IMG/VR virus record: IMGVR_UViG_3300028800_000074
Span: 15,132 to 79,131 of that record
Reading direction: 5' to 3' (one strand)
DNA: 64,000 nt
DNA from: a virus
Below, one piece after another: positions 1-64,000 of this stretch. The position numbers were made by a program, and so were the translations under genes. The number at the start of each line of letters is the position of its first letter. The first letter of the stretch is position 1. Below the pieces are notes generated by a model. The model ran no database searches and was not told the DNA's origin. It saw nothing but the letters and a program-made list of their open reading frames with translations.

Positions 1-176
1 CAGTCAACGCCTATGACCGCAAGCTCAAAGACCGTCGCATGGTCACAGTGAGCGTCGACGCGGACCTGATGGGCATAGCCAAGTCGCTTGCCCACAAGGC
101 GCTCAACAACAAGAGCGGCAAGAGCAAGTACCTCGGCGGGCTCGTTGAGATCACCCTCGTCAAGGAGGCGAAGTGA
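1..176 (+). CDS. Hypothetical protein, 5'-truncated
   Basis: Open frame from base 3 (VNAYDRKLKD...KEAK*); stop overlaps GTG of next gene. Confidence 0.5.
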   Translation, partial: VNAYDRKLKDRRMVTVSVDADLMGIAKSLAHKALNNKSGKSKYLGGLVEITLVKEAK

Positions 177-358
177 GACAGAGCGTCAGCCGCCTTCGAG
201 GCGCGATCAGCCGGGCGACCGGGCGCAGCTACCGCATCGACGTCGATAAGCTCGACGAAGTGAGCGTGGCCGAGTTCGAGCGCCTGTTGCGCGATATGGA
301 ATACGACAGCATGGCGCGAGCGCGCCGTGCGCAGACAATGCCGTGGAGGAGACCGTGA
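173..358 (+). CDS. Hypothetical protein
   Basis: GTGA overlap, AAGGAGG RBS. Confidence 0.65.
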   Translation: MRQSVSRLRGAISRATGRSYRIDVDKLDEVSVAEFERLLRDMEYDSMARARRAQTMPWRRP

Positions 359-419
359 GCTGCGGCAAGTGCGACGAGCTGGTCGTCCTGCCAGCTCGCC
401 TTAACGCGAGGAGACCGCG

Positions 420-560
420 ATGACCCGGACTGGATCGATGCGCGTGACGAAGAAGACTTGGTACGCGCAGGGCGGGTTCGCCAATTCGAAGTGCTGGCGT
501 CGTCAGGGCCGAAACGGCGGATGGTGCTACTACATCGTCGTTGACCGATGGGTGGACTGA
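420..560 (+). CDS. Small hypothetical protein, 46 aa (not in ORF track)
   Basis: GAGGAG RBS; MTRTGSMRVTKKTWYAQGGFANSKCWRRQGRNGGWCYYIVVDRWVD. Confidence 0.65.
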   Translation: MTRTGSMRVTKKTWYAQGGFANSKCWRRQGRNGGWCYYIVVDRWVD

Positions 561-562
561 AG

Positions 563-757
563 ATGACCCCGTTGAGAGCTTTCAGGCTAGCGACCTTCGC
601 CATGCTCGGCCTCGCACTGGCCGCCTCCTATCGGGCCGATCAGATAGCGACTGAGCGAGGGGTCATGGACGGCTTCGTGCCCATGTTCCCATTTGCGGTC
701 GGCGCAGCGTGCGTGATCGCGCTCTTCAATCTGCTCTTCGTCTGGGGGAAAAAATGA
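563..757 (+). CDS. Small membrane protein (2 hydrophobic segments)
   Basis: Hydrophobic stretches; ATG 2 nt after upstream stop. Confidence 0.6.
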   Translation: MTPLRAFRLATFAMLGLALAASYRADQIATERGVMDGFVPMFPFAVGAACVIALFNLLFVWGKK

Positions 758-948
758 CCACCATTCGAAATGTGCCTGTCCATCGGGACGGCAAGACATA
801 TCGCGTCGCGTTCGAGACGAGGCTCTCCCCTCCAAAGCCTCTCGGAGTTTTTCTCAATAACCGTCGCGCTGGAGAGCGACCAATCAATCCAATCGGCCCA
901 ACGGGCAGGTTCGTGATTGCAGCGGCTCGCTCGGCCCTAAAGGCATGA
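754..948 (+). CDS. Hypothetical protein
   Basis: ATGA overlap with upstream gene. Confidence 0.6.
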   Translation: MTTIRNVPVHRDGKTYRVAFETRLSPPKPLGVFLNNRRAGERPINPIGPTGRFVIAAARSALKA

Positions 949-969
949 TATTGTCCACCCCGAATCATC

Positions 970-1638
970 ATGCCCGACGGATCAGCACTTGCCGCCATTC
1001 TCGCCGCCCCGCGTCAGTGGCGGCTTCTTCGCGTTGCTCCGAACTGCGAGGCCAAGGTAGCCGCCCGGTGCGAGGCGCTCGGTATCGAGGCCTTCTACCC
1101 GAAGGGCTCAAGGATGGCCTTGGGAGGCCGCAGGCTGCGCACGAACACGGTGCTCATGGTCACCCGCCCGGTGATGGCCGGATACGTCTTCGTGAGCCTC
1201 GTGAACGGCAAGGAGCATTTCTCGATCTTCCAGCCGGACCGGAACTACCGGGACAGGCCCGCGCCAATGCTCGACGTCGTCGTCGGCTCGCCGGTCTACG
1301 GGCCGCATGTCGTCAAGACGCCGCCTGTGGACGGATCGCTCGGCTTCGTGTCTGGTCCGCTGGGTCCGAAAATCGTAGACCGGATCATAGTCCTCGACCT
1401 CCAGTTGCGCGAGCAGGCCGGAGAGTTCGACGAGATCGTGCTGGCACCCGGTGGGCGCTTCTATGTGCCACGCTGGATCAAGCGCGGTGCAGTTTGCGAC
1501 GTCGTCGTGGGACCGTTCTCCGAGCAGCGATGCGAGATCAGAAAGATCAGAAACTCAAACGCCGTGGACGTCTCGATGCAGGGACGCTGGCGCGGGCGAG
1601 TGACGCTCCCCATCGACTACCTCAGGAGGATTGAATGA
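970..1638 (+). CDS. NusG/RfaH-family transcription antitermination factor
   Basis: NGN motifs WRLLRVAPNCEAKV, GIEAFYP, RPVMAGYVFV; C-terminal KOW-like KRGAVCDVVVGPFSEQRCEI. Confidence 0.85.
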   Translation: MPDGSALAAILAAPRQWRLLRVAPNCEAKVAARCEALGIEAFYPKGSRMALGGRRLRTNTVLMVTRPVMAGYVFVSLVNGKEHFSIFQPDRNYRDRPAPMLDVVVGSPVYGPHVVKTPPVDGSLGFVSGPLGPKIVDRIIVLDLQLREQAGEFDEIVLAPGGRFYVPRWIKRGAVCDVVVGPFSEQRCEIRKIRNSNAVDVSMQGRWRGRVTLPIDYLRRIE

Positions 1639-1868
1639 GGTTCTTTCTAGACAAGCCTCCAAAGCCCACGACGCCGGTCAAGCGTCCTGTGCCGGAAGAA
1701 GAAGTCCGGCATGTACGCAGGTCGCCAAAGCCACGCCCGCTTGACGGAGCGCTGAGGCGTCAGATGCTCATCGAGGTAGCGCGCGGTCCGAGAGCGAACG
1801 CCGGGGCAGGATGGAACGCATGGGCAAACCACGGGCCAGACGCATACGAGCCGCAAGAGGAAAGCTGA
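1635..1868 (+). CDS. Hypothetical protein
   Basis: ATGA overlap, AGGAGG RBS. Confidence 0.6.
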   Translation: MRFFLDKPPKPTTPVKRPVPEEEVRHVRRSPKPRPLDGALRRQMLIEVARGPRANAGAGWNAWANHGPDAYEPQEES

Positions 1869-1869
1869 G

Positions 1870-2181
1870 ATGGAGCCGACACCCCCAACGCCGGAAGAGC
1901 AGGCGCAGTTCGAGCGCTACCTGATCGCCGCGCACGCGGTCCAGAGCGGCGTCGCCGCGCTCATGAAGCTTGATCCCAAGCTGGTCGAAGAAAAGCATAT
2001 GCGGACCGGTATCGACATGCAGAAGGCAGAGATGGCTGGCTTTGCCGATCTGTTGATCAACAAGGGCGTCTTCACCCGGCTCGAATACATGACCGCCATG
2101 GCCAATGCCGCAGAAGACGAGAAGGCCCGCTACGAGGCGGCGGTCTCGGAGAAGTGGGGTAAGCCGGTGACGCTGGCATGA
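1870..2181 (+). CDS. Hypothetical protein
   Basis: GAGGA RBS, tight packing. Confidence 0.75.
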   Translation: MEPTPPTPEEQAQFERYLIAAHAVQSGVAALMKLDPKLVEEKHMRTGIDMQKAEMAGFADLLINKGVFTRLEYMTAMANAAEDEKARYEAAVSEKWGKPVTLA

Positions 2182-2378
2182 GCCTTGAGGATCAATTCGC
2201 AGCGATCCAGAAAGAGGAGGCGGAGCGCTGGGGATCGCTGGAGAACCTTCGTCTTAGAAGGTTGCTAGAAGGGGCCCTGTGCGCCTGCTGCGGCGAGCCA
2301 ATAGCTGACGCCAACGACGCCTTCGACGCTGAAGAAGGGACGGTCCATAAAGCCTGCCTCGCCAGCGATGGAGCTTGA
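2178..2378 (+). CDS. Small Zn-finger-like protein
   Basis: CxCC...HxxC motif, ATGA overlap. Confidence 0.65.
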   Translation: MSLEDQFAAIQKEEAERWGSLENLRLRRLLEGALCACCGEPIADANDAFDAEEGTVHKACLASDGA

Positions 2379-2404
2379 CGAAATCCAGAAAAACGCTCTA
2401 AGCG
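2375..2404 (+). promoter_or_regulatory. Putative late promoter (sigma70 type)
   Basis: cTTGACG at 2375-2380, A-rich spacer, cTAAGC at 2398-2403, in the long intergenic gap before terminase. Confidence 0.5.
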
Positions 2405-2491
2405 GGTAGTGCGTCACCCGAAGTGATTCGGGTCCGGGTCCGTGGCGCACGGCGGGGAGCGGCGAGCGATTACGCCCGATGCCTCTGTAAC

Positions 2492-2523
2492 AGCCTCCAC
2501 GATGTCAACGTGGGGGCTTTTGT
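2492..2523 (+). terminator. Intrinsic terminator in late leader
   Basis: Stem AGCCTCCACG/CGTGGGGGCT (G-U allowed), 7-nt loop, then TTTGT. Confidence 0.7.
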
Positions 2524-2564
2524 ATGCGCTCATGTTTGATTGCTAAAGTAGCAATGGAATAGCA

Positions 2565-2909
2565 ATGGCGGGTAAGGGTTCAGCACCCGGAGAGAGACGC
2601 GGCGGACGCCAGAAGGGCACGCCGAACCTCTCGACGCGAGAGATGAAGGCGAAGGCCCAAGGCTACGCCGAAGCGACCCTCGAAGCGCTGTTCGCAATGG
2701 TCAACAAGGTGGATGAGCCTATCCCCGGTCGGGTGATGGCGGCGCGAGAGCTTCTTGATCGAGGGTTCGGCAAAGCTGCCCAGCCTCTGAAGGTCAGCCA
2801 CGAGAGCGAGCGCTATGACTGGACGAAGATACCGATTGAGAAGGCGAGGCTAGTCGCCGACGCTCTTCGTCTCGCCCAGCGTGATGGTCTGGTGATCGAG
2901 CATGAGTAG
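2565..2909 (+). CDS. terS: Terminase small subunit
   Basis: GERRGGRQKGTPN motif, ARELLDRGFGK; directly before TerL. Confidence 0.85.
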   Translation: MAGKGSAPGERRGGRQKGTPNLSTREMKAKAQGYAEATLEALFAMVNKVDEPIPGRVMAARELLDRGFGKAAQPLKVSHESERYDWTKIPIEKARLVADALRLAQRDGLVIEHE

Positions 2910-2918
2910 CGTCAGCTA

Positions 2919-4454
2919 ATGGCCCTCGCCGCTCCGGTCATGTCTGACGAGGCGGTTTACGACCTGCTCCGCCGCCACGCCCCCGCGTCCGTGGTTGGCT
3001 ACCTAACCTCCACCGCTCGTGAGCAGGAGGAAGAGGGCAACGCAAGGCTCGCGGAACAGTTTCGTCGTCAATGTGCGACGATGATCGGTTTCACAGAGTA
3101 TCGCTATGCGCGATACGTCACAGCGCCGCATCACAAGCTCGTCTCTGAACAGCTTGAGCGCGTCGAGCGTCGAGAGATCGACCGGCTCATCATCGAGATG
3201 CCTCCCCGACATGGGAAGTCGGAGCTGGCCTCGAAGAGCTACCCGTCATGGTGCTTGGGCCGCAACCCGACGAAACAGATCATCTCCGCCTCGGCCGCGA
3301 ACGATCTGGCGCAGGACTGGGGCAAGTGGGTCCGCAACATTGTCGCCAGTGACGAGTTCAGATTGGTCTACCCCGGCGTCGAGCTTGCCGAGGACAGCCG
3401 GGCCGCAGGAAAGTGGCAGACAAAGCAGGGCGGCATCTATGTCGCCGCGTCGGTTGGCACCGCGATCTTGGGCCGTGGCGCAGACGAGTATCTAATCGAC
3501 GACGCGTTCGGGAGCATGCAGGACGCCCGCAGCGAGACGATCCGAAACTCGGTGTGGGAGTGGTACAACGGCACCGTCTACAATCGGCTCCAGCCGGGCG
3601 GAGCAATCATCATCATCGGCCACCGCATGCACGAGGACGATCTCGCCGGGCGGCTCATTGAGCGCATGAAGGCTGGAGACGGCGCGGATCAGTGGACGAT
3701 CATCCGGCTCCCCGCCGTCGCGGAAGCGCCGACGAAGGAATATCCCGAGCCCGACCCTCTGGGCCGCAAGCCCGGCGAGGCGCTCTGGCCAGCCTCCTAT
3801 CCGATCAAGGCGCTCGAACGCATCCGAGCGAACACGCAGCCGCCGCGCAACTGGTTCGCGCTCTATCAGCAGCGGCCGACGCCTGACGAGGGCGCGATGT
3901 TCATGCCGGACAAGATCACGATCCGGAAGAACTCGAACACGTCCGACGTGGTGGTCTGGGTCCGAGCGTGGGACTTGGCGGCGAGCGTGGATGGGGACTG
4001 GACGGTCGGCGTGCAGATGGGGCGCACCAGTAGCGGGAAGATCGTCATCGGGCACGTGCGACGCCTCAGGGGCCGCCCAGAGGCGGTTTCAGAGGCCATT
4101 GCAGCTCAGGCCCGGCTTGACACGATCAGGGTCAAGATTGCGCTTCCGATTGACCCCGGTCAGGCCGGGCTCGCGCAGAAGTCCGCCTTCGTCAAACTGC
4201 TCAACGGCTTCCGGGTCGACTTCAGCCCGGAGAGCGGCGACAAGGAGACGAGGGCCGAACCGTTCGCGGTGCAGGTCAACAACGATAACGTCGAGATGAT
4301 GGAAGGCGACTGGAACGCCGCCTACGTCGAAGAGCTTCGCAGCTTTCCCGACGGGAAGTACAAGGATCAGGTCGACGCATCGAGCCGGGCACACATGGTG
4401 CTCATGGCGTCGGGCATGCCGATCAGGATCAACCCGGCGCTGCTGGAGCGCTGA
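2919..4454 (+). CDS. terL: Terminase large subunit
   Basis: Walker A MPPRHGKS, YLIDD, HRMHEDDLAG, LYQQRP, nuclease WDLA...DQVDA. Confidence 0.97.
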   Translation: MALAAPVMSDEAVYDLLRRHAPASVVGYLTSTAREQEEEGNARLAEQFRRQCATMIGFTEYRYARYVTAPHHKLVSEQLERVERREIDRLIIEMPPRHGKSELASKSYPSWCLGRNPTKQIISASAANDLAQDWGKWVRNIVASDEFRLVYPGVELAEDSRAAGKWQTKQGGIYVAASVGTAILGRGADEYLIDDAFGSMQDARSETIRNSVWEWYNGTVYNRLQPGGAIIIIGHRMHEDDLAGRLIERMKAGDGADQWTIIRLPAVAEAPTKEYPEPDPLGRKPGEALWPASYPIKALERIRANTQPPRNWFALYQQRPTPDEGAMFMPDKITIRKNSNTSDVVVWVRAWDLAASVDGDWTVGVQMGRTSSGKIVIGHVRRLRGRPEAVSEAIAAQARLDTIRVKIALPIDPGQAGLAQKSAFVKLLNGFRVDFSPESGDKETRAEPFAVQVNNDNVEMMEGDWNAAYVEELRSFPDGKYKDQVDASSRAHMVLMASGMPIRINPALLER

Positions 4455-4517
4455 AACCCTCTTGCGGACCGTTTTCAGTTGTGCTTCCGATGATCGCGGA
4501 AAGGGCGAATCATCATC

Positions 4518-4655
4518 ATGCTGGAGACGTGGCAGTTTTGGGCAGCCGTGGCCGTGGTCGTCGTGATCGTCGTCTACGTCGTTGCGGCTATACGAGCCCC
4601 GGATGACCCGGACGAGCCGAACCCGCATTACGACGACGAGTGGGACCGGTCATGA
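4518..4655 (+). CDS. Small single-TM protein, 45 aa (not in ORF track)
   Basis: MLETWQFWAAVAVVVVIVVYVVAAIR plus acidic tail; stop overlaps ATG 4652. Confidence 0.65.
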   Translation: MLETWQFWAAVAVVVVIVVYVVAAIRAPDDPDEPNPHYDDEWDRS

Positions 4656-4984
4656 CCGTATATCCACTGAAGGGCCAGAAGATCGTCTGCATCGACGATG
4701 ATTGGGGCGAATTTAGCCTTCTGTACCCCGGGTGTCAGACGCCTAAGGTCGGGGACAGGTTCATCATCGAGGGTGTGACGAAGGGCATCCCGAGAAAGGC
4801 CCTCAAGAAGGTGGCCCACATCATGCTCGTCGGGGTACGCATCCCCGATTGCAAAAATCTGTGGTGGGCCAGCGACCAGTTCCGCCCTCTCGACCAGATC
4901 GACGAGTTGCAGGACCAGCTCGCGTCGATCCCGAAGACTAAGAACACCGAGAAGGCCCGCGTGCTAGAGTTCGCTCGGAGATGA
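4652..4984 (+). CDS. Hypothetical protein
   Basis: ATGA overlaps at both ends. Confidence 0.7.
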   Translation: MTVYPLKGQKIVCIDDDWGEFSLLYPGCQTPKVGDRFIIEGVTKGIPRKALKKVAHIMLVGVRIPDCKNLWWASDQFRPLDQIDELQDQLASIPKTKNTEKARVLEFARR

Positions 4985-5181
4985 CCGACTGGCGTCACCG
5001 CCTCATCATCGAGGAAAGCACGCTCAACGAACGCATCGAGGCGCTTGAGGCCTTTCGCGGGACGAACGTCTACCGCGATCTGCCGGGCACCGACCAAGAC
5101 CTGCTCACGATGCAGCTTCTGGCCATGCGCTCGTACATCTATGCGCTGCGGGCTCGCATGAAGAGGACGCCGCCGCTGTGA
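4981..5181 (+). CDS. Small helical-hairpin phage protein (crAss001_48-like)
   Basis: RLxxExxxLxERIxxLxxF...LLxxQLxAMxxY pattern. Confidence 0.65.
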   Translation: MTDWRHRLIIEESTLNERIEALEAFRGTNVYRDLPGTDQDLLTMQLLAMRSYIYALRARMKRTPPL

Positions 5182-5257
5182 AGGGCCTATGGCGAGACAA
5201 TGTTCGAAAGTGCGCCGCCCAACGTAAGCTTCCACCCGAGTTCCAGAGAGAGAGACG

Positions 5258-7399
5258 ATGAAGGCCAGTCAGCTTCTTGCCGCTGCGTCCCTCCTCCTCG
5301 CCATTGGCGCGGAGACGCCAGCCTTCTCATATCCAGCAGGCTACGGCCCTCCAGCTTTGCCGTCAGCCTCGTTGCCGATCAGGCCGGAGTGCCTTCAGCC
5401 GCCGACGAGCTTCACCAACGTCTGGCACTTCGACGCGGTGAACGGCAAGCCGCCGAACTACCTTCAGGTCGCGGGCGCTTACGGCCCGATCATCATGTCG
5501 CCGACGACTGTCCCTACCGGGCAGACCATGAAGGCCTATATCGCCACATGGAACGGCTCAGCTTGGACGCAGGTGCTGACCACGTTCACCGCTGGTCAGG
5601 TCATCCCGGTCAGCGGCAACGGCTCTCTGGCCGCGCCTTGGAACGACGTGTCGGCCGTCATGTGGGCGAGCGCGAACGCCAAGGCTGGATACAGGTGGCC
5701 GCTGCTCGCGACCGTCCCGAGCTACCAGTACGTGGTCGGCAAGGGCTATGTCTATGCCAACGGCGGCGTGAACGGCGGCGTCCAGCAGTCGGGCCCGATC
5801 CTGCCCGGGGACGAGATTTTACTCGCGACCGGGAACTATGGCGCGGTCAGCTTCAATCTTCCGACCATCGAGGTCGTCAACAGCGGCTTCGTGACGATGG
5901 CCGCCGAGCCGGGGCAATCGCCCGTGATCGCGTCGCTTGTCCTCGCCGACACCAACAAGTGGCATTTCGACGGGATCAAGTTTCAGTCGATGGCGGGCGT
6001 CCTTGCCAGCGTGAACGACGGCGGCGGCGCGGCTGACCAGTTCGGCAACCCGCTGGTCACCAGCGACATCATCTTCACTGCAACTGACTTCTCCAACGTC
6101 GACGACTTGGTCGCGAACGGGTGGACGCAGGTCCAGTGGCGCAGCGCAACGAGCGGCTTCCAGTCGCAGGGGAGCAACGACGGCGCGAATACGAGATGCG
6201 TCTCGGTCCTCGCCAGCCATGCCCACAATCTGCATGAGGGCATCACGATCAATTCGAACTACTCGGTCGCGTCCTATGACGAGATCAACCGGTTCACTGA
6301 CAACGCCCTGAGCCACGATGGCTCGTATCAGATTTTCGACGTCAACTTCACGCATGACCCGGTCGACGTTGGGCTCGCGTACCACGTTGACGGCTCGCAG
6401 CAGGAGGGCTTCGCGCTTCTCCCCGGGCAGACGTGGATCACCTACACCGACATCGAGAAGAACAACGGCCTCTTCATCGATCATTACGATCCGACGAGCC
6501 CGTTCGCCACGATCTGCATGACGGGGATGGATGACTACTCCGGCGTCGGCTACGTCATCGTCAAAAATCTGCGCATCCAAAACAATGTTCATATCTCGTG
6601 CGGGACTGGTGAACTCTACGAGCTGAACATCCAAGACTCGATCATCTCGAACAACACGGTTGTCCCAACGAACCCGGCGCAGAACCCCCTCCCGGGTATC
6701 TCGCTGACGCTGACGAACAATTCAAACAGCCGGGTTTGCAACAACATCGCGCCGAACATCGTCGTCGCCAACAATCAGCCCGGCGTCACGTTCGACAACA
6801 ACGTCGCCGTTCAGTATGCGGCCTATATCCAGAACGCCGACGGCTCATGGCCCGCGAGCGCGAGCTTCCTTCAGGCCTATGGCTGGTGGGACACGACCGG
6901 CCACTACAGCGCGACGCAGACGGCCGCCGCCAACAACCAGACGATGTCGATTGCGTCGTTCATGGCGCTCTTCAATCAGGCTCCGACCGGCGTCCCTCCG
7001 ACCTATGACGTCTCGCTCAAGCCGGGCGCAACGACCAACGGGTCGGCGAGCTGCGGTCCGCAGACGAACACGGCCGGGCAGCTTCGCGCCTACTGGGTGA
7101 ACTACACTGCGGCCGAGACGGCGGCGATGGCGCAGGACGCGATCTCGGCTGGAGACCTTACTGCGGCCAATGTGGCGACGCAGACGGCGAACGCGTCGGC
7201 CTCGACGGCGGCGACGGACGATCAGGCCACGGCTGCGGCCAAGGCGATCTCGGACGCTGCCGACGCTCAGGCGGCGACGGACGCTCAGACGGCGGCTCAG
7301 GCAGTCACCACGTCGAACGCGGCTCAGGCTCAGGCCGCCACGCTTGACAACGCGGCGGCTGCGGCCGGTGCCGCGCCTATGGCCCCCGGCGCATACTGA
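5258..7399 (+). CDS. Exported right-handed beta-helix (pectin-lyase-like) protein with Ala-rich C-terminal tail
   Basis: N-terminal signal peptide; PGDEILLATGNYG motif; Asn-ladder repeats (IQNNV, IISNNTV, VCNNI); 6 Cys. Confidence 0.75.
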   Translation: MKASQLLAAASLLLAIGAETPAFSYPAGYGPPALPSASLPIRPECLQPPTSFTNVWHFDAVNGKPPNYLQVAGAYGPIIMSPTTVPTGQTMKAYIATWNGSAWTQVLTTFTAGQVIPVSGNGSLAAPWNDVSAVMWASANAKAGYRWPLLATVPSYQYVVGKGYVYANGGVNGGVQQSGPILPGDEILLATGNYGAVSFNLPTIEVVNSGFVTMAAEPGQSPVIASLVLADTNKWHFDGIKFQSMAGVLASVNDGGGAADQFGNPLVTSDIIFTATDFSNVDDLVANGWTQVQWRSATSGFQSQGSNDGANTRCVSVLASHAHNLHEGITINSNYSVASYDEINRFTDNALSHDGSYQIFDVNFTHDPVDVGLAYHVDGSQQEGFALLPGQTWITYTDIEKNNGLFIDHYDPTSPFATICMTGMDDYSGVGYVIVKNLRIQNNVHISCGTGELYELNIQDSIISNNTVVPTNPAQNPLPGISLTLTNNSNSRVCNNIAPNIVVANNQPGVTFDNNVAVQYAAYIQNADGSWPASASFLQAYGWWDTTGHYSATQTAAANNQTMSIASFMALFNQAPTGVPPTYDVSLKPGATTNGSASCGPQTNTAGQLRAYWVNYTAAETAAMAQDAISAGDLTAANVATQTANASASTAATDDQATAAAKAISDAADAQAATDAQTAAQAVTTSNAAQAQAATLDNAAAAAGAAPMAPGAY

Positions 7400-7410
7400 C
7401 CATCTGATCG

Positions 7411-10400
7411 ATGGCAGCGCGTAAGCGGCCGACCTCATCCCCCCGGGTGAGGCCCGGCATCCATATCTCGGCGGCCCTCCAGTCCCGTATCCTGCGGGCC
7501 AAGGACGGTCCGAGCTACGACCCGTTCAAGCCCTACGTTCACGATCAGGCGCTGCACCCGCCCGGCGTAACGATGGCGATGGACGACGCCTACAACTCCT
7601 TCAGCCCGACGGCTGGGTGGTCGGTCCGCAGCCTCGGCAGCGCTATCGCCGAGGGGCAGGTCTTCCTCGGCTACCCGACCTTGGCCGCGTTGCTTCAACG
7701 CGTCGAGTACATGAACGCGGTCATGTCCTACGCCGACGACATGACGCGGAAGTGGATCGAGTTCAAGGCGAGCGCCGGGACCGACAAGCAAGAGCGCATC
7801 GACGCGATTACAGACAAGTGGGACGCGCTTCAGGTGCAGGCGCGGATGAAGGATCATATCGCGCAGGCTCTCGGCTTCGGACGGGCGCACGTCTATCTCG
7901 ACACGGGCGACACCGATAATCCGGACGAGCTGAAGAAGGACATTGGCGACGGCGCTCGGTCTGCCGCCACGGCGTTCAAACTCCCGGGCAAGAAGGTGCT
8001 CGGGCTCAGGACGATTGAGCCGGTCTGGGTCAGCCCGCACGACTACGAGACCTCGAACCCGCTCAAGCCGAACTGGTACAAGCCCAACGCTTGGCACGTC
8101 ATGGCGCGCGAGGTTCATGCGAGCCGTCTTCTGACGACCATCCCGTTCCCGGTCTCCGACTTGCTCAAGCCCGCCTACTCGTTCGGCGGCATCCCGCTCA
8201 TCCAGATGGGCAAGCCATACGTCGACAACTGGCTGAACGTCAGACAGTCGACGACCGACATCGCCGAGGCCTACTCGATCTTCGTGCTTGCGACGAAGTT
8301 GCAGGACACGATGGCTGGCGGCAACGGAGACCAAGAAGTCCTCAACCGCGTGGCGCTCTTCAATCGATACCGCTCTAACAAGGGCACGATGGTCATCGAC
8401 AAGGAGACCGAGGACTTCAAGAACATCTCGGCCAATGTGTCCGGCATCGAGGCGATCCAAGCCGCGTCGCAGGAGCATATGAGCGCCGCATGGCGCATCC
8501 CGCTGGTCAAGCTCACCGGCATCTCGCCGTCCGGGCTCAATGCATCGAGCGAGGGCGAGATCAGGGTCTATTACGACCTGATCCGGAGCATGCAGGAAGG
8601 CCTCATCCGCCCCCTGCTCCAGATCGTCCTCGACTTCACGAGCATCGAGCTGTTCGGCGACGTCGATCCGGATATCACGTTCGACTTCGTCAAGCTCTTC
8701 GAGGTCACCGAGGTTGAGGCGGCCCAGATCAGGTCGGCCGATGCGCAGACCGGCACGGCGCTCATCCAGTCCGGCGTGATCTCGACCGAGGAAGAGCGGG
8801 CCCGCGTCTCCAACGACCCGGACAGCCCGTACATCGACCTCAAGGACACGCCGATCCCAGTCATGCCGGGCCCAGCCCCGGGTGAAGAGGGCTACGTCGG
8901 CGATCCGGATAACTGGCAGACCGCCCTCGAAGGGATCAACAAGCTCGGCGGCCTCCTGCCAGCGCCGGAGCCCGAGCAGCGCGCCTCACCCGGCGCATGG
9001 GAAGGGGTGCTCAAGGGCGTTCTCGCCAACGGTGGGCTTGAGAACCCGGACAACGACGGCATCGTGGCCTCCCCCGAGGCATGGAAGGCCGTGGGGGCGG
9101 GTTTGTCCGCTTCCGGGGGTCTCAGCACCCCAGACGGCTCCGAGGCCGTCCAGCAGCCTCTTGAGCCCGCCATAAGGCAGGTGTTCGGCAAGGACGCGCT
9201 CGAAGACGAGCCGCGCAAGGGTGCCGGGCAGGCTGGCGGTGGCGAATGGACGGCTCAGAGCGGCGGCGGCGCTCAGAAGTCCGCGCCCGGGAAAAATGGC
9301 ATTATTGCCGGTAATAATCCGGCCAAGCGTCCCCACGTCGCGCACTATGATCCGAAGGCGACGCAGGTCGACGCACAGGGCGTGGTTCACACCACGTCGG
9401 TCGTCGACGCCGCCCGGGCGCTCTATGACGGCAAGAAGGTCGACCTCAATCAGCCGAGAGAGGTCGCAACACTCGTCGACCATCTGGGCCAAGTCGCGAA
9501 GCATATGATCGCGATGGGCGATGCTGCGCCGAACTTCAACCTGTGCAACGTCAGCGTCGACAACACGAACATCTTCTGTGCGGTGAGCGAGGGCATCCCT
9601 CGCATCGACATGCCGCAGCTCCCGCCGAACCTGCACCCGTTCTTGTCGTTCCTCGGCGAGAAGGGTCTCGGCTTCCAGCCCGCGATGGAAAAGGCTGGCT
9701 ACCTCAGGGCGACGCAGAACGAGCTGATCGGCGCTAAGGTCGCGGCTATCGCCAAGGCGTTGCAGAACATCGATCCGCGCAAGCTCGACCCGCTCGTGGT
9801 CAGCAAGGACAACTATATCGTCGACGGTCACCATCGCTGGTCGGCGGAAGTGGCGATCTCGGCTGAGCAAGGCAACTTCGACCGGCCGCTCGAAATCTAT
9901 CGCGTCAACAGCGACATCTTGCCGCTGCTCAAGCTCGCCAACGACTTCACGGGCGGCAAGGGACATGTCGCCGGATCGCTCAAGCCGGGCGAGGCTGCGC
10001 TGAACCTGAAGACCGAGAACCATTTCCTTGATGGGGAGACCCACGCGCACGACGGCCGCCCTTTTGGCCTTGACGAGGCTCGACCGAATCAGGCCATGGA
10101 TGACTTCAGCCCGTCAGAACCGCGCAAGGGCGTGGGACAGGCTGGTGCAGGGGAGTGGACGGCGGAGGGTGGGGCTGCGGCTCCTTTTGGCAAAGGCAAG
10201 CAATCCGAGCCTTCCGCCGCTTCTCTAAGCGACAAGATCGTCTCAACCCGGAACGTGACAGCCAAGTCCACCAAGGGCGAGGCCGAGGGCAAGTACCTCC
10301 GCATCGACACCGATGCGATGAAGGCTGACCCTGAGCTGTTCAAGCACAACGTCGGCCTCTTCAAGCGCGGCGACCTCTACCCCGGTATGAAGCCCGACGA

Positions 10401-11496
10401 ACTGAAGGGCTCCGAGCAAGAGGTCGCCAAGGCCGTCATCGAGCGCATGCGCGACAACCTCGACTTCCTCGTCGGGATGGTGCCGAAGGACAAGATCAAG
10501 GCGTGGGCGCACTGGTATGAGGGGGCGCACAAATTCGCAGAGGACTTCGGCAAGAAGTATGGCGTCGACACGGCGAGCGCGGCAGGCGTGATCGCGGCCC
10601 TCTCGCCGCAGAGGCCGTGGGACGAGAACGTCTACTTCGCGGATCGCGTGATGGACATCATGAAGAACCATCCCCACGACAAGTGGGACGACGCGATGAA
10701 GTCGACCGGCGAGAGGATTTGGACGAGCGCCAAGAACGCGCCGATCCTGAAGGCCATCGAAGGCAAGCGCCTCGACGAACTTGACGACCCAGTCGCTCAG
10801 GCGGCGTGGATCAGGACGTGGAACGAGGCGCACGAAGACCGCAAGTTCGAGATCGCGAAGCCGGACGGCACGTTCGGCGGCAAGATGAAGACGGCGGCCG
10901 GAGGCTATGACACCGCGTCATGGGGATCGCTTGCGCAGACCGTGAACGCGATCCACGCTTTCCAGAGCGGCGGCGACCCGAAGAAGCTCTCCGCAATCTT
11001 GGGTGAGAGACACAAGGTTCGCAGCTTCTACAACAACATCATCGCCCCTGATGATCCTAACGGCGACGTGACGGTCGATACGCATGCTGTTGGAGCGGCG
11101 TGGTTGCAGCCGACCTCGGGGACTTCCGCTTCGGTCTGGCACAACCTAGCTAACAATCCGGGCGCAGAGGGCAAGGACCCGTTCCGGCCGAAGAACTGGG
11201 TAGCAGCCAAGGGCTCGGCGAAGCTCGGCGTGAGAGGCACGTATCCGCTCTATGCCGACGCCTATCGAGAGGCGGCGAAGGATTTGGGGCTCAAGCCCCG
11301 CGAGGTTCAGTCGGTCGCGTGGGAGATGAAGCAGCGCCTGTTCAGCGACAAGCTGACCGGCGAGAGGGTTCAGAAGGCCGTCAACGAGGTCTGGGAAGAC
11401 TACCGTGACGGCAAGCTCTCGCTGAAGGATGCGCGAGAGAAGGTAGTCTCGGTCGCGACGGCTATGCGCCCCGACCACAAGATCGACTTCAACTGA
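7411..11496 (+). CDS. Portal protein (DUF1073 type) with two fused C-terminal cargo domains (ParB-like; HhH-glycosylase-like)
   Basis: DMTRKWI, VHASRL, RIPLVKLTGISPSGLNASSEGE...YYD portal motifs in aa 1-490; IVDGHHRW; WY...AGVIAALSPQ...KVRSFYNN...VTVDTH. Confidence 0.9.
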   Translation: MAARKRPTSSPRVRPGIHISAALQSRILRAKDGPSYDPFKPYVHDQALHPPGVTMAMDDAYNSFSPTAGWSVRSLGSAIAEGQVFLGYPTLAALLQRVEYMNAVMSYADDMTRKWIEFKASAGTDKQERIDAITDKWDALQVQARMKDHIAQALGFGRAHVYLDTGDTDNPDELKKDIGDGARSAATAFKLPGKKVLGLRTIEPVWVSPHDYETSNPLKPNWYKPNAWHVMAREVHASRLLTTIPFPVSDLLKPAYSFGGIPLIQMGKPYVDNWLNVRQSTTDIAEAYSIFVLATKLQDTMAGGNGDQEVLNRVALFNRYRSNKGTMVIDKETEDFKNISANVSGIEAIQAASQEHMSAAWRIPLVKLTGISPSGLNASSEGEIRVYYDLIRSMQEGLIRPLLQIVLDFTSIELFGDVDPDITFDFVKLFEVTEVEAAQIRSADAQTGTALIQSGVISTEEERARVSNDPDSPYIDLKDTPIPVMPGPAPGEEGYVGDPDNWQTALEGINKLGGLLPAPEPEQRASPGAWEGVLKGVLANGGLENPDNDGIVASPEAWKAVGAGLSASGGLSTPDGSEAVQQPLEPAIRQVFGKDALEDEPRKGAGQAGGGEWTAQSGGGAQKSAPGKNGIIAGNNPAKRPHVAHYDPKATQVDAQGVVHTTSVVDAARALYDGKKVDLNQPREVATLVDHLGQVAKHMIAMGDAAPNFNLCNVSVDNTNIFCAVSEGIPRIDMPQLPPNLHPFLSFLGEKGLGFQPAMEKAGYLRATQNELIGAKVAAIAKALQNIDPRKLDPLVVSKDNYIVDGHHRWSAEVAISAEQGNFDRPLEIYRVNSDILPLLKLANDFTGGKGHVAGSLKPGEAALNLKTENHFLDGETHAHDGRPFGLDEARPNQAMDDFSPSEPRKGVGQAGAGEWTAEGGAAAPFGKGKQSEPSAASLSDKIVSTRNVTAKSTKGEAEGKYLRIDTDAMKADPELFKHNVGLFKRGDLYPGMKPDELKGSEQEVAKAVIERMRDNLDFLVGMVPKDKIKAWAHWYEGAHKFAEDFGKKYGVDTASAAGVIAALSPQRPWDENVYFADRVMDIMKNHPHDKWDDAMKSTGERIWTSAKNAPILKAIEGKRLDELDDPVAQAAWIRTWNEAHEDRKFEIAKPDGTFGGKMKTAAGGYDTASWGSLAQTVNAIHAFQSGGDPKKLSAILGERHKVRSFYNNIIAPDDPNGDVTVDTHAVGAAWLQPTSGTSASVWHNLANNPGAEGKDPFRPKNWVAAKGSAKLGVRGTYPLYADAYREAAKDLGLKPREVQSVAWEMKQRLFSDKLTGERVQKAVNEVWEDYRDGKLSLKDAREKVVSVATAMRPDHKIDFN
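8902..9126 (+). repeat. Three 28-aa (84-bp period) repeats PxxWxxxxxGxxxxGGL in the portal linker
   Basis: Trp codons at 8914, 8998 and 9082, exactly 84 nt apart. Confidence 0.8.
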
Positions 11497-11518
11497 ACCT
11501 CGGGAGTTTTCGTGCGAC

Positions 11519-11965
11519 ATGACCACAGAGGATGCGAAGGCGGGTCTTAATCTGGTGATGGCCTACGCCGGTAGGTGGGCGCTGGGCGTCATTGCCTCGG
11601 CGCTTGTCTCAATAGGGCTTTACGCCGTCCACCAGAACAACGACATCACGGGCCTCCTGTCGTCGCACACGCAAAACTTCGTGAGCATGCAGCGCGAGAT
11701 CGACGAGATTAAGGGCGACATCGCCAACCACAACAAGCAGATCGACGATACGCAGAGGCAGATCAAGTCGGACCTGAGCGAGGCGCAGAAAGAGTCGCAG
11801 ACGCAACTGGAGCGTCGGCAGGACGAGATCATGAGCGCGGTGCATGACGTAACGCGCGCCGTAATCGCCGCGCACTCCGACCTGATGTCTCTTCGGGCTG
11901 GTCTTTTGAACGCGAAGCCGGGTATTGTCATCCCGTTCGAAGATTCGAGCCGGGCCGAGAAATGA
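11519..11965 (+). CDS. Membrane-anchored coiled-coil protein
   Basis: One N-terminal TM (WALGVIASALVSIGLYAV) followed by heptad-rich helix. Confidence 0.75.
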   Translation: MTTEDAKAGLNLVMAYAGRWALGVIASALVSIGLYAVHQNNDITGLLSSHTQNFVSMQREIDEIKGDIANHNKQIDDTQRQIKSDLSEAQKESQTQLERRQDEIMSAVHDVTRAVIAAHSDLMSLRAGLLNAKPGIVIPFEDSSRAEK

Positions 11966-12309
11966 GATCGCAACTGATCATCGTGTTCACGGTCGCCTCT
12001 CTGGGCCAATCGGCCTCAGCGCACGCTGGCGACTGGACCGCGCAGGTCGTCGAGCGAACGCAAGGCGGGCCAGCGGCGGTCTGTAACGGTGAGCAGAGGA
12101 TCGTCGTCACGAAGAAGCGTGACGGCACCTTCGTCATCGACGGGCCGACCTGCCTTGTTCCAAGAGCGCCTGCAAATAGCTGGGCTCCTCCGCCTCCGAG
12201 GCCGCCGAGCAAGACGGTCCCTCGAAGGGTCTACCACGAGCGCTATGAGCGGCCTCACCACAAGGGTCGCGCAGGGCTGTTCGACTTCCTGTTCGGTAAG
12301 CACCAATGA
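11962..12309 (+). CDS. Exported small protein (signal peptide, 2 Cys, Pro-rich tail)
   Basis: MRSQLIIVFTVASLGQSASAHA|G. Confidence 0.7.
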   Translation: MRSQLIIVFTVASLGQSASAHAGDWTAQVVERTQGGPAAVCNGEQRIVVTKKRDGTFVIDGPTCLVPRAPANSWAPPPPRPPSKTVPRRVYHERYERPHHKGRAGLFDFLFGKHQ

Positions 12310-13976
12310 ACACGCCCGGCTCCATCGCCGTCCTCAAGTTCATGACGGAGAACGACATCCCGCTCACCCGGGAGAACTTCGTCAACACGAACTGGGGCGG
12401 CAACCCGCCTCGCCCGTGGGACGCCGAGGCCGAAGAAGAGATACCACTGGAGCTGGCCGAGTTCGGCGAGCCGGAAGAGAACCGCGAGCTTCTGGAAGAC
12501 CGTGGCGACCTCGCTGGCGACGACTGGGCCGTGATGGCATCCGGCAAGATCGTCGAAGTCCCCGCTGGCACCAAGGCTGGCGACACAGCCCCGGACATCT
12601 GGGCCAAGGACGCCTTCGACCCGCAGGAGCCGCGCAAGGACGACGGCGAGTGGACGTCGGGAGGCGGGGGCGGCGGAGCGAAGGCTGAGAAGGAGCCGGT
12701 CGTCGACGTGCCCGCATATGAGTGGGCGAAGCGTCAGATCGACAAGCACACGAAGAACAGCAAGCTGCGCGCCAAGCAGCACGAGTGGATGGCGCGGCAC
12801 AAGCAGAACGTCGACGCCTTCTTCAAGAAGAGCGACATCAAGGTCGCGCTCGACAAGGTCGCCAAGGATGCGACATCGACCACGTCGTTCACCGTCGGCG
12901 CGGCGCTCAATAAGGGCGCGGACGTCGTCTCTGATGCGCTTCAGGACGCCTTGATCGCGGTGGCGGTCGGAGCTGGCGTCGCAGCCTTCGGCGTCGGAGG
13001 TTGGCAGGTCGCAGGATCGGCGGCGCTCGCTTACGCGGTCGAAGAGCTTGGCGACTGGCTCGGGCTCACGCCGGAGAACGCGGTCAAGCTCATCAAGGCC
13101 GGAGTGCAGGAGATCGGGAAGGCGCTGAAGAAGCGCCCCCAGAAGGACGAGAACGACGACGGGATGTTCAGCCTTCTGTCGGCTCTCCCGTGGGATCACC
13201 CGGTCGACCCGAAGACGAACCCGTTCATCGAAGGCGAAGAGTTCGTGTCTCCGAACGTCAAGACTGGTCTCGATCTTCAGGACGCGATCAAGGAGACGAC
13301 GTCGCCGCGCCACAAGACGATGATCAAGGCGGCGCGCGACATCAACAAGCTCATCGGCTTCGAGAGCGAAGAACACTCAGCGATTGGCGCTTGGCTCGAC
13401 GGCGCAGAGAACAGCGTGATGTCTGTCACGCACGGCGCGACCATGGCTCAGCTCAGGACGGCGGCGGCGATGGAGGGGGCGCTTGCAAACCAGCGCTCGG
13501 TGATGATCGTCAACGAGAACGTCGGCGGCAAGGGGCTGCTCTATCACTTCGACGTCAAGGGCGACGTTCAGTCGATCCACGACGGCTTGCTGGCGAGCGG
13601 CGTCGAGTTCCACACCATCGTTCCTTCCGCCGACGGCAAGTTCACGGTATATGTCGCCTCGGCTGATTCGTCACAACGAGAGTTCAAGGCGGTTCAGAAG
13701 GCGGCGGAGCGCTTCAATGCCAAAGTCGAGTACCACAGGGTCGACGCCGAACTCGTCGGATCGGACAAAGAAGACGGCACCGACGCCGAGCAGCGAGAAG
13801 ACGCCCAGTCCCGTTACGGATCAATCATTGAAGGCGGCGGGGTTCAAGGAGCCAAAGCCATCTGGGGCCGGGTTTATTCTCGGTACAAGGCCGCCTTCGA
13901 AGACAGAGCCGTAAAGAAGCCTCGTGAAGAGAGGCCGCCGTGGCGGACGCAACAGGCTGAGGGGGCGAGAGCGTGA
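12306..13976 (+). CDS. Putative internal head/cargo protein carrying the EPR-GEW tag
   Basis: WAKD|AFDPQEPRKDDGEWTSGGGGG at about aa 100; central hydrophobic hairpin; located between portal and MuF. Confidence 0.75.
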   Translation: MNTPGSIAVLKFMTENDIPLTRENFVNTNWGGNPPRPWDAEAEEEIPLELAEFGEPEENRELLEDRGDLAGDDWAVMASGKIVEVPAGTKAGDTAPDIWAKDAFDPQEPRKDDGEWTSGGGGGGAKAEKEPVVDVPAYEWAKRQIDKHTKNSKLRAKQHEWMARHKQNVDAFFKKSDIKVALDKVAKDATSTTSFTVGAALNKGADVVSDALQDALIAVAVGAGVAAFGVGGWQVAGSAALAYAVEELGDWLGLTPENAVKLIKAGVQEIGKALKKRPQKDENDDGMFSLLSALPWDHPVDPKTNPFIEGEEFVSPNVKTGLDLQDAIKETTSPRHKTMIKAARDINKLIGFESEEHSAIGAWLDGAENSVMSVTHGATMAQLRTAAAMEGALANQRSVMIVNENVGGKGLLYHFDVKGDVQSIHDGLLASGVEFHTIVPSADGKFTVYVASADSSQREFKAVQKAAERFNAKVEYHRVDAELVGSDKEDGTDAEQREDAQSRYGSIIEGGGVQGAKAIWGRVYSRYKAAFEDRAVKKPREERPPWRTQQAEGARA

Positions 13977-14182
13977 CGCTCGAAGAAGAGCTTTTCAAAA
14001 GAGCGCAGCTTGAGGCTGAGGCGGATCGCATCCTCAGCATCGGCATCGCGCATAATCGAAAGGTGCAGCGAAACGCCAAGCGCCTTAAGCACTGGACTGG
14101 GGGCCGCCTCACCACGGCCGAGATCAATCAGATGACGGCTGAGATGAGGGCGAGGGCTGGTGACGGCAAGGTTCTCGGGTAA
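13973..14182 (+). CDS. Hypothetical protein
   Basis: GTGA overlap. Confidence 0.55.
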   Translation: MTLEEELFKRAQLEAEADRILSIGIAHNRKVQRNAKRLKHWTGGRLTTAEINQMTAEMRARAGDGKVLG

Positions 14183-15083
14183 GTGGTGCGGGCAGCCTTA
14201 CGGCAAGCCCAGCGTGCTGCTCACCCTTCCAAACCTCATGGGTCTCGACGCCAAGGCGTCAGGGAAGCCCGCTGGCGGCCGTCGGCCGTCCGTCGCGGTA
14301 GGCAGGCCCCTGCATCCGAACCTCGGTCTGGCGGCCTCCTATGGGGCGCGGCTGACCTCTCTGATCGACGAGATGCACCGGAGCGTTATCTATTGGCTCA
14401 AGGCCGAGTATCGAGCTAACCCACCAGCGACCATGGCGTTCGACGATCTCGCATCGAAGACACTGGCCGAGACGATGAAGGGTTTGGCGAAGCGGTGGCT
14501 AGGACGCTTCGATGAAATGGCGGAGAGGCTGGCCCGTTATTTCGCCCAGTCCGTATCCAAGCGGACCGACGACGCGCTCAGGAAGATTTTGAGCGACGGC
14601 GGCATGGCGCTCAGGGACTGGAAGACGACCGCCGCCCAGAAGGATGCGCTCGCGGCCATCGTCCACGAGAACGTGTCGCTGATCAAATCGATCCCGCGCG
14701 AGTATCTCGGCAAGGTCGAGCGCGACGTGATGCGGTCGGTCGCGGCCGGTCGAGACCTGAAGCAGCTCGAAGACGATCTTCAGGCACACTTCGGGGTGAC
14801 CCGAGACAGGGCTAGGCTGATCGCGGTCGACCAGAACAACAAGGCGACGGCGATGCTGCGCCGCGTCCGCGCCGTCGAGGCGGGCACGTTCACATGGGAG
14901 TGGATGCACTCCAGCGCAGGCAAGACGCCGCGCCCGACGCATCTCGCGGCCGGACGTCGTGGCCAGCGGTTCGACATCCGAGAGGGATGGTTCGATCCGC
15001 ATGAGGGCCGCAAGGTTCAGCCGGGCGAATTGATCCGGTGCCGATGTACTTGCCGACCGGTTTTCCCCGGCCTACCGTCCTGA
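14160..15083 (+). CDS. Head morphogenesis protein (MuF / SPP1 gp7 family)
   Basis: ENVSLIKSI, RARLIAVDQNNKA, PRPTH, PGELIRCRC. Confidence 0.92.
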   Translation: MTARFSGKWCGQPYGKPSVLLTLPNLMGLDAKASGKPAGGRRPSVAVGRPLHPNLGLAASYGARLTSLIDEMHRSVIYWLKAEYRANPPATMAFDDLASKTLAETMKGLAKRWLGRFDEMAERLARYFAQSVSKRTDDALRKILSDGGMALRDWKTTAAQKDALAAIVHENVSLIKSIPREYLGKVERDVMRSVAAGRDLKQLEDDLQAHFGVTRDRARLIAVDQNNKATAMLRRVRAVEAGTFTWEWMHSSAGKTPRPTHLAAGRRGQRFDIREGWFDPHEGRKVQPGELIRCRCTCRPVFPGLPS

Positions 15084-15128
15084 AAGGTGATTCGGCGTTG
15101 CCGACACCACGTTGGAAGGAGAGAGCCA

Positions 15129-15515
15129 ATGCCGCGTGGAAAAGCGAAGATGCCGATGAGGCTGAGACATCCGCCGACCCAGAACTATCACCGGGATGAG
15201 CCAGCGCCGCCGACGCACCGGCCTCCACCCAGCGCCGGGGCCGAAGGCAAGAGCACTGGACTTCACTCGGTCCAGTACGACTTCGATATTCGCGTAAGCG
15301 AACTGGTTCGCTTCAACGAGCGTCTTGAGCGCCTTCGCAACGAGTTGCTGGGGGTGGCGGACATGAGCGGCGAAGGACAGGAGCAGAAGCCCGAGCCGAT
15401 GGGCATCCTCCCAAGGTCGCAAGCGTCGTGTGCTGCAATCGGGGGTCAGATCGTTCACGCGAACGACGTCCTTGATGACATTATGACCGCGTGCGGCGTC
15501 GTGGAGAATTATTGA
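15129..15515 (+). CDS. Hypothetical protein
   Basis: GGAAGGAGAGAG RBS before ATG 15129. Confidence 0.65.
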   Translation: MPRGKAKMPMRLRHPPTQNYHRDEPAPPTHRPPPSAGAEGKSTGLHSVQYDFDIRVSELVRFNERLERLRNELLGVADMSGEGQEQKPEPMGILPRSQASCAAIGGQIVHANDVLDDIMTACGVVENY

Positions 15516-15526
15516 AGGGTTTCGAC

Positions 15527-15643
15527 ATGAAACTGGCGCTCGCGGTCTTCTTCATCTTCACGCTCGCAGGCTGCGCGGCCGGTCCGGGCTCGACGCAGAA
15601 CTGCTTTCTGTCTCCGGGGCAGCAGGGCTGCTTCACGCCGTGA
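15527..15643 (+). CDS. Small lipoprotein, 38 aa (not in ORF track)
   Basis: MKLALAVFFIFTLAG|CAAGPGSTQNCFLSPGQQGCFTP; canonical lipobox LAGC; stop overlaps GTG 15640. Confidence 0.75.
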   Translation: MKLALAVFFIFTLAGCAAGPGSTQNCFLSPGQQGCFTP

Positions 15644-15843
15644 CGACGCCAGACTTCGATGAGCGCCAGTTCCTGCTCAACATCTACTCCGGGCCGCGCG
15701 TCAGTCTGGAGTGGGTCAATGACTTCGAGTCGGCGCGGGCCCGCGCCGACGCTCTTCTTCGTGCTGGCGGGGTTGATCGCGTTGTCGTTCATGGGCCGGA
15801 CGTCGCTGGCCCGTTCGAGGCCCGGACCCCCTACCATGGCTGA
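15640..15843 (+). CDS. Hypothetical protein
   Basis: Overlap-coupled ORF. Confidence 0.55.
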   Translation: MTTPDFDERQFLLNIYSGPRVSLEWVNDFESARARADALLRAGGVDRVVVHGPDVAGPFEARTPYHG

Positions 15844-16105
15844 GACTGAGCAGCCGCTGATCGGCACCTTCTGCGAGACGTACAGGATCAAGAACGCGAC
15901 GAGCGAGATCGGCGGCTTCTGGCGTATCGGCATGTTCTTCTGCGATGCGCAGGACGCCGCGACGGCCGAGAAGGTGGCGAAGTACAAGGCGATGCAGAAG
16001 CACGGCCTCATGCCCTATTTTCTGTCGACGGCGAGGGTGATCCCGTTCGGGTTGCCTGACCCCGGCCAAGCGCTGCGCAAGAAGGTCGAGAAGAAAACCA
16101 AATGA
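15836..16105 (+). CDS. Hypothetical protein
   Basis: Probable start MAETEQP; overlap-coupled. Confidence 0.6.
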   Translation: MAETEQPLIGTFCETYRIKNATSEIGGFWRIGMFFCDAQDAATAEKVAKYKAMQKHGLMPYFLSTARVIPFGLPDPGQALRKKVEKKTK

Positions 16106-16299
16106 GCCGGAAGCTGGCGGTCCTGTTCGACCTCTTGGAAACCGTGGTCATCGACAAACAGGTTGAGGCGAAGATCGTCGAGATCACGGCCCTCCCAGCT
16201 CAGAACGGTGAGGTCCGCATCCTCTACCACGTCGAATGGTTCAACAACGGCGCGCTCCTTTCAGCGAACATCGACGAGGACAGGCTGACCGCGAAATGA
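16102..16299 (+). CDS. Hypothetical protein (small SH3-like)
   Basis: ATGA overlaps; YxVxW motif. Confidence 0.65.
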   Translation: MSRKLAVLFDLLETVVIDKQVEAKIVEITALPAQNGEVRILYHVEWFNNGALLSANIDEDRLTAK

Positions 16300-16565
16300 G
16301 CTTCGGCTGGCGCAAGGCTTTACGCGAAATGTTCGGTCTCAAGTCGCCGGATGATGCCCGGTCCGAGCAGTCCCAGCCGAAGCTCTTCGCCGATGGGACA
16401 TGGGCTCCAAGGGTCTTCACGAGGGTGTGGAGGTCGTCGAACGGGAACACGACGCTTATTCTCAACTTCGACGAAGACCCGAACCGAGATGGGTGGAACT
16501 GGGGCCGACCGTGGACGAGGCTGACCGAGATCGCGCCCGGCATGTTTCGAGGCGATGATCGATGA
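16296..16565 (+). CDS. Hypothetical protein
   Basis: ATGA overlap. Confidence 0.6.
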   Translation: MSFGWRKALREMFGLKSPDDARSEQSQPKLFADGTWAPRVFTRVWRSSNGNTTLILNFDEDPNRDGWNWGRPWTRLTEIAPGMFRGDDR

Positions 16566-16807
16566 TTCGTCCTGCCTGCTACATCTGCCTGCAAGAGCTT
16601 CCAGAGAGCTTCACCTTCACGAAGGGCGAGCCGCCGCCGCGTGACGCTTGGTACTGGACGAACGTAACGCCAGACGCCTCACCGCCTCCGTTTGGTAGTG
16701 GGCCCGTGATGCGACCGGTGCATGACCGGTGCAAGCCGCTGCCTACGCTAGTCGCCAGTGCGAGAACGGTGGCGGGGGATCGCGGGGCTCAGGGGCTGGC
16801 GGAGTAG
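16562..16807 (+). CDS. Zn-finger-like hypothetical protein
   Basis: CYIC...HDRC. Confidence 0.6.
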   Translation: MIRPACYICLQELPESFTFTKGEPPPRDAWYWTNVTPDASPPPFGSGPVMRPVHDRCKPLPTLVASARTVAGDRGAQGLAE

Positions 16808-16940
16808 CACCAATGGCCTTGCGCGCGATTGCCGTGATTTCCATGATCGCCGCTATGTCCGCCTGAACCAAGCGCGGACTGAGAAGGAGTTGCAATTCGA
16901 TTGATGCGATGCGCTGCTCTACCGCTTGGTTGTTTGTCAT
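16743..16940 (-). CDS. Small antisense-strand hypothetical protein
   Basis: GAAAGAGAGAGcccgATG start; fills a gap in the + strand gene chain. Confidence 0.45.
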   Translation of the reverse strand: MTNNQAVEQRIASIELQLLLSPRLVQADIAAIMEITAIARKAIGATPPAPEPRDPPPPFSHWRLA

Positions 16941-17043
16941 CGGGCTCTCTCTTTCGCTCAATGGCCAAAGATAATCGGACTACGTCCGAGCCGGATAGTT
17001 GTCACCCCTCGGAAACTACTCAAACGTCGCCACGGAGCTTGTG

Positions 17044-17394
17044 ATGTCTCTCAGCCCGCTCGTCGCGCTCTTGGTGTTGCTGGCCGCGTCTTCAGCTCAC
17101 GCCGAGAGCTACTGCGGGAAGCCTGAGAACGATGCGGTTCTCAAGCTCATCCCAGACGCCAAGATCGAGACGCTCACGAAGAGCCAGTTCTACTACGCGC
17201 TCGGCATCTGGAACGGACAACCTCCGATTGGGCGTGGACCGGACGACGTGGACGGCGCTGAGATCGTGACAAGCCCGGACGGCAAGAGAGCAGCGGTCTT
17301 GTTCACGCTGGGGCCGCTGTTGTGTGGAGGGATTGCTCCGGCTCCGCCTCAGGTCATCGAGATGATCCGAAAGATTGATGGAGGGGAGCTGTGA
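17044..17394 (+). CDS. Exported small protein (signal peptide, 2 Cys)
   Basis: MSLSPLVALLVLLAASSAHA|ESYC. Confidence 0.75.
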   Translation: MSLSPLVALLVLLAASSAHAESYCGKPENDAVLKLIPDAKIETLTKSQFYYALGIWNGQPPIGRGPDDVDGAEIVTSPDGKRAAVLFTLGPLLCGGIAPAPPQVIEMIRKIDGGEL

Positions 17395-17768
17395 TCCGCT
17401 GGGCCGTCGCGTTCTTGCTTCTTGCGTCGCCTGCCGTTGCGCATACGAACTGCGACGGGTCGAGCGCGAGCAAGGTCCAAGGGTGCTGCGGTCCGGAAGA
17501 CTCGCTCCATGTGAGTCCCGGCGACGTGAGCCGCGACGGCGACGTCTGGTACGTCAAGATCGATGGCGCGATGCACGCGCTGATCAACGGAGCTGGCAAC
17601 CCCATCCAGCTCATGCCGCAGGACGATCAGGGCCACGGCTCCTGCTACACGGTCTGGTACCGGCGCGAGGTCACGAAGGGCAGCAGCTCTTTCGATCCCA
17701 ACAATACGCACGGCGGAAGCGGTGATGTGTACCACTTCTACTGCTTCCAAGGACCATACACCTTTTAA
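17391..17768 (+). CDS. Exported Cys-rich small protein
   Basis: MIRWAVAFLLLASPAVA|H; GCCG...CY...YCF. Confidence 0.75.
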   Translation: MIRWAVAFLLLASPAVAHTNCDGSSASKVQGCCGPEDSLHVSPGDVSRDGDVWYVKIDGAMHALINGAGNPIQLMPQDDQGHGSCYTVWYRREVTKGSSSFDPNNTHGGSGDVYHFYCFQGPYTF

Positions 17769-17806
17769 GACCTTCTGAAGGAGAGAGCAGAAGTGGACAC
17801 ACGACA

Positions 17807-18271
17807 GTGAAGAACGACGAAGAATGGGTTTCGCTGAACCCGCCTAGGGGTGGACGAGCTCCGTCCCTGCCTCCTGACTGGATCAGGGTGTCGATGAACA
17901 TCGCTGATGCAGGGAACGAGGCCTTCATCCGCTTCGGTGGAAGGTGGGCCGCGTGGGCGCTCAAGGCGAAGAGCATCGCCGTCATGCTCGGCGGCACGAA
18001 GCTCAACAAGCTCAAGCTCACGCCAGATGAGAACGGTTTCCGCGTAAGCAAGGGCAACCCGAAGAGCGTCACGGCGGTTGTCCGGCTACGCCACGTAGGC
18101 CAGTGGCCACGCGAAGAGCGTCCGCTCACCTTCGCCGAGGTCAAGGTGCTCGACGACGGTTCGCTCATCATCTTCCTCCCCGAGACGTTCGGGCAGAAGA
18201 AGATCGTCGCCGCGATGGCGGGTCGCCCGGCAATCCCGGCCGGAGCCATGGGCGGTGGAAACAGGCGGTGA
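17807..18271 (+). CDS. Hypothetical protein
   Basis: Phage-like codon use; upstream purine-rich RBS. Confidence 0.65.
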   Translation: MKNDEEWVSLNPPRGGRAPSLPPDWIRVSMNIADAGNEAFIRFGGRWAAWALKAKSIAVMLGGTKLNKLKLTPDENGFRVSKGNPKSVTAVVRLRHVGQWPREERPLTFAEVKVLDDGSLIIFLPETFGQKKIVAAMAGRPAIPAGAMGGGNRR

Positions 18272-18474
18272 GCCTAGCTGACCGCTATATCGGCGAGGAC
18301 GGAGGTCCGCCTACCGGCAAGCCGAAGAAGCGGTTGCCGAAGTCCGATATTGACAACCTGATCAACAAGGTCTTTCGAGGCTTCAACATCGGGGCGTCCA
18401 TCTCGGATCGATTCGAGGCGCACGACGCGATGGCGAAGCTAGCCAAGGTCTTGAGAAACGAACATGTCGCCTGA
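18268..18474 (+). CDS. Hypothetical protein
   Basis: GTGA overlap start. Confidence 0.6.
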   Translation: MSLADRYIGEDGGPPTGKPKKRLPKSDIDNLINKVFRGFNIGASISDRFEAHDAMAKLAKVLRNEHVA

Positions 18475-18751
18475 GCACACACCGGCTCGACCCTCGAAGT
18501 GCTGCCCCGCTCTATCCCGTCGCCTCATGGGCGCGGTCGGGTTTCATGCCTACCCCATGATGAACGCCTACGCCGGATGGTTCGAGCCGATCTCTGGGCG
18601 GATCAACGTCGAGTGGCTCTCGCCGGAAGAGGTTAAGGTCCGGCACGATAAGCTCGTAGCAGAGGGTCAGAAGCGGACCTTCCAGATGGTCAACGGCATC
18701 GTCGTGGAGGCCAACGTCGACGATCTCAATGCAATCTCGGAGCGCGTGTGA
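18464..18751 (+). CDS. Hypothetical protein
   Basis: Overlap-coupled. Confidence 0.55.
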   Translation: MSPEHTPARPSKCCPALSRRLMGAVGFHAYPMMNAYAGWFEPISGRINVEWLSPEEVKVRHDKLVAEGQKRTFQMVNGIVVEANVDDLNAISERV

Positions 18752-18969
18752 TGGCTGACCCCGTGGTGACCCTCGTGCAGGGCGACAAGGTCTCCGACAA
18801 AGAGCGCGCCGAGTGGCACAAGCAGAACATCGCCAAGGCGGCAGAGACGCTCTTCGCCGCCATGGACCTCGCGGTCAGCGAGGACTTCGTCATCAACTTC
18901 CAGCCCACCATAAACATAGCGATCAAAAAGCACATGATCGCGGTGCTGGGCGTCGGGAGGATGTGGTGA
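18748..18969 (+). CDS. Hypothetical protein
   Basis: Overlap-coupled. Confidence 0.6.
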   Translation: MMADPVVTLVQGDKVSDKERAEWHKQNIAKAAETLFAAMDLAVSEDFVINFQPTINIAIKKHMIAVLGVGRMW

Positions 18970-19265
18970 CGGCGATTGGCGGATGGGACATCGTCCACGA
19001 GTGCGATGACGGCTATCACGTCGTCTGGCTCCTGAGCAACGACAAGGGCGAAGAGCTGGCGCACGCCGAGGGCTTCCGGCGCGGGGAGAACGGCGGGTAC
19101 GTCTGGTACCCCTACGCGATGGACCCGAGCGACCCCGAGCATCTGATCCGTCTCGGTCCGTCGGCGCACAGCGACATCGAACTCGTGAAGAAACAGTGCG
19201 AGGCAGTCATCGAGGGGTCCAAGAGCCCTTACGCGGACAGCGTCGCCTACGTGATCGGAGGTTGA
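18966..19265 (+). CDS. Hypothetical protein
   Basis: GTGA overlap, GGGAGG RBS. Confidence 0.6.
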   Translation: MTAIGGWDIVHECDDGYHVVWLLSNDKGEELAHAEGFRRGENGGYVWYPYAMDPSDPEHLIRLGPSAHSDIELVKKQCEAVIEGSKSPYADSVAYVIGG

Positions 19266-19268
19266 GGC

Positions 19269-19976
19269 GTGGGCAGCAACGGCAAACTCGGCATGGACGC
19301 TTGGAAGAAGGCGTTCGCGAAGGACTGCTGGATGAAGGGCGCGAAGGACGACAACGAGTCCATGGCGGCCGAGCAGGACGACAGCGGCGGCATGACCGGC
19401 GACGTCCCCGGCTTCGAGACCTCGCATGTGCCAACCTTCAGCCCCGAGGACTTCGAGCGCTTGGGCGCACGGAAGGCCAAGGGCAACGACGACGCCTATC
19501 GCGGATGGACGCCCGGTGGCGGTGCGCCACAGCCGATCACGACCAGATCAACTCCGGCAGCGCCTAAGCGCCCGGAGTACCGTGGGTGGACCCCGGGTGG
19601 TGGCGCACCGATGTCGAAGGACGGCATCGTGAGCGGCATCAAGAGCGCGGCGAAGTCGGCGTTCGCGGCAGCGAGGAAGCCTTACCCGTCGTCAACTCCG
19701 GGCGACCCGTTTCACCTTCCGAGCGCGACGCCGAAGAACGGCTTCTCGATGCGGAACGGTCGCGGCGCTCATGACTCGCCGACCGACAAGACGCCCGATC
19801 AACCGTCCGGCTTCGACAAGGGCGGCATGGTGCGCGGCATGGATTACCTGAAGAAGGGCCAGAGGCGTCTCGGCAAGGCTGGCGCGATGGACGTCATCCT
19901 GAAGACGAAGCGCCCCAGTAGTGGCGTCAGCACTTCGCTCCGGCACGAAGTAGAGGACTTGCAGGACTCGGTGTGA
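19269..19976 (+). CDS. Low-complexity protein with many [AGS]-x-D sites (putative internal head peptide precursor)
   Basis: GMD, AKD, AKD, GND, SKD, AHD, GFD, GMD, AMD; duplicated YRGWTPGGGAP; GGAGG RBS. Confidence 0.7.
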   Translation: MGSNGKLGMDAWKKAFAKDCWMKGAKDDNESMAAEQDDSGGMTGDVPGFETSHVPTFSPEDFERLGARKAKGNDDAYRGWTPGGGAPQPITTRSTPAAPKRPEYRGWTPGGGAPMSKDGIVSGIKSAAKSAFAAARKPYPSSTPGDPFHLPSATPKNGFSMRNGRGAHDSPTDKTPDQPSGFDKGGMVRGMDYLKKGQRRLGKAGAMDVILKTKRPSSGVSTSLRHEVEDLQDSV

Positions 19977-19998
19977 GTCCTGAAGCGAGGAGAGAGAG

Positions 19999-20238
19999 AT
20001 GCTGAATCACATCGAAGTCAACGACCGCCTTACCCGCCTTGAGCGCTTCGTCGCCGAGATCGGCTCGCACATCTCGTCGGACAGTATTTCGCCAGAGCTG
20101 GAGCAGTTCGTCGCGGCCGATCAGGCGAGGATCGACAAGGAGCGTGAAGAGCAGTCGGCGAATGAGCCCGGCGAGGCCCACGACGGCGGCCCGATGCCGC
20201 CCGAGGGCGACGGCACCGACCCTGACGCGCCTCGTTGA
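19999..20238 (+). CDS. Acidic small protein with SSD/AAD/AHD sites
   Basis: GAGGAGAGAGAG RBS. Confidence 0.7.
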   Translation: MLNHIEVNDRLTRLERFVAEIGSHISSDSISPELEQFVAADQARIDKEREEQSANEPGEAHDGGPMPPEGDGTDPDAPR

Positions 20239-20390
20239 CGATCAGGCACGTCTGCGCCTTCTGTTCGACGAATAACGCGATGCAGATGGGCTCGACCGCG
20301 ACCAAGAACGGGCGGACCGGCGTCGTGAAGTGGTGGAACTTGCTCCACTGCATCAAGTGCCGCCGCTCGTATCGGATCGGTCGAACATGA
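20235..20390 (+). CDS. Small Zn-ribbon protein, 51 aa (not in ORF track)
   Basis: TTG start overlapping upstream stop; CAFC...CIKC; ATGA overlap downstream. Confidence 0.65.
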   Translation: MTIRHVCAFCSTNNAMQMGSTATKNGRTGVVKWWNLLHCIKCRRSYRIGRT

Positions 20391-20551
20391 ACTGGGCGCT
20401 CGCTCACTTGCGCCATAAGATGCGCGTCAAGGGCTATGGCCTCGTTCGAGACCGGCGCAGATGGCGGAACGAGCGCAATCACTGGCGCGTGCGGCGACAG
20501 ATGATGTCGCTCTTCGAGGCGGCGGGATTTTTCGAGGCCGAGAGCCAATGA
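20387..20551 (+). CDS. Small Arg-rich protein
   Basis: ATGA overlaps at both ends. Confidence 0.55.
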   Translation: MNWALAHLRHKMRVKGYGLVRDRRRWRNERNHWRVRRQMMSLFEAAGFFEAESQ

Positions 20552-20790
20552 GCTTCAATGTTCAAGGATGGTCGAAGTGCTTCTCGCATGATTGCTGGAA
20601 GCCGAAGACTGCCGCGAAGGACGATTGGGGCGACTATCATCGGGTCGGTGGGATGAACTTCCCGACCGCGAAGACGGCCGAGCGCATCGATCACGCTGGT
20701 CTCAATAAGGAGACGCGCACTCCCGGGAACATGCGCGAAGACGAAGGTCTCGGCCAGTCCATCAGGGACGACCGGGACATGAGCTGGTAA
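20548..20790 (+). CDS. Small protein sharing the N-terminal motif of the 19269 gene
   Basis: WSKCFSHDCWKPKTAAKDD versus WKKAFAKDCWMKGAKDD. Confidence 0.65.
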   Translation: MSFNVQGWSKCFSHDCWKPKTAAKDDWGDYHRVGGMNFPTAKTAERIDHAGLNKETRTPGNMREDEGLGQSIRDDRDMSW

Positions 20791-20809
20791 CCGCAGCTCT
20801 CCCTTTCAG

Positions 20810-23266
20810 ATGCGTCGACCTGTCGGGTTCGCCCGAGCGCTTGCGCTCGACGACTTCAATGCGGCTGAGCCTCGCGCCAACAATGGCCAGTGGGCAGCGG
20901 CTCCGGGCGGGGGCTTCACGCTCAGGCCAGACGCGGCCAGTGCCGCTACCCGTTACAGAAGGGCAACGGAGCGAGCGCAGTCTGCTCTGCCTGACGACGA
21001 CGAATATCAGCGTCTTCTGGAGCAGGGGCGGAAGCTCGAAGGCCTGAAGGCCGCCGTCCGCGATCCCCTGACCGGGAAGATCATGACCGGGCGTGATCAC
21101 AACGCGGCGTTCTACTCGCACGATAAGGATGCGCAGGCGCGCATCAAGGCGACACTGACGCCCGGACGAGACCCGGTGACGAACGTCGCGACCAATAGGT
21201 GGAACTACGAAGGGCCAAACGTCGGCTTTACTCGTGGTGGATCATTTTTCTCGCGTCAGCAGGTCGAGGACATGCTTAAGGCGCGCGATGATCAGGATTT
21301 ATCCGAAGCGCTTCACGGTGCCTCCTACGAGGATGTGCGCTCGAAGCGCAGTTCAATCGCCAGCACCATCGCCCGCTTCCATAATCGTGAGGGCGGAGAA
21401 CCCATGTTCGGTGGAGATCGAAGGAAAGTGTTCGCGCACGACGCAATCGATGCAGAGATGGCGTTCGATGAAGCCCAGACCACGCGATCTTATGATCCGT
21501 TCGGTCGGCTCAACCTCGACCTGACGCCGATCTCGAAGGCGACCGTCAATCCATATCAGGGGAAGGAAATCCCCGACTGGCAGAAGCTCAAGCTTGACCC
21601 CGAAAAGGTCTACATGCTGCTTCGCCATCCCGACGAACTGAAGCGCGCAGCCGCGAGCTTCAACAATGTGCCGCTGCTCTATCGTCACAAGCCGACGAGC
21701 GCCGAGAACCATCCACGCGATCTCGTTGTGGGGACGACCGGCGAGCGCGCAGTTTATCAGCACCCCTACCTCTACAACTCGATGTCCGTCTGGGACGACA
21801 ACGACGGCATCGAGGGCATCGAGAACAACAAGGCTCGCGCTCTCTCGTGTGGCTACGCCTATGACCCGGACATGAGGCCGGGCGTCTACGAGGGGCAGCG
21901 TTACGACGGCGTGATGCGCAACATCAGGGGCAATCACGTCATCCTCACAAAGGAAGGCCGCGCCGGGCCGGACATCATCGTTGGCGACTCAATGGAGAAC
22001 CTCAACATGGCAACTGCACCGAAGCTTTCTCCGGTGGCATTGGTCGCTCGAAGGGCGGTCAGGCAGCACCTTACGCCGCTCATGGCGGCCGACGCGGCGA
22101 TTGACATCACGCCCGCCTTCGTCGGCCTCAAGCAGCTCGACGAGCGATCCCAGCAGATCGTTCACGCGCGGGTCGGCCAGCTCGTGCGCGGCAAGCTCAA
22201 CGCGGCGCTGGCGATGGACGATGTGAGCGCCGGGCTCCGTGCGCTGCTCGAAGCGCTTGGCGGAGGCGGCGAGCCCGACATGGGCGGCGGCGTCGACGAC
22301 GTCTCCCCTCCCGGGACCGAGGCCGAGGGCATGCCCGAGACCGACCTCGCGACCGGCGCAGAGCCGGACACGATGCAGCTCGAAACCGACGCCGCTCCCC
22401 CGGAGGATACCTCTGGCGGCAACGACCCGCCTCCGATGCAGGGCGCTGGCGGCGATCCGGCTGCGATGGAGCAGGCGGGTCCGGCACCGCAGGGCGGCGA
22501 AGGCGCGGCAGGACCGATTGAGAAGGTCCGCAGCTACCTCATGACCGTCCTGAACCCCGCCGAGATGCAGCATCTCGAACTCCTCATCTCCGAAGTCGAC
22601 AGCGGCGACGGAGGGGAGCCGGACCCGACCATGCAGGCGGGAGGCTCAGAGAAGCCCGGTGGCGGCCATCCGCCGATGGCCGGTGCTGGTGGACCTCCCG
22701 GCCCCGACAAGGGCGCTGGCGGGCCTCCTATGGCCGCTGGCGGCCCTCCCAAGCCTCCCGGCGCTGGCGGACCTCCGCCGAAGCCCGGCGCGGGTGGGCC
22801 TCCCGATCCCAAGAAGCAAACCGGGGATAACCCCCCTCGAACCGCAGGAACGCCGCAGGTCGGCGGAAAGGACAGAAACATGGCAGGTGATCAGGCCTTC
22901 GTCAGCCGGGCCGACCTTCAGGCTGCGCTCGCGGCGAACGACAAGCTCCATCGTGAGCGTGCGGAAGCCCGGGCTTTCATCCGACCGTTTGTCGGGGAAC
23001 TCACCGGGCTCGCGATGGACGCGGCTCCGAACGACGTCATCAAGGCCGCGCTCAAGATCAAGGGCATGTCCGACGCCGACCTGAAGCCAATTCAGGACAC
23101 GGCCGCGCTCAAGCTCCTGCTCGGCGCTCAGTCGAAGGCCGAAGCGTCGCGTGAGAGAGCGCCCCGCATGGCGCTCGATTCGAAGGCGACGTCGAAGGAC
23201 GAGCCCTTCAGCATCGAGGCCGTCACCGGTCTCAAGAACTTCGGAAGGATCGGACGCGCGGCCTAA
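20810..23266 (+). CDS. Prohead protease (DUF2213 type)/scaffold with N-terminal tagged cargo domain
   Basis: TPISKATVNPYxGxEIP, LSCGYxY, YDGVMRNIRGNHV, GRAG; Gly/Pro-rich scaffold; N-terminal LALD|DFNAAEPRANNGQW. Confidence 0.88.
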   Translation: MRRPVGFARALALDDFNAAEPRANNGQWAAAPGGGFTLRPDAASAATRYRRATERAQSALPDDDEYQRLLEQGRKLEGLKAAVRDPLTGKIMTGRDHNAAFYSHDKDAQARIKATLTPGRDPVTNVATNRWNYEGPNVGFTRGGSFFSRQQVEDMLKARDDQDLSEALHGASYEDVRSKRSSIASTIARFHNREGGEPMFGGDRRKVFAHDAIDAEMAFDEAQTTRSYDPFGRLNLDLTPISKATVNPYQGKEIPDWQKLKLDPEKVYMLLRHPDELKRAAASFNNVPLLYRHKPTSAENHPRDLVVGTTGERAVYQHPYLYNSMSVWDDNDGIEGIENNKARALSCGYAYDPDMRPGVYEGQRYDGVMRNIRGNHVILTKEGRAGPDIIVGDSMENLNMATAPKLSPVALVARRAVRQHLTPLMAADAAIDITPAFVGLKQLDERSQQIVHARVGQLVRGKLNAALAMDDVSAGLRALLEALGGGGEPDMGGGVDDVSPPGTEAEGMPETDLATGAEPDTMQLETDAAPPEDTSGGNDPPPMQGAGGDPAAMEQAGPAPQGGEGAAGPIEKVRSYLMTVLNPAEMQHLELLISEVDSGDGGEPDPTMQAGGSEKPGGGHPPMAGAGGPPGPDKGAGGPPMAAGGPPKPPGAGGPPPKPGAGGPPDPKKQTGDNPPRTAGTPQVGGKDRNMAGDQAFVSRADLQAALAANDKLHRERAEARAFIRPFVGELTGLAMDAAPNDVIKAALKIKGMSDADLKPIQDTAALKLLLGAQSKAEASRERAPRMALDSKATSKDEPFSIEAVTGLKNFGRIGRAA

Positions 23267-23315
23267 GCGCGTCCATTTCGTCCGCCCCTCAAACTCAGCA
23301 TAGAGGAGAGACCCG

Positions 23316-24284
23316 ATGTCGGGCTTCCAGACCCAAGTCAATATCCAGCCCGCACTGGGTGTCGCGGGCGACTTTTGCAGCGCCAACACCCACAACACCT
23401 TCCAGTCCGGCGCAGGCGGCCTCGTCGCGGGCCCGGCTGGCGTGACCGTCGCCGCGTTCGCGTGGGTGACCTATCAGACGACGGATGACGCCTACGCTCC
23501 GGGCACGGTCAACAGCTTCGGCTTTGGACCACCGAGCGGCTTCATCCATCGCGAGATGCAGTCGCTGAACACCGTCTATCCGCCTTACGTCACCCCGGCT
23601 GGCGACAACACGATCCCGTCTGGCTTCCAGATCGGCTCGCTGTTCCGCTCCGGCGACTTCTTCATGACGAACAACGGGACCACGCAGGCGCAGCCGGGCC
23701 AGACGGCCTATGCGTTCCTCGCGACCGGCCTCGTCCGCTTCGGCTCGGCGAACACCACGACGTCGTCGACGACCTCGACCGTCTCGGCGCAGACCTTCAG
23801 CGTCACCGCGACGCTGAACAACAACATCATGACCGTCTCGAACGTCAGCTCGGGCTCGATCTACGCGGGCGCGACCATCTCGGGTTCGGGCGTGATCGGG
23901 TGCCAGATCGTCGGTCAGGTGACCCCGCTACTCGCGGGCGAGACCCTCGCTGGCGTCGGCCGCTACTACGTCAGCGCGGCCGAGCAGAACGTCGCCGTCG
24001 GCGTCACCGTCTCGGGCACCTACGGGTTGCTCACGCTCGGCGGCGCTCCAGCCACGCCGATCCCGATTGGCGCGTTCGTGAGCGGCGGCACCGTCGGCAA
24101 CCCCTGCTATGTCCGGCAGCTCATCTCGGGCACGGGCGGCGCGGGCTCGACCTACTCGGTCGACAACAACACCGTCTCTTCGTCGGCCACGCTCACCTTC
24201 ACGCTCGACGTGGCGACGAGCTGGGTTGCGGACTCGGCGGGAGCGCCCGGCGAAGTCGTCAAGACCCGCTGCCTGATCCCGTAA
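23316..24284 (+). CDS. Head decoration/cement protein with inserted beta modules
   Basis: MSGFQTQVNIQPALGVAGDF, GFIHRE, GDFF; directly before the capsid gene. Confidence 0.85.
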   Translation: MSGFQTQVNIQPALGVAGDFCSANTHNTFQSGAGGLVAGPAGVTVAAFAWVTYQTTDDAYAPGTVNSFGFGPPSGFIHREMQSLNTVYPPYVTPAGDNTIPSGFQIGSLFRSGDFFMTNNGTTQAQPGQTAYAFLATGLVRFGSANTTTSSTTSTVSAQTFSVTATLNNNIMTVSNVSSGSIYAGATISGSGVIGCQIVGQVTPLLAGETLAGVGRYYVSAAEQNVAVGVTVSGTYGLLTLGGAPATPIPIGAFVSGGTVGNPCYVRQLISGTGGAGSTYSVDNNTVSSSATLTFTLDVATSWVADSAGAPGEVVKTRCLIP

Positions 24285-24340
24285 GGCGGCTGACACAACC
24301 ATAAAGCCCAAGCGGCTAACCTCTGTAGGAGAACCCTCAC

Positions 24341-25444
24341 ATGACCGTTCACATGAACCCGCAAGAGGCACGCGCCGCTTGGGCTCTGCATGCGCCCGAG
24401 TTCGCTCGCCTCGGTTTTATCGCGCCGGAAATCCAGTCCTACTACCCCTCTGGGATGAAGGAAGACTGGACGCTGGCGTTCGACGCGCAGCCTTCGCTCC
24501 AGTCCGACCCGAACTCGGCGCTGCCGGTGATGCTCACGACGATGATCGACCCAGAAGTCGTTCGCTTCGTCTTCGCGCCGACCGAGTTCGCCGACATCTG
24601 CGGCGAAGTCCGGAAGGGTACGTGGCTCGACGAGACGATCCTCTTCCCGGTCGTTGAACACACCGGCGAGGTCGCGCCCTACGGCGACGACTTCAACAGC
24701 GGCGCGTCCGGGGTCAACATGAACTGGCCCCCGAGGCAGAGCTACCTGTTCCAGATCATCAAGCAGTACGGACAGCGTGCGCTTGAGCGGGCGGGGCTCG
24801 GCAAGATCGACTACGTGAGCGAGATCGACAAGGCTGCGGCCGACGTCGTGAACCGCTTCCACAACCTCGCCTACGCGTTCGGCATCCTAGGCCTCATCAA
24901 CTACGGCATGTTGAACGACCCGGCGCTCCCGGCGTCGCTCACCCCGGGCGTCAAGGCGAACGGAAACGGCAACGTCTGGATTTTCAACAATCTGCCGAAC
25001 GCCAGCGCCAACGAGGTCTACAACGACATCCTCGCCCTCTACCAGTCGCTCATCTCGCGCACCTACGGCCTCGTCAACAAGAAGTCGAAGCTGACGCTCG
25101 TGATGTCGCCGGGTTCCGAGATGGCGATGGACTTCGCCAACGGCTTCAACGTCCACACGAGCGACATCCTCGCGAAGGCGTTCCCGAACCTCACGATCAA
25201 GACCGCGCCGCAGTACGGCGTGCTCTCTGCGGCCAACCCGCAGGGGATCACCGGGGGCAACTTCGTGCAGCTCTTCGCCGAGGAGTTCGAGGGGACCAAG
25301 ACCGTGATGGCCGCCTTCAACGAGAAGCAGCGCGCCTTCCCCATCATCAAGGAGATGTCGTCCTTCAAGCAGAAGGTCGCCTCCGGCGTGTGGGGCACCG
25401 TGATCCGACGGCCGCTCGCCGTCGCATCCATGATCGGGGTGTAA
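24341..25444 (+). CDS. Major capsid protein (DUF2184 type)
   Basis: LAFD|AQP, KGTW, VEHTGEVAPYGD, RQSYLFQ, YGMLNDP, GVWGTVIRRP. Confidence 0.93.
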   Translation: MTVHMNPQEARAAWALHAPEFARLGFIAPEIQSYYPSGMKEDWTLAFDAQPSLQSDPNSALPVMLTTMIDPEVVRFVFAPTEFADICGEVRKGTWLDETILFPVVEHTGEVAPYGDDFNSGASGVNMNWPPRQSYLFQIIKQYGQRALERAGLGKIDYVSEIDKAAADVVNRFHNLAYAFGILGLINYGMLNDPALPASLTPGVKANGNGNVWIFNNLPNASANEVYNDILALYQSLISRTYGLVNKKSKLTLVMSPGSEMAMDFANGFNVHTSDILAKAFPNLTIKTAPQYGVLSAANPQGITGGNFVQLFAEEFEGTKTVMAAFNEKQRAFPIIKEMSSFKQKVASGVWGTVIRRPLAVASMIGV

Positions 25445-25513
25445 CCCCGGCCATATCGCACCGGGTCGGCGAGAGAGAGCGACCCAAACTTCCAAAACTG
25501 AAAGCAGGACATC

Positions 25514-26083
25514 ATGCCTCAAGCCGCAAGGCGGGAGCAGTCGATTGCGCACGCAGGCGCGACCGGCACCGCCACCGTAACCGTCGCCTCGAAGCACCCG
25601 CAAGACATCGAGCTGCGGGTGATGGAGAAGTACACGCAGCGCGTCACCTATCAGTCGATGACTGTCGACGAAGAGCACTGGCGCTCGAAGGGCCGACACT
25701 ACGTCGTCAAGGGCAACTCGAAGCCGACGAACGGCAACTATCGAGCCCCGATTGCAGGCGGCTACGCGCTTACTCGCGGCATCCCGGCCGAGTTCTGGGA
25801 TGAGTGGTGCAAGCAGAACGAGGGCAGTCCGCTGCTCAAGCCGGACGGCTTCGACGGCCAGCCTATCCTCCACGCTCTTGAGCGACCGCGCGAGGTCGCC
25901 GCATGGGCCAAGGATCACGCGTTCGTCCGCTCGAACATGGAGCCTATGTCGCCGGAGGACGATCCGCGCAACCCGAAGAACCCCTACGGCATCAAGGTCA
26001 AGCCGGACGAAGACGGCGGCAACGAGTTCTTCTTCGACGAAGAAGGCGAAGAAATCGCCGACAAGGCCGCGCGTCAGGCCTGA
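25514..26083 (+). CDS. Conserved protein downstream of capsid
   Basis: VTVAxKxP...GGYALT..IPAEFW..W pattern; position. Confidence 0.75.
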   Translation: MPQAARREQSIAHAGATGTATVTVASKHPQDIELRVMEKYTQRVTYQSMTVDEEHWRSKGRHYVVKGNSKPTNGNYRAPIAGGYALTRGIPAEFWDEWCKQNEGSPLLKPDGFDGQPILHALERPREVAAWAKDHAFVRSNMEPMSPEDDPRNPKNPYGIKVKPDEDGGNEFFFDEEGEEIADKAARQA

Positions 26084-26565
26084 TGGGCGTCGTCGTCCCG
26101 TCGTTCGACTATGCGGGGTGGGCTCTGGCCTACCCCGAACTCGCGCGTGCCGACGGCGTCTACCCAGACGGCACGCCGTGGTCGATGAGCGACACTGTCG
26201 CGACCATGCTGTGGAAGGACGCCGGTCTGCCGGGCGGTTACTTCCGAAACGACGGCGGCGGCCGATGCAACGACGTCGCCACGGCGGCGTCGATCCTCTT
26301 CAAGGTCACGGCGCATCTCGCGGCTCTGTGGATCAGACGGCAGCGAGACGTCGAGACCGGCTTCGTGGTCGGCAGGATCGCCTCAGGAGGCCAAGGAGGC
26401 GTGTCCGGCTCGATCCAGAACGATTATCCGCCCGGGACGCCGCAGTGGTGGCAGCAGACCTCCTACGGCTCTGACGCGTGGTCGCAGATGGCTCCATTCC
26501 GGGGCTTCGCCTACGTGCCCGGCCACAGTCGAAATATGAACCCTTGGTGGCCTTGGGCCTACTGA
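26083..26565 (+). CDS. Head-tail connector (DUF4054 type)
   Basis: FDY..W...YPE, TAHLA, VGRIAS, WWQQTSYG. Confidence 0.88.
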   Translation: MGVVVPSFDYAGWALAYPELARADGVYPDGTPWSMSDTVATMLWKDAGLPGGYFRNDGGGRCNDVATAASILFKVTAHLAALWIRRQRDVETGFVVGRIASGGQGGVSGSIQNDYPPGTPQWWQQTSYGSDAWSQMAPFRGFAYVPGHSRNMNPWWPWAY

Positions 26566-26583
26566 CCGAAAGGAACATCGATC

Positions 26584-27216
26584 ATGAGCGGCGGACAATT
26601 CCCTTTCATCCCGACCATCCTCACGTCCATGGGCGACATGCCCCTCAACTTCCAGCCGTCGTTCAGTGCGACGCAGGTCGGCTCGGCCGCGCAGGGAGCT
26701 GCGAACTCGTCCGTGCGCGAGAGCGGCAACATGTATATCTACTCCGGCCCGACGATCTCGCCGACCGGCACTGGCGGTGCCAAGGTCGTGGCCTTCTTCG
26801 CCATCCCGGCGAACGCCTTCGACATCGCAGGGCGCACGCTCACGCTTATGGCGAGCGGCGGCTTCGCGGTGAACGCGAACACGAAGGCCATCACCCTCGT
26901 CGTCACCGCGACGTTGCCGGTTCTCAATTCGAACGCTCCCTCCGGCACGACCATCGCCTCGACCGGCGCGGTGACGACGAGCGGCGCGGGATGGGCAATC
27001 GGCGCTCAGATCACGAAGTACGGCAACCCGGGCTCGAACACGCAGACCGCCGTCCACAATGCGGCGCAGTGCGGCGCGGCCGTCGAGGCGCTGACGCTTC
27101 CGTCGGCGCTGACCTTGAACGAGAGCGTGGTCAACTATGTCGCGGTCTGTCTCAACAACACGACCACGAACACCGACTCGACCCTCGCCCTCTTCGAGGC
27201 GACGTGGAACAACTAA
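26584..27216 (+). CDS. Putative virion structural beta-sandwich protein
   Basis: Thr/Ala/Gly-rich beta pattern within neck genes; AAGGA RBS. Confidence 0.7.
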   Translation: MSGGQFPFIPTILTSMGDMPLNFQPSFSATQVGSAAQGAANSSVRESGNMYIYSGPTISPTGTGGAKVVAFFAIPANAFDIAGRTLTLMASGGFAVNANTKAITLVVTATLPVLNSNAPSGTTIASTGAVTTSGAGWAIGAQITKYGNPGSNTQTAVHNAAQCGAAVEALTLPSALTLNESVVNYVAVCLNNTTTNTDSTLALFEATWNN

Positions 27217-27287
27217 GGGACGTCGCGGGCTGGGTCTTCTTCGCCTTCATCGTCATCGGCCTCGCCCTTATGTGGGTCCATGGTTAA
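27204..27287 (+). CDS. 27-aa single-TM micropeptide
   Basis: GAGG...GTG; MEQLRDVAGWVFFAFIVIGLALMWVHG; overlaps both neighbours. Confidence 0.45.
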   Translation: MEQLRDVAGWVFFAFIVIGLALMWVHG

Positions 27288-27726
27288 GGCGTCCGGTGGT
27301 GACCGTTGGCGTCACCGCATGGACGCCGTCAGGACCGCGCTAGAAGAGGCGAAGGCGGTCGACGTCGGCTTCATGCCCGGCGCGAAGTATCCAGACGGAA
27401 CCCCGGTCGCGCTCGTCGCGGCGGTGCAGAACTTCGGCGCTCCGTCGCGTGGCATCCCTCCACGTCCCTTCTTCACCGAGATGATCCGAGAGCGCAGCGG
27501 CGAGTGGCCGCAGGCGATCAAGGAGTTCCTGAAGGTCGGCGACTTCAACACGAAGGACGCGCTGGAGCACATGGGCGAGTTGATCAAGGGCGAGCTGCAA
27601 CAGAAGATCAACACCTTCCAAGGCGTCCCGCTCGCGGCGGCGACGATCAAGAAGAAGGGCTTCGACAAGCAGCTCGTCGACACGTCGCACATGATCAACA
27701 GCGTCGACTATCAGGTGGTAAAATGA
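27280..27726 (+). CDS. Neck/tail completion protein
   Basis: VGF..GAKYPDGTPVA.VA..QNFG...IPPRPF; KGFDKQLVDT. Confidence 0.88.
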   Translation: MVKASGGDRWRHRMDAVRTALEEAKAVDVGFMPGAKYPDGTPVALVAAVQNFGAPSRGIPPRPFFTEMIRERSGEWPQAIKEFLKVGDFNTKDALEHMGELIKGELQQKINTFQGVPLAAATIKKKGFDKQLVDTSHMINSVDYQVVK

Positions 27727-28055
27727 ACGGTCGCATGCTCACTGACGGCTCACCGGTCCCAGAGGACGGATCGCATATCGAGCTGAAGCCCAATGGCCAG
27801 CAGAAGGACTACATCGTCCTAACGCCGGAAGAGCGAGCGAAGGGGTTCGTTCGCCCTGTCCGCAGGAAGTACATCCACCTGAAGTGCGGCAGCGTGACGT
27901 CCATGGGGCCGTCCATCGCCGAGACCTATGCGCGTGATCCGCACTTCTACAGCGGAACCTTCTGCGTCGCGTGCGGCAAGCACTTCCCGGTCGGCCCTCT
28001 CGATATGGGCGGTGAGTTCGTCTGGGACGGCACCGAAGAGGCGGTCGGAACTTAA
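27723..28055 (+). CDS. Zn-binding hypothetical protein
   Basis: HLKCG...FCVAC; GFVRPVR, AETYARDP. Confidence 0.75.
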   Translation: MNGRMLTDGSPVPEDGSHIELKPNGQQKDYIVLTPEERAKGFVRPVRRKYIHLKCGSVTSMGPSIAETYARDPHFYSGTFCVACGKHFPVGPLDMGGEFVWDGTEEAVGT

Positions 28056-28484
28056 GTGGTCGACTTCGCCCTCGTAACCGCAGGCGTCGCCAGCGCCATC
28101 AATCCGCGCGAGACGGTGATGATCACGCCGTCGACCGGGCCGAGCGCGCCGAACACGGCAGCTCAGCGCACGCCGACGTTCGGCACCCCGCGCAATGCTC
28201 AGGCTCAGTTTCAGCGCCTGTCGTACAACGATCTCCAGCAGATCGAGTCGTCCGGCATCAACATTCAAGGCGCTCGATTCAAGATCATCGTCCACGGGCC
28301 CATCGACGGCATCAACCGTTCGACCGGTCAGGGCGGCGATCTCGTCACGCGCATCCGCGTCGACCAGACCGTGTGGAAGTGCGTGCTCGTCCTTGATCGC
28401 TTCTACGGCACGCATGGCGAGGTTCGCTGGACCTCGGCCGTGGTGACGCAGCAAGACGCCGCACCGGTCTTCCAGAACAACTGA
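28056..28484 (+). CDS. Head closure/neck protein
   Basis: AINP, AQFQ.LS..DL, GGDL, W..AVV pattern; position. Confidence 0.8.
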   Translation: MVDFALVTAGVASAINPRETVMITPSTGPSAPNTAAQRTPTFGTPRNAQAQFQRLSYNDLQQIESSGINIQGARFKIIVHGPIDGINRSTGQGGDLVTRIRVDQTVWKCVLVLDRFYGTHGEVRWTSAVVTQQDAAPVFQNN

Positions 28485-29221
28485 TGCTCCTTCCGTCGCC
28501 AAATCAGGTCACGGCGCAATCGGACATGGTCTCGTTTCTCGGGACGATGTTCTCGGGCGTCGAAGTGATCGAAGGCCTCGACAATCGAGTGCCGGAGCCC
28601 GCTGGGTCAGACTTCATCGTCGTGACCCCGACCACGCGTCAGGCGCTCGGCTCGAACCTCGAAGTCTGGTCGGACGTCGTCTTCACCGCGACGATCTCCG
28701 GCAACACGCTCACCGTTTCGGCGGTCTCGTTCGGGACTATCGATCTCTCGAACAGCAATCAGCCTTCACTGTGGGGCGTTGGGGTCGCCGATGCAACGCC
28801 GATCCTTTCACAGGTCAGCGGAACGCCGGGCGGCGTTGGCGTCTACACGCTCGGAGGATCGGCGCAGACGGTCTCGACGCCGACCACCATGGCGGCCGGA
28901 GAGATCATTGTGATGCGCCCGATGGCGATCACGATGCAGCTCGACTTCCATACCGCCAACGTGACCGACGCCGCCGATATGTCGGCCGCCTTCTCGGTCC
29001 TGTTCGGCACGCTGCAATCGACCGACGCTTTCAGAGGCTACGGCCACGGCGTCGGACCTCTCTACGCCGACGACCCTCATCTCGCTCCGTTCGTCAACGC
29101 CGAACAGGAGTGGGAGCAACGATGGGTCGTCAACGCGACCGTTCAGGCCTTCCAGCAGGTCGAGTGGCCGCAACAGTTCATGTCTCAAGTTCAGGTGACG
29201 TTCGTCCGTGCGGGCGTCTGA
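28484..29221 (+). CDS. Tail terminator/neck protein with inserted beta module
   Basis: GLDNRVPEP, PLYADDP, EQEWEQRW; directly before sheath. Confidence 0.8.
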   Translation: MLLPSPNQVTAQSDMVSFLGTMFSGVEVIEGLDNRVPEPAGSDFIVVTPTTRQALGSNLEVWSDVVFTATISGNTLTVSAVSFGTIDLSNSNQPSLWGVGVADATPILSQVSGTPGGVGVYTLGGSAQTVSTPTTMAAGEIIVMRPMAITMQLDFHTANVTDAADMSAAFSVLFGTLQSTDAFRGYGHGVGPLYADDPHLAPFVNAEQEWEQRWVVNATVQAFQQVEWPQQFMSQVQVTFVRAGV

Positions 29222-29240
29222 GCGATAGGAGAGCCGAAAA

Positions 29241-31217
29241 GTGACCACGATCCCGGTTTCGTTTATCGCCAACGTCATCCCCTCCGTCATTCAAGCGGGC
29301 GGAGCGGCGTTGGTTCTCAACGGCCTGATGCTGACGACCTCTCAGCGTCTTCCGACTGGCACCGTGCAGGGCTACGGCTCGGCGGCCAACGTCGGCACCT
29401 ATTTCGGGCTCAGCTCGAACGAGTATTTGAAGGCGCAGCAATACTTCAACTCGTACCTGCTCGCATCGCAGTACCCGGGGCAGATTCTCGTCGCGCAGTT
29501 CACGCCGACCGACGTCCCCGGATGGGTGCGAGGCGGATCGATTGCCGGTTTGACGGTGCCTCAGGTCGCGGCGCTCACCGGCAACATCTCCATCGCCATC
29601 GGCGGCGGCACCTACACGGCGACCGGCTTGTCGCTGTCGAGCGCGACCTCCTACAGCGCGGCGGCGACGCTGATCCAGACCGCGCTCAACACGACCTTGC
29701 CCACCGGCTTCACGAGCACCGCCACGTCGGGCTCAATCGTCGCGGTGTCGTCGACCTTCCAAGGTTCGATTGCAGGCAACGTGCTCACCGTCACCAGCGC
29801 GCCGTCGAACCTGCTTGTTCGAGGCGCGATCATCACGGTCGGCGCGTCGGTCGGCACGCAGATCACGGAGCAGCTCACTTCGACCGGCGCGGCGAACGGC
29901 GGCGTCGGCACCTACGCGGTCTCGATCTATCAGTCGGTCCCGCTGGGCACGAACTTCACCGCGACCTACGGCACGCTCACCCTGTCGGCCCCTCCGGCGT
30001 CGGGCACGGCGTCGATTGGGATGCAGATTTCCGGCACGGGCGTGACGGCCGGGACGCAGCTCATGCAGGCGGGGCCGGGAACGGCCGGACAATCGTTCTA
30101 CGTCTCGCCGTCGCAGACCGTGACCAATCAGACGATCACGGGCGTGTGGCCGCCTCTCACGGTGACCTACGACTCGATCTCTGGCGGCATCCTGATCACG
30201 GCGGGCAATGTTGGAGCGATCTCGACCGCCGCAGCGGCGACCGGCTCGCTTGCGACGTCTCTCAACCTCACGACCGCGACCGGCGCAACCGTCAGTCAGG
30301 GCGCAGCCGGTGTGACGCCGGGCGCGTTCATGCCGAACATCGTCTCGGCGACCCAGAACTGGGCGAGCTTCTTCACGCTCTACGATCCGGACGACGCTGG
30401 CGCTAACACCGGACAGTGGGCCTCGAAGGTCGCATTTTCTTCGTGGGCGACGGCGCAGAACAACCGGTACCTCTACCTCGGGTGGGATACCGACATTCAG
30501 CCGACGCTCCAGTTTAGCTGCACCACGTCGTTCGCTTACGCGGTCGGTCCGAACGGGACGAACTCTTCGGGCACGATGCCGATCTACGATCCCAACAATA
30601 CGGGCAAGGCGGCGTTCGTCGCGGGCTGCATCGCGAGCATCAACTTCGGCGCGCTCAACGGCCGAACCACGATGGCGTTCAGGCAGCAGAGTGGTCAGGT
30701 CGCCGACGTCACGACCGGCACCGCCTACACGAACCTGCTCAACAACGGCTACAACTTCTACGGCGCTTATTCGACCGCCAATCAGGGGTACACGTTCCTC
30801 TACAACGGGTCGGTCACCGGGCCGTATCTGTGGGCTGATTCCTATGTGAACCAGATCTACATGAACGCGGCATTTCAGGTCGACATGATCAGCCTCATGA
30901 CGACCGTTCCGTCGATCCCGTACAACACCACGGGTGCGACGATGGTCGAGACCTCGCTGCTCCCGACCATCAATCAGATGGTCAACTTCGGAGCCGTCGT
31001 TCCCGGCATTTCGCTGAGCGGCAACGAGATCGCGGCGGTCAACGCCATCGCGGGCTTCGACGTCTCCGGCATCCTCTTCAACGCCGGATGGTACTTCCAG
31101 ATGCAGCCCGCGATCCCGTCGACGAGACGCGCTCGCACGACGCCGCCGATCTACTTCTTTTATTGCGATGGCGGTTCCATTCAGCAGATGACGCTTAACA
31201 GCGTCGAGCTTCAGTAA
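29241..31217 (+). CDS. Tail sheath protein (DUF3383 type)
   Basis: IP...IANVIPSV, YFG.SS.EY, TQNWASF, NGYNFYG, IPYN..G, YCDGGSIQ. Confidence 0.92.
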   Translation: MTTIPVSFIANVIPSVIQAGGAALVLNGLMLTTSQRLPTGTVQGYGSAANVGTYFGLSSNEYLKAQQYFNSYLLASQYPGQILVAQFTPTDVPGWVRGGSIAGLTVPQVAALTGNISIAIGGGTYTATGLSLSSATSYSAAATLIQTALNTTLPTGFTSTATSGSIVAVSSTFQGSIAGNVLTVTSAPSNLLVRGAIITVGASVGTQITEQLTSTGAANGGVGTYAVSIYQSVPLGTNFTATYGTLTLSAPPASGTASIGMQISGTGVTAGTQLMQAGPGTAGQSFYVSPSQTVTNQTITGVWPPLTVTYDSISGGILITAGNVGAISTAAAATGSLATSLNLTTATGATVSQGAAGVTPGAFMPNIVSATQNWASFFTLYDPDDAGANTGQWASKVAFSSWATAQNNRYLYLGWDTDIQPTLQFSCTTSFAYAVGPNGTNSSGTMPIYDPNNTGKAAFVAGCIASINFGALNGRTTMAFRQQSGQVADVTTGTAYTNLLNNGYNFYGAYSTANQGYTFLYNGSVTGPYLWADSYVNQIYMNAAFQVDMISLMTTVPSIPYNTTGATMVETSLLPTINQMVNFGAVVPGISLSGNEIAAVNAIAGFDVSGILFNAGWYFQMQPAIPSTRRARTTPPIYFFYCDGGSIQQMTLNSVELQ

Positions 31218-31255
31218 CCTAGCGCCAATCGAGCCCCGTTAAGGAGAACTGTCTC

Positions 31256-31726
31256 ATGGCAACGCAGATCACGTCGCTCGATTGCATCTTCATGCTCGGG
31301 GTGACGAACGTCTACAACAACCCCATCAAGCTCTCGAACTTCTCGGCCGACGACATCTTCACCACCGAGAACTTGGCGGTCGGCGAGTTCGTGATGGGCA
31401 TCGACGGCTTCCTGACGGGCGGCGCGCTCAACGTGCCGACCCCGATGACGATCTCGCTGCAAGCCGACTCGCCGTCCATCGTCCTCTTCGACGACTGGTA
31501 CCTCTACATGAAGCAGAACGACACGCTGGCGTGGGCGTTCGGAACCGTGGCCTTCCCGTCGCTCGGTAAGAAGTTCACGCTCGATAGGGGCGGCCTTCGA
31601 AACTACAAGATGATCGCCGACGCACGGAAGACGCTCCAGCCGGTGCAGTACACCATCATCTGGCAGAACCCGCTTCCAGCGCCGTCGGCGCAGGCGACGC
31701 TCGCCGTCCCGCCTGCCGGGCACTAA
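31256..31726 (+). CDS. Tail tube protein (DUF3277 type)
   Basis: ITS, FSADD, MGIDG.L.GG, LQADSPS..FD.W. Confidence 0.88.
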   Translation: MATQITSLDCIFMLGVTNVYNNPIKLSNFSADDIFTTENLAVGEFVMGIDGFLTGGALNVPTPMTISLQADSPSIVLFDDWYLYMKQNDTLAWAFGTVAFPSLGKKFTLDRGGLRNYKMIADARKTLQPVQYTIIWQNPLPAPSAQATLAVPPAGH

Positions 31727-31731
31727 GCCGT

Positions 31732-32979
31732 ATGATCAGGCGTATTGTCGCGGCGCTCGTCGCCGCATCCCTCGCGGTCGCCTGCGCCACCGCGAGGTCG
31801 TCGTCTCCTTCCGTCGGAAAGGGATACCAGCGGGTCACTCAGGATTGGACCGGCTCGTCGACATCCGGCCACTTCGTCGACCCGAGCCTGTCGTCGCAGT
31901 CTGCGAACCTGTGGAACCACTATCAGGGCATCGCGGTCCTCTACGCCGAGTGGAAGACGAATCAGCCTCAGGCGAGCGATGCGCTGAGCCGCATCAAGGC
32001 GGAGGCCGCGTGGGTCAAAGCTACGTGGCCAAACGCCTCGACGTGGTCAAGTTGCGGCACCGGGGCAATGCTCCCGGCCCTCGACGACGTCGCATGGACC
32101 GCGCATGCCTTCCTCGTCTTCAACGAGGTCACTGGCGACAAGTTCTGGCTCACGGCGGCGAAGAACGCCATCGATTGCTCGGGCAACCGCTGGTACGACC
32201 CGAACTGGGGCGGCCTCTGGTACAACGACGCCAAGGTCTCGAAGCGCAGCTACACAGCCGAACTCGTCTTCGACATGCTGCGCTACGACGAGCTGGCGCA
32301 CGTCAGCGACTATCTCGGCGACGCCCAGTACACCTATCAGTGGGCGACCACGAACGTCGCCCCTTGCGGCTCGGGCGTCATCGCCGGGGTCAGCTCGAAC
32401 TGCCTCTACCGCAGCGATGGAGGCTTCTGGGACGGCGTCGGCGCGAACGGCAATGCGGTCTTGCCAACGACGCAGACTTCGCCCACGCCTCCACCCGCCG
32501 ACGCGACGGGGACGCCCTACCAGATTCAGCTAGCGGCGACGCTTCCCTCGTGGGGCTGGAGCGTCACCTTCCTCGAAGGCAACATGATGTGGAGCGTCGT
32601 CGCGGCGAAGCTCAACGCCATCTCGCCGAACCCTGCCTTCGCCGCACAGATCAACGCCACGGCCGCGTTCATGGCGGCGCATGAGAGCTATCAGGGCGGC
32701 TTCCTCGATGATCAGGACGCCAACACCGACGCCGCAGCGGCCTACTTCTACCGGACGTTCGCCGAGCCGCTCCTGACCAGCGCCAACAAGACGAAGATCG
32801 ACGCGATGTACGCGGCGACCGCAAGCGGCGTCGTGGCAGGGAACTGGAGCTGGGATTGGCAGCTTCCCGCGTCGTGCGGCGTCTGGTGCAATCAGGGGTT
32901 CGGTTCATCGGCCGACCCGAAGGCTCCGCTCGCGCCAATCGCGAACTCGACCATGTGGGCCGTGATGGGAGGCCTCTGA
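31732..32979 (+). CDS. Exported glycoside hydrolase, GH76-like (alpha/alpha)6
   Basis: Signal peptide; LDDVAW double-Asp motif; TGD..WL..A; WGGLWY; SK.SYT; YL..A...YQW; GGFWDG. Confidence 0.8.
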   Translation: MIRRIVAALVAASLAVACATARSSSPSVGKGYQRVTQDWTGSSTSGHFVDPSLSSQSANLWNHYQGIAVLYAEWKTNQPQASDALSRIKAEAAWVKATWPNASTWSSCGTGAMLPALDDVAWTAHAFLVFNEVTGDKFWLTAAKNAIDCSGNRWYDPNWGGLWYNDAKVSKRSYTAELVFDMLRYDELAHVSDYLGDAQYTYQWATTNVAPCGSGVIAGVSSNCLYRSDGGFWDGVGANGNAVLPTTQTSPTPPPADATGTPYQIQLAATLPSWGWSVTFLEGNMMWSVVAAKLNAISPNPAFAAQINATAAFMAAHESYQGGFLDDQDANTDAAAAYFYRTFAEPLLTSANKTKIDAMYAATASGVVAGNWSWDWQLPASCGVWCNQGFGSSADPKAPLAPIANSTMWAVMGGL

Positions 32980-33016
32980 CCTTTCCCCTCAAACAAGCCA
33001 ACGGAAGGAGAGAGCC

Positions 33017-33547
33017 GTGGCGCTTCAAGAAGTACGTGTCATAGTCCCCAAGCTCGGGGGCAAGAACCGCGACGAAGGCAAGGCGTTCCTCTTGAAGGAG
33101 ATGACCGCCTACGATGCCGAATACTGGGGCGGCGAGATCGGCGATCTCTTCATCCAGTACGGGCTCGCCGAAGTGGTCGAGTCCGGCATGGCCGGTGTCG
33201 CGCAGAACATCGGCAAGGTGTTCAACAGCGGCGGGCGCATCCCGTTCGCCGAGGCTCACCGCAAGACCGAGCGCCTGATGCAGTGCGTCTACGTGATCCC
33301 AGACAAGTCGAAGCCGGACTTCGTGCGTCAGCTCCACGAGACCGACATCGAAGACCCGGACACGCGCATCTGGCTCAAGCGGCAGGTTCTCGAACTGCAC
33401 GTAAATTTTTCGACGCTCTTGAGCCGATTGGTCGCGGCTTTAGGGCTTTCTTCGACGACCTTGGCGTCGAGCCTGTCGGATACCCAAACGTCCCCGACAC
33501 CATCGCCGCCTGCCTATCGGCCAGCACGTCACCAGCCGAGACGTTGA
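33017..33547 (+). CDS. Tail assembly chaperone (G-like)
   Basis: RDxGKxFxxxEM, DIE...T...L...VLELHVNF; between tube and tape measure. Confidence 0.85.
   Translation: MALQEVRVIVPKLGGKNRDEGKAFLLKEMTAYDAEYWGGEIGDLFIQYGLAEVVESGMAGVAQNIGKVFNSGGRIPFAEAHRKTERLMQCVYVIPDKSKPDFVRQLHETDIEDPDTRIWLKRQVLELHVNFSTLLSRLVAALGLSSTTLASSLSDTQTSPTPSPPAYRPARHQPRR
33403..33409 (+). other. -1 ribosomal frameshift slippery site A AAT TTT
   Basis: In-frame X XXY YYZ heptamer at GTA AAT TTT; -1 frame stays open to 33684. Confidence 0.8.
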
Positions 33548-33684
33548 TCGCTCTCCAGACGGTCCTCAGCGTCAAGGACTTATATGTCCTGCTCGAAGTC
33601 ATGACCGTCGACACCTACAACAAGCGCCAGTACCAAGAGGCTTGGAAGGCAAAGTTAGAGCGCGAACGTGCCAACGGTTCTTGA
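33403..33684 (+). CDS. Frameshift extension (T-like part) of tail assembly chaperone
   Basis: YPNVP..I...L...LQTV.S..DLY.LLEV..VD.YN; no start of its own. Confidence 0.8.
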   Translation, partial: KFFDALEPIGRGFRAFFDDLGVEPVGYPNVPDTIAACLSASTSPAETLIALQTVLSVKDLYVLLEVMTVDTYNKRQYQEAWKAKLERERANGS

Positions 33685-35689
33685 TCAGCTTTCATTCGAG
33701 CTAGGCCTCGACCCCTCTCAGTTTGAAGAGGGATTGAAGAAGGCTGTCCAAGCCTCGCTGAAGCTGCACGACGAGACGATCAAACACTCGAAGGAAATCC
33801 AGCACGAGGTCGGCGAGAACCTGACCGAGGCTTTCCGCAAGGCGCGTGATCACATCATCGAGTTCACCGCCGCGTTGCTCGGCGCTCGAACCGTGGTCGA
33901 CTTCACGGCCGACACCGTCTCGGCCGGGTCGGCGATGTCCACGCTCTCGACGCAGCTCGGGATGGCTCCCGAGAAGATCAGCGCCTTCCAGATGGCGATG
34001 GAGCGCGTCACCGGTTCGACGCAGGGCGCTACCGCCGCGCTGGTCGCGGTCAACGGCGCGGTCGAGCGCAGCAAGGTGTTCGGCGAAACGCCGGGCCCGT
34101 ACCTCGTCTTCGACAAGGATGCGGACGCGCTCGAAAACATCCTGAAGACCGTCGAGAACCTCAACCATGGGACCGGCGAGGGGACTGGCGACATCCAAGA
34201 CCGCGTCGCCAAGCTTCAATCGGTCGTTCAGGACGCAGGCGTCGCGACGCAACTGATCACCCTCGGCGCAGCTCGCGTCCGCGAGATGATGAAGGACGCG
34301 GGGCCGAACGTCTGGACCCAGAAGCAGGTCGACGACGCGAACAAGCTCCTCGATAGCTGGGTGCAGCTCAAGGGCGCAGCGACCAGCTTTGCCCGCTCAA
34401 TCCTTGGAGACGTCGAGCCCGCGCTCAGCGCGCTCCTACTCGATCTCAAGAGCCTCTTCGACGCAAACCGGGAGGGGATCAAGGACTGGGTCGGCGACAA
34501 GATCAAAGCCATCGACGAGTGGATCAAGACGCCGGGCTGGCAAAAGGTCGCCGACGACTTCGAAGAGCACCTTCGGCAGATCAACGCCATCGTGAAGGCC
34601 ATAGGAGGCTGGCAGACAGCCATTGAGGCTCTGGCCGCCCTCTTCATCGCCGACAAGATCGCCAACGTCGTGCTGGGCCTCATCGCCATTGCCCGGGCGC
34701 TCGCCTTGATCTCCGGCGTCAGCGCACTATCTGCGGTCTTTGGAGGAGGGGTCGCCGCAACCGCAGCCAAGGGCGCAGGCGGCGCAGGATTGATGTCGAT
34801 GATCTGGCAGGGAATCAAGAACGGCTCAATCGCTGTTGGCGGCCTCGCGGCTCTGGCGGCTGGCTCGTTGGTCTACGGCGACATCAGCGGGCAGCAGGGC
34901 TTCATGAAGAAGTTCTACGCCAACGAGCCTATGACGCCAAAGGAGGAGGCCGACCTCCACACGTGGATCGACGCTCAGATCGGCGCTAAGATCGGCGGCA
35001 ACTCTGGCCCTCACCCGCGCAACGCTGAAGTCGCAATCACCGCCGACGGTCGCCCAGTGACGACGTCGAGCCCGCTCCCCGTCATCTCCGTCAGCCCGAC
35101 CGACTCGCTCGGGATCATCCCGTTCCAGTCGGGAAGCTCATCGAGCGGCTCCGACTCATCGTCAGACTCTTCGCCGATCACCGTCGTCAAAGACGCGGCC
35201 CACTCGGTCGTCAACGCGGCGAAGAACTTCGGCAATTGGCTGATCGGCGGCGACAAGGCCAAGGCCTCGACGGGCCCGGCGTCATCAAGACCGGCGTTCC
35301 CCGTTTCACCGTCAGGGCCGCACCCGAGAAATCAACCGGCTTCAACAACCGGTGCTGGCTTCACCTATGAGACGCGTCCCGAGGCGACGCCTCTTCCGCC
35401 CGGGGCCGCGCCGAGGTCCGACAGCAACACCGTCGAGTATCACGGCAAGCACTATCATCAGAACGCCGACGGCACGCTCGGCGCGGAAGTCCATGCTTGG
35501 ATGCAGAGCAGCACCCGCTACGCGAGCGAGATGCATGCCCACGCCGGAGACCGTTCGAAGAGCGTCTCGATTGCGGCGCTGCATATCCACGGCTCGTCGA
35601 ACAGCGAAAAGACGTCAGATCGAGACGTGGTGCTTCGAGCGATCAAGCGCGACCTCCTGACGCTCAACATGGACGTCGGTCTTGCCTAA
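33668..35689 (+). CDS. Tape measure protein paralogue 1 (no lysozyme domain)
   Basis: MPTVLDQLSFELGLD start; helical; TM segments; C-terminal I..LHI. Confidence 0.85.
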   Translation: MPTVLDQLSFELGLDPSQFEEGLKKAVQASLKLHDETIKHSKEIQHEVGENLTEAFRKARDHIIEFTAALLGARTVVDFTADTVSAGSAMSTLSTQLGMAPEKISAFQMAMERVTGSTQGATAALVAVNGAVERSKVFGETPGPYLVFDKDADALENILKTVENLNHGTGEGTGDIQDRVAKLQSVVQDAGVATQLITLGAARVREMMKDAGPNVWTQKQVDDANKLLDSWVQLKGAATSFARSILGDVEPALSALLLDLKSLFDANREGIKDWVGDKIKAIDEWIKTPGWQKVADDFEEHLRQINAIVKAIGGWQTAIEALAALFIADKIANVVLGLIAIARALALISGVSALSAVFGGGVAATAAKGAGGAGLMSMIWQGIKNGSIAVGGLAALAAGSLVYGDISGQQGFMKKFYANEPMTPKEEADLHTWIDAQIGAKIGGNSGPHPRNAEVAITADGRPVTTSSPLPVISVSPTDSLGIIPFQSGSSSSGSDSSSDSSPITVVKDAAHSVVNAAKNFGNWLIGGDKAKASTGPASSRPAFPVSPSGPHPRNQPASTTGAGFTYETRPEATPLPPGAAPRSDSNTVEYHGKHYHQNADGTLGAEVHAWMQSSTRYASEMHAHAGDRSKSVSIAALHIHGSSNSEKTSDRDVVLRAIKRDLLTLNMDVGLA

Positions 35690-37949
35690 CGGCATGATCG
35701 AAGCTCTCTACCTTGAGCTTCGGATCGACGACAGCAAGTTCAAGGACGACGAGGATAAGCACGACGCGAAGCTGAAGGCGACGCGCCAGCGCATCGTCCG
35801 CGAAGCCGAGATTGTCGAGGCCGAGATCGCCGCCCGGTTCGCCGAGACTTTCAAAAAGCTCCGAGACGAAGTGCTCGGGGTGTTCGGCATCCTGATCGGC
35901 GCGACGACGATCACGGGGTTTCTCACGTCGACGACCGGGCTTGCGACGTCGCTCGATTTGATCTCGAAGGCGACCGGGGAGTCAGTCCATTCCCTTCACG
36001 CCTTCGATCTTGCCGTGCAGGCTGCGGGCGGCGCTCCCGGCGAGGCGGCCGACTTCATGGCCCGGCTCTCGACCGAGCTGGCAAACCAGCGCGTCCTCAA
36101 TACGCCGATGGCGGACTGGTGGTACAAGTTCGGTCTCGGAGCCGAGCAGGCCAAGAACCCGATTGAGGCCTATCTCAAGCTCGTCGAGAAGGTCGAGCAG
36201 GCGAACCTTTCGCGTCCTGAGAAGTCGGCGGCGCTCCAGTCCCTCGGCATGAGCCCGGCGCTCATTCAGGAAACCCTGAAGGGCTCCGAGCAGGTCAAGG
36301 CCGACATCGCCAAGTTCGGACCCTACGCGCTGACGGACAGAGACGCCGAAGTCGTCGTCAAGATGCGCGAGTCATGGGGCGAGCTTCGGGCCTCCGTCGA
36401 GGGCTTCGCCCGGGCGGTGCTCGGCCTCACCAACGACGACATCGTCGGCATCCTCGACAAGCTGAAGACGTGGGTCGACGAACTGCGCCAGACCGCCCTC
36501 CCATGGCTCCATGAGCGAGCCAAGGAGCTGCGGGACATCATCGACCATATCGACTGGGGGTCGCTGAAGGACGGGATCAGGACCGCAACCCAGAGCATCC
36601 GGAACGTCATCGACGCGCTCGGAGGGTGGAAGTTCGCCACCGAGGTCATCATCGGGCTGCTCGTGGCCAATTCGTTCGCCCCCATCCTTCGGGGCATGCT
36701 GTCCTTGACCGGCGCGCTCGGGATTGGCGGGCCTCTTCTGGCGGCGGCGCTCGCCCTCGGGGCGGCGTTCGAGCTGTATCAGCACCTGAAGGGTGAACAG
36801 ACCCAGCCGAAGCACCCGGCGTCCGGTGTTGGCGCGGGTGACATCCCAAGTCGAGCCGCAGCGCCGGAAGAAGCCACTACGGCGGTCAAGGGCGGCGGTT
36901 TTGCCATCCCCGGGTCCAATGACACGTCCGGAAGCCAAAAGCCGCCAGCGGCCTCCTATGGGGCTCCTGAGGCCTATGGGTCAAAAGGCGTCGAGATGGA
37001 GGTCGGCGGCTCCCCGATCTCGGCCGGGCACCCGATGCCGGTCTACGTGGTCAATCAGGTGACTGCCGAAGACGACGACGCGTGGTCACTCCTGACGAAG
37101 TTCTTCGGCAAGGCCTACGGCGGGGTGACCAATTGGTGGCACGGCGGCAGCAGGTCGAGCGTCGGCGGCGGAGGCGGGGCTGGCCCACGCGACTTCTCCG
37201 GCTACGCAGGGGCTGGCACGGCCGGGTCTGGCCACGGTTTCAATTACGAGGGCGGCCGGAAGCTCTTCGGCATGTTCAAGCTCCTTGGCATGAGCGACGA
37301 GGCGGCGGCCGGGGCGGTCGGCGGCGTCATGGGGGAGTCCTTCACGTCGCTCGACCCGAACGCCTTCCACGCCAACGACGTTCGCCCGGGCATCGGCTCC
37401 GGTGGTCTGGCGCAGTGGAACCGGGAGCGTATCCAAGGCCTCTGGCGCTTCGCCAACGAGGCCGACCCCAGCTTGGGGCTCGATACGAGCGTGATCGACA
37501 ACGATGGCATCCGACGCCAGCTCATGCGCGTGAACGCGGACGTCCAGATGCGCTACATCGTCTGGGAGCTTCAGAATACGGCCGCAGGGCGTAGCACCTT
37601 GGCGAGGCTGCGCTCGACGAAGAGCGTCGGCGAGGCAGCGGCGATCTGGGCGCAGATTTACGAGGGCGCGGTCGGCGGGTCCGAGGGAAGGCGGGCCGAC
37701 TACGGGGCGACCTTTCTCAAGCACATGAACGATTCAATCCGAGCGCCATCGGTGTTCCCGCCCCCGGATGCGTCAAAGACGAAGTCTCTATCCGGCGCGA
37801 TGTCGGCGCTCAGCTACCACCGCTTCGCCGCCGCGCAGGCGATCCATCATCACACCGAGATCGCAAACGTGAGCGTCCACACTCAGGCGACGACGCCGGA
37901 AGCCATCGCGCAGGACATCAGGGTCGCGGTCGAGCGCGAGGTCGCCTGA
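35682..37949 (+). CDS. Tape measure protein paralogue 2 with phage tail lysozyme domain
   Basis: MIEALYLELRID start; GMSDEAAAGAVGGVMGES...LDPNA...GLAQWN..R...Q..YIVWEL. Confidence 0.88.
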   Translation: MPNGMIEALYLELRIDDSKFKDDEDKHDAKLKATRQRIVREAEIVEAEIAARFAETFKKLRDEVLGVFGILIGATTITGFLTSTTGLATSLDLISKATGESVHSLHAFDLAVQAAGGAPGEAADFMARLSTELANQRVLNTPMADWWYKFGLGAEQAKNPIEAYLKLVEKVEQANLSRPEKSAALQSLGMSPALIQETLKGSEQVKADIAKFGPYALTDRDAEVVVKMRESWGELRASVEGFARAVLGLTNDDIVGILDKLKTWVDELRQTALPWLHERAKELRDIIDHIDWGSLKDGIRTATQSIRNVIDALGGWKFATEVIIGLLVANSFAPILRGMLSLTGALGIGGPLLAAALALGAAFELYQHLKGEQTQPKHPASGVGAGDIPSRAAAPEEATTAVKGGGFAIPGSNDTSGSQKPPAASYGAPEAYGSKGVEMEVGGSPISAGHPMPVYVVNQVTAEDDDAWSLLTKFFGKAYGGVTNWWHGGSRSSVGGGGGAGPRDFSGYAGAGTAGSGHGFNYEGGRKLFGMFKLLGMSDEAAAGAVGGVMGESFTSLDPNAFHANDVRPGIGSGGLAQWNRERIQGLWRFANEADPSLGLDTSVIDNDGIRRQLMRVNADVQMRYIVWELQNTAAGRSTLARLRSTKSVGEAAAIWAQIYEGAVGGSEGRRADYGATFLKHMNDSIRAPSVFPPPDASKTKSLSGAMSALSYHRFAAAQAIHHHTEIANVSVHTQATTPEAIAQDIRVAVEREVA

Positions 37950-38063
37950 TCACTTCAGGTGGCTCGCGAGGTAGAGCACGCCTATGAGGACGCCGAGCAT
38001 GAACGGCCCGCGCCCCATGAGCATGATCAGGATGATGACGACGAGCAGGAAGGCGATGATCAT
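37950..38063 (-). CDS. 37-aa hydrophobic membrane protein, antisense within tail operon (not in ORF track)
   Basis: MIIAFLLVVIILIMLMGRGPFMLGVLIGVLYLASHLK; stop abuts the TMP2 stop. Confidence 0.65.
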   Translation of the reverse strand: MIIAFLLVVIILIMLMGRGPFMLGVLIGVLYLASHLK

Positions 38064-38105
38064 GGGCGAAAGGCGTTCACGATGTTAAACACGGGTGTTA
38101 CATAG

Positions 38106-38861
38106 GTGGCCTATGTCGTTCCGCAAGTCCCCGGCGTCCCGCCTCTGACGGGAGGCTTCGCATCGGTCGCGAGCTTCGGCTTCCCGGCCGTGTCGGGCGC
38201 AATCGTGGACATCTCGAACTCGCTGCCGGGGTCGCTCGGGCCGCAGTGGGGCATCTTCCTCAACGGCGCGCCAGTGGTCACCGCCGACGTGGTCGTGGCG
38301 CAGGACTTCCGTGAAGAGTGGGTCATCGCCGACTATCCGATTGAGAACGGCGGCTTCGAGAGCTACGACAAGGTCTGGCGTCCGTTCGACGTCCGGATGA
38401 CGTTCGTCTCCGGCGAGAGCGTGCAGAACCGGGCCGCGCTGATCGACTCGATTGCCGCCATCGCTGGCGACATGAACCTCTATGACTTCGTCACGCCGGA
38501 GGTCATCTATCAGTCGGTCTCCATCGCCCACGACGACTATCACCGCGAGACGACGAGAGGCGCTGGCGCGCTCCCGGTCTCGGTCTGGGGATGGCAGATC
38601 AGCATCAACACGACGAGCGGGCTCACGAACGCCGCGAACTCAGCGCCGGGCGGCAACGACCCGAGCTTCGTCGGCCCGACGCAGGCGACCGATCTCGGCG
38701 CTCCAGCCTATGGCGTATCGCCGACGAACGCGACGAGCGGGTCTCAGGTCGGGACGAGCCTCGGCATCCCCCAGATCGCCGGACCGGCCAGCTACCCGGC
38801 GACCACCAATGGCGTGACGAACGCCCCCTACAATTCAGTCAGCGGGGCGTACAGCCCTTAA
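38106..38861 (+). CDS. Baseplate/tube initiator protein
   Basis: VPQVPGVPPL, QWGIF, IADYPIENGGFESYDKV..P. Confidence 0.82.
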   Translation: MAYVVPQVPGVPPLTGGFASVASFGFPAVSGAIVDISNSLPGSLGPQWGIFLNGAPVVTADVVVAQDFREEWVIADYPIENGGFESYDKVWRPFDVRMTFVSGESVQNRAALIDSIAAIAGDMNLYDFVTPEVIYQSVSIAHDDYHRETTRGAGALPVSVWGWQISINTTSGLTNAANSAPGGNDPSFVGPTQATDLGAPAYGVSPTNATSGSQVGTSLGIPQIAGPASYPATTNGVTNAPYNSVSGAYSP

Positions 38862-38864
38862 GCA

Positions 38865-39233
38865 ATGCTGCTCATCCCCCTCGCCACAGTCCCGAACCAA
38901 ATCCGGACGGTCGTCCTCAACAACCAGCAATGCTCGTTGTCGGTCTATCAGAAGTCGACCGGCATGTTCATGGACATCGTCTCGAACAATAAGATCATCC
39001 TGAGCGGCGTGCTTTGCCGCAACCAGTGCTACCTCGTGATGAACTCCTACTTGGGCTTCATCGGCGACTTCATGTGGGTCGACACGCTCGGCGGCAACGC
39101 CGACCCGGTCTACACCGGCATTGGCGGCCCGACGGCGCGCTTCCAGCTCGTCTACCTCTTCCCGGCCGACATCCCGCCGAACGCCCTCTTCGCTGGCCCT
39201 CAGTCGGCCGAGCTTAATCCGCCTCCGGCCTGA
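38865..39233 (+). CDS. Baseplate plug protein
   Basis: IPL..VPNQ, YLGFIGDF...DT.G..DP.Y.G.G. Confidence 0.82.
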   Translation: MLLIPLATVPNQIRTVVLNNQQCSLSVYQKSTGMFMDIVSNNKIILSGVLCRNQCYLVMNSYLGFIGDFMWVDTLGGNADPVYTGIGGPTARFQLVYLFPADIPPNALFAGPQSAELNPPPA

Positions 39234-39236
39234 TCC

Positions 39237-40157
39237 ATGGCGTGGACGCAGAAGATCATCGTCGCCACCATCGGGTCGGTGACGCTTCAGGGCTTGCGCA
39301 TGTCGGTCGAGATCGATCAGGCGGGCGCGGTCGACGCTGGAGCCACGCTCAACGCGCTCATCATCTACGGCATGACGAAGTCGCAGATGAACCAGCTCTC
39401 GAACGTCGGCAACAAGTGGAACACCTATTCTCAGTTGAACGACAGCCAGAAGCCGACCGTCACCATTCAGGCGGGAGATAAGAACGGCCTTTCCACGATC
39501 TACAGCGGGATCGTCAGCCACGCGATGATCGACGCGATGTCGGAGCCGCAGGTCCGGTTCATCGTCGCAGGCAACGCTCAGGCTGCCGCCGCAAGGAAAG
39601 CGACGAACGTCATCTCTCAGCCGGGCGCGGTGCAGTCTCAGACGCTCTTCCAGCAGATCGCCCAGTCGATGGGCTTTCAACTCGAAAACAATGGCGTGAA
39701 CGCGGTCATCCGCAACCCGTACCTCTGGGGAACGGACATCACGAAGATGCGTCACCTCGCGGAAGCCGCGAAGGCGCAGTGGTGCATCGACACGACGAAG
39801 GGTGTTGTCGCGGTCTGGCCATCGGGAGGCGGAAGGCAAAGTCAGACGCCAACGATCTCGAAGAAGACCGGCATGGTGACGTCGCCGAGCGTGCAGACGA
39901 ACACGATCATCGTGAAGACGCTCTTCAACCCGAGCATCGTGTTCGGCGCTTTTATCAACGTGCAGAGCGACGTCGTCGAGGCGGCGAACGGTCAGTGGAA
40001 CGTCAACGGCATCCACACCGAACTGGATTGCATGGTCCCTCGCGGCCGATGGTTTCAAACCATCAGGGGCGTTAACCCGTCACCAAGCGGAGGGTCGACG
40101 GCGTCGAGCGGGACGGCGTCGGCGGGTAACGCAGCGCCAAGCGGAGCGAACCCGTGA
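39237..40157 (+). CDS. Baseplate hub protein
   Basis: IYGM....MNQL, I.AGD, ENNGV, ISKKTGM..SP, LFNPSI.FG. Confidence 0.85.
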   Translation: MAWTQKIIVATIGSVTLQGLRMSVEIDQAGAVDAGATLNALIIYGMTKSQMNQLSNVGNKWNTYSQLNDSQKPTVTIQAGDKNGLSTIYSGIVSHAMIDAMSEPQVRFIVAGNAQAAAARKATNVISQPGAVQSQTLFQQIAQSMGFQLENNGVNAVIRNPYLWGTDITKMRHLAEAAKAQWCIDTTKGVVAVWPSGGGRQSQTPTISKKTGMVTSPSVQTNTIIVKTLFNPSIVFGAFINVQSDVVEAANGQWNVNGIHTELDCMVPRGRWFQTIRGVNPSPSGGSTASSGTASAGNAAPSGANP

Positions 40158-41371
40158 CGGACGCTGTCGGCTTTGCTGGCCTACCGGAGCTTGGCGGCAC
40201 CGAGCTTTCGGACGCCGTCTTCATCGCCAAGCAGATCATCATGCACGTCAGGACGCTGACGCATGTGAAGGTCACCGCCGTCTACCCCGGCAACTATAAC
40301 CCTACGCCGACCTTCGTCGATGTGACGCCGGTCATCGATCAGGTCAACAGCGAAGGCACGCGGCAGCAGCACGGCACGATCTACCGCATCGCCGTTCCTC
40401 GTATCCACAATGGGTCGAGCGCGATCCTGATGGACCCGGTCGTCGGCGACGTTGGTCCGATGTGGGTCAGCGACCGCGACCACTCTCAAATGATTGCCAA
40501 CAATGGCGGCAGATCAGCGCCGGGCTCTGGCCGGATCATGAGCTTGGCGGACGGCCTCTTCATGGGGAGCCTGTTCGCTCAGAACCCGACAAACTACACT
40601 GACCTTCGGAACGGCAACCACAATTCAACGTCGACGAAGGTCGTCTCGCACAACGTCAGCGGGCCGGACGCCAAGATCGCAGACACGGCGACGAGCGGCT
40701 CGACGACGAACACGAGAACTAACGATCCGAACGCCAAGTCAATCGTCGACCAGTCTTCGACCGGATCAAACGACGCCACGCACACCGTCGACTCGACGAC
40801 GCCAAAGGTTCAGTCGATGGCGACCGACGGTGTCCACACCAGCTCGATTGACGTGACGCCAACGGCCGTAAGCATCGGTGGAGCGCTGGCGACGGCGGCG
40901 GGTGGGATCGGCTCATCGTCGGGCGGCGGAGGGACCGCCAATCTCGCGCCCTCCGACGGCACGACAACGCCGACAGCAGCGCAAATCGGCGGTCGGGTGT
41001 CGTCAGGCCTCCAGACGGTCACGGCAACAGGGGCGTGGCAGACTGTCGCGTCGATCCCGCTCACGGCTGGCTATTGGCTGATCTTCGCGAACATCAGCGT
41101 CTTTGCTGGCGGCGGCGGCGCGACCATGATCGAATTTGACGCCGTCATATCGACGACGTCGGGGAGCCCGTTGTCGATCTCAGGCGAAGTCGGCATCGCC
41201 TTTCAGGACATCAGCATCGTTATGGCCGCTGGCGACGGCTGGCAAAGCCCGCTCGGCGTCACGACGCTCACAATCGCGACGTCGGAAACGCTCTACCTCA
41301 ACGTCTTTGCCGGGGCGAGCGCCGGGACGCTGTCGGCCGAAGGCATCATCACCGCGATCAGGATGGGATAG
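40154..41371 (+). CDS. Baseplate central spike (Gp138-like N-terminus) with extra C-terminal domain
   Basis: VDV.P...Q, DPVVGD.G...SDRD.S, PGS.R. Confidence 0.85.
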   Translation: MTDAVGFAGLPELGGTELSDAVFIAKQIIMHVRTLTHVKVTAVYPGNYNPTPTFVDVTPVIDQVNSEGTRQQHGTIYRIAVPRIHNGSSAILMDPVVGDVGPMWVSDRDHSQMIANNGGRSAPGSGRIMSLADGLFMGSLFAQNPTNYTDLRNGNHNSTSTKVVSHNVSGPDAKIADTATSGSTTNTRTNDPNAKSIVDQSSTGSNDATHTVDSTTPKVQSMATDGVHTSSIDVTPTAVSIGGALATAAGGIGSSSGGGGTANLAPSDGTTTPTAAQIGGRVSSGLQTVTATGAWQTVASIPLTAGYWLIFANISVFAGGGGATMIEFDAVISTTSGSPLSISGEVGIAFQDISIVMAAGDGWQSPLGVTTLTIATSETLYLNVFAGASAGTLSAEGIITAIRMG

Positions 41372-41375
41372 TCGC

Positions 41376-41780
41376 ATGACCGCTTACGCCTCCCTCCTAC
41401 TCGATCTCGTCAACTGGGACTTGTGCGTCGATGCATCGGGGAACATCGCCACCTGCCAAGAGCCCTATCGCCTTGCGCAGGACGCGGCGTGCCAGACCCG
41501 TCTTTGGTCTGGAGAGCTTCGCTACGACACGACGCAGGGTGTGAACTATTCCGGCCTGATCCTCGGCCACTGGTCACCGCCAGCGTTGATCAAGGCGAAC
41601 ATCGCGTTCGAGGCCATGCGCGCGACCGGAGTGGGTAACGCTCAGGTCTACTTCACGGGGTGGAGCAACGCGACGCGTAAACTGACAGGAGTGATCACGG
41701 TCGTCCCCGAGGAGACGACGCCCACGGGCGTGATCCCTCCAATCCCATTCTCCGTGTCGCCTGCGGTGCAGGCTTACTAA
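41376..41780 (+). CDS. Baseplate wedge protein (gp25/W-like)
   Basis: SLLLD..WDL..DASGNIA, AQD.A...RL..GEL.YDTT.GV.Y. Confidence 0.85.
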   Translation: MTAYASLLLDLVNWDLCVDASGNIATCQEPYRLAQDAACQTRLWSGELRYDTTQGVNYSGLILGHWSPPALIKANIAFEAMRATGVGNAQVYFTGWSNATRKLTGVITVVPEETTPTGVIPPIPFSVSPAVQAY

Positions 41781-41801
41781 CCGCCCTCTCGCGCGGGGAA
41801 G

Positions 41802-41841
41802 TGTCGGCGGGTCCGTCGCGAGACTCTCTCTCCCGCCGACA
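41802..41841. other. Intergenic inverted repeat (10-bp perfect stem)
   Basis: TGTCGGCGGG ... CCCGCCGACA. Confidence 0.6.
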
Positions 41842-41871
41842 GCCCTTTCCGAAAAAAATCAGGAGACGATT

Positions 41872-42405
41872 ATGGCTGGACCTACTCTGGTGACGAACCG
41901 CTCTGCCCCGCTTCTGGCTTCAGTCAGGCCGCTCGTTGCGTGGCCTGATCCGAAGGCGATGCCGCAGTTCTACGACGTCGCCGACGAGATCGCGATGGCG
42001 TTCAAGTCCTACGGCGTGACCAAGAACTTCATGCTCGGCGGCCTCGCTCGCGCAGAGCTGGAGTCTTCGCTGAGGCTCGTCGTCGTTGGCGACAAGGACG
42101 CGGCGCAGGGCCCGGCGCACGGCCTCTGGCAGTGGGACTTGGCTCGCTGTGCCGAGATTCACCAGCATCTCGACATCGACATCATCAACGGTGCCTCGGT
42201 CGAGGATCAGGTCAAGTCGGTCATGTGGGAGCTGGAGACGTTCCCCTACTACGGGCTGAAGCAGATTCAGGCCGCGCCGGACCCCAACACGAGCGGCATG
42301 ATGTGGTGCGAGTTCTACGACCGACCCGAGCGGGCGGACGAGCCGACCCGCACCGGCATGGCGGCAGTCAGATGGGCCACGCAGTGGACGTTCCCCGGCT
42401 GGTGA
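41872..42405 (+). CDS. Stand-alone phage tail lysozyme-like protein
   Basis: G.LA.A..ESSL, AHGLWQW...R, ASVEDQV....WEL; same fold signature as the TMP2 domain. Confidence 0.75.
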   Translation: MAGPTLVTNRSAPLLASVRPLVAWPDPKAMPQFYDVADEIAMAFKSYGVTKNFMLGGLARAELESSLRLVVVGDKDAAQGPAHGLWQWDLARCAEIHQHLDIDIINGASVEDQVKSVMWELETFPYYGLKQIQAAPDPNTSGMMWCEFYDRPERADEPTRTGMAAVRWATQWTFPGW

Positions 42406-42458
42406 GCCGGGTCTCAAAATCTACTCAATAATCACTCAGATTTGAGGATTGGCGCTTT

Positions 42459-44000
42459 ATGGCGACCAACGTCCCGCCGCTTGTCTTCACGCCGACCGGT
42501 ATCATCGCGCCGCTTGAGAGCGCGATTGAAGCTGGAGTGCAGGCCGACTTCCAAGCGGCCTTCACCGTCCTCGGCGGTCCTCCGCTCAACTTCACCACGA
42601 ACACGGGCGCGAACACCAACGCGACACCGCAGTCGATGCTTGCCGACGCCGAGACGGCGATCATCGGACAGACCAACGACCTCTTCCTGCTCTACGCCAA
42701 CCTGTTCGACCCGGCGCTTTCGTTCGGCAGGTTTCATGACGCCTTGGCGCGCATCTATTACATCACGAGGTTCTCCGGCACGCCGACGCTCGTGCTGGTG
42801 CAGTGCATCGGCGCGATCAACACCCAGATTCCTCTCGGCGCGCTGATTCAGGACATCAACGGATTTCAGTACGTCGCAACTCAGGCTGCGACGATCCCGT
42901 ACTCCGGGTCGGTGATCATCCCGTTCGCATGCACGACGGTCGGTCCGATCCCATGCGCCGCCAATGCCCTATCGAGCGCAGATGGCGCAGAGATCGTGCA
43001 GACGATCTCCGGGTGGGACGCGATCTCGAACTCGGCGGCCGGGATCACGGGTCTCAATGCGGAGAGCGATCAAGCCCTCGAAGTCAGGCGGTACAATTCG
43101 ACCGCGATCAACGCCCACGGGACCGAGCCTTCGCTGCGCTCGAACCTTCTCGCCGTCCCGGGTGTCATCGACGCCTATGTCGTTTCGAACAGGACGTCAG
43201 GCGTGACGACGTTCATGGGCGTCACCCTCGGGCCCTATTCGATCTGGATTTCGGTCGAAGGCGGAAGCGCTGCGGCAATCGCCGCCGCGATCCTCGCGCA
43301 AGCCCCGCCGTGCCCGATGAACGGGAACACGAGCTACACCATTCAGGACACGCAGCAGGGCCAGCAGGCTCCGTATCCATCCTACGTCATGACGTGGGAG
43401 ACGCCGACGCCGCTGCCGATCATCGTCGCCGTGACGATTGCAAACCTCCCGAACATTCCAAGCAATGCGCAGTCGCTGATCTCGGCGGCCATCGTCGCCG
43501 CGTGGTCAGGCCTCGATCTTCAGGGCTACAATTCCGTCAGCCAGCCGGTCTACGGGCCGAGGGTGTCATGGCCAGCGATCTTCGCTCAACGACTTGCGAA
43601 CGCGATCAACGCGTACACGTGCTGGGTCGGCATCCAAGTCGTCGCCGTTCAGCTCGGCTCCCCGAACGACGCCAACACCGTGACGCTCCAAGGCACGGTC
43701 GCGACCAGCGGTGGGAACACGACGCTGACCGTGACCTCGGTCTCGTCGGCCGGCATCGCTCCGGGCCAGTGGCTCGCGGATACGCTCGGAAATGTTCCGG
43801 GCGGAGTGCAGATTCTGAGTCAGCTCAGCGGCGTGGCGGGAGGTACCGGAACCTACGCGCTCACTGGAGCTGGCAAAATCTTCTCCATCGGCGTCAGCCA
43901 GACGATCTACTCGATCACGCCTCTCTCTGACGAAGAGTCGATCAACCTCAACCAGTTTCCGACGATCAACGCCGCCAACGTCGGTCTCGCCACGCAATGA
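42459..44000 (+). CDS. Baseplate J-like wedge protein
   Basis: TPQ..LA, FDP....GR..DALARIY...R, GPI.C.A..L, GWD, G...ES...E.RR, V.GV.DAYV. Confidence 0.9.
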   Translation: MATNVPPLVFTPTGIIAPLESAIEAGVQADFQAAFTVLGGPPLNFTTNTGANTNATPQSMLADAETAIIGQTNDLFLLYANLFDPALSFGRFHDALARIYYITRFSGTPTLVLVQCIGAINTQIPLGALIQDINGFQYVATQAATIPYSGSVIIPFACTTVGPIPCAANALSSADGAEIVQTISGWDAISNSAAGITGLNAESDQALEVRRYNSTAINAHGTEPSLRSNLLAVPGVIDAYVVSNRTSGVTTFMGVTLGPYSIWISVEGGSAAAIAAAILAQAPPCPMNGNTSYTIQDTQQGQQAPYPSYVMTWETPTPLPIIVAVTIANLPNIPSNAQSLISAAIVAAWSGLDLQGYNSVSQPVYGPRVSWPAIFAQRLANAINAYTCWVGIQVVAVQLGSPNDANTVTLQGTVATSGGNTTLTVTSVSSAGIAPGQWLADTLGNVPGGVQILSQLSGVAGGTGTYALTGAGKIFSIGVSQTIYSITPLSDEESINLNQFPTINAANVGLATQ

Positions 44001-44776
44001 CCGACCCTTCAGGGCCGCAATATCCCAAGCCTCCGGGCCCGGGCTCAAATGCGCTTGGAACGTGGAACGTCGGCGTCAGTCAGATTGGGGACATCAAGCT
44101 CCTTCGAGCCTTTGATGTCATCACGTCGCAGTTTGGCAACTCGCCGATCATGGACAAGCTCATGGTCTCGACCAACGAGGCCATCGACCAGACGCTCAAC
44201 TTCGACGCCTTCTTCGACGCCGTGGTCAACGTCGACACCGCATCCGGCTGGGGCCTCGACATCTGGGGACGCATTGTCGGCATCCAAAGGACCGTAAGCG
44301 TCCCCTCAGTCGCTCCGCCGACGCCATACTTCGGATGGACGCAGGCGAAGCAGCCGGGATGGAGCCAAGGCGCTCCTTGGTACTCAGGAGAGGGCGCTGC
44401 GGCTCCGATCATCAACAGCTACGTGCTGAGCGACTCACAGTTCCGAAGGCTGATCTACGCCAAGGCGCTCGCCAACATCAGCAACGGTTCGATCCAGTCG
44501 ATCAACAAGTGCCTGTTCACGCTCTTCCAAGGGCGAGGCCGGTGCTGGGTGTCGCTGCTTGCAAGCACGCAGACCTACTTCGGGTGGACGCAGGCGCAAG
44601 CCCCCGGCTTCAATCAGGGGTCGCCGTTTTATTCAGGGGCGCTCCCGGCGACGACCTTGGGCCTCCAGTTCAACTTCACCTTCCCGCTCACGGCGACTGA
44701 CTACGGGATGATGCTCTCCGGCGTCATGCCCGTTCCTCCGCACATCCCCACCGCAATCGTCTTCGTTTCCGCATAA
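43997..44776 (+). CDS. Baseplate wedge protein (DUF2612 type)
   Basis: SQF.NSP, NVDTA.GWGLDIWGRIVG, LSD..FR.LI..KA..NI. Confidence 0.9.
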   Translation: MTDPSGPQYPKPPGPGSNALGTWNVGVSQIGDIKLLRAFDVITSQFGNSPIMDKLMVSTNEAIDQTLNFDAFFDAVVNVDTASGWGLDIWGRIVGIQRTVSVPSVAPPTPYFGWTQAKQPGWSQGAPWYSGEGAAAPIINSYVLSDSQFRRLIYAKALANISNGSIQSINKCLFTLFQGRGRCWVSLLASTQTYFGWTQAQAPGFNQGSPFYSGALPATTLGLQFNFTFPLTATDYGMMLSGVMPVPPHIPTAIVFVSA

Positions 44777-44791
44777 GAGGGACCACCCAAA

Positions 44792-45952
44792 ATGCTGGCC
44801 TCAGGCATCCCGACAAAGTTTCCTCTCTATTGGGCGCAGAACGCCTCGTCGAGCTACGTGAGGCAAGTCCCGTCTCCATCGCAGACCGGCGTCAACGTCC
44901 TCAACGCAAGCTTCAACGACGGCTTCCCTCCGGCCACGTTTCAGATTGGTGGAGCACCCGACGGCCGAGATGCGAACGGCGTCCTCCAGCAGCTCTCTCA
45001 GTGGGCTCAGTGGGATCAGGCGAAGGGCCCGGTCTATTGGGACTCGGCCTTCGCGACCGCAATCGGAGGATACCCGCACGGGGCGTTCTTGAACGCGGTC
45101 GGCATCGACGCGGGATACTGGTTCTGCACGGTCGACAACAATCTCACGAACCCTGACGCGAGCGGAGCCGGGTGGACGTTCTGCCAGTTCGGGGCGCAGT
45201 CCGGCAGGCTCCTGAAGACGACCGTCTACGCCATCGTCGGCGGTGTTCAGCAAGTCAGCGTCAACGGCGGCGCGTTCACGACGTCCGGCGCGACGGTGTT
45301 CACGAGCGGAGGCGGAACGAACGCTATCCGAGCGAGGGTCCAAGGCGGCGGCGGCGCAGGCGGCAGCGTGCCAGCCGGGTCCAGCTCTGGACCCACCGGC
45401 TACGCCAGCGGCGGCGGCGCTGGAGGTAATTACGGAGAGTCTTGGTTCACGACCGGCTTCACTGGCGGCATCGCGACCACCGTGGGGACTGGGGGGTCGC
45501 CGGGGGCAGCCGGTAACAATGCTGGCGGCAACGGAAATACCAGCAGCCTCGGCGCGCTCATGTCGATGGGCGGCGGGACAGGCGGCGGAAGCGGCGGAGC
45601 CTTCCAGAGCAACGACTGGACGACGTCAGGATCGGTAGGAACGCCAAGCGCCACCGCGAGTGGCGCGAACATCATGTCCGTTGTCGGGCAAGGCGGCTTC
45701 TTCGGTATGTTCGCCAGCTCGTCGGGGTGCACTCAGGGTGCAGCCATGAGCGGCGCGGGCGGGGACTCGTTCCTCGGGAGGGGTGGTTACAGCTTGGCGA
45801 GCCAGATTGGCCCAGTCGCCAGCCAGACGGGCGTTGCGGGAACGGGATACGGAGCGGGGGGCGGCGGCTGCTACGCCATCGGCGGAGGCAGCTCAGCTCG
45901 CCAAGGCGGAGCCGGGGCGGCCGGAATCATCATCATCGAGGAGTGGGCCTAA
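44792..45952 (+). CDS. Tail fibre protein with glycine-rich domain
   Basis: AS..DGFPP.T, P.G.D.NG.L, AIGGYP.GA, DNN.TNP; GGGG.GG repeats; G..GIIIIEE. Confidence 0.88.
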   Translation: MLASGIPTKFPLYWAQNASSSYVRQVPSPSQTGVNVLNASFNDGFPPATFQIGGAPDGRDANGVLQQLSQWAQWDQAKGPVYWDSAFATAIGGYPHGAFLNAVGIDAGYWFCTVDNNLTNPDASGAGWTFCQFGAQSGRLLKTTVYAIVGGVQQVSVNGGAFTTSGATVFTSGGGTNAIRARVQGGGGAGGSVPAGSSSGPTGYASGGGAGGNYGESWFTTGFTGGIATTVGTGGSPGAAGNNAGGNGNTSSLGALMSMGGGTGGGSGGAFQSNDWTTSGSVGTPSATASGANIMSVVGQGGFFGMFASSSGCTQGAAMSGAGGDSFLGRGGYSLASQIGPVASQTGVAGTGYGAGGGGCYAIGGGSSARQGGAGAAGIIIIEEWA

Positions 45953-45953
45953 G

Positions 45954-46502
45954 ATGCTCTGGCATATTGATCCAAACGGCGTCGTGGACGAGGCGGTTTC
46001 GTCCACGCATGACGAGAACGGCAAGCCGAGGTTCCACAAGGACTTCATCGAGAGGGTCGTAAACGACGGAGGGGCCGCTGGCGTCTCCATCGGATGGGTG
46101 TGGAAGAACGGGTCGTTCTCTCCCCCAGCGGCTCGCCAGTACACGCCAACACAGCTTCTCGACTACGGCTCCGACAAGGTCTCGTTGCTTCACGCCACGG
46201 CTCGACCATACGCGGTCTCTGGATTGAAGGAGCCGATCTTCGACGACATCGCCAATTCGACGCACGACGGCCTCAACAAGATTTACGCCGCACGGGACGT
46301 CATCGAGTGGCCCTTGTCCTACACGGACGAAAACTACGCTCGCCTTTCCCTGACCGAAGACCAGTTCACCGATTTTTACAAGCAGGCGGTCGCCTACTGG
46401 CAGAAGGTCTGGGGCTTCTACAACGACACCGTCGTCGACGCGGTCAAAGCGGGGAAGGTGAAGTCGCCCGAGGACATCGACGCGCTGGGGTGGCCGAAAT
46501 GA
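45954..46502 (+). CDS. Tail fibre assembly/accessory protein
   Basis: IGWVW.NG.FSPP; C-terminal IDALGWP; follows the fibre gene. Confidence 0.75.
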   Translation: MLWHIDPNGVVDEAVSSTHDENGKPRFHKDFIERVVNDGGAAGVSIGWVWKNGSFSPPAARQYTPTQLLDYGSDKVSLLHATARPYAVSGLKEPIFDDIANSTHDGLNKIYAARDVIEWPLSYTDENYARLSLTEDQFTDFYKQAVAYWQKVWGFYNDTVVDAVKAGKVKSPEDIDALGWPK

Positions 46503-47641
46503 TCAAGCGCCGCACCGCGTCATTTCTTGCCGCCGCTGCGATAGCGCTTTCGCCGTTCTCGGCGGAAGCGAAGCGGGAGACGAAACCGCACATCGGTTTC
46601 CATCTCCCTCCGATGCACTCGCTGATCGTTCAGTCTGCGCCGATCTATCCATACTCGGCGCAGACTGTATGGACGCCCCTCCAGTGGGCGGCGATCTTCG
46701 CTGCGAAGCAGGACTGGCTCGGAGCGAACCCGTGCATCATCACCGGTTGCCAGATGCAGGGGAAGATTTACCTCAACCCCTCGACCAACGTCTTCGGAGC
46801 GAGCATCAACTTCTGGGGCGGACCTAGCGGAGGGACGCCGGGGGTCGCTCCTGCAAACCCTCAGCCGGGAGATATGTGGCTGACGACGGTCGGCCTCTAC
46901 TACTACAACGGCTCAAGCATCATTGGCCCGCTCACGTCGCAGCCGACGCTGACATTCCCCGGAACGGTCGCGACCGGCGCGACAAGCGGCGGCGTCCTAT
47001 GCGCAACGAGCACGACCGCCATCGCGATGAGCGGGCTTCTTCCGCTCAATGCGCTACTCGTTGGCGGCGGTGCCGGAGCCTGCCCAGCGAGCATCACCAC
47101 GCCAGCAAGCGTCCTCGCCGCGCTTCAGCTCGTCACCAATTCCAATCCCGGTGGCATCCTCACATACGGGTCAGCTCCGGTCGCTGGACTTACCGGCATT
47201 AACGCGACCGTCCAGACCGACGTCGCGAACACGCCGAACACCGCGACCGGTCTCGTCGCCTACAATGGGGCGGCTGCGGGCAATCCTCCGGTCACCGTCA
47301 ACTGCACCATCCCCGATGTCGCCGCAGCGTCGACGAACTGGTGTACATGGAAGTTCGCGAACACCGGCCTCGTTCAGCCGTTCTTCGACACGTTGATGGT
47401 GCAGACGCAGGCGACCTGCTCGACCACCTTCCCCGTTTATGAGGTCTTCGACGTAACGACCTCGACGGTGATCGGGTCGACCCTGACCGCCGTCAACGGC
47501 CTCGCCACGCTCTCGATAAACGCCGCCGCTGGGTCCGCCACTGACACCTTTGCGATCCGCGTCACGGTTCTCGGTAGCGGCTGCGGCGCGACCATCGCGA
47601 ACGAGTTCAACACCATTTCTCTAACCCTCAGGGGAGGCTGA
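46499..47641 (+). CDS. Fibre-like structural protein with N-terminal signal peptide
   Basis: MIKRRTASFLAAAAIALSPFSAEA|K; APANPQPGDMW motif; 8 Cys. Confidence 0.75.
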   Translation: MIKRRTASFLAAAAIALSPFSAEAKRETKPHIGFHLPPMHSLIVQSAPIYPYSAQTVWTPLQWAAIFAAKQDWLGANPCIITGCQMQGKIYLNPSTNVFGASINFWGGPSGGTPGVAPANPQPGDMWLTTVGLYYYNGSSIIGPLTSQPTLTFPGTVATGATSGGVLCATSTTAIAMSGLLPLNALLVGGGAGACPASITTPASVLAALQLVTNSNPGGILTYGSAPVAGLTGINATVQTDVANTPNTATGLVAYNGAAAGNPPVTVNCTIPDVAAASTNWCTWKFANTGLVQPFFDTLMVQTQATCSTTFPVYEVFDVTTSTVIGSTLTAVNGLATLSINAAAGSATDTFAIRVTVLGSGCGATIANEFNTISLTLRGG

Positions 47642-47645
47642 TCCA

Positions 47646-48560
47646 ATGGCCGGTCTTGCCGACTTCGCCGCTATGCGGCAACTGAATGACGCGCTCGGCG
47701 TCATCCCGCTCAACGTCGCGAGCGCGAGCCGCTTCGCCGCCCTCTTCGTCACGATGCCTGCCGACACGGGCGCTGGCGGAACGGAGGTCAGCGGCGGGTC
47801 ATATGCTCGCGTCCAATTCGCAGGCACGATCACGGTCAACGGCTCGACAACGACCGCGAGCCCGACGCTGCATGTCGCCTCCGTCCCGGCGTGGCTTGCG
47901 GCCCTCGGGTCGGCGGCCAACGGCGCAGGCGTCAACGTCTATGACACGACCACCGGGCAGCAGATCGGCACCATCTCGACCTGCACGAGCGGCGGCACCA
48001 CGATCACGCTGACCGCGAACGCGGCAAACGCCGTCGGCGCAACCGACGTACTCGCGTTCTCGGCCTTCTCTCCTGCGGTGGCGTCTTCCGGAGCCGAGCC
48101 TGCCACGACGCCTTGCTCCGCGACGCTCAACTCGCAGATCAACTACGCAGTGTCGAGCGGGTCGTGGGGCACGATCCCCGGCTTGGGCGTCTACGATGCG
48201 CTGACGAGCGGCAACCTCTATGCGTTCGACTACCTCAACCTGACCGGCGCTGGGAAGTATTCCCCCTGCTCGATCACGTCGGCTTCTCCCGGCGTCGTCA
48301 CCTGCACCGACCAGACCTTCACCAACGGAAACTCGGTCGTCTTCTCGAACAAGATCGGCGGTTCTCTGCCGACGCTGTCGAGCGGTTCGTGGTCTGGACT
48401 GCAAACGGTCGCTGGCGTCTCTGGGAACACCTTCAACGTCGGCCTCAATACGACGTCCATCGGCGACGGTTTGGTGCGCCCCGTGACCCCGCTGACGGTC
48501 GGAGCCAGTCCGACCAACGTGTTCTTTCCCTCGTCGTCAATCGTCATGGCAGCAGCGTAA
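47646..48560 (+). CDS. Fibre/filament subunit-like virion protein with inserted beta domains
   Basis: ALF.T.P.D.G.GGTEVSGGSYAR, WGTI....YDA.TSGNL; SITSASPGVVT insert. Confidence 0.75.
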   Translation: MAGLADFAAMRQLNDALGVIPLNVASASRFAALFVTMPADTGAGGTEVSGGSYARVQFAGTITVNGSTTTASPTLHVASVPAWLAALGSAANGAGVNVYDTTTGQQIGTISTCTSGGTTITLTANAANAVGATDVLAFSAFSPAVASSGAEPATTPCSATLNSQINYAVSSGSWGTIPGLGVYDALTSGNLYAFDYLNLTGAGKYSPCSITSASPGVVTCTDQTFTNGNSVVFSNKIGGSLPTLSSGSWSGLQTVAGVSGNTFNVGLNTTSIGDGLVRPVTPLTVGASPTNVFFPSSSIVMAAA

Positions 48561-48571
48561 GAGAGAGACCG

Positions 48572-48808
48572 ATGGTTTCAAGACTTCTAACCACCGTTCC
48601 CGACGTCCCCGACGTCCCCATCGAGATGGTGGCTTTCGACGTCGGCACGGCCGCGTGGCAGATGTATCTCGCCAAGGCCAGACGCGACAAAGGCATGATC
48701 TCGGACAAGGAGATGGCCGTCGTCGAGCGCGTCGCCGGGCCGCTCGCGAAGCGATCCTATTCAATGTTCAATCCCTTTACCGGCGAGCGCAAGCGGGTGA
48801 CCGTGTGA
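48572..48808 (+). CDS. Hypothetical protein
   Basis: GAGAGAGA RBS; overlap with next gene. Confidence 0.6.
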   Translation: MVSRLLTTVPDVPDVPIEMVAFDVGTAAWQMYLAKARRDKGMISDKEMAVVERVAGPLAKRSYSMFNPFTGERKRVTV

Positions 48809-49203
48809 CCTACACGTTGATCCACAACTCCGACAATTCAATCGACACCGGCTCTGTCATCCTCGATGCCGACGGGTCGACGATCCTCAACTGGCAACCG
48901 GAGTGGCAGACCTACCGCGCATGGCTCGCGGACGGGAACACGCCGACGACTCCGCCGCCGATCCCGCAGCCCATGCCCGTGGACTTTCTTCAGTTCATGT
49001 CGCTCCTGACCGAGCAGGAGCAGGCGGCGCTGATCTCATCCAACGACATCCAGACGAAGCTCTTCGTTGCCGAGGCGGAGGGAGCCGGAACAATTGATCT
49101 GGCTGACCCTCTCGTCGTTCAGGCGGTCGAGTACGTCGCATCGCTCGGGCTGATCTCGCCAAGCCGCGTGTCGGCAATCCTCAACAATCAGCCGCCATCG
49201 TAA
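48805..49203 (+). CDS. Tail fibre assembly-like protein
   Basis: WQ.Y..WLA.GNTP; IDL.DP; GLI...R...IL. Confidence 0.7.
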   Translation: MTYTLIHNSDNSIDTGSVILDADGSTILNWQPEWQTYRAWLADGNTPTTPPPIPQPMPVDFLQFMSLLTEQEQAALISSNDIQTKLFVAEAEGAGTIDLADPLVVQAVEYVASLGLISPSRVSAILNNQPPS

Positions 49204-49215
49204 AGGAGAGCGCCT

Positions 49216-49662
49216 ATGGCCCTTTATAGCGTAGCAAACAGGACGACCTCCGGGACCACCGCCACCGCAGCGGAGGAGGTCATCGCCGGTTCAACCGTCG
49301 AGCATAAGATTTTCGAGCTTGGCCTATCGCTAGTTGCCGCGACGGCGAGCACTTACGGATTCGGACGCCCCGGAGCGACCGGGGTCACCCCTACCTCTCC
49401 CATCAACCTCCTCGCTGAGGATGGAGGCAACACGTCGGGTTCGACGGCGGGGACGAGCCAAGCCGAAACCGCAATCGCATGGGGCACTGGGCCAACTGTT
49501 CCCGCAAACTTCGCGAGGCGCGCCAGCTTGCCTGCGACGGTTGGCGCTGGCCTCATCTGGACCTTCCCGCGCGGCTTTATCACGCTCAAGACTCTCTCGA
49601 CGGTTCTCTGGAATCTGGCGACCAATTCGGTCGCGGACTGCTGGGTCGTCGTCGACGAGTGA
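49216..49662 (+). CDS. Virion beta-protein, paralogue A
   Basis: GFGRP..G.TP; EDGGNTS; AW...PT.P..F; WTFP; VVDE. Confidence 0.75.
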   Translation: MALYSVANRTTSGTTATAAEEVIAGSTVEHKIFELGLSLVAATASTYGFGRPGATGVTPTSPINLLAEDGGNTSGSTAGTSQAETAIAWGTGPTVPANFARRASLPATVGAGLIWTFPRGFITLKTLSTVLWNLATNSVADCWVVVDE

Positions 49663-49668
49663 CATGCA

Positions 49669-50088
49669 GTGGCGATCTATAGCCTCGCCTTGCGGCAGAC
49701 CTCGGGGTCCTTGGCGTCAGTCGGCGAGCTGACGGCCGGCGCGAGCGTTCAGCATGGCGTCCTTGAGGTCGGGATCAGCCAAGTATCGAACGGCTTCGGC
49801 ATCATCGGACTCGGCCGCCCTAATACGCAGGGCGTGAGCGTCACGGGAACGGCGCTTTTGCCAGAGGACGGGGGGAACACGTCAACCTGTCAGGCGAAGG
49901 CCGCGATCACTTGGACGACAGCGCCGACTCGACCGGCTGGGTTTATGAAGAAAGCAGCCCCAGCTTTCGTTGGCGGTTATGTGTGGGCGTTCCCGCAGCC
50001 AATCATCTCCCAGCCCGGCGCGTCGGTCGTTCTATGGTCATTCGAAATTCTGGCGAACGTCGATTTCTGGTTCGTGATCGACGAGTGA
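49669..50088 (+). CDS. Virion beta-protein, paralogue B
   Basis: GLGRP; EDGGNTS; TW...PT.P..F; WAFP; VIDE. Confidence 0.75.
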   Translation: MAIYSLALRQTSGSLASVGELTAGASVQHGVLEVGISQVSNGFGIIGLGRPNTQGVSVTGTALLPEDGGNTSTCQAKAAITWTTAPTRPAGFMKKAAPAFVGGYVWAFPQPIISQPGASVVLWSFEILANVDFWFVIDE

Positions 50089-50094
50089 GGGGCC

Positions 50095-50562
50095 ATGTCG
50101 CTGTTTTTTGCCAATGCGATCAGCCTCGGGGGCGAGGCGTTAATCTCGGGCGCGTTGCTGCCCTATTGTTTTTTGGAAATTGTCGCGCCGCCGACAGGGC
50201 GGGTGCTGCTCAAGAAGATTTCCTTCAACAGTGCTGGCGCGGCGGCGCGGTCTTACACCTACGGGCTCGGCAACCCCGCAGCGGCCGGGATTTCTCCGAG
50301 CATGACGTGGCCTCTTGTCGCGGCTGATCCGTCTACGCCTGTCCCATCTCTCACCATCGCAACCGCATGGGCGGTCGAGCCGACACAGCCAACAAAATTC
50401 TTCCGCCGACTCACCGACCTTGCGTCGCAACCTGATCCGGGGTGGAATTTCCCGCAGGGCCTTGGCATCTACAATGGCGAGAGTCTGGCGGTGTGGGTGA
50501 CTGGCATCAGTGGGTCTTCCAATCGCGTCAACGTTGGCTTTTCGCTGGAGATCGACGCATGA
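50095..50562 (+). CDS. Virion beta-protein, paralogue C
   Basis: TYGLGNP..GISP; AW...PT.P..FFRR; WNFP; LEID. Confidence 0.75.
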   Translation: MSLFFANAISLGGEALISGALLPYCFLEIVAPPTGRVLLKKISFNSAGAAARSYTYGLGNPAAAGISPSMTWPLVAADPSTPVPSLTIATAWAVEPTQPTKFFRRLTDLASQPDPGWNFPQGLGIYNGESLAVWVTGISGSSNRVNVGFSLEIDA

Positions 50563-51041
50563 GCGCTTTCATCCTGCAGTCCCTCGGTGGGCTCCTTGGA
50601 AGGGATTTCGGCTTCAACGACGATTCGTTGCAGCCTGCCGACTACAAGCTCACGCCGACCGTCCCTGACGCATCGATCCCCGACGAGGTCGACTATCTCT
50701 GGCCTAGGTCTTCGTTCGGCATGATGAACTCGGCGACCGCCGCCGCCCCTCTCAACAACGCCGCGCCTCAGTATTGGGAGTGGGGGTATTGGCCTGCCGG
50801 GTGCAGCCGCCGCGTCGTCATCACCGGCATTGTGCAGACGTCGGGCGGCTCCCCGGTCTCAGGCGCTACGGTCGTCCTCTTCAACACGGCGACAAACCTG
50901 CCTCTCGACAGCTTTGTTTCACGGTCGGACGGCTCCTATGTCCTCACCGACCCGTATGCAGCTCCCTGCTACGCTGTCGCCTATCATCCCGGCTCCCCGG
51001 ACACGGCGGGCACGACCGTCGACACCCTGACCGGGTCGTAA
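50559..51041 (+). CDS. Protein with C-terminal prealbumin/carboxypeptidase-regulatory-like fold
   Basis: ITGIV...G.PV.GATV.L.....SDGSY. Confidence 0.7.
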   Translation: MSAFILQSLGGLLGRDFGFNDDSLQPADYKLTPTVPDASIPDEVDYLWPRSSFGMMNSATAAAPLNNAAPQYWEWGYWPAGCSRRVVITGIVQTSGGSPVSGATVVLFNTATNLPLDSFVSRSDGSYVLTDPYAAPCYAVAYHPGSPDTAGTTVDTLTGS

Positions 51042-51044
51042 GCA

Positions 51045-51932
51045 ATGTCGACGCCGATCTACCTCGGGACGGGGGCGTCGCCGTCGACGACGATTGTCCT
51101 CACCGACCCGACGAACCCCGGCTCCTCTTCCTCGGGGGCGTCGGCGGTGTTGGCGGCGACCTCTCTTCGGGCTGCCCCATCGGTCAAAATCGCCATGGCG
51201 TCCATGATCACGGCGGCGTCGAGATCGGCGACGGCTCCATCGCTCCGGACGTCGGCGGCTTCGAGGCTTCTCGCCGCAACTGGCGGCAGGTTCGCCAACA
51301 GTCTGAAGATCGGGTCGGCGTCTCGTGTTCTGAGCGCGGCAAGGGTCGCCAGCGCCGTCGGCGGCTCGGCGGCTATCGGGGCCTACTCCCGGCTTACCAC
51401 TTCCACTCGCCTCGGTGCAGCGCCGTCGGCCCTATCCGCCATAGCGGCTCGAATTGGCGCGGCCTCGGTTGACACGGCCGCCCCCAAGATTGCGACGTCC
51501 GTGGCTGTGAGGATCGCCGCCAGCTCGATGTCGAAGGCGGGGGCCACGGTCGGGGCCTCGGCCGCCGCGAGGATCGCCTCCGCCTATAAGGGCACCCTTG
51601 CAGTGGCCTCCAGAGCCTCTGTGGCGGCCTTCTTCGAAACCGGGGCTGGGACACGGGCCGGACCCTCCGTGCGCTCTCAGGGGGCTTCTAGGCTCACCAC
51701 AGCGGCATCCGGACGCTTCTCCCCCGGTGGACTGATCACGTCGGTAGCCGCCTATGCGCGGCTCACCCTCTCCGGCTCCATCCGGGCGGTCGTCGGAATC
51801 TTCGTCCAGCCGCCGAAGTTTGACGCGGCCTTCGCCCTGAACGGGCCGCCCAACGTCGCGAGCCTGAACGCCCCGGTCGCATCGGTGGCGCTGTCCTCCC
51901 CTCCGTCAGTCACCAGCCTTGGGGCACCATGA
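51045..51932 (+). CDS. Ala/Ser/Arg-rich protein with ~20-aa tandem repeats
   Basis: About 9 units anchored on xxASR(L/V)/xxARI. Confidence 0.7.
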   Translation: MSTPIYLGTGASPSTTIVLTDPTNPGSSSSGASAVLAATSLRAAPSVKIAMASMITAASRSATAPSLRTSAASRLLAATGGRFANSLKIGSASRVLSAARVASAVGGSAAIGAYSRLTTSTRLGAAPSALSAIAARIGAASVDTAAPKIATSVAVRIAASSMSKAGATVGASAAARIASAYKGTLAVASRASVAAFFETGAGTRAGPSVRSQGASRLTTAASGRFSPGGLITSVAAYARLTLSGSIRAVVGIFVQPPKFDAAFALNGPPNVASLNAPVASVALSSPPSVTSLGAP

Positions 51933-52273
51933 TGGCCTTCTGCGGCAAATTCACTCCCGTCGTGAACGGGGAGACCAAGAACTTCTCCCTCAACTTCGCG
52001 AACGACCTTGCGGCTCAAGGCCCTATCCCGGCCGACACAATCGCCTCGATCACGTCGGTGACCCTCATGGACCCGAGCGGAACGGACACGAACCCGGCCG
52101 CCCTCTTGATAGGTTCGGCCGGGATAAACCTGACGACGTGGGTCACACAGAAGATCGGCGGCTCCAGCCCCGGCTTCAACCCGGCGACGCCGTTCTACGT
52201 CTTGACCATGACCGTGCTCACGACCGGAGGCCAGACGCTGATCCTATCCGCCAACATCCCGGTCGCGACGTAG
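51929..52273 (+). CDS. Fibre-attachment adaptor-like protein
   Basis: E...F...F..L...DTI.S...V...IGG..G...Y....V.T..GQT pattern. Confidence 0.7.
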   Translation: MMAFCGKFTPVVNGETKNFSLNFANDLAAQGPIPADTIASITSVTLMDPSGTDTNPAALLIGSAGINLTTWVTQKIGGSSPGFNPATPFYVLTMTVLTTGGQTLILSANIPVAT

Positions 52274-52294
52274 CGACAATCTGAGGAATCTGAC

Positions 52295-52696
52295 ATGATC
52301 TCCAAGCGAATCACTTCCATGACAGCACGTTCAAAAACCATGAGAGCCATCGTCCTTGTCGGGGCGGTGGCTTTTCCGTTCTCGGCCTTCGCCGCCGATT
52401 GCTCCGGAACGATTGCGACCGGTGGAACGTCGCAGGCGCTCAATCTCCCGGCGACGCTGCGCGTCGTCAACGGGCTCCGCGTCTGCAACCTCGATACGAC
52501 CGAGCCTCTTTGGCTCAACATCAACGGCACCGCCGTGGCTGCGACGCAGGGCAGCGTTCCCCTTCAGGCTGCGGCGGCCTCGTACACGGCGGCCGGAGGG
52601 TGCTTCGACCTTCCGACGGGCTGGACGCTGCTCCCCGGCGCGGCAAGCGTCGTCGCTGCGACGCTGGGCCACAAGTACACTTGCTGGTGGAGGTAA
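52295..52696 (+). CDS. Exported small beta-protein (signal peptide, 4 Cys)
   Basis: RAIVLVGAVAFPFSAFA|ADCSGTIATGGTSQ. Confidence 0.7.
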   Translation: MISKRITSMTARSKTMRAIVLVGAVAFPFSAFAADCSGTIATGGTSQALNLPATLRVVNGLRVCNLDTTEPLWLNINGTAVAATQGSVPLQAAAASYTAAGGCFDLPTGWTLLPGAASVVAATLGHKYTCWWR

Positions 52697-52701
52697 GTCC
52701 C

Positions 52702-53478
52702 TTGACGACCTACCCGATGCTCACGGCTCCGTGGCTTCCTCTTCTGGGATGGAAGCCGAGTCCGAACTTCAGCGCCCGCATCGGCAGCGTGATCGACATG
52801 ATCGTGCTGCACGACATGGAGGGCTATCAGAAGCCGAGCGAAGAGCTGTTCGAAGAGACCTCGTCGCATGTCTCGGCGCACTTCACCATCTCGTCCGATG
52901 GATCGACCATCGACCAGATGGTGGCGATCAAGAACAAGGCTTGGCATGCCTGCGACTACAACTCTCGCTCCGTCGGCATCGAGATGGAGGGGTTCTCCAA
53001 GAACAACTTCCCGAGCGTCGAACTCGTCACCGCCGCCCGCCTTGTCGCCCACCTATGCAAGAAGCTCAACATCCCAATCAAGTATTCGAAGGGCGGCGTC
53101 GGTCCCGGCATCGCGTCGCACTGGACGCTTGGCGCGGCTGGGGGCGGTCATAGCGACCCCGAGCCCAACGACGCCTTCATGATCGCGTTCGTCGCGCTCG
53201 TGCAGACAGAGTCTGACGCTGGGCGCTTCCCGATTCAGTACGACCCGGACACCGGCCTCGTCTCAAACCCCGACGCGCACGACCTGACAAAGACGCTCGG
53301 CGTTCAGGAGGCTCTCGCGTCGCTCGGCTTCAACATTCAGGCCGACGGTCAGATCGGGCCTGAGACCGAACGCGTCATTGGCAACTTCCAGATCATCGCC
53401 GGACTGCCCACGCGTCCTCGCGGACTGATCGACGATGCAACCCGCGCCGCAATCCAGAAGGCGCTCACCGGAGGTTAA
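52702..53478 (+). CDS. Endolysin: N-acetylmuramoyl-L-alanine amidase (Amidase_2) plus peptidoglycan-binding domain
   Basis: GGAGGT RBS with TTG 52702; SPNF, IVLH, VSAHF, AWHA, N..SVGIE, H.DP; VQ.AL..LG...DG.IGP.T...FQ. Confidence 0.92.
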   Translation: MTTYPMLTAPWLPLLGWKPSPNFSARIGSVIDMIVLHDMEGYQKPSEELFEETSSHVSAHFTISSDGSTIDQMVAIKNKAWHACDYNSRSVGIEMEGFSKNNFPSVELVTAARLVAHLCKKLNIPIKYSKGGVGPGIASHWTLGAAGGGHSDPEPNDAFMIAFVALVQTESDAGRFPIQYDPDTGLVSNPDAHDLTKTLGVQEALASLGFNIQADGQIGPETERVIGNFQIIAGLPTRPRGLIDDATRAAIQKALTGG

Positions 53479-53484
53479 GCAATT

Positions 53485-53757
53485 ATGTCTTGGCGTATTA
53501 ATGTCGACCCGAAGGTCGCCGGGGCAATCGGCCTTATCATCACGATCATGACGGTCGTCACTCAGGTGCCGTTCCCGCCCGAAGTGCCATCCTACATCTC
53601 GACGTGGATCAGCGACTGGGACACTTGGTTCCTTAAGATTTGGACGCCGGTCGCTGCCTACCTCGCGCTGTCCAGCTCGACCTCGCCCGGCCCGCTCTCC
53701 GCCGACCGGCTGGCTGAGTCCAACGGTCAAGTCCCTCCCTCACAGGTGAAGTCATGA
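53485..53757 (+). CDS. Putative holin
   Basis: Two hydrophobic segments, directly after the endolysin. Confidence 0.6.
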   Translation: MSWRINVDPKVAGAIGLIITIMTVVTQVPFPPEVPSYISTWISDWDTWFLKIWTPVAAYLALSSSTSPGPLSADRLAESNGQVPPSQVKS

Positions 53758-54107
53758 TTGAACCTCTCAACATCGACGCCCAAGACGCTCAGGGGCGCAA
53801 GGCTTCGATCACGATCTCGATGCTGTCCAACGACAGCGTCGAGCTGAGCGTAACCGACGCCGGGTCGGACAACCTCTACACCCTTACCGGCGTAACCTCG
53901 GACGGACCCGGCGTTGCGCATGGGACCACGAGCGTCTGGGGGCAGCACCCAGCGATCCATCTGGCGATCATGCCGGACGCCTTCCACATTTCTGTCGACC
54001 ACATGTGGTTCGCGCCCTCCCCAATGGTGTTCAAGTCCGACGCAGCTACGCTCGCCAAGGCCAAGGCGTGGCTGACCGCCGCCGCCTTCCCCTACGCATC
54101 GGCTTAA
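53754..54107 (+). CDS. Hypothetical protein
   Basis: ATGA overlap. Confidence 0.65.
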   Translation: MIEPLNIDAQDAQGRKASITISMLSNDSVELSVTDAGSDNLYTLTGVTSDGPGVAHGTTSVWGQHPAIHLAIMPDAFHISVDHMWFAPSPMVFKSDAATLAKAKAWLTAAAFPYASA

Positions 54108-54111
54108 GGCG

Positions 54112-54216
54112 GTGATCAGGCTCATCCTCCTATCCGCTGCGCTCACCCTTTCGGGGTGCGCCTCGAATAACATCGCCGCCGATATCGCGGCGTGCGTCAT
54201 CAACGTCTGCAACTGA
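54112..54216 (+). CDS. Small lipoprotein, 34 aa (not in ORF track)
   Basis: MIRLILLSAALTLSG|CASNNIAADIAACVINVCN; lipobox LSGC. Confidence 0.7.
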   Translation: MIRLILLSAALTLSGCASNNIAADIAACVINVCN

Positions 54217-54227
54217 GAGAGGCGTCC

Positions 54228-54668
54228 ATGGTCAACAAGTCAATTGCGCGCCGCTGTATGCTCGTCGCCAGCGGCCTCGTACTTACGTTCATCCTGTGCG
54301 GTCAGTCGGCCCCATCGGGCTGCTCTGATCAGCAGCAGGCGGTCGTGGCAGACGTCGCCGCCGTGGCGAGCATCATCTGTGCAGGGATCGCTACCGAGCA
54401 GTCGTCCGGCCTCACGCTCAACTCCACCGCGAAGGCCGCCATCAGCTCGGCCTCGGCCGCATGCAACGCGACGGCGCAGGGCACGAACCTGACGACCGCA
54501 TCGACCACGGCCGCGATCTTCTCGGCCGCTGTCGTGCTTCAGCAATCCGGCGTGCTCAAGAACATCAAGTTCAAGGCCGAGAGCTACGACGTGAAGCTCG
54601 CGATGACGCGGATCGGCATGTCGAAGAGCGACATCAGCTACATCATGGCGCACAACATCGCCCGGTAA
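54228..54668 (+). CDS. Exported/membrane helical protein in lysis region (spanin-like candidate)
   Basis: N-terminal hydrophobic segment, Ala-rich helices, paired Cys. Confidence 0.65.
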   Translation: MVNKSIARRCMLVASGLVLTFILCGQSAPSGCSDQQQAVVADVAAVASIICAGIATEQSSGLTLNSTAKAAISSASAACNATAQGTNLTTASTTAAIFSAAVVLQQSGVLKNIKFKAESYDVKLAMTRIGMSKSDISYIMAHNIAR

Positions 54669-54671
54669 GGG

Positions 54672-54995
54672 ACGACGCCGATCCTTCCAGCTCTAGCCGC
54701 AATCCCCGCCGCCCTCGCGCTCGCAAAGCTCGTGGGCGGCGGGGCCGTTTTTGGGCTCATGCGTGACGTCTTCACCGCCGCGCATGACCCGCGCAACCTC
54801 GGCAAGGACGCGGTCGTGATCCAAGACGTGATCTCGATTGCGGTCCCGGCTCCCTACAGCGGGCTCATCAACACCGGCATCTCCGCCTACGTCGTCTGGG
54901 TCAAGCTCTCCGGTGGCGGCACGATCTCAATCGAGTATTATCCAATTCGAAACGGCCAGACCTCGCCGACGCATCATCGCGGCCGGGTCGGCTAA
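54672..54995 (+). CDS. Hypothetical membrane-associated protein (start uncertain)
   Basis: Frame open from 54669; first canonical start is GTG 54732. Confidence 0.45.
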   Translation, partial: TTPILPALAAIPAALALAKLVGGGAVFGLMRDVFTAAHDPRNLGKDAVVIQDVISIAVPAPYSGLINTGISAYVVWVKLSGGGTISIEYYPIRNGQTSPTHHRGRVG

Positions 54996-55010
54996 CCTCA
55001 GGAGGCGCGC

Positions 55011-55493
55011 ATGTGCGACTACTCACTCGAACACCTGACAACGATCAAGGCTGAGCCGGGCATGGAGATTGCGCTCCACAAGTTCGTGACGGGATCAACA
55101 GGCTTCGTCAGGCATGCCGACTTGGTCGCGTATCGAGGGTCGATCCACCACGCGAAGAGCGAAGGCGGATTCCGCGTCGACCAAGGCCTCTGCCCGGTTT
55201 GCGTGAAGCCGGGAACGAAACTCACCCTCGGTCGCCCATGCCGTCCAGTCGAAACGGTCACGTTCGAGACCGACATGTCGACTCCGGCATACGTTACCCA
55301 CATTCACCGCGACGGCGTCAGGTTCGCCGACGGGAGCTTCCGGCTGCTCGGAGAGCTTCCGGAGAAGACGTGGGCCGTAGTGGTCGACGTCGCGGTCGAG
55401 GCGCTCGCCGAGCTAGCGCGGAAGCCGGAGAGCTTTCCTGACGATGGCGTCGAGGTCGGGGGCTTGCACGAAGTTGCGAGTGAACCCGTATAG
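55011..55493 (+). CDS. Hypothetical protein
   Basis: AGGAGG RBS; MCDYSL...GF...CVKPG..L...HRDG..F. Confidence 0.75.
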   Translation: MCDYSLEHLTTIKAEPGMEIALHKFVTGSTGFVRHADLVAYRGSIHHAKSEGGFRVDQGLCPVCVKPGTKLTLGRPCRPVETVTFETDMSTPAYVTHIHRDGVRFADGSFRLLGELPEKTWAVVVDVAVEALAELARKPESFPDDGVEVGGLHEVASEPV

Positions 55494-55766
55494 CTCGCTG
55501 AGCGCTACCTCCAGCTCGGTGATCCGCGCGTAGACACCGTCGTTGTACGCGTCGAGGCCACGCTGAGCCTCGTGCGCGATGCCGTTCCACTTGTCCACCT
55601 GAACCTCACGCGGCTTCGATGCGACCATGGCGAGTATCTCGCCCCGCATCGACTGCGTGAGCGCATAGAAGCGGCCGAGCTGGTCTTCGAGCACGAGCAC
55701 GCGCTTCGCCATCGCGGCGTGGTCAATCTTCATCAGGTCGGCAAGACGCTGAGCTTCGTCGGTCAT
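55413..55766 (-). CDS. Hypothetical coiled-coil protein
   Basis: Last gene of - strand chain; AAGGAG RBS. Confidence 0.7.
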   Translation of the reverse strand: MTDEAQRLADLMKIDHAAMAKRVLVLEDQLGRFYALTQSMRGEILAMVASKPREVQVDKWNGIAHEAQRGLDAYNDGVYARITELEVALSELYGFTRNFVQAPDLDAIVRKALRLPR

Positions 55767-56092
55767 TGCTTCTCCTTCACGAGCGCCAGCCGACGCTCAA
55801 TCGACGTAGCAGGATCGCCCATCGGTAGGCCGCGTTTGCGAAGAGCGTCCATGCAAGCAAGTTGCTTCAGGGTGACCTCGACCGCTCCGGCCTCGATAGC
55901 TTTCAACCGCAGCGTCATCGACACGTCGTAGTGGTCGCCCTGATACCATCGGCGCGAGAGCCTTATGGTGTCGGCCATCGCATGCAGCTCGGCCTCGGTG
56001 TCGGCGATCATATGTGACATCTTGTACATGCGACCACCGCGCTTGAACTCGCCCACCGGATACTTGAACATGTCGTCCACGTAGACGGTCAT
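55763..56092 (-). CDS. DUF4031 family protein
   Basis: MTVYVD, MSHMIADT..ELH.MA..I...RRWYQ.DHYD....R..A...GA. Confidence 0.88.
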   Translation of the reverse strand: MTVYVDDMFKYPVGEFKRGGRMYKMSHMIADTEAELHAMADTIRLSRRWYQGDHYDVSMTLRLKAIEAGAVEVTLKQLACMDALRKRGLPMGDPATSIERRLALVKEKQ

Positions 56093-56505
56093 GCTCCAGC
56101 CTCTCCAGCGGATTTAAGCAGGGCGTCGATGCGTTCCAGTTTTTTGGCAACGAAAGGATTGCGGCTTGCCGGGAAGCCGTCAATGACAGCCTTGGCCACA
56201 AAATGTCGCGCCTCTTTCAACGCCGCCACAAGCTCGGCATTTCGCGTCTTGGCGTCGTTCCAAAGGCGGAGCGTGTCGGCGTGAGCGGCTTCCTCGTCCT
56301 CAAGAGTCGCGACTGCGGCATCGCGTTCCGCCACAAGCTCGGCATAGCGGGCCGCTTGGAGGGCCTTCGTGGCTCGGTAGCAGCACAGATCGCGCCAATC
56401 GTCATCCGCCCGCTCCCACGAGTAAGTATGGCGAGCTTCTTTTTCGACCTCACCGATAGCGCGGCCCACACGCTCCACGATGGTGGTGCTCAGTTCATCG
56501 GTCAT
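56089..56505 (-). CDS. Hypothetical protein
   Basis: IVERVGRAI...A..AL; internal 18-bp direct repeat at 56223 and 56328. Confidence 0.7.
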   Translation of the reverse strand: MTDELSTTIVERVGRAIGEVEKEARHTYSWERADDDWRDLCCYRATKALQAARYAELVAERDAAVATLEDEEAAHADTLRLWNDAKTRNAELVAALKEARHFVAKAVIDGFPASRNPFVAKKLERIDALLKSAGEAGA

Positions 56506-56680
56506 GGGAGGGGGCTTTCGGTTGGGCTAAAGACCGGGTGATTTCGGCCCACTCCTCGGCCAATTCCGCGAATTGGCCGACTCCGAACCAGCACAAGATT
56601 TGGTGGAACGGCTTTCGCCGATCTTCGTGGCGAACTGCCCAGCAGCGACCATTTGATTTTCTCAGGATGTGCGGCTTCAT
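56495..56680 (-). CDS. Hypothetical protein
   Basis: Strong GGAGGAAAGGAG RBS. Confidence 0.6.
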   Translation of the reverse strand: MKPHILRKSNGRCWAVRHEDRRKPFHQILCWFGVGQFAELAEEWAEITRSLAQPKAPSHDR

Positions 56681-56782
56681 CTCCTTTCCTCCTTCATGCG
56701 AGCGCTCATAGTCGAAACCCGGCATTGTAAAGGAACATCGCTAGGCACAAGACTAGCATGGCTGCGATTGTCAATTTGTTCA

Positions 56783-57730
56783 TTACTCTTCGCCCTTCAT
56801 GCGAGCGCGGATGGCGGTGGCGGCTCGTCGGAGCGTGTCCGCGTCCCAGCGATGTTGGCTGATTTCGTCTTTAACATTGAAATCTTTATAGTCTCGCTCC
56901 ATCTGCGATGCAGATTCCTCGTGCTTGTCTGCCTCTCTATTAAGCGTCTTCGCCGCCTCCTCCATTCCCTCGGCGCGAGCTTGGCGAAGGGCATTATTGT
57001 GCGCTTTAACAATGGCGATTGCGTTGCGATCATCAATCGCAAATGAGATTGCAGCGGGGCCATTGGGGTTATCGTGCCAAGGGTGGTCATTGCTTGGACT
57101 CGGTGGGCGATCAATGATGAACAGCGCATCGTTCATCGAGCCGATATGCCACTCCCGCGCCCGTTCCTCGTCGCCCTGCGTTGGTGGGGGAGGGGAGGCG
57201 CGGTCAACAGCCGCCAGATAGGCGCACCCAGCGTGCGCGCCAGTTGAGTCAACAGGGCCGCAATAGCCGCATTTGTTGCACGCTCCCTGCGTTGGCGGGG
57301 GAGGGGCGCGACGACATGCTTGCGGCCCTTGTGCGCTGTAGCAATCGCATTCAGGATGACGGCAGGGCGTCGGTCGGCCTTCCTGCGTCTGCTCGGCAGC
57401 CGCGCACATTTCGTAGCGCGCCTCCCCGCTGGTGGGTTCTGCGGGGTCAGTCCAGCCGGGGCGCTCTAGCGGCGCAAACGGATTTGTCGGATCGCGCTCC
57501 GCCTCCCCGCTGGCGGGTTTTGCGATGGCGGCGCGGACGGTTGCTCCGCCCCGCTTAGCGAAAGTTCCAAAATGAAAGGACGCATTGTTCAAGACGGTTT
57601 TCGCGTGCGGGTCGTTCATACGCGCCGCCTCGTCGCGTAGCCAAGAGACAACTAGCTTGATCCCGTTTCGTCTACCGTCTTGCCACTCACGAGAATGACC
57701 CCGGCCTCGCTCTTCCTCAGTTCTTGTCAT
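56783..57730 (-). CDS. Mosaic hypothetical protein with repeated linkers
   Basis: P[AT]SGEA x2, PPPPTQG x2, small Cys clusters. Confidence 0.65.
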   Translation of the reverse strand: MTRTEEERGRGHSREWQDGRRNGIKLVVSWLRDEAARMNDPHAKTVLNNASFHFGTFAKRGGATVRAAIAKPASGEAERDPTNPFAPLERPGWTDPAEPTSGEARYEMCAAAEQTQEGRPTPCRHPECDCYSAQGPQACRRAPPPPTQGACNKCGYCGPVDSTGAHAGCAYLAAVDRASPPPPTQGDEERAREWHIGSMNDALFIIDRPPSPSNDHPWHDNPNGPAAISFAIDDRNAIAIVKAHNNALRQARAEGMEEAAKTLNREADKHEESASQMERDYKDFNVKDEISQHRWDADTLRRAATAIRARMKGEE

Positions 57731-57731
57731 G

Positions 57732-58247
57732 TTAGGCTCCGGTGGTCGCTACGCTAGTCACGGCTCGATCTGAAGTAGCGTGTGCCGACTTCTCAGCCTC
57801 GATTGCCGACATATCCGGCTCCCCGCGCTGCGTGAACGCCGGGTGGAGCGCTGGAGCCTGACCGGTCGCCATGGCGTCGTCGACTGCGAGCAGGGTGTAG
57901 AGCCTGCTCATGTCGTCTGGGCTTGGGAAGTTCCTCCCAGCTTCCTGCATGGTCATGATCCAAGCTGAGGCGACCCGCGCATGGCGGATGTTTCGCCAAG
58001 CCACCGGGTCCAGCGGACGAACCCCGGTTGCCGATTCGATTGCATCCCTTACCTCGGCCAAATAGGCCTCCTTTGATTTCTTGTTGGCGGCGTCCGTCGG
58101 CGACGGCCCGTAGGCGTCTTCCAGCGGCGACGGCTCGACATCGACGCGCTTGAACGCCTCGCGCAGTCGATCAGCCGCTGGCGTAGAGCGCCCCTGCTGG
58201 AGCGCGGCGACGTCATCGACAGTGGGACGCTTAGTGATCAGTGGCAT
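57732..58247 (-). CDS. Hypothetical protein
   Basis: AAGGAG RBS. Confidence 0.6.
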   Translation of the reverse strand: MPLITKRPTVDDVAALQQGRSTPAADRLREAFKRVDVEPSPLEDAYGPSPTDAANKKSKEAYLAEVRDAIESATGVRPLDPVAWRNIRHARVASAWIMTMQEAGRNFPSPDDMSRLYTLLAVDDAMATGQAPALHPAFTQRGEPDMSAIEAEKSAHATSDRAVTSVATTGA

Positions 58248-58434
58248 CTTTGATCTCCTTCCAAATTGAGAACCCGGTTTTGTTGCGCCTGACGAAATAG
58301 AACTGACCTCCCTTGAGGCGGACGCCCATGTCCTTCTGGTCTGGGTTCTTGGCGCACTGATCCTGCATCGAGCGAACGACCCTCTCGACGTCGGCGAGGT
58401 CGCTAGGGCTGTCGATATGAGAAATGATCCTCAC
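58231..58434 (-). CDS. Hypothetical protein
   Basis: GTGA overlap. Confidence 0.6.
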   Translation of the reverse strand: MRIISHIDSPSDLADVERVVRSMQDQCAKNPDQKDMGVRLKGGQFYFVRRNKTGFSIWKEIKDATDH

Positions 58435-58871
58435 TTGATCCCGTACCTCCGAGCGATCTCCGACACGCCGCTGGCGACAGGACGCGGCGGAGGCTTCTCC
58501 TCCCTTGGCCTCTGCGCGATCTTCTTCTTCGGCTCGTCTTCAGCGCCGATATGCTTCGCCCGGGCGCGGGTCGCCTTTGCGCCCTCGCTGTTCTCCTTCG
58601 CCGTCTTCGCGACGTGCGCGTCGCTCTCCTGAAGAGCTGGCGCGAGATTGCGCTCGCGGTTCTCTCCACCGTCGGCGAGGCGCTTGACGTGATCGCACTG
58701 CCACTTGTCCTTCACGCCGATCTTGCGACCGGTGATGTGGCAGACGCCCTTGAACCGGTCGAACACCCTGACGCGCACAGCCTGAGGCGGGCGCGAGTCC
58801 GGCGTCTTCCCGATCCACTCCTTGACCTTTCGACCGCCGTAGGGCGAGTCGATCATCGGCGGCTTCTTCAT
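58431..58871 (-). CDS. HNH endonuclease-like protein
   Basis: R.RVF.RF.G.C...G.....W..DH...LA.GG.....NL......H..KT. Confidence 0.85.
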   Translation of the reverse strand: MKKPPMIDSPYGGRKVKEWIGKTPDSRPPQAVRVRVFDRFKGVCHITGRKIGVKDKWQCDHVKRLADGGENRERNLAPALQESDAHVAKTAKENSEGAKATRARAKHIGAEDEPKKKIAQRPREEKPPPRPVASGVSEIARRYGIK

Positions 58872-59215
58872 GACTGAATGACCACCGGACTGACGCTCCA
58901 CGAGCCGCTCACGCCGCTCCGCGCGCGATCAAACGCGGCGCTCGACGATGCAAATAGCTCCGGCGCTTTCCCGAAGACCGTGAGCATGTAGACGATCTTC
59001 GGAGATGGGTCGGGAGCCGCCGCGCCCGACCATCCTGACCGCCCTTTCTCACTACCGCCACCGCCTCCGGAGCTAACGCTCGGATAACGACCTTCGATGT
59101 TCAGATGCGTCACGTCTCCCCTGATCGTCAAATGGGTCACGTTCCCGTTGATCTTCAGGTGGACGACGTTGCGGTCTATGGTCGTGCTTGTGACAGTGTC
59201 GCTGTTCAGATTCAT
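58868..59215 (-). CDS. Hypothetical protein with 9-aa repeats
   Basis: NVVHLKING/NVTHLTIRG/DVTHLNIEG. Confidence 0.65.
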   Translation of the reverse strand: MNLNSDTVTSTTIDRNVVHLKINGNVTHLTIRGDVTHLNIEGRYPSVSSGGGGGSEKGRSGWSGAAAPDPSPKIVYMLTVFGKAPELFASSSAAFDRARSGVSGSWSVSPVVIQS

Positions 59216-59646
59216 TCCTTCCTCCTTCGATAGAACCTGCCATCGGGCTTGATGATCAGGTCGCCGTTCGCCTTGGCTTCGAGCAACCTGTCAACCTTGG
59301 CTCGGGCTGCATCCATAACCTCGTCGGTCATAGTCTTGGCCAGCATGGACGTCACCGAGAGAAGGATACCGACATCCGCGACCTCGCCAACGATCTCTTC
59401 GTGCGATGCAATGCGCTTTTCGTCGTATGTGCGCGACAAGTCCTTCACCTGCTCGTTCTTGAGGGATTCGCCCACAGAGATGTTGACATCCTCAGCGGAC
59501 GCCCCGCATGCCATCGCAAGCTCGACCGCTTCTTCCATAAGGCGAAGCGCAAGCGCTCGCGGAGCTGGCGTGTGCGGAGGTTCATAGATCGACAATACCC
59601 GGCTGGCTTCATCGAACGGGGTTGTCTGTCTTGAGGTATTGTTCAT
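59212..59646 (-). CDS. MazG-like NTP pyrophosphohydrolase
   Basis: RLMEEAVEL and EIVGEVADV (EExxE...ExxD). Confidence 0.75.
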   Translation of the reverse strand: MNNTSRQTTPFDEASRVLSIYEPPHTPAPRALALRLMEEAVELAMACGASAEDVNISVGESLKNEQVKDLSRTYDEKRIASHEEIVGEVADVGILLSVTSMLAKTMTDEVMDAARAKVDRLLEAKANGDLIIKPDGRFYRRRKE

Positions 59647-60008
59647 GGCGTCACCCTTTCGGAGCAGGTCTTCCTTTGTTCGAGCGCCATCCTGAGCCAC
59701 GCTAGGTCCATCCAAAGGCGCTCCGCCACGGCGGTGAAATTTCGTCCCGTCACCATCCGTTCGATTTCTTCGGTCTTTTGACGCAAACTGTCGTACAGAG
59801 CCGCCTGCTCTCGCTGCTCTCGCTCCTGCTCTCGCTCCTTACGCACTGCCCCTGTCACCCGATAGACCTTGCTGAGCTTAAGGTTGAACTTCGCGGAAAG
59901 CTCCTTGCCGGTGCCCCCGAACTCCTTGAAGTGGGCTCGCAGTTGTTGCGCCCTATCGTTCTCCGCCGCCCAGTCCCGTCTCTCCTGCTCAGTAAACCAG
60001 TAGGTCAC
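59643..60008 (-). CDS. Hypothetical protein with HTH-like segment
   Basis: TGKELSAKFNLKLSKVYRV. Confidence 0.6.
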   Translation of the reverse strand: MTYWFTEQERRDWAAENDRAQQLRAHFKEFGGTGKELSAKFNLKLSKVYRVTGAVRKEREQEREQREQAALYDSLRQKTEEIERMVTGRNFTAVAERLWMDLAWLRMALEQRKTCSERVTP

Positions 60009-61060
60009 GGCGTCACCTTGTGTCCCGTTCTCCCAAGCAGCCCGGCGTCGAGCGATCCGCGCAAGTGTGGGTGCCACCAGTAGACGCCGCTCGACCTCAC
60101 CTTGAAGTGTCCGCGCACGATGTGCCGCCTAATGTCGGCGTGCTCAGCTCTTCCGTCGGCCAAGGCCCGCTCGGCCGCCTGACTGACCTTGATCCGGACC
60201 TCGCTGTAATCGACAAGCGGTAGGTCGCCTCTCTTCATGCGAGCCCGGTTGAGCTTCTCGGGGGCCTTGACCTCTACGGTCTCAGCTCCGTTCTTCGCGT
60301 TCATCAAAATGAGGGAGCCGAGAACGATACCCATCTCGCTCTCGACGTCGGCCCGAAGAGACTCAGCCTGACCTGACGTCTTGACGCTATCAACAATCGA
60401 GGCTTCCACAAGATCGTTTATGAGAGCCTCGTCGACCACGTCGCCGTGGATCATGGTCCTGAGGTCGTCCATGGCTTTGTTGTCTTCTTCGCTGACATCG
60501 GGGTTATAGCCGTTGCCGCGCATAAGAATCGGGAAGCCTGTCTTCGGCCGTCGCCCTGCAACGGTGTCGACGCACGCTCTTGTCACCGATATGCCGAGAT
60601 GCGAAGCGTCCTGTAGACGACGCGGAATCTTGGAGATCATGTCTTCGCCGGTCTCATCGATCACCATCCTGCGATGCTGCGTCGGATTGAACTTCCAAGC
60701 CGTCATCACGGTGTAGGCCGAGCAATCGTCCTCGGTCGCCTCGATCAACATTCCGACGCTATCGGTCGCGATCTGGCCGGGTTTGACTTCACCGCCGTAG
60801 CGTCCATCCCTCTCGAACCAGCACGCCCCGAACGGCGGCCGAGCAAACGACAGCGCCGAGACAAGCGACGACGGCTTCGAACGCATCACCGAGACGCAGG
60901 TCTCCGCCACGTCGTTCGTGATGAAGAACTTCTGCGCGGACTTGATCCTCTTCGCCATCTCGACGATGTGCGACATGCCTCCGTTCTTCCCTTCCACCTT
61001 GAGCTGAGCGGCGGCCGAGATGAACGCGTCGGCGAGCGTGGCGCGGACGGGCTGGGTCAT
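60005..61060 (-). CDS. Conserved phage hypothetical protein
   Basis: RPPF...WFE; KLNRAR.KRG..PL; RRHIVRGHFK...WW.PH.RG. Confidence 0.8.
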   Translation of the reverse strand: MTQPVRATLADAFISAAAQLKVEGKNGGMSHIVEMAKRIKSAQKFFITNDVAETCVSVMRSKPSSLVSALSFARPPFGACWFERDGRYGGEVKPGQIATDSVGMLIEATEDDCSAYTVMTAWKFNPTQHRRMVIDETGEDMISKIPRRLQDASHLGISVTRACVDTVAGRRPKTGFPILMRGNGYNPDVSEEDNKAMDDLRTMIHGDVVDEALINDLVEASIVDSVKTSGQAESLRADVESEMGIVLGSLILMNAKNGAETVEVKAPEKLNRARMKRGDLPLVDYSEVRIKVSQAAERALADGRAEHADIRRHIVRGHFKVRSSGVYWWHPHLRGSLDAGLLGRTGHKVTP

Positions 61061-61338
61061 GACGCCCTGTAGATGCGTAGGCGGTGGTCGAGAGGGCAGC
61101 GCCAGTATCCTCCGCCGCCCTGCCTCCAAGCTGGCTCTCTGCATATCGGACACGGTCGGCGCTCAGCCGCGCGCTCTTGTTCGAGGCTGAGCTTGAGCTG
61201 CATCCTGAGATTGAAGCGGCCTCTCTTCTTGGCCCACGTCGCCGAGTCCCTCCAACAGCCTGAGCAGTAGAGGGACGCTCCGCCGCAGGGGTGAGACGAG
61301 CGCTCGGCCGGATCGCCGCATGAGAGGCACGGCGTCAT
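61057..61338 (-). CDS. Zn-finger hypothetical protein
   Basis: CLSC, CSGC, CPIC, C..H. Confidence 0.6.
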   Translation of the reverse strand: MTPCLSCGDPAERSSHPCGGASLYCSGCWRDSATWAKKRGRFNLRMQLKLSLEQERAAERRPCPICREPAWRQGGGGYWRCPLDHRLRIYRAS

Positions 61339-62519
61339 CGGTCCTTGATCGCCTCCGCCTGCCGCTCGCGCCAGCCGTTGGCGTATTCGTCGCGGAGCCA
61401 CTGCTGGTCAGGACCGGGGTAGAGCTTCGAGCCGTGGTTGACCGGAAGGTTGTTGAAGTAGCCGCGTCGACCCTGTTTCCTAGCCTCCGTCGCCAGAGCC
61501 ACCTTGTCGGACGGGTCGACCGCCCCTCCAATGGGCTCAGGAGCCTGCTGGCTGGATTCGGCCGTTTCTGGGGCTGAGGTAGCGGCCGGGTCGCTGGAGG
61601 CCTCTGGCTGGCCTTCCTTGGCCTTCTTCTTGCCCTTGCGAGTAGCGGGCGCGTCAGGTTGTGCGGCAGACGCGCCCGCCTCAGCCGGGCCTGCGGGGGT
61701 TGCCGACCCGGCCGGACTGATACCGTCGATAGTAGCAAGGGTTTCCTCGGCGTTGAACCCGGCGCGCTTGAGGGCTTCCGGCTTGAGCCGGGAGGATAGG
61801 CCGTCCGACGCCTCCTGCGCGAGCGCGGCAGACTCATATCGGTCGGTCCGGGTCCAGCCATGCTCCTCCATCTCGTCGGCCGAGTAGACGCCCATGAGAA
61901 CGTCGGGGAAATAGATGCGGGCGAAGTCTCGGCTCGTGTCGTAAAACAACTGGACGTCGGGCTTCGTGACCCAGAGGGGCGAGCCCTTGACCTTCACCGT
62001 CTCGCTGCCGTCATTGCCGACGACGATGCTGATCCGGAGAGCCTTCTTGCGTTCGCCAAGCGTCGGGCTACGGTGGGAGACGACGCGCCCCGGCGATCCG
62101 TCCCGGTTCCTGATCTGGCCGCTCACGATGCAGACGCGGCTGTCGCCCTCGCCCTCGTACTCGACGAGAAGGCGATCCATCAGCGGGGCTCGCGACTCGA
62201 TGATCGCGTGGACGAGCTGGCTCATTGCCGCGATCTGGACTTCTTTGCCGTCGCTGCTCGTCACGGCGTAGAGCTGACGCGCGACTTGGAACGGCGACAT
62301 GCGCCACTCCTTCGCCATCACGAAGACGGCGAGGCAAGCGCCCGGCTGCTCGCGCATGAACGGGGCGATCATCGGACCGGCGCGAGACATGACCTTGGCG
62401 ACCTCGATGGCCTCGGTCCAGTTCGCGTCGCCGATGCCTCCGCTCTTGTCGCTAATCGTGACGCCGCTGGCGTCGTGCTTCGGCGGGAGCAGCTCTGTGC
62501 CGGTCGTCTGGTCGGTCAT
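61335..62519 (-). CDS. RecT-like single-strand annealing protein
   Basis: P..CLA....A..W.M.P..VA; SPLW...P..QL.Y...R.FAR.YFPDV.MGVY..DE; follows RecE-like gene. Confidence 0.8.
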   Translation of the reverse strand: MTDQTTGTELLPPKHDASGVTISDKSGGIGDANWTEAIEVAKVMSRAGPMIAPFMREQPGACLAVFVMAKEWRMSPFQVARQLYAVTSSDGKEVQIAAMSQLVHAIIESRAPLMDRLLVEYEGEGDSRVCIVSGQIRNRDGSPGRVVSHRSPTLGERKKALRISIVVGNDGSETVKVKGSPLWVTKPDVQLFYDTSRDFARIYFPDVLMGVYSADEMEEHGWTRTDRYESAALAQEASDGLSSRLKPEALKRAGFNAEETLATIDGISPAGSATPAGPAEAGASAAQPDAPATRKGKKKAKEGQPEASSDPAATSAPETAESSQQAPEPIGGAVDPSDKVALATEARKQGRRGYFNNLPVNHGSKLYPGPDQQWLRDEYANGWRERQAEAIKDR

Positions 62520-62530
62520 TTTCCCTTCCC

Positions 62531-62866
62531 TCACACTTCAACGGCCGATGAGATCGGAGCACGGGGCCGGTGCGCTACCCCGAGCCTCAGCAATCGCTTA
62601 TCATCCATGACCCTGCCTGTCGGAGGCTTGGTCCTGTCTCGCTTTTCAGACCTCAACCTGTTGGCGATCAGCGACGCGGTAGGCTTCCTGCCTCTGTCAG
62701 CGACCTGCGCTGCGGCGGCCTTGTAGTCGACGGGGCCCGTCAGAGGCGCTACGGCTTTGACGACTGGCGCTACAGAAACGTCGACCCTGCACCCGCACGA
62801 TCCCCAGCCTACTGCGTTGCACTTTACGCACCTGAGTTGCAGGGAAATTGATGTCGCCATGTTCAC
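62531..62866 (-). CDS. Hypothetical protein
   Basis: CxxC...CxC; overlap-coupled. Confidence 0.55.
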   Translation of the reverse strand: MNMATSISLQLRCVKCNAVGWGSCGCRVDVSVAPVVKAVAPLTGPVDYKAAAAQVADRGRKPTASLIANRLRSEKRDRTKPPTGRVMDDKRLLRLGVAHRPRAPISSAVEV

Positions 62867-63801
62867 GTCAATAGCCTTTCTTCGATCTCTCGAACTCGGT
62901 CGCTGATCCTCAGCGTGCGCTCGGCGCTCTGCACTCCGCCCGGTCCGGGCCAGACGCCAGTGTTGAACGCCTTGACGAACCTATGCATGGCAACCTCGTT
63001 GAGTCGACGGCCTCGTTCGAGATCGTCGTCGTGCAGCCGGTAGAGGAACGGGCAGAACGGCCGGTCGCTCTCGATGAAGTAGAGGCTGAAGCTCGCCATG
63101 CGCTGACCGGTGATCGCGCGAAAGCCTTCCCCGACCATGGCTCCTTGTTGGTGGTAGCGGTACTCGGACACGGTGCGCTGGACGTCGAGCGCCGCGACCG
63201 ATGTTGTGGTCTTCAGGTCGACGACATCGGCGCTGTCGGTCGGGATTACGTCTGGGCGTGCGAGGCACCAGACGCCGGTCGCCTTGTCCTGCCACGCCAG
63301 CGTCAGTTCGATGACGCCGTTGAGCGCCCCGGCCTGAACCAGAGGTTGCTTCGCAAGCGACATCGCCATGCCGCGAACGCGCGCCATGCCGTCGCTCGTC
63401 AGGATGGTGAGGCCGCGATAGTGCTGGTCCTCGATCCATTTCTGGCACGAGTGCTTGTTGCCGTTCCACGGACCCATGGTGCCCTTGGCGTCGGGCCAGA
63501 CGTCGCCATCATGGCGCACCACGTACTCGCTGCTGAAGAGCGGCTCGCGCAAGAGAATGTGATGCGTAGCGCGGCCGAGGATCAGTGACTCGGTCTCCTT
63601 CTGGGCGTCCGGATCGTGCTTCGGGTTGAGCGGCCACTGATCCCAGAAGTGCGCCTCGCTCTTCGCGAGGATCGTGCGCAGCCCGCTCGAAGACACGGAC
63701 GGGCCGACGCATAGGTTTCCTGAGTGGTAGTCCTTGAGCGGAACGCCGGAGTAGAACCCCGGCTTCGAAATCTTCTTGCCGTCCCACTGGATGATGTTCA
63801 T
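62863..63801 (-). CDS. Exonuclease VIII/RecE-like PD-(D/E)xK nuclease (DUF3799)
   Basis: YH....SSSGL, LGRA.H..LL, C.ARPD, VDLKTT, Y.YH.Q.A. Confidence 0.88.
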   Translation of the reverse strand: MNIIQWDGKKISKPGFYSGVPLKDYHSGNLCVGPSVSSSGLRTILAKSEAHFWDQWPLNPKHDPDAQKETESLILGRATHHILLREPLFSSEYVVRHDGDVWPDAKGTMGPWNGNKHSCQKWIEDQHYRGLTILTSDGMARVRGMAMSLAKQPLVQAGALNGVIELTLAWQDKATGVWCLARPDVIPTDSADVVDLKTTTSVAALDVQRTVSEYRYHQQGAMVGEGFRAITGQRMASFSLYFIESDRPFCPFLYRLHDDDLERGRRLNEVAMHRFVKAFNTGVWPGPGGVQSAERTLRISDRVREIEERLLT

Positions 63802-63995
63802 TTCTTCGGCGGCTTCTTCAGGTTCGCTTCGCCAACCTCGCGGCCGACACCTAACGCGAGGATGAGCGGCCAGAACATCAGGAGGGAAACATAAACAAAG
63901 GCCTTTGCCGCCATACTGAACGATGACATCTTATGGTACTCGTGTATCACCCCGCAGAGGAAAACCCCCGCGAGGAAATAGAGCCCAATCGCCAA
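63798..63995 (-). CDS. Small membrane protein
   Basis: Two hydrophobic segments; overlap with the nuclease start. Confidence 0.55.
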   Translation of the reverse strand: MAIGLYFLAGVFLCGVIHEYHKMSSFSMAAKAFVYVSLLMFWPLILALGVGREVGEANLKKPPKK

Positions 63996-64000
63996 CTCAA

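Follow-up and report, generated by a model that had tools for sequence, protein, structure and literature searches.

The locus analysed here raises the question of why one short peptide recurs in several head-region genes of a phage, each time at the front of a different module, and what this may tell us about the release and handling of proteins that are fused to head components. The phage is represented by a window of 64,000 nucleotides (IMG/VR record IMGVR_UViG_3300028800_000074, positions 15,132 to 79,131), in which the head genes run from terminase (2919-4454) through portal, MuF, protease and decoration to capsid; a Megablast comparison of this region with cultured phages returned no match. 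The features that carry the tags, together with MuF, are listed below, with a slash marking each predicted cut.

7411..11496, plus strand: portal polyprotein, 1361 aa (PF06381 over residues 90-447, 7e-73; DUF7178; phrog_146 portal)
7570..7596, plus strand: predicted protease site at the portal N-terminus, T-M-A-M-D58/D59-A-Y, aligning with V-A-M-D72/S-A-Y of the Pa193 portal
9184..9252, plus strand: site and tag 1 (portal, F592-T614), FGKD595/ALEDEPRKGAGQAGGGEWT, the Asp being invariant in the alignment
9352..9969, plus strand: cargo module 1, predicted ParB/sulfiredoxin fold with a DGHHRW motif (AF2 model, Foldseek, phrog_1033/2859)
10090..10161, plus strand: site and tag 2 (portal, Q894-T917), QAMD897/DFSPSEPRKGVGQAGAGEWT
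10228..11493, plus strand: cargo module 2, DUF7178, predicted HhH-GPD glycosylase-like fold (PF23802; AF2 pLDDT 92.8)
12306..13976, plus strand: leader-tag-cargo protein, 556 aa, with no family in Pfam or PHROGs (the 12306 protein)
12600..12656, plus strand: site and tag 3 (12306 protein, W99-T117), WAKD102/AFDPQEPRKDDGEWT
14160..15083, plus strand: MuF-like head protein, 307 aa, without effector extension (PF04233 over residues 185-298; phrog_324)
20840..20896, plus strand: site and tag 4 (protease, L11-A29), LALD14/DFNAAEPRANNGQWA

The portal gene encodes a polyprotein in which the portal core is followed by a tag, a ParB/Srx module, a second tag and a DUF7178 module. Structure models suggest identities for these two cargo modules. 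The AF2 model of the first is matched by Foldseek to ParB-N and Srx with a probability of up to 1.00, and leaves the tag itself disordered. The second is probably an HhH-GPD glycosylase-like protein, a fold call that rests on VIA-align, where the best 22 matches of the model are all HhH-GPD glycosylases or queuine-salvage DUF2419 proteins (Z 8.8-4.2, 8.8 being moderate for a helical protein); Foldseek against the PDB gave no match at E<=0.001. The portal polyprotein joins at least two unrelated effector-type domains, and its gene lies with the head genes of a terminase-portal phage. Its nearest described concept is the polyvalent proteins, for whose portal- or MuF-fused effectors packaging and injection have been predicted (Iyer, Burroughs, Anand, de Souza, Aravind 2017, PMC5512222). 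The initial annotation had proposed that effectors are loaded as portal fusions; this part of its scheme agrees with the published prediction and is not new. There, too, several unrelated effector domains share a polypeptide among the head genes, the typical cargo being ParB-like domains, ADP-ribosyltransferases, NUDIX and 2H domains. Polyvalent proteins are, however, described as processed by their own zincin-like peptidase domains, whereas here the prohead protease itself is a carrier, and we found that paper silent on a common tag, on Gly-rich linkers and on interdomain sites for a prohead protease.

The 12306 protein comprises an acidic leader (residues 1-102), a tag, a hydrophobic Gly/Ala-rich part (residues 212-246) and a conserved C-terminal domain. 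In correction of the initial annotation, it corresponds to no known structural protein; its tag follows the 102-residue acidic leader. Searches of the ESM Atlas with its C-terminal part and with the N-module of the protease yielded nothing usable. MuF indeed lacks a C-terminal extension, the protein ending 9 residues past the Pfam domain, and the C-terminal toxin with adjacent immunity gene that defines MuF polymorphic toxins is absent here.

The motif had been placed directly after a small-x-Asp tripeptide at four positions in three head-region genes, and all four copies are present there and in frame. Its spacing has to be widened from x3-7 to x3-8, because in both portal copies EPR and G-E-W are separated by 8 residues. 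Each copy displays [EQ]PR-x(3+)-G-x-W-[TA], with an aromatic residue and [DN]P upstream and a Gly-rich linker and a domain downstream, the features of what we term the header tag. Among the 35 proteins (13,401 aa) the pattern EPR-x(3-10)-G[EQ]W has 4 matches against 0.002 expected, and at least one match arose in 3 of 1,500 shuffles. No fifth copy exists in the real ORFs of the window in six frames, and the tag profile detects none in the other 15 kb of the record. Between the tags of the portal, six synonymous and two non-synonymous codon differences are seen among 15 codons, and such mostly synonymous differences indicate that selection acts on the peptide. The copy in the protease lies at the extreme N-terminus, behind a leader of just 14 residues.

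The form of the tag in this phage (EPR-K..G-E-W) is diverged and charge-swapped relative to a widespread tag with the consensus [FY][DN]P-x-[EQ]PRD-xx-G[RK]WT, followed by a Gly linker. A profile built from canonical tags matches the 12306 copy at E 2.7e-7; the portal copies score in part only, because both contain a 5-residue Gly/Ala insertion. A tag profile search retrieved 1,724 protein-cluster representatives at E<=0.001, with a maximum of 8 tags per protein, and a back-translated DNA pattern found in viral contigs 150 matches, all 150 of which lie in frame within long ORFs and share common flanks beyond the pattern. Only 1 of 110 tags is C-terminal. The carriers include four portal families, three prohead-protease families (S78, XkdF-type and DUF2213), MuF and capsid proteins, and the tag is consequently not specific to, or enriched in, DUF2213/DUF1073 phages as had been expected. 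DUF7178 cargo is found behind tags on many different carriers. The further expectation that the tag always follows A-x-D fails as well, Lys/Arg or other residues standing upstream in most phages. Some tags occupy the very N-terminus with no leader to remove, and in cultured actinophages the tag sits directly on the capsid maturation protease; Mycobacterium phage Predator (host M. smegmatis) is one laboratory phage with tags. Away from head modules, too, the tag stands at the front of CDI-type toxins on chromosomes: tagged CDI EC869-like and Tox-REase-5 toxins lie in ordinary chromosomal surroundings in Alphaproteobacteria, with CdiI immunity genes after them, and a PHROGs search with their N-domain gave nothing. 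The tag is conserved across phyla, its E, P, R, G and W being near-invariant and its positions 3 and 7 paired.

Despite this abundance the tag is apparently undescribed. No Pfam model covers the tag segments, and a profile search of the PDB found no tag in solved structures, returning only chance matches to acetylcholinesterase. A full-text literature search for the motif, with most subscription-journal papers beyond its reach, produced nothing relevant, and a further search, which combined polyvalent proteins with prohead proteases and cleavage motifs, turned up no mention of the tag; from these negatives the tag looks undescribed.

Several candidate roles and partners were tried and rejected. 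MuF as the reader of the tag is disfavoured by its presence in just 10 of 17 complete tag-bearing genomes. An all-against-all BLAST of the ORFs of 120 tag loci with tags masked, at BLAST-level sensitivity and with flanks of 5-14 kb, revealed no family in more than 32 loci that could be a dedicated reader gene. A role as targeting signal for the protease is also a poor fit, since most proteases in tag-bearing phages are untagged; in tagged proteases a cargo domain of 167-656 aa lies between tag and protease. Self-cleavage at an Asp-Pro or Asn-Pro bond inside the tag was set aside because the pair is missing in about 40% of tags, for example in the HDVSDEPRD form.

Immediately upstream of the tag, the residue at -5/-6 varies with the prohead protease of the phage. 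The protease and the proteins encoded beside it are as follows.

20810..23266, plus strand: tag, N-module (residues 30-215), DUF2213 protease (residues 226-394), Gly/Pro-rich linker and scaffold-like C-terminal part
21485..21991, plus strand: DUF2213 protease domain, with H293, S346 and H376 invariant in an alignment of 11 homologues
22079..23182, plus strand: predicted self-processing sites in the scaffold part, LMAAD428/A, LAMD470/D, LAMD737/A and MALD790/S
23316..24284, plus strand: XM1 gp53-like decoration (minor capsid) protein (PF23982, 1.2e-14)
24341..25444, plus strand: major capsid protein (phrog_264), with a predicted maturation site L-A-F-D48/A49 (nt 24470-24496)

The protein at 20810..23266 aligns with positions 1-167 of 167 of PF09979 (E 4.7e-42), with the phrog_2229 head maturation protease (E 1.8e-95) and with the Pa193 gp24 scaffolding protein in PDB 9b40, and H293, S346 and H376 are the candidate catalytic set. 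Asp occupies -5/-6 in 12 of 13 tags in DUF2213 loci versus 1 of 34 in S78 loci, and within this phage seven of the nine A-[ML]-D occurrences in 35 proteins fall in the portal, the 12306 protein and the protease-scaffold (Fisher 4e-8 and 3.6e-4, respectively, values that overstate the support because related phages and duplicated cassettes contribute non-independent tags). Conversely, Lys or Arg precedes the tag in 28 of 34 cases in S78 loci versus 1 of 13 in DUF2213 loci. In the alignment all 20 tags from DUF2213-encoding phages have the Asp, and whole-record checks added six DUF2213 phages whose protease lay beyond the fetched DNA, each with Asp. Among records at least 90% complete, an acidic residue is present in 8/8 DUF2213 records and Lys in 3/3 S78 records. 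Within single proteins the upstream class is homogeneous (majority share 0.887 versus 0.641 shuffled, reached in 0 of 2,000 shuffles), and the Asp follows DUF2213 across proteases of just 22-45% identity, with a constant spacing from P1 to the tag. There are exceptions: one weak-DUF2213 subgroup has Glu upstream of the tag, as do L036 and L086, from whose near-complete genomes DUF2213 is absent, and Asp precedes 23 of 112 tags in loci with no detected protease, part of which were resolved. Two of the tag sites here read G-K-D and A-K-D and differ from A-[ML]-D.

Related sites occur away from the tag. A-[MLF]-D is present in this phage at the N-termini of the capsid protein and the portal and in the scaffold, and likewise in the capsid, portal and scaffold proteins of the Pbunaviruses Pa193 and E217 (PDB 9b40, 8frs), which share with it related capsid, decoration and DUF2213-like scaffold proteins (gp24 with a DUF2213-like N-half) and, at the N-termini of capsid protein and portal, the A-M-D motif. 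The capsid N-terminus reads LAFD/AQP in this phage and LAMD/AQP or MAMD/AQP in relatives, and the scaffold sites LMAAD428/A and LAMD470/D are kept in the relatives L002 and L005. The capsid protein of E217 and Pa193, SAMD64/S, is ordered from residue 66 in cryo-EM data (PMC10329688), and the Pa193 portal lacks 93 N-terminal residues both in the map and by LC-MS (PMC11042391), a stretch within which VAMD72/S falls. These data, consisting of missing density and peptides rather than N-terminal sequencing, fit removal of the capsid and portal N-termini. Unlike the phage studied here, Pa193 has no header tags and no portal cargo extension, from portal to capsid and in the downstream tail genes. Cutting would not require the tag, since the capsid and scaffold sites lack it, and the tag can occur without cutting, as its copies at extreme N-termini and on chromosomal toxins show. 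The aspartate that precedes each tag behaves as the P1 residue of the DUF2213 prohead protease and looks like the place where the phage's head protease cuts, and predicted cleavage directly before the tag is well supported by comparison. Release of modules with the tag as a new N-terminus, as the initial annotation proposed, is therefore plausible. A predicted complex of the DUF2213 domain with a site-plus-tag segment gave no answer (score 0.02), which speaks neither for nor against cleavage.

We consider it fairly probable that a cut-site-plus-tag grammar operates in these proteins, whereby modules would be freed in the capsid by the head protease, retain the tag and exit with the DNA. The proposal builds on what the sequences show, namely the motif, how widely it occurs, where it stands and how the upstream residue covaries with protease family; from this we infer cleavage, packaging and injection. 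Polyvalent head proteins would contain a composite punctuation mark, the first part being a lineage-specific prohead-protease cut site (in this phage small-x-Asp for the DUF2213 protease) and the second, directly downstream, a near-universal header tag that leads into a Gly-rich linker and a cargo module. The portal, the protease-scaffold and the 102-residue leader would carry modules into the prohead, where the protease would cut after portal Asp595 and Asp897, 12306 Asp102 and protease Asp14, at the same type of site as on the capsid protein, the portal N-terminus and the scaffold. The ParB/Srx module, the HhH-GPD-like DUF7178 module and the hydrophobic 12306 cargo protein would be freed, as would the protease N-module if its junction to the protease domain is cut too. 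Each module would keep the tag as its new N-terminus and leave with the DNA. A point against this reading is that the 1361-aa portal might be assembled uncut. Our best guess is that the tag serves inside the capsid as a handling signal, for retention, positioning or exit.

The tag might instead work in the recipient cell, for example by helping the delivered enzyme to cross the membrane, refold or become active, with the upstream site merely freeing the module. This account, which we judge rather unlikely, would explain why the tag heads chromosomal toxins with CdiI genes, why it is conserved across phyla when phage head proteins are not, and why no conserved phage partner gene was found; against it, the tagged capsid maturation protease of cultured actinophages has no known next-host function, and delivery of the chromosomal toxins could itself use phage or GTA heads. 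The constant P1-to-tag spacing, and a P1 that covaries with the protease family while the tag stays unchanged, would also be expected if the tag were a docking element on the primed side that recruits flexible cargo linkers or leaderless cargo to the prohead protease by way of a surface common to the related protease folds, the S1 pocket setting the family-specific P1. Such docking is improbable: no tag accompanies the sites used in capsid, portal and scaffold, one conserved exosite would be required in three Pfam protease families, most proteases of tag-bearing phages lack the tag and in the others a cargo domain separates it from the protease, and ahead of leaderless N-terminal tags there is nothing to cut off.

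It is just as improbable that no cleavage takes place, the Asp being an inherited flank and the tag with its Gly linker a passive domain boundary or recombination joint. The homologue P0075 has an additional tag between two domains, at a point where this phage lacks one, DUF7178 recurs behind tags on many carriers, and the tag is disordered in AF2, all of which agree with a passive joint. Yet inheritance leaves unexplained both the A-[MLF]-D sites of the capsid, portal and scaffold proteins, at places that Pa193/E217 lose or leave disordered, and the tracking of Asp with DUF2213 across such divergent proteases, and a passive linker would hold neither five residues near-invariant nor positions 3 and 7 paired.

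The cut-site-plus-tag grammar resembles other head-protein systems in part. In T4, IPI-III and Alt bear a capsid targeting sequence that is removed by the gp21 prohead protease (PMC3012670, PMC9026906), so that there, too, a short peptide by a prohead-protease site marks head-carried, injected proteins. The T4 signal, however, lies upstream of the cut, is removed and is confined to T4-like phages, whereas the tag lies downstream of the inferred cut, would remain on the cargo and spans phages with unrelated head proteins; the leaders upstream of it are not conserved. In the giant phages phiKZ and SPN3US the prohead protease cuts ejection proteins at one short motif (PMC7411985, PMC10052503), and many head-internal proteins are cut in this way and then ejected into the host, but those sites come from proteomics, with no common downstream tag described, whereas the sites here are predicted from sequence comparison.

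The chromosomal toxins invite comparison with a further system. Polymorphic toxins have pre-toxin boundary motifs. In the MuF polymorphic toxins of temperate phages (Jamet et al. 2017, PMC5576092) a conserved carrier and a boundary precede a toxin that varies and is accompanied by an immunity gene; the text of that paper, which does not mention the tag, contains none of the terms motif, linker, cleavage and junction. This layout is matched by the alphaproteobacterial tagged toxins, while MuF here carries no toxin. A broader extension, which we regard as unlikely, is that the tag is a universal portable address for proteins carried within HK97-fold capsids, read by a structural feature that all tailed-phage proheads or exit channels share, that every phage combines it with the cut site of its own protease, and that the alphaproteobacterial toxin-immunity modules ride in prophage or GTA heads.

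If the grammar holds, the injected proteins of uncultured phages would become readable from sequence, including the start of each module, the protease that frees it and cargo genes that are not part of a polyprotein. The uncharacterised DUF2213 protease family, which takes in the therapeutic Pbunavirus phages, would also gain its first specificity, P1 = Asp. The tag offers a small portable handle with which the loading of proteins into phage heads can be tested and engineered, and its presence on chromosomal toxins hints at an undescribed delivery route.

The tag-bearing genes of this phage lie in a head module that spans window positions 2919-25444; the IMG/VR record behind the window is 79 kb long, with a completeness of 91% (CheckV). 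From 5' to 3' the module comprises:

Opening the module, 5' of the 713-aa protein: terminase large subunit
5258-7399, terminase to portal: 713-aa protein with a signal peptide and an Ala/Thr/Gln-rich tail, no family match
Following: portal, 1361 aa
11519-12309, portal to 12306 protein: two small genes with membrane or secreted products
12306-13976: the 12306 protein, 556 aa, no family match
3' of the 12306 protein: MuF
15087-20800 (5.7 kb), MuF to protease gene, both strands: small unassigned ORFs
Following: DUF2213 protease-scaffold protein, 818 aa
3' of the protease-scaffold: XM1 gp53-like decoration protein
Last: major capsid protein

Of the two small genes in 11519-12309, one has a product with a membrane helix at the N-terminus, a coiled coil and weak similarity to an Rz-like spanin (phrog_739, 6e-5); the product of the other has a signal peptide. 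A stretch holding only small ORFs, such as 15087-20800, is unusual within a head module; neither PHROG matches nor tags were found among them.

The initial annotation described four copies of a short motif in these genes, and all four were confirmed in place and in frame: two in the portal (after D595 and D897), one in the 12306 protein (after D102) and one in the protease (after D14). Among the 35 proteins of the phage there are four matches to EPR-x(3-10)-G[EQ]W where 0.002 would be expected, and neither other real ORFs nor the remainder of the record hold a further copy. The spacing of three to seven residues originally assigned to it is too narrow, as both portal copies have eight residues from EPR to GEW. 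Across 15 codons the two portal copies differ at six synonymous and two non-synonymous positions, and this mostly synonymous divergence points to selection on the peptide, not the DNA.

The motif is this phage's own version of a very common tag. The portal extensions have homologues in polyvalent proteins, which join DUF7178, ParB-like, ADP-ribosyltransferase, NUDIX and other domains to portals or proteases and bear one to three copies of [FY][DN]P-x-[EQ]PRD-xx-G[RK]WT, each with a Gly run after it, in N-terminal or interdomain positions. Back-translation of EPRDxxG[RK]WT to a DNA pattern gave at least 150 matches in viral contigs; the 150 listed are all in frame, lie in long ORFs and have common flanking residues, upstream and downstream, beyond what the pattern required. 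The tag falls within the first 60 residues in 36% of cases and near the C-terminus in one of 110 complete ORFs. Searched against 1.84 billion proteins, a profile of 120 tags retrieved 1,724 cluster representatives (E<=0.001), in which a single protein can carry as many as eight tags. The tag is present across many bacterial phyla and is rare in cultured phages. The expectation that it would be specific to DUF2213/DUF1073 phages was refuted, since the carriers include four portal families, S78, XkdF-type and DUF2213 proteases, MuF and capsid domains. Effectors in these proteins include topoisomerase IB, ADP-ribosyltransferases, GNAT, inorganic pyrophosphatase, zeta toxin, Acb1 and 2H phosphoesterases; no conjugation-type domains were found among them.

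What precedes the tag varies with the protease that the phage encodes. In the general logo Lys, Arg or Ala predominate at positions -5/-6 from the Glu of EPR. When loci were grouped by protease and these positions scored per tag, Asp was found in 12/13 tags of DUF2213 loci against 1/34 in S78 loci (Fisher 4e-8), and Lys or Arg in 28/34 tags of S78 loci against 1/13 in DUF2213 loci. In records at least 90% complete the upstream residue is acidic in 8/8 DUF2213 cases and Lys in 3/3 S78 cases. Searching whole viral records with PF09979 added six DUF2213 phages (L007, L010, L021, L031, L041/L084 and L116) whose protease lay outside the DNA first analysed; their tags, all preceded by Asp, had been read before the protease type was known and thus amount to blind predictions. 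Alignment of 20 tags taken from DUF2213 phages shows Asp in every one; the protease domains of these phages are only 22-45% identical. In proteins with at least three tags the upstream class is consistent: the majority class has a share of 0.887, against 0.641 when shuffled, and 0/2,000 shuffles reached the observed share. All these counts are inflated by common descent and cassette duplication, but the pattern holds across many lineages.

Predicted cut sites that lack a tag fit the same preference, with Asp at P1 (the residue before the presumed cut) and a small residue at P3. Of nine A-[ML]-D motifs in the 13,401 residues of this phage, seven lie in the portal, 12306 protein and protease-scaffold (Fisher 3.6e-4). 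The protease-scaffold carries LMAAD428|A and LAMD470|D just C-terminal of the protease domain, both kept in the relatives L002 and L005, and, close to its C-terminal end, LAMD737|A and MALD790|S. In the capsid protein LAFD48|A marks the start of homology to mature capsid proteins, and relatives have LAMD|AQP or MAMD|AQP at this position. The scaffolding protein gp24 of the Pbunavirus Pa193 matches DUF2213 in its N-terminal half; the Pbunavirus capsid protein, from a solved head, contains SGSAMD64|SN, and that of E217 is modelled from residue 66 (PMC10329688). The Pa193 portal site VAMD72|SAY, which aligns with MAMD58|DAY here, is among 93 residues missing from the map and LC-MS data (PMC11042391). 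These heads fit as an outside calibration of the site, one drawn from absence in map and LC-MS data rather than from N-terminal sequencing. Comparison therefore lends good support to the cleavage that the initial annotation proposed. In the DUF2213 domain (window 21485-21991) His293, Ser346 and His376 are invariant in 11 homologues. Assemblin-type capsid proteases use a Ser-His-His catalytic set, and by analogy these residues would fit as a candidate set of that type.

Polyvalent proteins and effectors fused to portal or MuF have already been predicted (PMC5512222), and processing of injected head proteins by the prohead protease is established in T4 (PMC3012670, PMC9026906) and phiKZ-like phages (PMC7411985, PMC10052503). 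In the searchable literature, the coverage of which is incomplete, we found no description of a common downstream tag, of a protease-family-specific cut site paired with it, or of Asp at P1 for DUF2213 proteases.

The modules behind the tags are diverse. Portal residues ~648-853 adopt the ParB/sulfiredoxin fold and include a DGHHRW motif. The DUF7178 module (window 10228-11493), frequent among the cargo of tagged polyvalent proteins, gave a confident model (pLDDT 92.8). In structural comparison each of its top 22 matches (Z 8.8-4.2) is either an HhH-GPD DNA glycosylase or a related enzyme, the queuine-salvage glycosylase DUF2419; the module is probably glycosylase-like in fold, as distinct from function. 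In the 12306 protein both the C-terminal domain and a hydrophobic stretch rich in Gly and Ala (residues 212-246, window 12939-13043; mean Kyte-Doolittle 1.9 over 19 residues) are conserved. This protein may be a membrane-active ejection protein, and it has three relatives only among 5.8 billion proteins. For the N-module of the protease (residues 30-215) no relatives were detectable. Elsewhere (P0035, L056:3369-7514) one polypeptide comprises leader, tag, DUF7178, S78 protease and major capsid protein, so that cargo and protease are synthesised in a single chain together with the shell.

In a sample of tags with both positions left free, Asp at tag position 3 is accompanied by Arg or Lys at position 7 in 74/88 tags, and a non-Asp residue by a non-basic one in 9/12 (N..E, A..I, A..V). 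This phage has K..E three times and A..Q once; K..E reads as a charge swap in these sequences, which suggests pairing of positions 3 and 7 within a turn. In the AlphaFold model tag and linker are disordered and undocked on the following domain. In one homologue of the 12306 protein an additional tag stands at an internal domain boundary, which indicates that junctions acquire and lose tags. No constant partner that could read the tag emerged: MuF is missing from 7/17 complete tag-bearing genomes, and a BLAST comparison of the ORFs at 120 tag loci gave no protein family present in more than 32 of them.

Most proteases of environmental phages carry no tag, and those that do always have a cargo-sized stretch before the protease domain. 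The capsid maturation proteases of Mycobacterium phage Predator (gp14, L289:2995-3756; MSFNPRQPRDRLGRWA, tag at residues 3-15) and Nocardia phage P3.1 (L290:2992-3702; MARRKFNPRQPRDLRGRWK, tag at residues 6-18) bear the tag at the extreme N-terminus with no cut site upstream, and these cultured actinophages offer a tractable test system for it.

The tag also reaches beyond head-protein fusions. On alphaproteobacterial chromosomes a conserved N-domain of ~110 aa is followed by Lys, the tag (K-[YA]-N-[FY]-NPDEPRDWHGRWT) and a CDI EC869-like or REase toxin, with a CdiI gene 3' of it, as in L158 (toxin 2046-3521, CdiI 1546-2121), L146, L215, L236 and about 25 other loci. These toxin-immunity pairs are flanked by housekeeping genes in ordinary chromosomal surroundings, and their tags keep in play a function of the tag in the recipient cell.

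Follow-up and report, generated by a model that had tools for sequence, protein, structure and literature searches.

Short sequences ending in aspartate recur at domain borders in the head proteins of a metagenomic virus, and the question is whether they mark the sites at which a prohead protease cuts during capsid maturation. The window, the whole 64,000-nucleotide stretch analysed here, covers the head module of a 79-kb, 63% GC myophage akin to the PB1/Bcep781 group. A preliminary description had proposed that an Asp-specific protease cuts wherever Ala, Gly or Ser stands two residues before Asp ([AGS]-x-D), and that this motif could be used to predict internal head proteins.

The closest kin of the phage are found in alphaproteobacterial genomes and metagenomes. 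By megablast, the head module matched none of 50,697 phage records, so that relatives are detectable at the protein level only; by tblastn, the window capsid matches 543 phage records. A scan of viral contigs yielded one 5-kb locus, too short for a comparison of head with tail. The DUF2213 gene, with its C-terminal scaffold region, sits between the portal and MuF genes on one side and the decoration and capsid genes on the other. The PB1-like phages KPP12, PB1, E217, and Pa193 have the same order (portal, MuF, protease-scaffold, decoration, capsid), and their capsid and protease are homologous to those of the window, although capsid identity is about 23%, the propeptide has 64 rather than 48 residues, and their portals and proteases bear far fewer add-on modules.

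The Glu-specific cutting rules of T4-type and phiKZ-type prohead proteases are well studied. The large DUF2213 group takes in both the PB1-like phages used therapeutically in cocktails and uncultured phages of soil and water by the hundreds. For this group the literature searched states no cutting rule, and none of the papers mentioning DUF2213 announces cleavage specificity in its title or the opening of its abstract. Two recent cryo-EM papers on E217 and Pa193 lack such a rule because gp24 is labelled as scaffolding, with a protease never mentioned, and the cleavage of capsid and portal is left open.

Motif counts in head proteins and their relatives

Motif counts were tested against 2000 within-protein shuffles of all 99 ORFs of the 79-kb genome. 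Every tetrapeptide of the preliminary description is present at the residues given, and its span, 7573-24484, runs from the first base of the portal MAMD to the last base of the capsid LAFD. The proposed excess of [AGS]-x-D did not survive correction for composition. It occurs 94 times in head proteins against 89.9 expected (z = 0.5), 82 times against 98.7 in tail proteins, and 123 times against 133.7 in the others; A.D, G.D, and S.D, each taken alone in head proteins, are all at chance. The broad pattern is mostly background. The accompanying hint that the motif often follows a hydrophobic residue proved fruitful: the narrower [LIMVFYW]-A-x-D, a four-residue motif defined after the data had been seen, occurs 25 times in the head module against 10.6 expected (z = 4.5) and stays at chance elsewhere (tail, 9 against 12.2; other, 18 against 17.7). 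With Ala, Ser, Asp, or Glu at P1', the head count is 14 against 3.2 (z = 6.0). Neither hydrophobic-G-x-D nor hydrophobic-S-x-D is enriched, and variants that carry Glu or Asn at P1, or whose residue order is reversed or permuted, are flat. The T4-type counterpart, hydrophobic-A-x-E, occurs no more often than expected by chance, or less often, both in head proteins and in relatives.

Once the domain itself is set aside, 119 DUF2213 homologues, thinned for redundancy, show the same signal, with 105 matches against 30.8 in N-terminal extensions (z = 14) and 437 against 113 in scaffolds (z = 33), scores that overstate independence among sequences of common ancestry. In these homologues G.D, S.D, and permuted orders are flat, and Glu or Asn at P1 is depleted. 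Seven cultured distant relatives show a modest head-specific excess (42 against 25.9, z = 3.2; other proteins, 41 against 32.5), with A.D alone raised equally in head and non-head proteins. The motif excess in portal-fusion cargo regions reaches only z = 3.2.

On its own, the motif predicts internal head proteins poorly, since about one match per 470 residues is expected by chance. A matrix of site scores trained on relatives gives only a modest separation of head proteins from the rest (Mann-Whitney p = 0.006), and the motif alone is not recommended as a gene-finding tool.

Sites in the capsid, portal, MuF, and smaller proteins

The features of the head module are collected in Table 1.

Table 1. 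Genes, candidate cut sites, and cargo tags in the window (residue numbers refer to each protein).
Feature	Position	Strand	Remark
Portal gene	7411-11496	+	
Portal MAMD 55-58	7573-7584	+	predicted removal of N-terminal 58 residues
Portal FGKD 592-595	9184-9195	+	predicted portal/cargo junction cut, Gly at P3
Cargo tag 1 (EPRK…GGEWT), portal residues 600-614	9208-9252	+	
Portal cluster HAHD 878-881, FGLD 885-888, QAMD 894-897	10042-10101	+	
Cargo tag 2 (EPRK…AGEWT), portal residues 903-917	10117-10161	+	before DUF7178 module
556-aa ORF, WAKD 99-102, then tag EPRKDDGEWT 108-117	12600-12656	+	
MuF gene	14160-15083	+	
MuF MGLD 27-30	14238-14249	+	
MuF MAFD 92-95	14433-14444	+	
235-aa ORF (19269-19976), LGMD 7-10, FAKD 16-19	19287-19325	+	leader
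ORF 20461-20790, FSHD 41-44	20581-20592		
Protease/scaffold gene	20810-23266	+	
Protease gene LALD 11-14, then tag EPRANNGQWA 20-29	20840-20896	+	
FGGD 200-203, FAHD 208-211, MAFD 217-220	21407-21469	+	protease domain N-edge
DUF2213 protease domain, residues 226-394	21485-21991	+	candidate triad His293, Ser346, His376
VGD 391-393	21980-21988	+	linker after protease domain
Scaffold MAAD 425-428	22082-22093	+	
Scaffold LAMD 467-470	22208-22219	+	A-x-D in 11/11 homologues
Scaffold MAGD 691-694	22880-22891	+	
Scaffold LAMD 734-737	23009-23020	+	
Scaffold MALD 787-790	23168-23179	+	near C-terminus
Capsid gene	24341-25444	+	
Capsid LAFD 45-48	24473-24484	+	predicted cut after D48, mature N-terminus A49-QPSLQ

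The capsid offers the one site with an experimental terminus, determined in the PB1-like phage KPP12. The protein is homologous to capsids of the PB1/Bcep781/AP22 group; it belongs to phrog_264 (E = 6.4e-44), PF09950 (DUF2184) is recorded on its homologues, and the E217 and Pa193 capsid chains match it at E about 1e-12. At the LAFD site, for which the relatives' form is LAMD/A, Asp is present in 120/120 homologues and Ala in 118/120. Among deeper representatives, [AGS]-x-D stands at the site in 93 of 119, with Ala at P3 in 85 of the 93, Gly in 7, and Ser in 1. The Ala is missing in some relatives, such as WFC (R-V-G-D/A), and an Asp lies a short way before the N-arm in 116 of 118 deep representatives, followed mostly by Ala or Ser. 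LAFD48/A aligns, with a one-residue indel offset, to SAMD64/S65 of PB1. The PB1-like propeptide ends in A-M-D with the mature capsid starting right after it, a statement of the preliminary description that is verified by Edman sequencing of the KPP12 mature capsid (SNFTAPV…; PMC3474789) together with the PB1 precursor, which reads …GSAMD64/S65NFTAPV and places the KPP12 terminus right after A-M-D64. The Edman result covers one site and was left uninterpreted by the KPP12 authors (PMC3474789). The capsid models of E217 and Pa193 begin at residue 66. No paper emerged from a full-text search for the mature N-terminal peptides predicted for Bcep781, AP22, OP2, Bakoly, BCSR52, and WFC; older N-terminal data may exist. 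A further match inside the capsid, MAMD 261-264, was rejected as a cut site, lying beyond the N-arm and inside the mature protein.

Near the portal N-terminus, x-A-x-D is found in 118 of 120 long homologues (MAMD in 53, LAMD in 24), and the portals of PB1, OP2, Asa56, and BCSR52 carry [VMI]AMD there, VAMD being the PB1-like form. The first 93 residues of the Pa193 portal have neither cryo-EM density nor LC-MS peptides.

Other sites adjoin a short cargo tag. The genome holds exactly four such EPR…G-x-W tags. Each belongs to a head protein and lies 4-5 residues after an [AG]-x-D, namely FGKD595 (4 residues ahead of tag 1) and QAMD897 (5 residues ahead of tag 2) in the portal, LALD14 in the protease, and WAKD102 in the 556-aa ORF. 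The arrangement in this last ORF, the same as in the portal, is absent from the preliminary list. Relatives have at their portal-cargo junctions a (D/E)HPR…G-[KQ]-F…GGG tag, of which tag 1 is a variant. For 131 tags in 119 portal homologues, A.D lies within 16 residues upstream in 74% and only G.D in 18%, against 9.7% for random positions; [AG]-x-D thus precedes 92% of the tags. The modules borne by portal and protease homologues include NUDIX, ADP-ribosyltransferase, Zeta-toxin, topoisomerase I, ParB-like, and DUF7178. HAHD881 and FGLD888 lack comparative support.

In MuF, the residues aligned with MAFD form an A-x-D in 6 of the 8 cultured relatives compared (AKD, AQD, AMD, AED, AQD, AQD). 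MGLD 27-30 is unsupported, since the extension that holds it is missing from 7 of the 8 and no [AG]-x-D is aligned. The ORFs at 19269-19976 and 20461-20790 have in common a W-x-K-x-F-x-x-D-C-W leader ending in F-[AS]-[KH]-D, a candidate for a removable leader of the T4 kind, and F-[AGS]-[KH]-D recurs across four head-module proteins. LGMD10 of the 235-aa ORF ranks third among all matches in the genome to the relatives-trained site matrix.

The protease-scaffold protein and known prohead proteases

The protease/scaffold gene product is best explained as an N-terminal add-on, a DUF2213 prohead serine protease, and a C-terminal scaffold. The DUF2213 domain matches Pfam PF09979 over 167/167 profile positions (E = 4.7e-42), and the gene product matches phrog_2229, head maturation protease (E = 1.8e-95). 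With the AlphaFold model of the domain (pLDDT 84.5), no match from Foldseek alone reached E<=0.001 (best about 0.02), so the fold assignment rests on a second look with VIA-align. There, T4 gp21 (5jbl_C) matches with Z 9.7 and an rmsd of 3.1 Å over 134 residues, and herpesvirus proteases take most of the next ranks (Z 5-7.5). Judged from this model, the DUF2213 protease has the fold of T4 gp21 and herpesvirus assemblin. His293, Ser346, and His376 are invariant in 34 sequences, follow the assemblin-like His-Ser-His order, and are the candidate catalytic triad.

At the N-edge of the domain, MAFD marks the disordered-to-ordered transition of the model. In the 34-sequence alignment Asp220 is invariant and Ala218 is retained in at least 90%; P4 is hydrophobic in almost all of the 119 listed homologues, and in fused relatives the motif is often repeated 10-30 residues upstream. 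FGGD203 lacks comparative support. Behind the domain, G-R-A-G-x-D…[VI]-[GQ]-D-S is invariant (D388, D393) and falls in a low-confidence segment of the model. Cleavage at VGD 391-393, off the Ala-P3 rule, is possible but unproven.

In the scaffold, MAAD 425-428 reads P-x-[LMI]-A-x-D-A in 11/11 homologues of 33-56% identity and aligns with A-A-D/S of Pa193 gp24. LAMD 734-737 corresponds to a D-[ST] junction in 9/11 homologues, 6 of them with Ala at P3, and to R-A-M-D/S of gp24, while MALD 787-790 is hydrophobic-A-x-D-A in 10/11 and aligns with K-A-Q-D/S. MAGD 691-694 is retained in the closest homologue only, the others having A-M-D a few residues off. At least four scaffold sites are conserved and can be aligned as far as Pa193 gp24, the profile alignment spanning the full length of gp24 with its C-terminal region included.

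The T4 prohead protease gp21, the best structural match, cuts at [L/I]-x-Glu and acts on internal proteins that carry capsid-targeting leaders. Both systems use short, acidic-ended motifs, capsid, portal-vertex, scaffold, and internal proteins are processed in the prohead by T4 and are predicted to be so here, and in both the internal cargo bears short peptides adjoining the cut site. The window differs in having Asp instead of Glu at P1, Ala at P3, no detectable sequence similarity to T4, a protease fused to its scaffold, and much cargo fused to portal and protease rather than free-standing. Its tag lies after the cut and would remain on the cargo, unlike the T4 leader. The phiKZ protease gp175 follows an A-x-Glu rule. 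SPN3US gp245 likewise cuts at A-x-Glu, with a preference for Val or Ala at P4 and with Ser at P1', makes multiple cuts in long propeptides, and cleaves itself (PMC10052503). The logic of these two is closely parallel to that of the window, with Ala at P3, but they have Glu at P1, a protease family that differs by sequence, and jumbo phages with T=27 heads. Herpesvirus assemblin, which cuts after the Ala of (V/L)-x-A/S, resembles the window protease in fold, in the His-Ser-His order of invariant residues, and in protease-scaffold fusion, but it lacks an acidic P1, and its hosts are eukaryotic.

Readings of the motif and the proposed maturation

At a probability of roughly 75%, the motif is explained by an Asp-specific variant of the Glu-specific maturation code of T4 and phiKZ. 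In this uncultured phage and its relatives, the therapeutic PB1-like phages among them, capsid, portal, scaffold, and packaged-cargo proteins bear hydrophobic-Ala-x-Asp, very probably as the cut site of the protease. An Asp-specific prohead protease is the likeliest reading, upheld by the fold, the invariant His-Ser-His, the KPP12 terminus, and the conserved sites; the small-x-Asp rule attached to it falls, as Ala holds P3 in 85 of 93 deep capsid relatives and G.D and S.D are enriched nowhere. Cutting at every listed site is likewise not sustained. Only about 11-14 head-module matches exceed background, and MGLD30, HAHD881, FGLD888, and FGGD203 lack comparative support. The code appears real for about 11-14 sites, and roughly half of those listed are unproven.

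An unlikely alternative holds that only the capsid is cut and that the other hydrophobic-A-x-D sequences are docking or binding elements, such as scaffold-coat contacts or a pseudo-substrate that inactivates the protease. The experimental terminus is indeed that of the capsid site alone, the motif at the protease N-edge is kept in unfused proteins with leaders of 5-12 residues and could be structural, and residues 286-326 of Pa193 gp24 stay in the mature capsid, its authors being unable to tell whether gp24 is cleaved. However, the same P4-P1' preferences recur at the capsid, the portal N-terminus, the scaffold, and non-homologous cargo junctions, the sites fall in low-confidence linkers of the model, and the VAMD-bearing N-terminus of the Pa193 portal is absent by LC-MS; multi-site cutting of scaffold or propeptide is moreover the rule in T4 and SPN3US (PMC10052503).

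Less probable still is the full original claim, in which any Ala, Gly, or Ser two before Asp is cut, all 20-odd sites are used, and the tripeptide finds internal head proteins. Gly at P3 in FGKD595 and at 18% of relatives' tags fits it, as does F-[AGS]-[KH]-D in four head-module proteins, but [AGS]-x-D is at chance in head proteins, G.D and S.D are flat in window and relatives, Ser occupies P3 at just 1 of 93 deep capsid sites, and several listed sites are not conserved. The KPP12 decoration protein also begins at its own Met (PMC3474789), though its PB1 counterpart has YAGD. Finally, a by-product of composition (a 63% GC genome rich in Ala, Gly, and Asp, and scaffold helices of Ala, Leu, and Met) would account for the broad motif, and a post hoc choice and the raised A.D in non-head proteins of cultured relatives are in keeping with it, but it is largely refuted and highly improbable given that permuted orders of the same composition are flat or depleted, that Glu and Asn at P1 are depleted, that the motif holds fixed alignment columns across 30-50% identity, and that the KPP12 terminus fits it.

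The Asp-specific code can be drawn out into a mechanism whose directly supported parts are the motif enrichment, its positional conservation, the fold, and the cut after Asp at the homologous PB1-like capsid site; that this phage's own protease is the cutter, that non-capsid sites are cut, and in what order, we infer. Inside the assembled prohead, the DUF2213 protease would cut after Asp within a motif of Lys or Arg at P5, Leu, Met, Ile, or Phe at P4, Ala (rarely Gly) at P3, Met, Gln, Phe, or Leu at P2, and Ala, Ser, Asp, or Glu at P1'. The capsid would lose a 48-residue propeptide and the portal about 58 residues from its N-terminus, the portal would be severed from its ParB-like and DUF7178 add-ons, the protease domain would be released from its N-terminal add-on, and the scaffold would be chopped at 428, 470, 737, 790, and perhaps 694.

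Such a motif predicts exact mature termini and a gp24 piece expected to stay in the capsid, explains missing N-terminal density, and is testable directly in phages already cultured. It further offers a way into the study of the enzymes that many relatives carry as cargo fused to portal and protease. Iyer, Burroughs, Anand, de Souza, and Aravind are said to have treated phage polyvalent proteins in 2017, with effectors fused to portal or MuF described as domain architectures; we know of no defined Asp-specific cut site or coupled [HE]PR…G-x-[FW] tag within that framework. A more tentative proposal, held at somewhat less than even odds, is that a single rule, hydrophobic-Ala-x-Asp with Ala or Ser after it, together with the [H/E]-P-R…G-x-[F/W]…GGG tag that comes next, serves all DUF2213 phages as their general means of loading and releasing cargo. 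If so, the ParB-like, DUF7178, NUDIX, ADP-ribosyltransferase, Zeta-toxin, and topoisomerase enzymes fused to portal or protease would be packed into the head, freed, and delivered with the DNA, and packaged effectors would be predictable from sequence and could be swapped by design in cultured PB1-like phages.

Capsid Cleavage in PB1-Like Phages

In the PB1-like Pseudomonas phage KPP12, the mature capsid starts directly after an A-M-D, as the preliminary description had stated for PB1-like phages. The major structural protein of KPP12, subjected to Edman sequencing, yielded a 20-residue N-terminal sequence (PMC3474789); the paper came up when full texts were searched with the N-terminus predicted for the mature PB1 capsid. 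The PB1 capsid precursor reads …GSAMD64↓S65NFTAPV…, and the two together therefore place the cut (↓) after the Asp of A-M-D. The motif alone is insufficient because the KPP12 decoration protein, from the same gel, starts at its own Met (PMC3474789) while its PB1 counterpart contains YAGD. Capsid models of E217 and Pa193 start at residue 66, with cleavage left open by both papers. The first 93 residues of the Pa193 portal, which include VAMD at 73-76, gave no density and no LC-MS peptides.

Among homologues of the capsid encoded here, the site reads L-A-M-D↓A-Q-P, with Ala in 118 and Asp in all of 120; the window's own protein has LAFD at residues 45-48. A deeper set of 119 representatives (30-47% identity) has [AGS]-x-D right before the N-arm in 93, with Ala (85), Gly (7), or Ser (1) at P3, a hydrophobic P4 in 77, Met at P2 in 45, and Ala at P1' in 74, where P1 is the Asp before the cut and P1' the residue after it. 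Among the rest, 23 carry an Asp there but lack [AGS] at P3, the next residue being Ala or Ser in most of them, and Asp is missing in 2. The Asp-specific reading is solid for the capsid site, whose cut in this phage is predicted.

The Head Module

The phage contig comprises 79,131 bp with 63% GC, 64 kb of which is the window, and its head module lies on the plus strand. Within the portal fusion, Phage_portal_3 occupies residues 90-447, a ParB-like stretch lies near residue 800, and DUF7178 matches best at 1026-1086, with PHROG matches of the same module extending to 1211. Protein-level comparison alone links the capsid to 543 phage records, from PB1-like, Bcep781-like, AP22-like, OP2-like, and Aeromonas phage 56-like phages, in alignments that begin at about residue 42-57; its nearest relatives (52-83% identity) are in metagenomes and alphaproteobacterial genomes.

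Head-module features and cargo tags in the window
Feature	Coordinates	Strand	Remarks
Large terminase	2919-4454	+	
713-aa ORF	5258-7399	+	between terminase and portal; no Pfam/PHROG match
Portal fusion, 1361 aa	7411-11496	+	
Cargo tag, portal residue 600	9208-9252	+	EPR(K/A)…G-[EQ]-W
Cargo tag, portal residue 903	10117-10161	+	EPR(K/A)…G-[EQ]-W
Two small ORFs, putative spanin-like pair	11519-12309	+	between portal gene and 556-aa ORF
556-aa ORF		+	after spanin-like pair, before MuF
Cargo tag, 556-aa ORF residue 108	12627-12656	+	EPR(K/A)…G-[EQ]-W
MuF	14160-15083	+	
Small ORFs, ~5.7 kb		+	between MuF and protease gene
Protease-scaffold gene, 818 aa	20810-23266	+	DUF2213 at residues 226-394
Cargo tag, protease gene residue 20	20867-20896	+	EPR(K/A)…G-[EQ]-W
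XM1 gp53-like decoration protein		+	between protease-scaffold and capsid genes
Capsid protein, 367 aa	24341-25444	+	

The 713-aa ORF, an odd gene for its position, starts with a sequence resembling a signal peptide and ends in a tail rich in Ala, Thr, and Gln. One of the two small ORFs after the portal gene is weakly Rz-like (phrog_739, E = 6e-5) and the next has a signal-peptide-like start; they would be a spanin-like pair within the head module. In the 5.7-kb insert, adjacent ORFs of 131 and 125 aa (16999-17768) each begin with a hydrophobic, signal-like stretch and contain several Cys.

The Probable Cleavage Motif and Its Conservation

The preliminary description proposed [AGS]-x-D as the maturation code of head proteins. 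Its tetrapeptides all lie at the residues assigned to them, and the motif as written is not enriched: in the composition-corrected frequency comparison that it called for, the head has 94 matches against 89.9 expected (z = 0.5), the tail 82 against 98.7, and other proteins 123 against 133.7. A.D, G.D, and S.D tested singly are at chance level. The signal emerges with a hydrophobic P4 and Ala at P3, as [LIMVFYW]-A-x-D occurs 25 times in the head against 10.6 expected (z = 4.5), 9 against 12.2 in the tail, and 18 against 17.7 elsewhere. With [ASDE] at P1', the counts are 14 against 3.2 (z = 6.0), 1 against 3.7, and 5 against 5.2, respectively. In the same genome counts, placing Glu or Asn at P1 gives no excess, and neither does reversing the motif or permuting its order. 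Given this head excess and the flat controls, about 11-14 head-module matches exceed background and the remaining matches are noise.

Independent support comes from 119 homologues of the protease gene, thinned for redundancy, with the DUF2213 domain and its boundary tetrapeptide excised. Hydrophobic-A-x-D occurs 105 times against 30.8 expected in their N-terminal extensions (z = 14) and 437 times against 113 in their scaffold regions (z = 33), z-scores that are inflated by common ancestry, although the extensions differ in kind (NUDIX, GNAT, Zeta toxin, topoisomerase I). G.D, S.D, and permutations are flat, and motifs with Glu or Asn at P1 fall below expectation. The resulting logo is K/R at P5, L/M/I at P4, A at P3, M/Q/F at P2, D at P1, A/S/E at P1', and A at P2'. 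In seven cultured distant relatives the effect is modest, with 42 against 25.9 (z = 3.2) in portal, MuF, protease, and capsid and 41 against 32.5 (z = 1.5) in other proteins; A.D alone is raised equally in both groups.

Individual sites are conserved to differing degrees. At the portal N-terminus, x-A-x-D is found in 118 of 120 homologues (MAMD 53, LAMD 24), and also in PB1, OP2, Asa56, and BCSR52. At the N-edge of the protease, A-x-D immediately precedes D-R-x-S-V-R, with an invariant Asp and at least 90% Ala in a 34-sequence alignment; almost every one of the 119 listed homologues shows the motif, and fused proteins often carry a second copy 10-30 residues upstream. In the scaffold, A-x-D is retained at MAAD428 and LAMD470 in 11/11 homologues (33-56% identity) and at MALD790 in 10/11, while LAMD737 has an Asp-Ser/Thr junction in 9/11, six of them with Ala at P3. 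The A-A-D↓S, A-Q-D↓A, A-M-D↓S, and A-Q-D↓S of Pa193 gp24 align with scaffold sites. For MuF MAFD95, six of eight cultured relatives have A-x-D at the aligned place. Among the relatives compared, no comparative support was found for MGLD30, HAHD881, FGLD888, FGGD203, or LALD14, the last being backed by tag linkage only. Beyond the capsid, Asp cleavage is probable at about ten further sites and unproven at the rest. Repeated GGPP/AGGP units occur in a long stretch of the scaffold that is rich in Gly, Pro, and Ala (residues ~600-680; 22600-22850).

Tagged Cargo and the DUF2213 Protease

A tag of the form [HEQ]-P-R…G-x-[FW] has exactly four matches in the genome, each 4-5 residues after [AG]-x-D and, in its local EPR form, followed by a Gly-rich run. 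This form is a variant of the (D/E)-H-P-R…G-[KQ]-F…GGG tag that many relatives carry where portal and cargo meet. Upstream of 131 such tags in relatives, A.D lies within 16 residues in 74% and only G.D in 18%, against 9.7% at random positions, with the Asp 6-8 residues ahead of the tag. Gly at P3 is therefore tolerated in the tag context, the sole respect in which a "small" P3 residue holds, G.D and S.D being otherwise at chance. Because the tag follows the presumed cut, it would remain on the cargo. Protease and portal fusions of relatives include NUDIX, GNAT, Zeta-toxin, topoisomerase I, ADP-ribosyltransferase, ddrB-ParB, Hint/intein, and DUF7178 modules; one portal fusion is named "anti-CBASS Acb1 family" by its source.

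Two small ORFs ahead of the protease gene (19269-19976 and 20461-20790) have a common leader, W-x-K-x-F-x-x-D-C-W, and a leader end F-[AS]-[KH]-D. The first encodes a protein of 235 aa, apparently disordered and containing a duplicated YRGWTPGGGAP, which is a candidate for a free-standing protein of the head interior.

The AlphaFold model of protease residues 212-407 (pLDDT 84.5) best matches T4 gp21 (Z 9.7, rmsd 3.1 Å, 134 residues), followed by herpesvirus proteases (Z 5-7.5); Foldseek by itself is weak. His293, Ser346, and His376 are invariant, and MAFD 217-220 marks the model's disorder-to-order transition. Directly after the domain, in a low-confidence linker, an invariant G-R-A-G-x-D…[VI]-G-D-S (residues 385-394; 21962-21991) equals the candidate catalytic residues in conservation but departs from Ala at P3; this string may serve in auto-processing or in docking. 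PDB 9b40 chain G, Pa193 gp24, is a homologue of this protease-scaffold protein (profile over almost the full length, E = 2e-17), deposited and discussed as a "scaffolding protein" in a paper that does not mention a protease.

A cutting rule for DUF2213 proteases was not found stated in the searchable literature, some older papers being beyond reach. The proposed cutting logic is like that of T4 gp21, with Asp at P1 on the DUF2213 side. It is also like that of SPN3US gp245 (PMC10052503), where the site is A-x-E, P4 is Val or Ala, and P1' is Ser, but the DUF2213 side has Asp at P1, not Glu.

Follow-up and report, generated by a model that had tools for sequence, protein, structure and literature searches.

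A phage portal protein fused to an expanded DUF7178 module with a predicted HhH-GPD DNA glycosylase-like fold

The locus described here raises the question of whether a module fused to a phage portal protein is a base-excision enzyme that travels in the virion. Injected polyvalent proteins are held to be the first strike of a phage on host defences, and most of their domains are uncharacterized. The window, by which we mean the whole stretch of DNA analysed, comprises 64 000 nucleotides of IMG/VR virus record IMGVR_UViG_3300028800_000074. Its portal–cargo gene lies within the head module, with TerL (2919–4454) on one side and a MuF-like head protein (14160–15083) on the other. The features of the gene are given in Table 1. 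Carrying a portal domain, a ParB-like module (cargo 1) and a DUF7178 module (cargo 2) in one ORF between TerL and MuF, it has the domain make-up of a polyvalent virion protein.

Table 1. Features of the portal–cargo gene (nucleotide positions in the window; aa, residues of the encoded protein)
Feature	Position	Strand	Evidence
Portal–cargo fusion gene P0001	7411..11496	+	Single ORF without stops, 1361 aa
Portal domain, aa 90–447	7678..8751	+	Pfam PF06381 Phage_portal_3, E 7e-73
Tag 1, EPRKGAGQAGGGEW, aa 600–613, in Pro/Gly/Ala-rich linker	9208..9249	+	Regex scan
Cargo 1, ParB/Srx-like module, aa 695–849, with DGHHRW	9493..9957	+	PHROG profiles
Tag 2, EPRKGVGQAGAGEW, aa 903–916, ahead of cargo 2	10117..10158	+	Regex scan
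Cargo 2, expanded DUF7178 with predicted HhH-GPD (OGG2/AGOG/EndoIII-like) fold, aa 952–1351	10264..11463	+	Pfam, AF2 and VIA-align
Insertion of ~85 aa, aa 1088–1173, helices and β-hairpin	10672..10929	+	Unaligned hhalign block against 207-aa Cece gp22
Helix–hairpin–helix, aa 1190–1211, with candidate Schiff-base lysine K1202	10978..11043	+	DSSP, conservation
Pro/Gly loop and Asp-Thr-His, P1213...G1218...D1223-T-H1225	11047..11085	+	Conservation, DSSP, Nth VDTH
Q1300-x3-W1304, C-terminal helix, candidate base-pocket pair	11308..11322	+	Q 148/150, W 149/150

The portal domain is complete (profile positions 3–354 of 357 are covered) and also matches the portal profile phrog_146 (E 2.9e-94); a portal was the sole match when the fusion protein was scanned against NCBIfam. 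Cargo 1 was matched by phrog_2859 (E 1e-20) and by the ParB-like profile phrog_1033 (E 3e-4), with no match in Pfam. Among 50,697 phage records, megablast found no match to the gene. An origin from a conjugative element was set aside after a tblastn search of 72,556 plasmids returned two partial matches only. A regex scan of the six-frame translation of the window found exactly four copies of the type of tag represented by tags 1 and 2, and in 24 of 138 homologues the module is preceded by a similar tag at a distance of no more than 140 residues. The first-pass annotation had proposed a helical glycosylase-like module beginning at nucleotide 10093 (residue 895) and had quoted the strings WYEGAH, AAGVIAALSPQRPWDEN, HKVRSFYNNI, VTVDTHA, YADAYREAA and LGLKPREVQSVAW. 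All of these strings are encoded within the ORF; the proposed start takes in linker and tag 2, and the folded domain itself spans residues ~952–1351.

It is barely credible that the fusion arose in assembly or sequencing, as an artefact hiding a stop codon or a frameshift. The record consists of one metagenomic virus contig and the protein cluster of the window has been seen on one contig, but the frame is uninterrupted for 4086 nt and portals joined to DUF7178 were found on independent contigs, namely in P0109 (three contigs), in P0372 and, on a lambda-type portal, in P0013, which argues against an artefact. Cargo is also widespread in this portal family: 533 relatives of the P0001 portal, of 748–2382 residues, bear C-terminal cargo. 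Portal–effector fusions were described in 2017 by Iyer et al. (PMC5512222), who read portal and MuF fusions as injected effectors. The earlier claim that fusion of such an enzyme to a portal is very unusual was thus too broad in respect of portal fusions as such; what is uncommon is DUF7178 as the cargo of a portal (three of the 120 listed portal relatives; conversely, four of 150 DUF7178 relatives are portals). An ART, NUDIX, topoisomerase IB or Zeta toxin domain occupies the position of DUF7178 in related portals. This portal family is a chassis of general use, on which one cargo enzyme is exchanged for another.

Cargo 2 scores 88.8 bits against Pfam DUF7178 (PF23802; gathering cut-off 27), the match being split into three stretches because the module carries insertions. 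DUF7178 was the sole match in a Pfam scan of cargo 2 at E<=10, and no Pfam LPD family matches DUF7178. Homology to a full-length compact member, gp22 of Microbacterium phage Cece, was found with hhalign (98.9%, E 3e-17). Searching residues 944–1361 with phmmer against 1.84 billion cluster representatives at 50% identity gave 3328 representatives at E<=1e-3, almost all of them viral, and 1411 at E<=1e-30, numbers well above anything due to chance. DUF7178 is thus a family of more than 3300 clusters that is essentially confined to viruses. It is catalogued as being of 'unknown function', has no characterized member among the 3328 representatives, and its name was not found in the literature searched. 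In relatives it is combined with ART-PolyVal, NUDIX, Zeta toxin, SLT and portal domains, and the pairing of a ParB-like module with DUF7178 recurs in P0009, P0019 and P0031.

The distribution of the family also bears on whether the module might serve the head alone, as a portal crown, a scaffold or an aid to DNA spooling, and have no function after ejection. Such a role would suit its covalent attachment to the portal, the C-terminus of which points inwards, and the fact that in 94 of 150 relatives it is the domain at the C-terminus. We consider it very unlikely, as most DUF7178 relatives are non-portal proteins, the compact form of ~200 residues is a stand-alone protein in Microbacterium phage Cece, encoded amid non-structural genes, Roseobacter phage CRP-738 has the module in a separate gene downstream of its portal, and the cargo domains listed above replace it in related portals. 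The compact homologue in Cece was labelled 'glycosylase' by its depositors; among IMG/VR loci, no relative of this homologue was confirmed.

For the fold, structures of cargo 2 (pLDDT 94.4, pTM 0.92) and of a compact 206-residue DUF7178 (pLDDT 88) were predicted with AF2 and compared with 48,161 chains using VIA-align. For both models the top 22 matches were exclusively HhH-GPD glycosylases. The best match of cargo 2 was Ogg2 Tm1821 (Z 9.0, 186 residues aligned), and others included Qng1 (8.6), AGOG (7.4) and EndoIII (6.9), as well as MagIII, MutY, OGG1 and AlkA. The compact model aligned with Tm1821 end to end (Z 11.4, 167 of 206 residues). Unrelated folds begin at Z 4.0–4.5 for the two models (4.0 for cargo 2), and for an all-helical domain the tool warns that values of Z 9–11 can reflect a common arrangement. 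Foldseek ranked AGOG, MjOgg and SsOgg first in the PDB for both models, with E values of 0.1–0.3 and no match at E<=0.001. The ~85-residue insertion, which includes DSSP strands at model residues 204–215, is missing from compact DUF7178. On the evidence of these models, cargo 2 appears to adopt the two-lobed all-α fold of the HhH-GPD superfamily (EndoIII, OGG, AlkA), as the first-pass annotation had anticipated, and its nearest structural relatives are predicted to be the OGG2/AGOG 8-oxoguanine glycosylase/lyases.

This relationship lies at the level of the fold only. HhH-GPD (PF00730) gave no match on cargo 2 at E<=10, nor anywhere in the whole 79-kb virus record, and cargo 2 is therefore placed outside the PF00730 sequence family. 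Nothing relevant was returned by phmmer searches of PDB sequences with cargo 2 and with Cece gp22, and an hmmsearch of the same sequences with profile A1 gave no match at E<=10. Comparison of profiles A1 and A4 with Escherichia coli Nth using hhalign, either as a single sequence or as a 20-sequence alignment, gave probabilities below 1%; this is a weak test, as the homologue search gave close relatives only and the alignment is low in diversity (86–99% identity).

Candidate catalytic residues were assigned from secondary structure and spacing, and their conservation was assessed in 150 homologues that are representatives at no more than 50% identity. The helix–hairpin–helix consists of the helix PKKLSAIL, the hairpin GER and the helix HKVRSFYNNII, and DSSP assigns its helices to model residues 247–254 and 258–268 with a three-residue hairpin between them. 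K1202 (nucleotides 11014–11016; model K259) is the second residue of helix 258–268 and is kept in all 150 homologues. By the model it would lie where HhH helix 2 begins, the position of the nucleophile in bifunctional members, and the best local hhalign registers, which lack statistical significance, place it on K120 of Nth. The loop that follows (model residues 269–280, APDDPNGDVTVD) contains P1213 (model P270; 150/150) and G1218 (123/150) and leads to D1223 (model D280; 149/150), which N-caps helix 281–288 and is followed by H1225 (149/150). In the model, the helix–hairpin–helix, the 12-residue Pro/Gly loop and the helix-capping aspartate fit the definition of the HhH-GPD superfamily (PMC3397491). 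The reading of VDTH as an EndoIII-type motif with a catalytic aspartate agrees with E. coli Nth, which reads AVDTHIF with K120 18 residues upstream, and with the near-invariance of K1202 and D1223 as candidates. Further along, Q1300 and W1304 are candidate counterparts, by analogy of position, of the polar/aromatic pairs Q315/F319 of hOGG1 and D194/W198 of MjaOGG2 (PMC3397491).

This conservation also bears on whether the module is catalytically silent and binds DNA or bases, masking sites on the entering genome or sensing modified bases, perhaps while staying on the portal. A precedent exists in the END defence nucleases, in which inactivated EndoIII domains sense modified bases (PMC12191111), and the hairpin of cargo 2 is non-canonical (LGERH, compared with LPGVG). 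However, the END sensor domains have lost their catalytic residues (PMC12191111), whereas DUF7178 keeps the lysine, aspartate and histidine in 149–150 of 150 relatives and in the compact family as well. Retention of these residues across diverged relatives is what one would expect of an active enzyme, and we regard a silent module as unlikely.

A further alternative concerns the substrate. The HhH-GPD fold is also found in a nucleotide hydrolase, Qng1; this enzyme (DUF2419) releases queuine from queuosine 5'-phosphate, acting on the free nucleotide in cellular salvage. A Qng1-like N-glycosidase in cargo 2 might have a free nucleotide or some small molecule as its substrate and, after ejection, destroy a nucleotide-derived immune signal or a metabolite. 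Qng1 structures take second and third place among the matches of cargo 2, with alignments longer than any other (Z 8.6 and 8.4; 225–226 residues, spanning model residues 14–378), and in relatives DUF7178 is fused to domains that use nucleotides or NAD as substrates (NUDIX and ADP-ribosyltransferase). Counter-nucleotide roles have also been proposed for polyvalent proteins (PMC7824862). Against this, the best match of both the cargo 2 and the compact model is a DNA glycosylase, the helix–hairpin–helix and the invariant lysine at the lyase position suit binding of a DNA backbone and Schiff-base chemistry, and the recurrent ParB-like co-cargo is DNA-directed. We therefore judge action on a free nucleotide to be improbable, to about the same degree as a silent module.

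The reading that we prefer, with a probability of roughly 0.55, is that cargo 2, which makes up the last ~410 residues of the fusion protein, is an expanded, phage-specific DUF7178 module acting as a virion-delivered DNA glycosylase/AP-lyase. The helix–hairpin–helix would hold the DNA backbone while a flipped base enters a pocket whose walls include Q1300 and W1304. D1223 would activate K1202 for attack on C1', cutting the N-glycosidic bond, and the resulting Schiff base would proceed to β-elimination, i.e. glycosylase plus AP-lyase activity. The C-terminus of the portal faces the capsid interior. Since the module hangs from this inward-facing terminus, about twelve copies per virion could become part of the head with no need of separate targeting; it is this covalent attachment that suggests packaging in the capsid and delivery into the host. 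A head protease would probably free the cargo near the tag-bearing linkers, after which it could exit with the DNA. Early in infection it might then act on DNA of the host or a competitor or on incoming phage DNA, a step modelled on proposals for other polyvalent virion proteins.

In the literature searched, base excision by capsid-delivered proteins is not described; the text of PMC5512222 contains no occurrence of 'glycosylase' and refers to HhH a single time, in a different context. Cargo 2 would give DUF7178 a concrete chemistry, base excision by a Lys/Asp pair with an OGG2/AGOG-like pocket, and if the domain is active its target base would show a novel means either of disabling the DNA of the host or a competitor or of erasing defence-installed marks. 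More tentatively, and with clearly less confidence than for cargo 2 itself, DUF7178 might form a large phage-specific class of virion-delivered, active OGG-like glycosylase/lyases that work as the genome enters, removing one specific purine-type base from the DNA of the host or of a competitor or from DNA bearing defence marks, and that mirror on the phage side the anti-phage glycosylases of hosts. A host-installed modification is one conceivable target and a 7-deazaguanine-type base another, and the ParB-like partner could process the abasic sites or nicks so formed.

Among known systems, the best structural matches are the OGG2/AGOG enzymes (Tm1821, PDB entry 3n0u; MjaOGG2, 3knt; Pa-AGOG, 1xqo/1xqp). 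In common with these, the cargo 2 model has a two-lobed all-helical fold, a helix–hairpin–helix with a lysine starting its second helix, a Pro/Gly loop, an aspartate with a histidine two residues after it and, in the C-terminal helix, a polar residue with a tryptophan at the fourth position beyond it. It differs in its hairpin sequence, in sharing only 10–14% identity with no detectable sequence or profile relationship, and in having an N-terminal helical extension, the ~85-residue insertion with its β-hairpin and a loop of ~25 residues; moreover, it is part of a phage virion polyprotein, whereas OGG2/AGOG are encoded by cellular repair genes. EndoIII (Nth; 2abk) has the superfamily fold that is predicted for cargo 2 (Z 6.1–7.5) and the same K...VDTH arrangement (K120 and D138-T-H, compared with K1202 and D1223-T-H), but in cargo 2 the spacing is 21 rather than 18 residues, the cysteines of the [4Fe–4S] cluster are absent and the hhalign comparison is not significant. 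Qng1 (7ugk, 7u07) resembles the expanded module in its HhH-type fold and its size, although no sequence relationship was detected. The polyvalent, portal-fused and MuF-fused effectors (PMC5512222) likewise bring together, in a single polypeptide whose gene lies among those of the head, several effector domains that are unrelated to one another, and relatives of cargo 2 carry ART-PolyVal, NUDIX, Zeta, SLT and ParB-like domains. The END sensor domain (PMC12191111) is, as is proposed for cargo 2, an HhH glycosylase fold recruited into phage–host conflict; it acts on the host side, fused to a PLD nuclease, whereas DUF7178 is found on the phage side and retains both the lysine and the aspartate.

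The motifs quoted in the first-pass annotation were all found in the translated ORF 7411-11496, in which portal and cargo lie in one uninterrupted frame of 1361 aa, as had been proposed. The proposed start of the module at 10093 (aa 895) takes in linker and a short repeated tag, and the folded part was placed at aa ~952-1351. The module is classed by Pfam as DUF7178 (88.8 bits; cut-off 27), with the match split over three stretches. When 1.84 billion cluster representatives were searched by phmmer with aa 944-1361, 3328 proteins matched at E<=1e-3 and, of these, 1411 at E<=1e-30. In the best 150 of the 3328 the match extends over nearly all of the ~400-aa unit, and these 150 proteins span 302-4452 aa. 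Neighbours in the ESM Atlas and BFVD are 96-100% viral, every one labelled 'uncharacterized', and the module was essentially absent from the 72,556 plasmids searched. Judged by these matches, it is a real and widespread domain. Members of the Pfam family in the strict sense are compact, at ~205 aa; one is Microbacterium phage Cece gp22, deposited under the annotation 'glycosylase'. Alignment of the two forms in hhalign (98.9% probability, E 3e-17) resolves the window module into the compact core, an N-terminal helical extension, an insertion of ~85 aa and a loop of ~25 aa.

An AlphaFold2 model of the module was built from a 40-sequence alignment (pLDDT 94.4, pTM 0.92) and compared with 48,161 PDB representatives. 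The HhH fold suggested earlier was recovered, the best 22 chains being HhH-GPD superfamily enzymes exclusively. Tm1821 Ogg2 aligned with Z 9.0 (r.m.s.d. 3.9, 186 residues), Qng1/DUF2419 with Z 8.6 and 8.4, Pa-AGOG with Z 7.4 and endonuclease III with Z 6.9 and 6.1, and unrelated folds begin at Z 4.0; for helical proteins, the aligner cautions, values below 13 may reflect a common arrangement. Further HhH-GPD matches were MagIII, MutY, Mag1, hOGG1, AlkA and ROS1. As an independent check, the compact homologue P0391 was modelled (pLDDT 88.1) and returned the same superfamily list, with Tm1821 best (Z 11.4, 167 residues; residues 8-191 on chain positions 0-204) and unrelated folds from Z 4.5. In Foldseek AGOG, MjaOGG2 and SsOgg rank first, but at E 0.1-0.5 only. 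Because the list holds a single superfamily, coverage runs end to end and the gap to the next fold is clear, the models argue for a true relationship to the HhH-GPD superfamily at the level of the fold. The long Qng1 alignments, together with the NUDIX and ART domains with which DUF7178 keeps company, lend some support to a rival reading, in which the module would hydrolyse free nucleotides as Qng1 does.

Sequence methods do not confirm the homology. Pfam HhH-GPD matched neither the module nor anything else across the virus record, a search of PDB sequences with the module profile was empty, and hhalign of DUF7178 against Nth was insignificant; even so, the best-scoring local alignments are in the register expected, one placing K259 (model numbering) on Nth K120 and another K109/D128/H130 on Nth K120/D138/H140. 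In the model, DSSP assigns a helix at 247-254, a three-residue hairpin and a helix at 258-268 (aa 1190-1211 of the protein, PKKLSAIL-GER-HKVRSFYNNII), then a Pro/Gly loop of 12 residues (APDDPNGDVTVD) and an Asp capping helix 281-288. As modelled, this arrangement fits the definition of the HhH-GPD hallmark given in an OGG review (PMC3397491). The E. coli endonuclease III string GRK(120)TANVVLNTAFGWPTIAVD(138)TH has its counterpart in HK(1202)VRSFYNNIIAPDDPNGDVTVD(1223)TH. Among 150 representatives clustered at 50% identity, K1202 and P1213 are kept in all 150, D1223, H1225 and W1304 in 149 and Q1300 in 148, the last and W1304 lying in the C-terminal helix; the compact family shows no variation at the corresponding Lys, Asp, His, Gln and Trp. 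Asp-x-His and Gln-x3-Trp parallel, by position and not by superposition, D268/H270 and Q315/F319 of hOGG1 and H148 and D194/W198 of MjaOGG2 (PMC3397491). A catalytically silent base sensor, of the kind seen in END nucleases, whose EndoIII domains are inactivated (PMC12191111), is disfavoured by the invariance of Lys, Asp and His.

Partners of DUF7178 in relatives are ART-PolyVal, ADP-ribosyl exotoxin, NUDIX, Zeta toxin, SLT and portal domains (two PF06381 and one lambda-family portal). Such combinations are the hallmark of 'polyvalent proteins' (Iyer et al., 2017; PMC5512222), a study in which portal and MuF fusions are read as a means of packaging effectors for injection with the DNA. In Rhodobacteraceae phage LS06-2018-MD07 (L001; OP947163.1) DUF7178 lies inside a giant CDS annotated 'methyltransferase', an extreme polyvalent protein that runs over the start point of the circular record (42499..9155). 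A ParB-like domain is paired with DUF7178, in either order, in the non-identical relatives P0009, P0019 and P0031, which hints at cooperation on DNA.

With the portal region itself as query, 533 relatives were found at E<=1e-20, ranging in length from 748 to 2382 aa. Among the cargo at their C-termini are ADP-ribosyltransferases, NUDIX, topoisomerase IB, DdrB-type ParB, Zeta toxin, GNAT, histidine phosphatase and inteins, with DUF7178 in 3 of 120 among the matches listed; swapping, about which the annotation had asked, is therefore the rule on this PF06381 portal chassis. Among relatives P0273-P0390, PF06381 portals of 750-2400 aa whose C-terminal cargo is highly variable, two bear the NCBI name 'anti-CBASS Acb1 family protein', an apparent naming oddity. 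Recurrence of the fusion on other contigs disfavours an assembly artefact. In Roseobacter phage CRP-738 the module is part of the product (835 aa) of a separate gene, the second after the portal, and in Cece the compact form sits among non-structural genes; the domain thus does not depend on the portal to work. A purely structural role is disfavoured, since DUF7178 exists stand-alone and in non-portal forms.

The phage is of myovirus type (IMG/VR record of 79,131 bp, with bases 15132-79131 in the window; estimated completeness 91%).

Features of the head region and neighbouring genes, in window coordinates
Feature	Position	Strand	Residues	Remarks
Large terminase	2919-4454			
713-aa ORF	5258-7399			Between large terminase and portal
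Portal-cargo fusion	7411-11496		1361 aa	Frame without interruption
Portal domain, complete			aa 90-447	PF06381 E 7e-73; phrog_146 E 2.9e-94
Tag copies in portal	9208-9249 and 10117-10158			
ParB/Srx-like cargo (DGHHRW)	9493-9957		aa 695-849	phrog_2859 E 1e-20
Tag copy in 556-aa ORF 12306-13976	12627-12653			
MuF-like head protein	14160-15083			
Head protease fusion	20810-23266		818 aa	DUF2213 protease domain aa 226-394
Tag copy in protease fusion	20867-20893		aa 20	
Minor capsid protein, XM1 gp53-like	23316-24284			Next after protease fusion
Tail sheath	29241-31217			
Exonuclease VIII-like gene	62863-63801	minus		phrog_412 E 4.5e-64; opens non-structural module

Baseplate and fibre genes lie beyond the tail sheath. 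PHROG and Pfam searches gave no match for the 713-aa ORF, nor Pfam for ~420 residues beyond the DUF2213 domain. The ParB/Srx-like cargo matched no Pfam family, ddrB-ParB PF18763 included, unlike some related portals, in which PF18763 is present. A Pro/Gly/Ala-rich linker lies between the portal domain and the ParB/Srx-like module, and another linker separates the latter from DUF7178. In a six-frame translation of the 64-kb window, the tag pattern D-x-[FL]-x3-EPR-x3-8-G-x-W has exactly four copies, all in frame and inside head-module genes; similar tags, (E/H/Q)PR..G.(W/F), precede DUF7178 by no more than 140 aa in 24 of 138 homologues. The tag resembles a signal that marks cassette boundaries, targets the capsid or directs processing. 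In the proposed working as a DNA enzyme, approximately twelve cargo copies per virion would be incorporated via the portal, the head protease would probably free them at the linkers, and they would leave with the genome and serve as glycosylase/AP-lyase on DNA.

Portal-effector fusions and polyvalent proteins are already known, and DUF7178 is already catalogued in Pfam. No mention of DUF7178 was found in the literature searched, nor of a glycosylase in the text of the 2017 survey (PMC5512222); the prior 'glycosylase' label for a compact member is one phage annotation. What is new is the model-based placement of DUF7178, a large family specific to phages, in the OGG2/AGOG-like branch of the HhH-GPD enzymes, with a candidate catalytic dyad retained, in proteins that we infer to be virion-delivered; it is readily testable.
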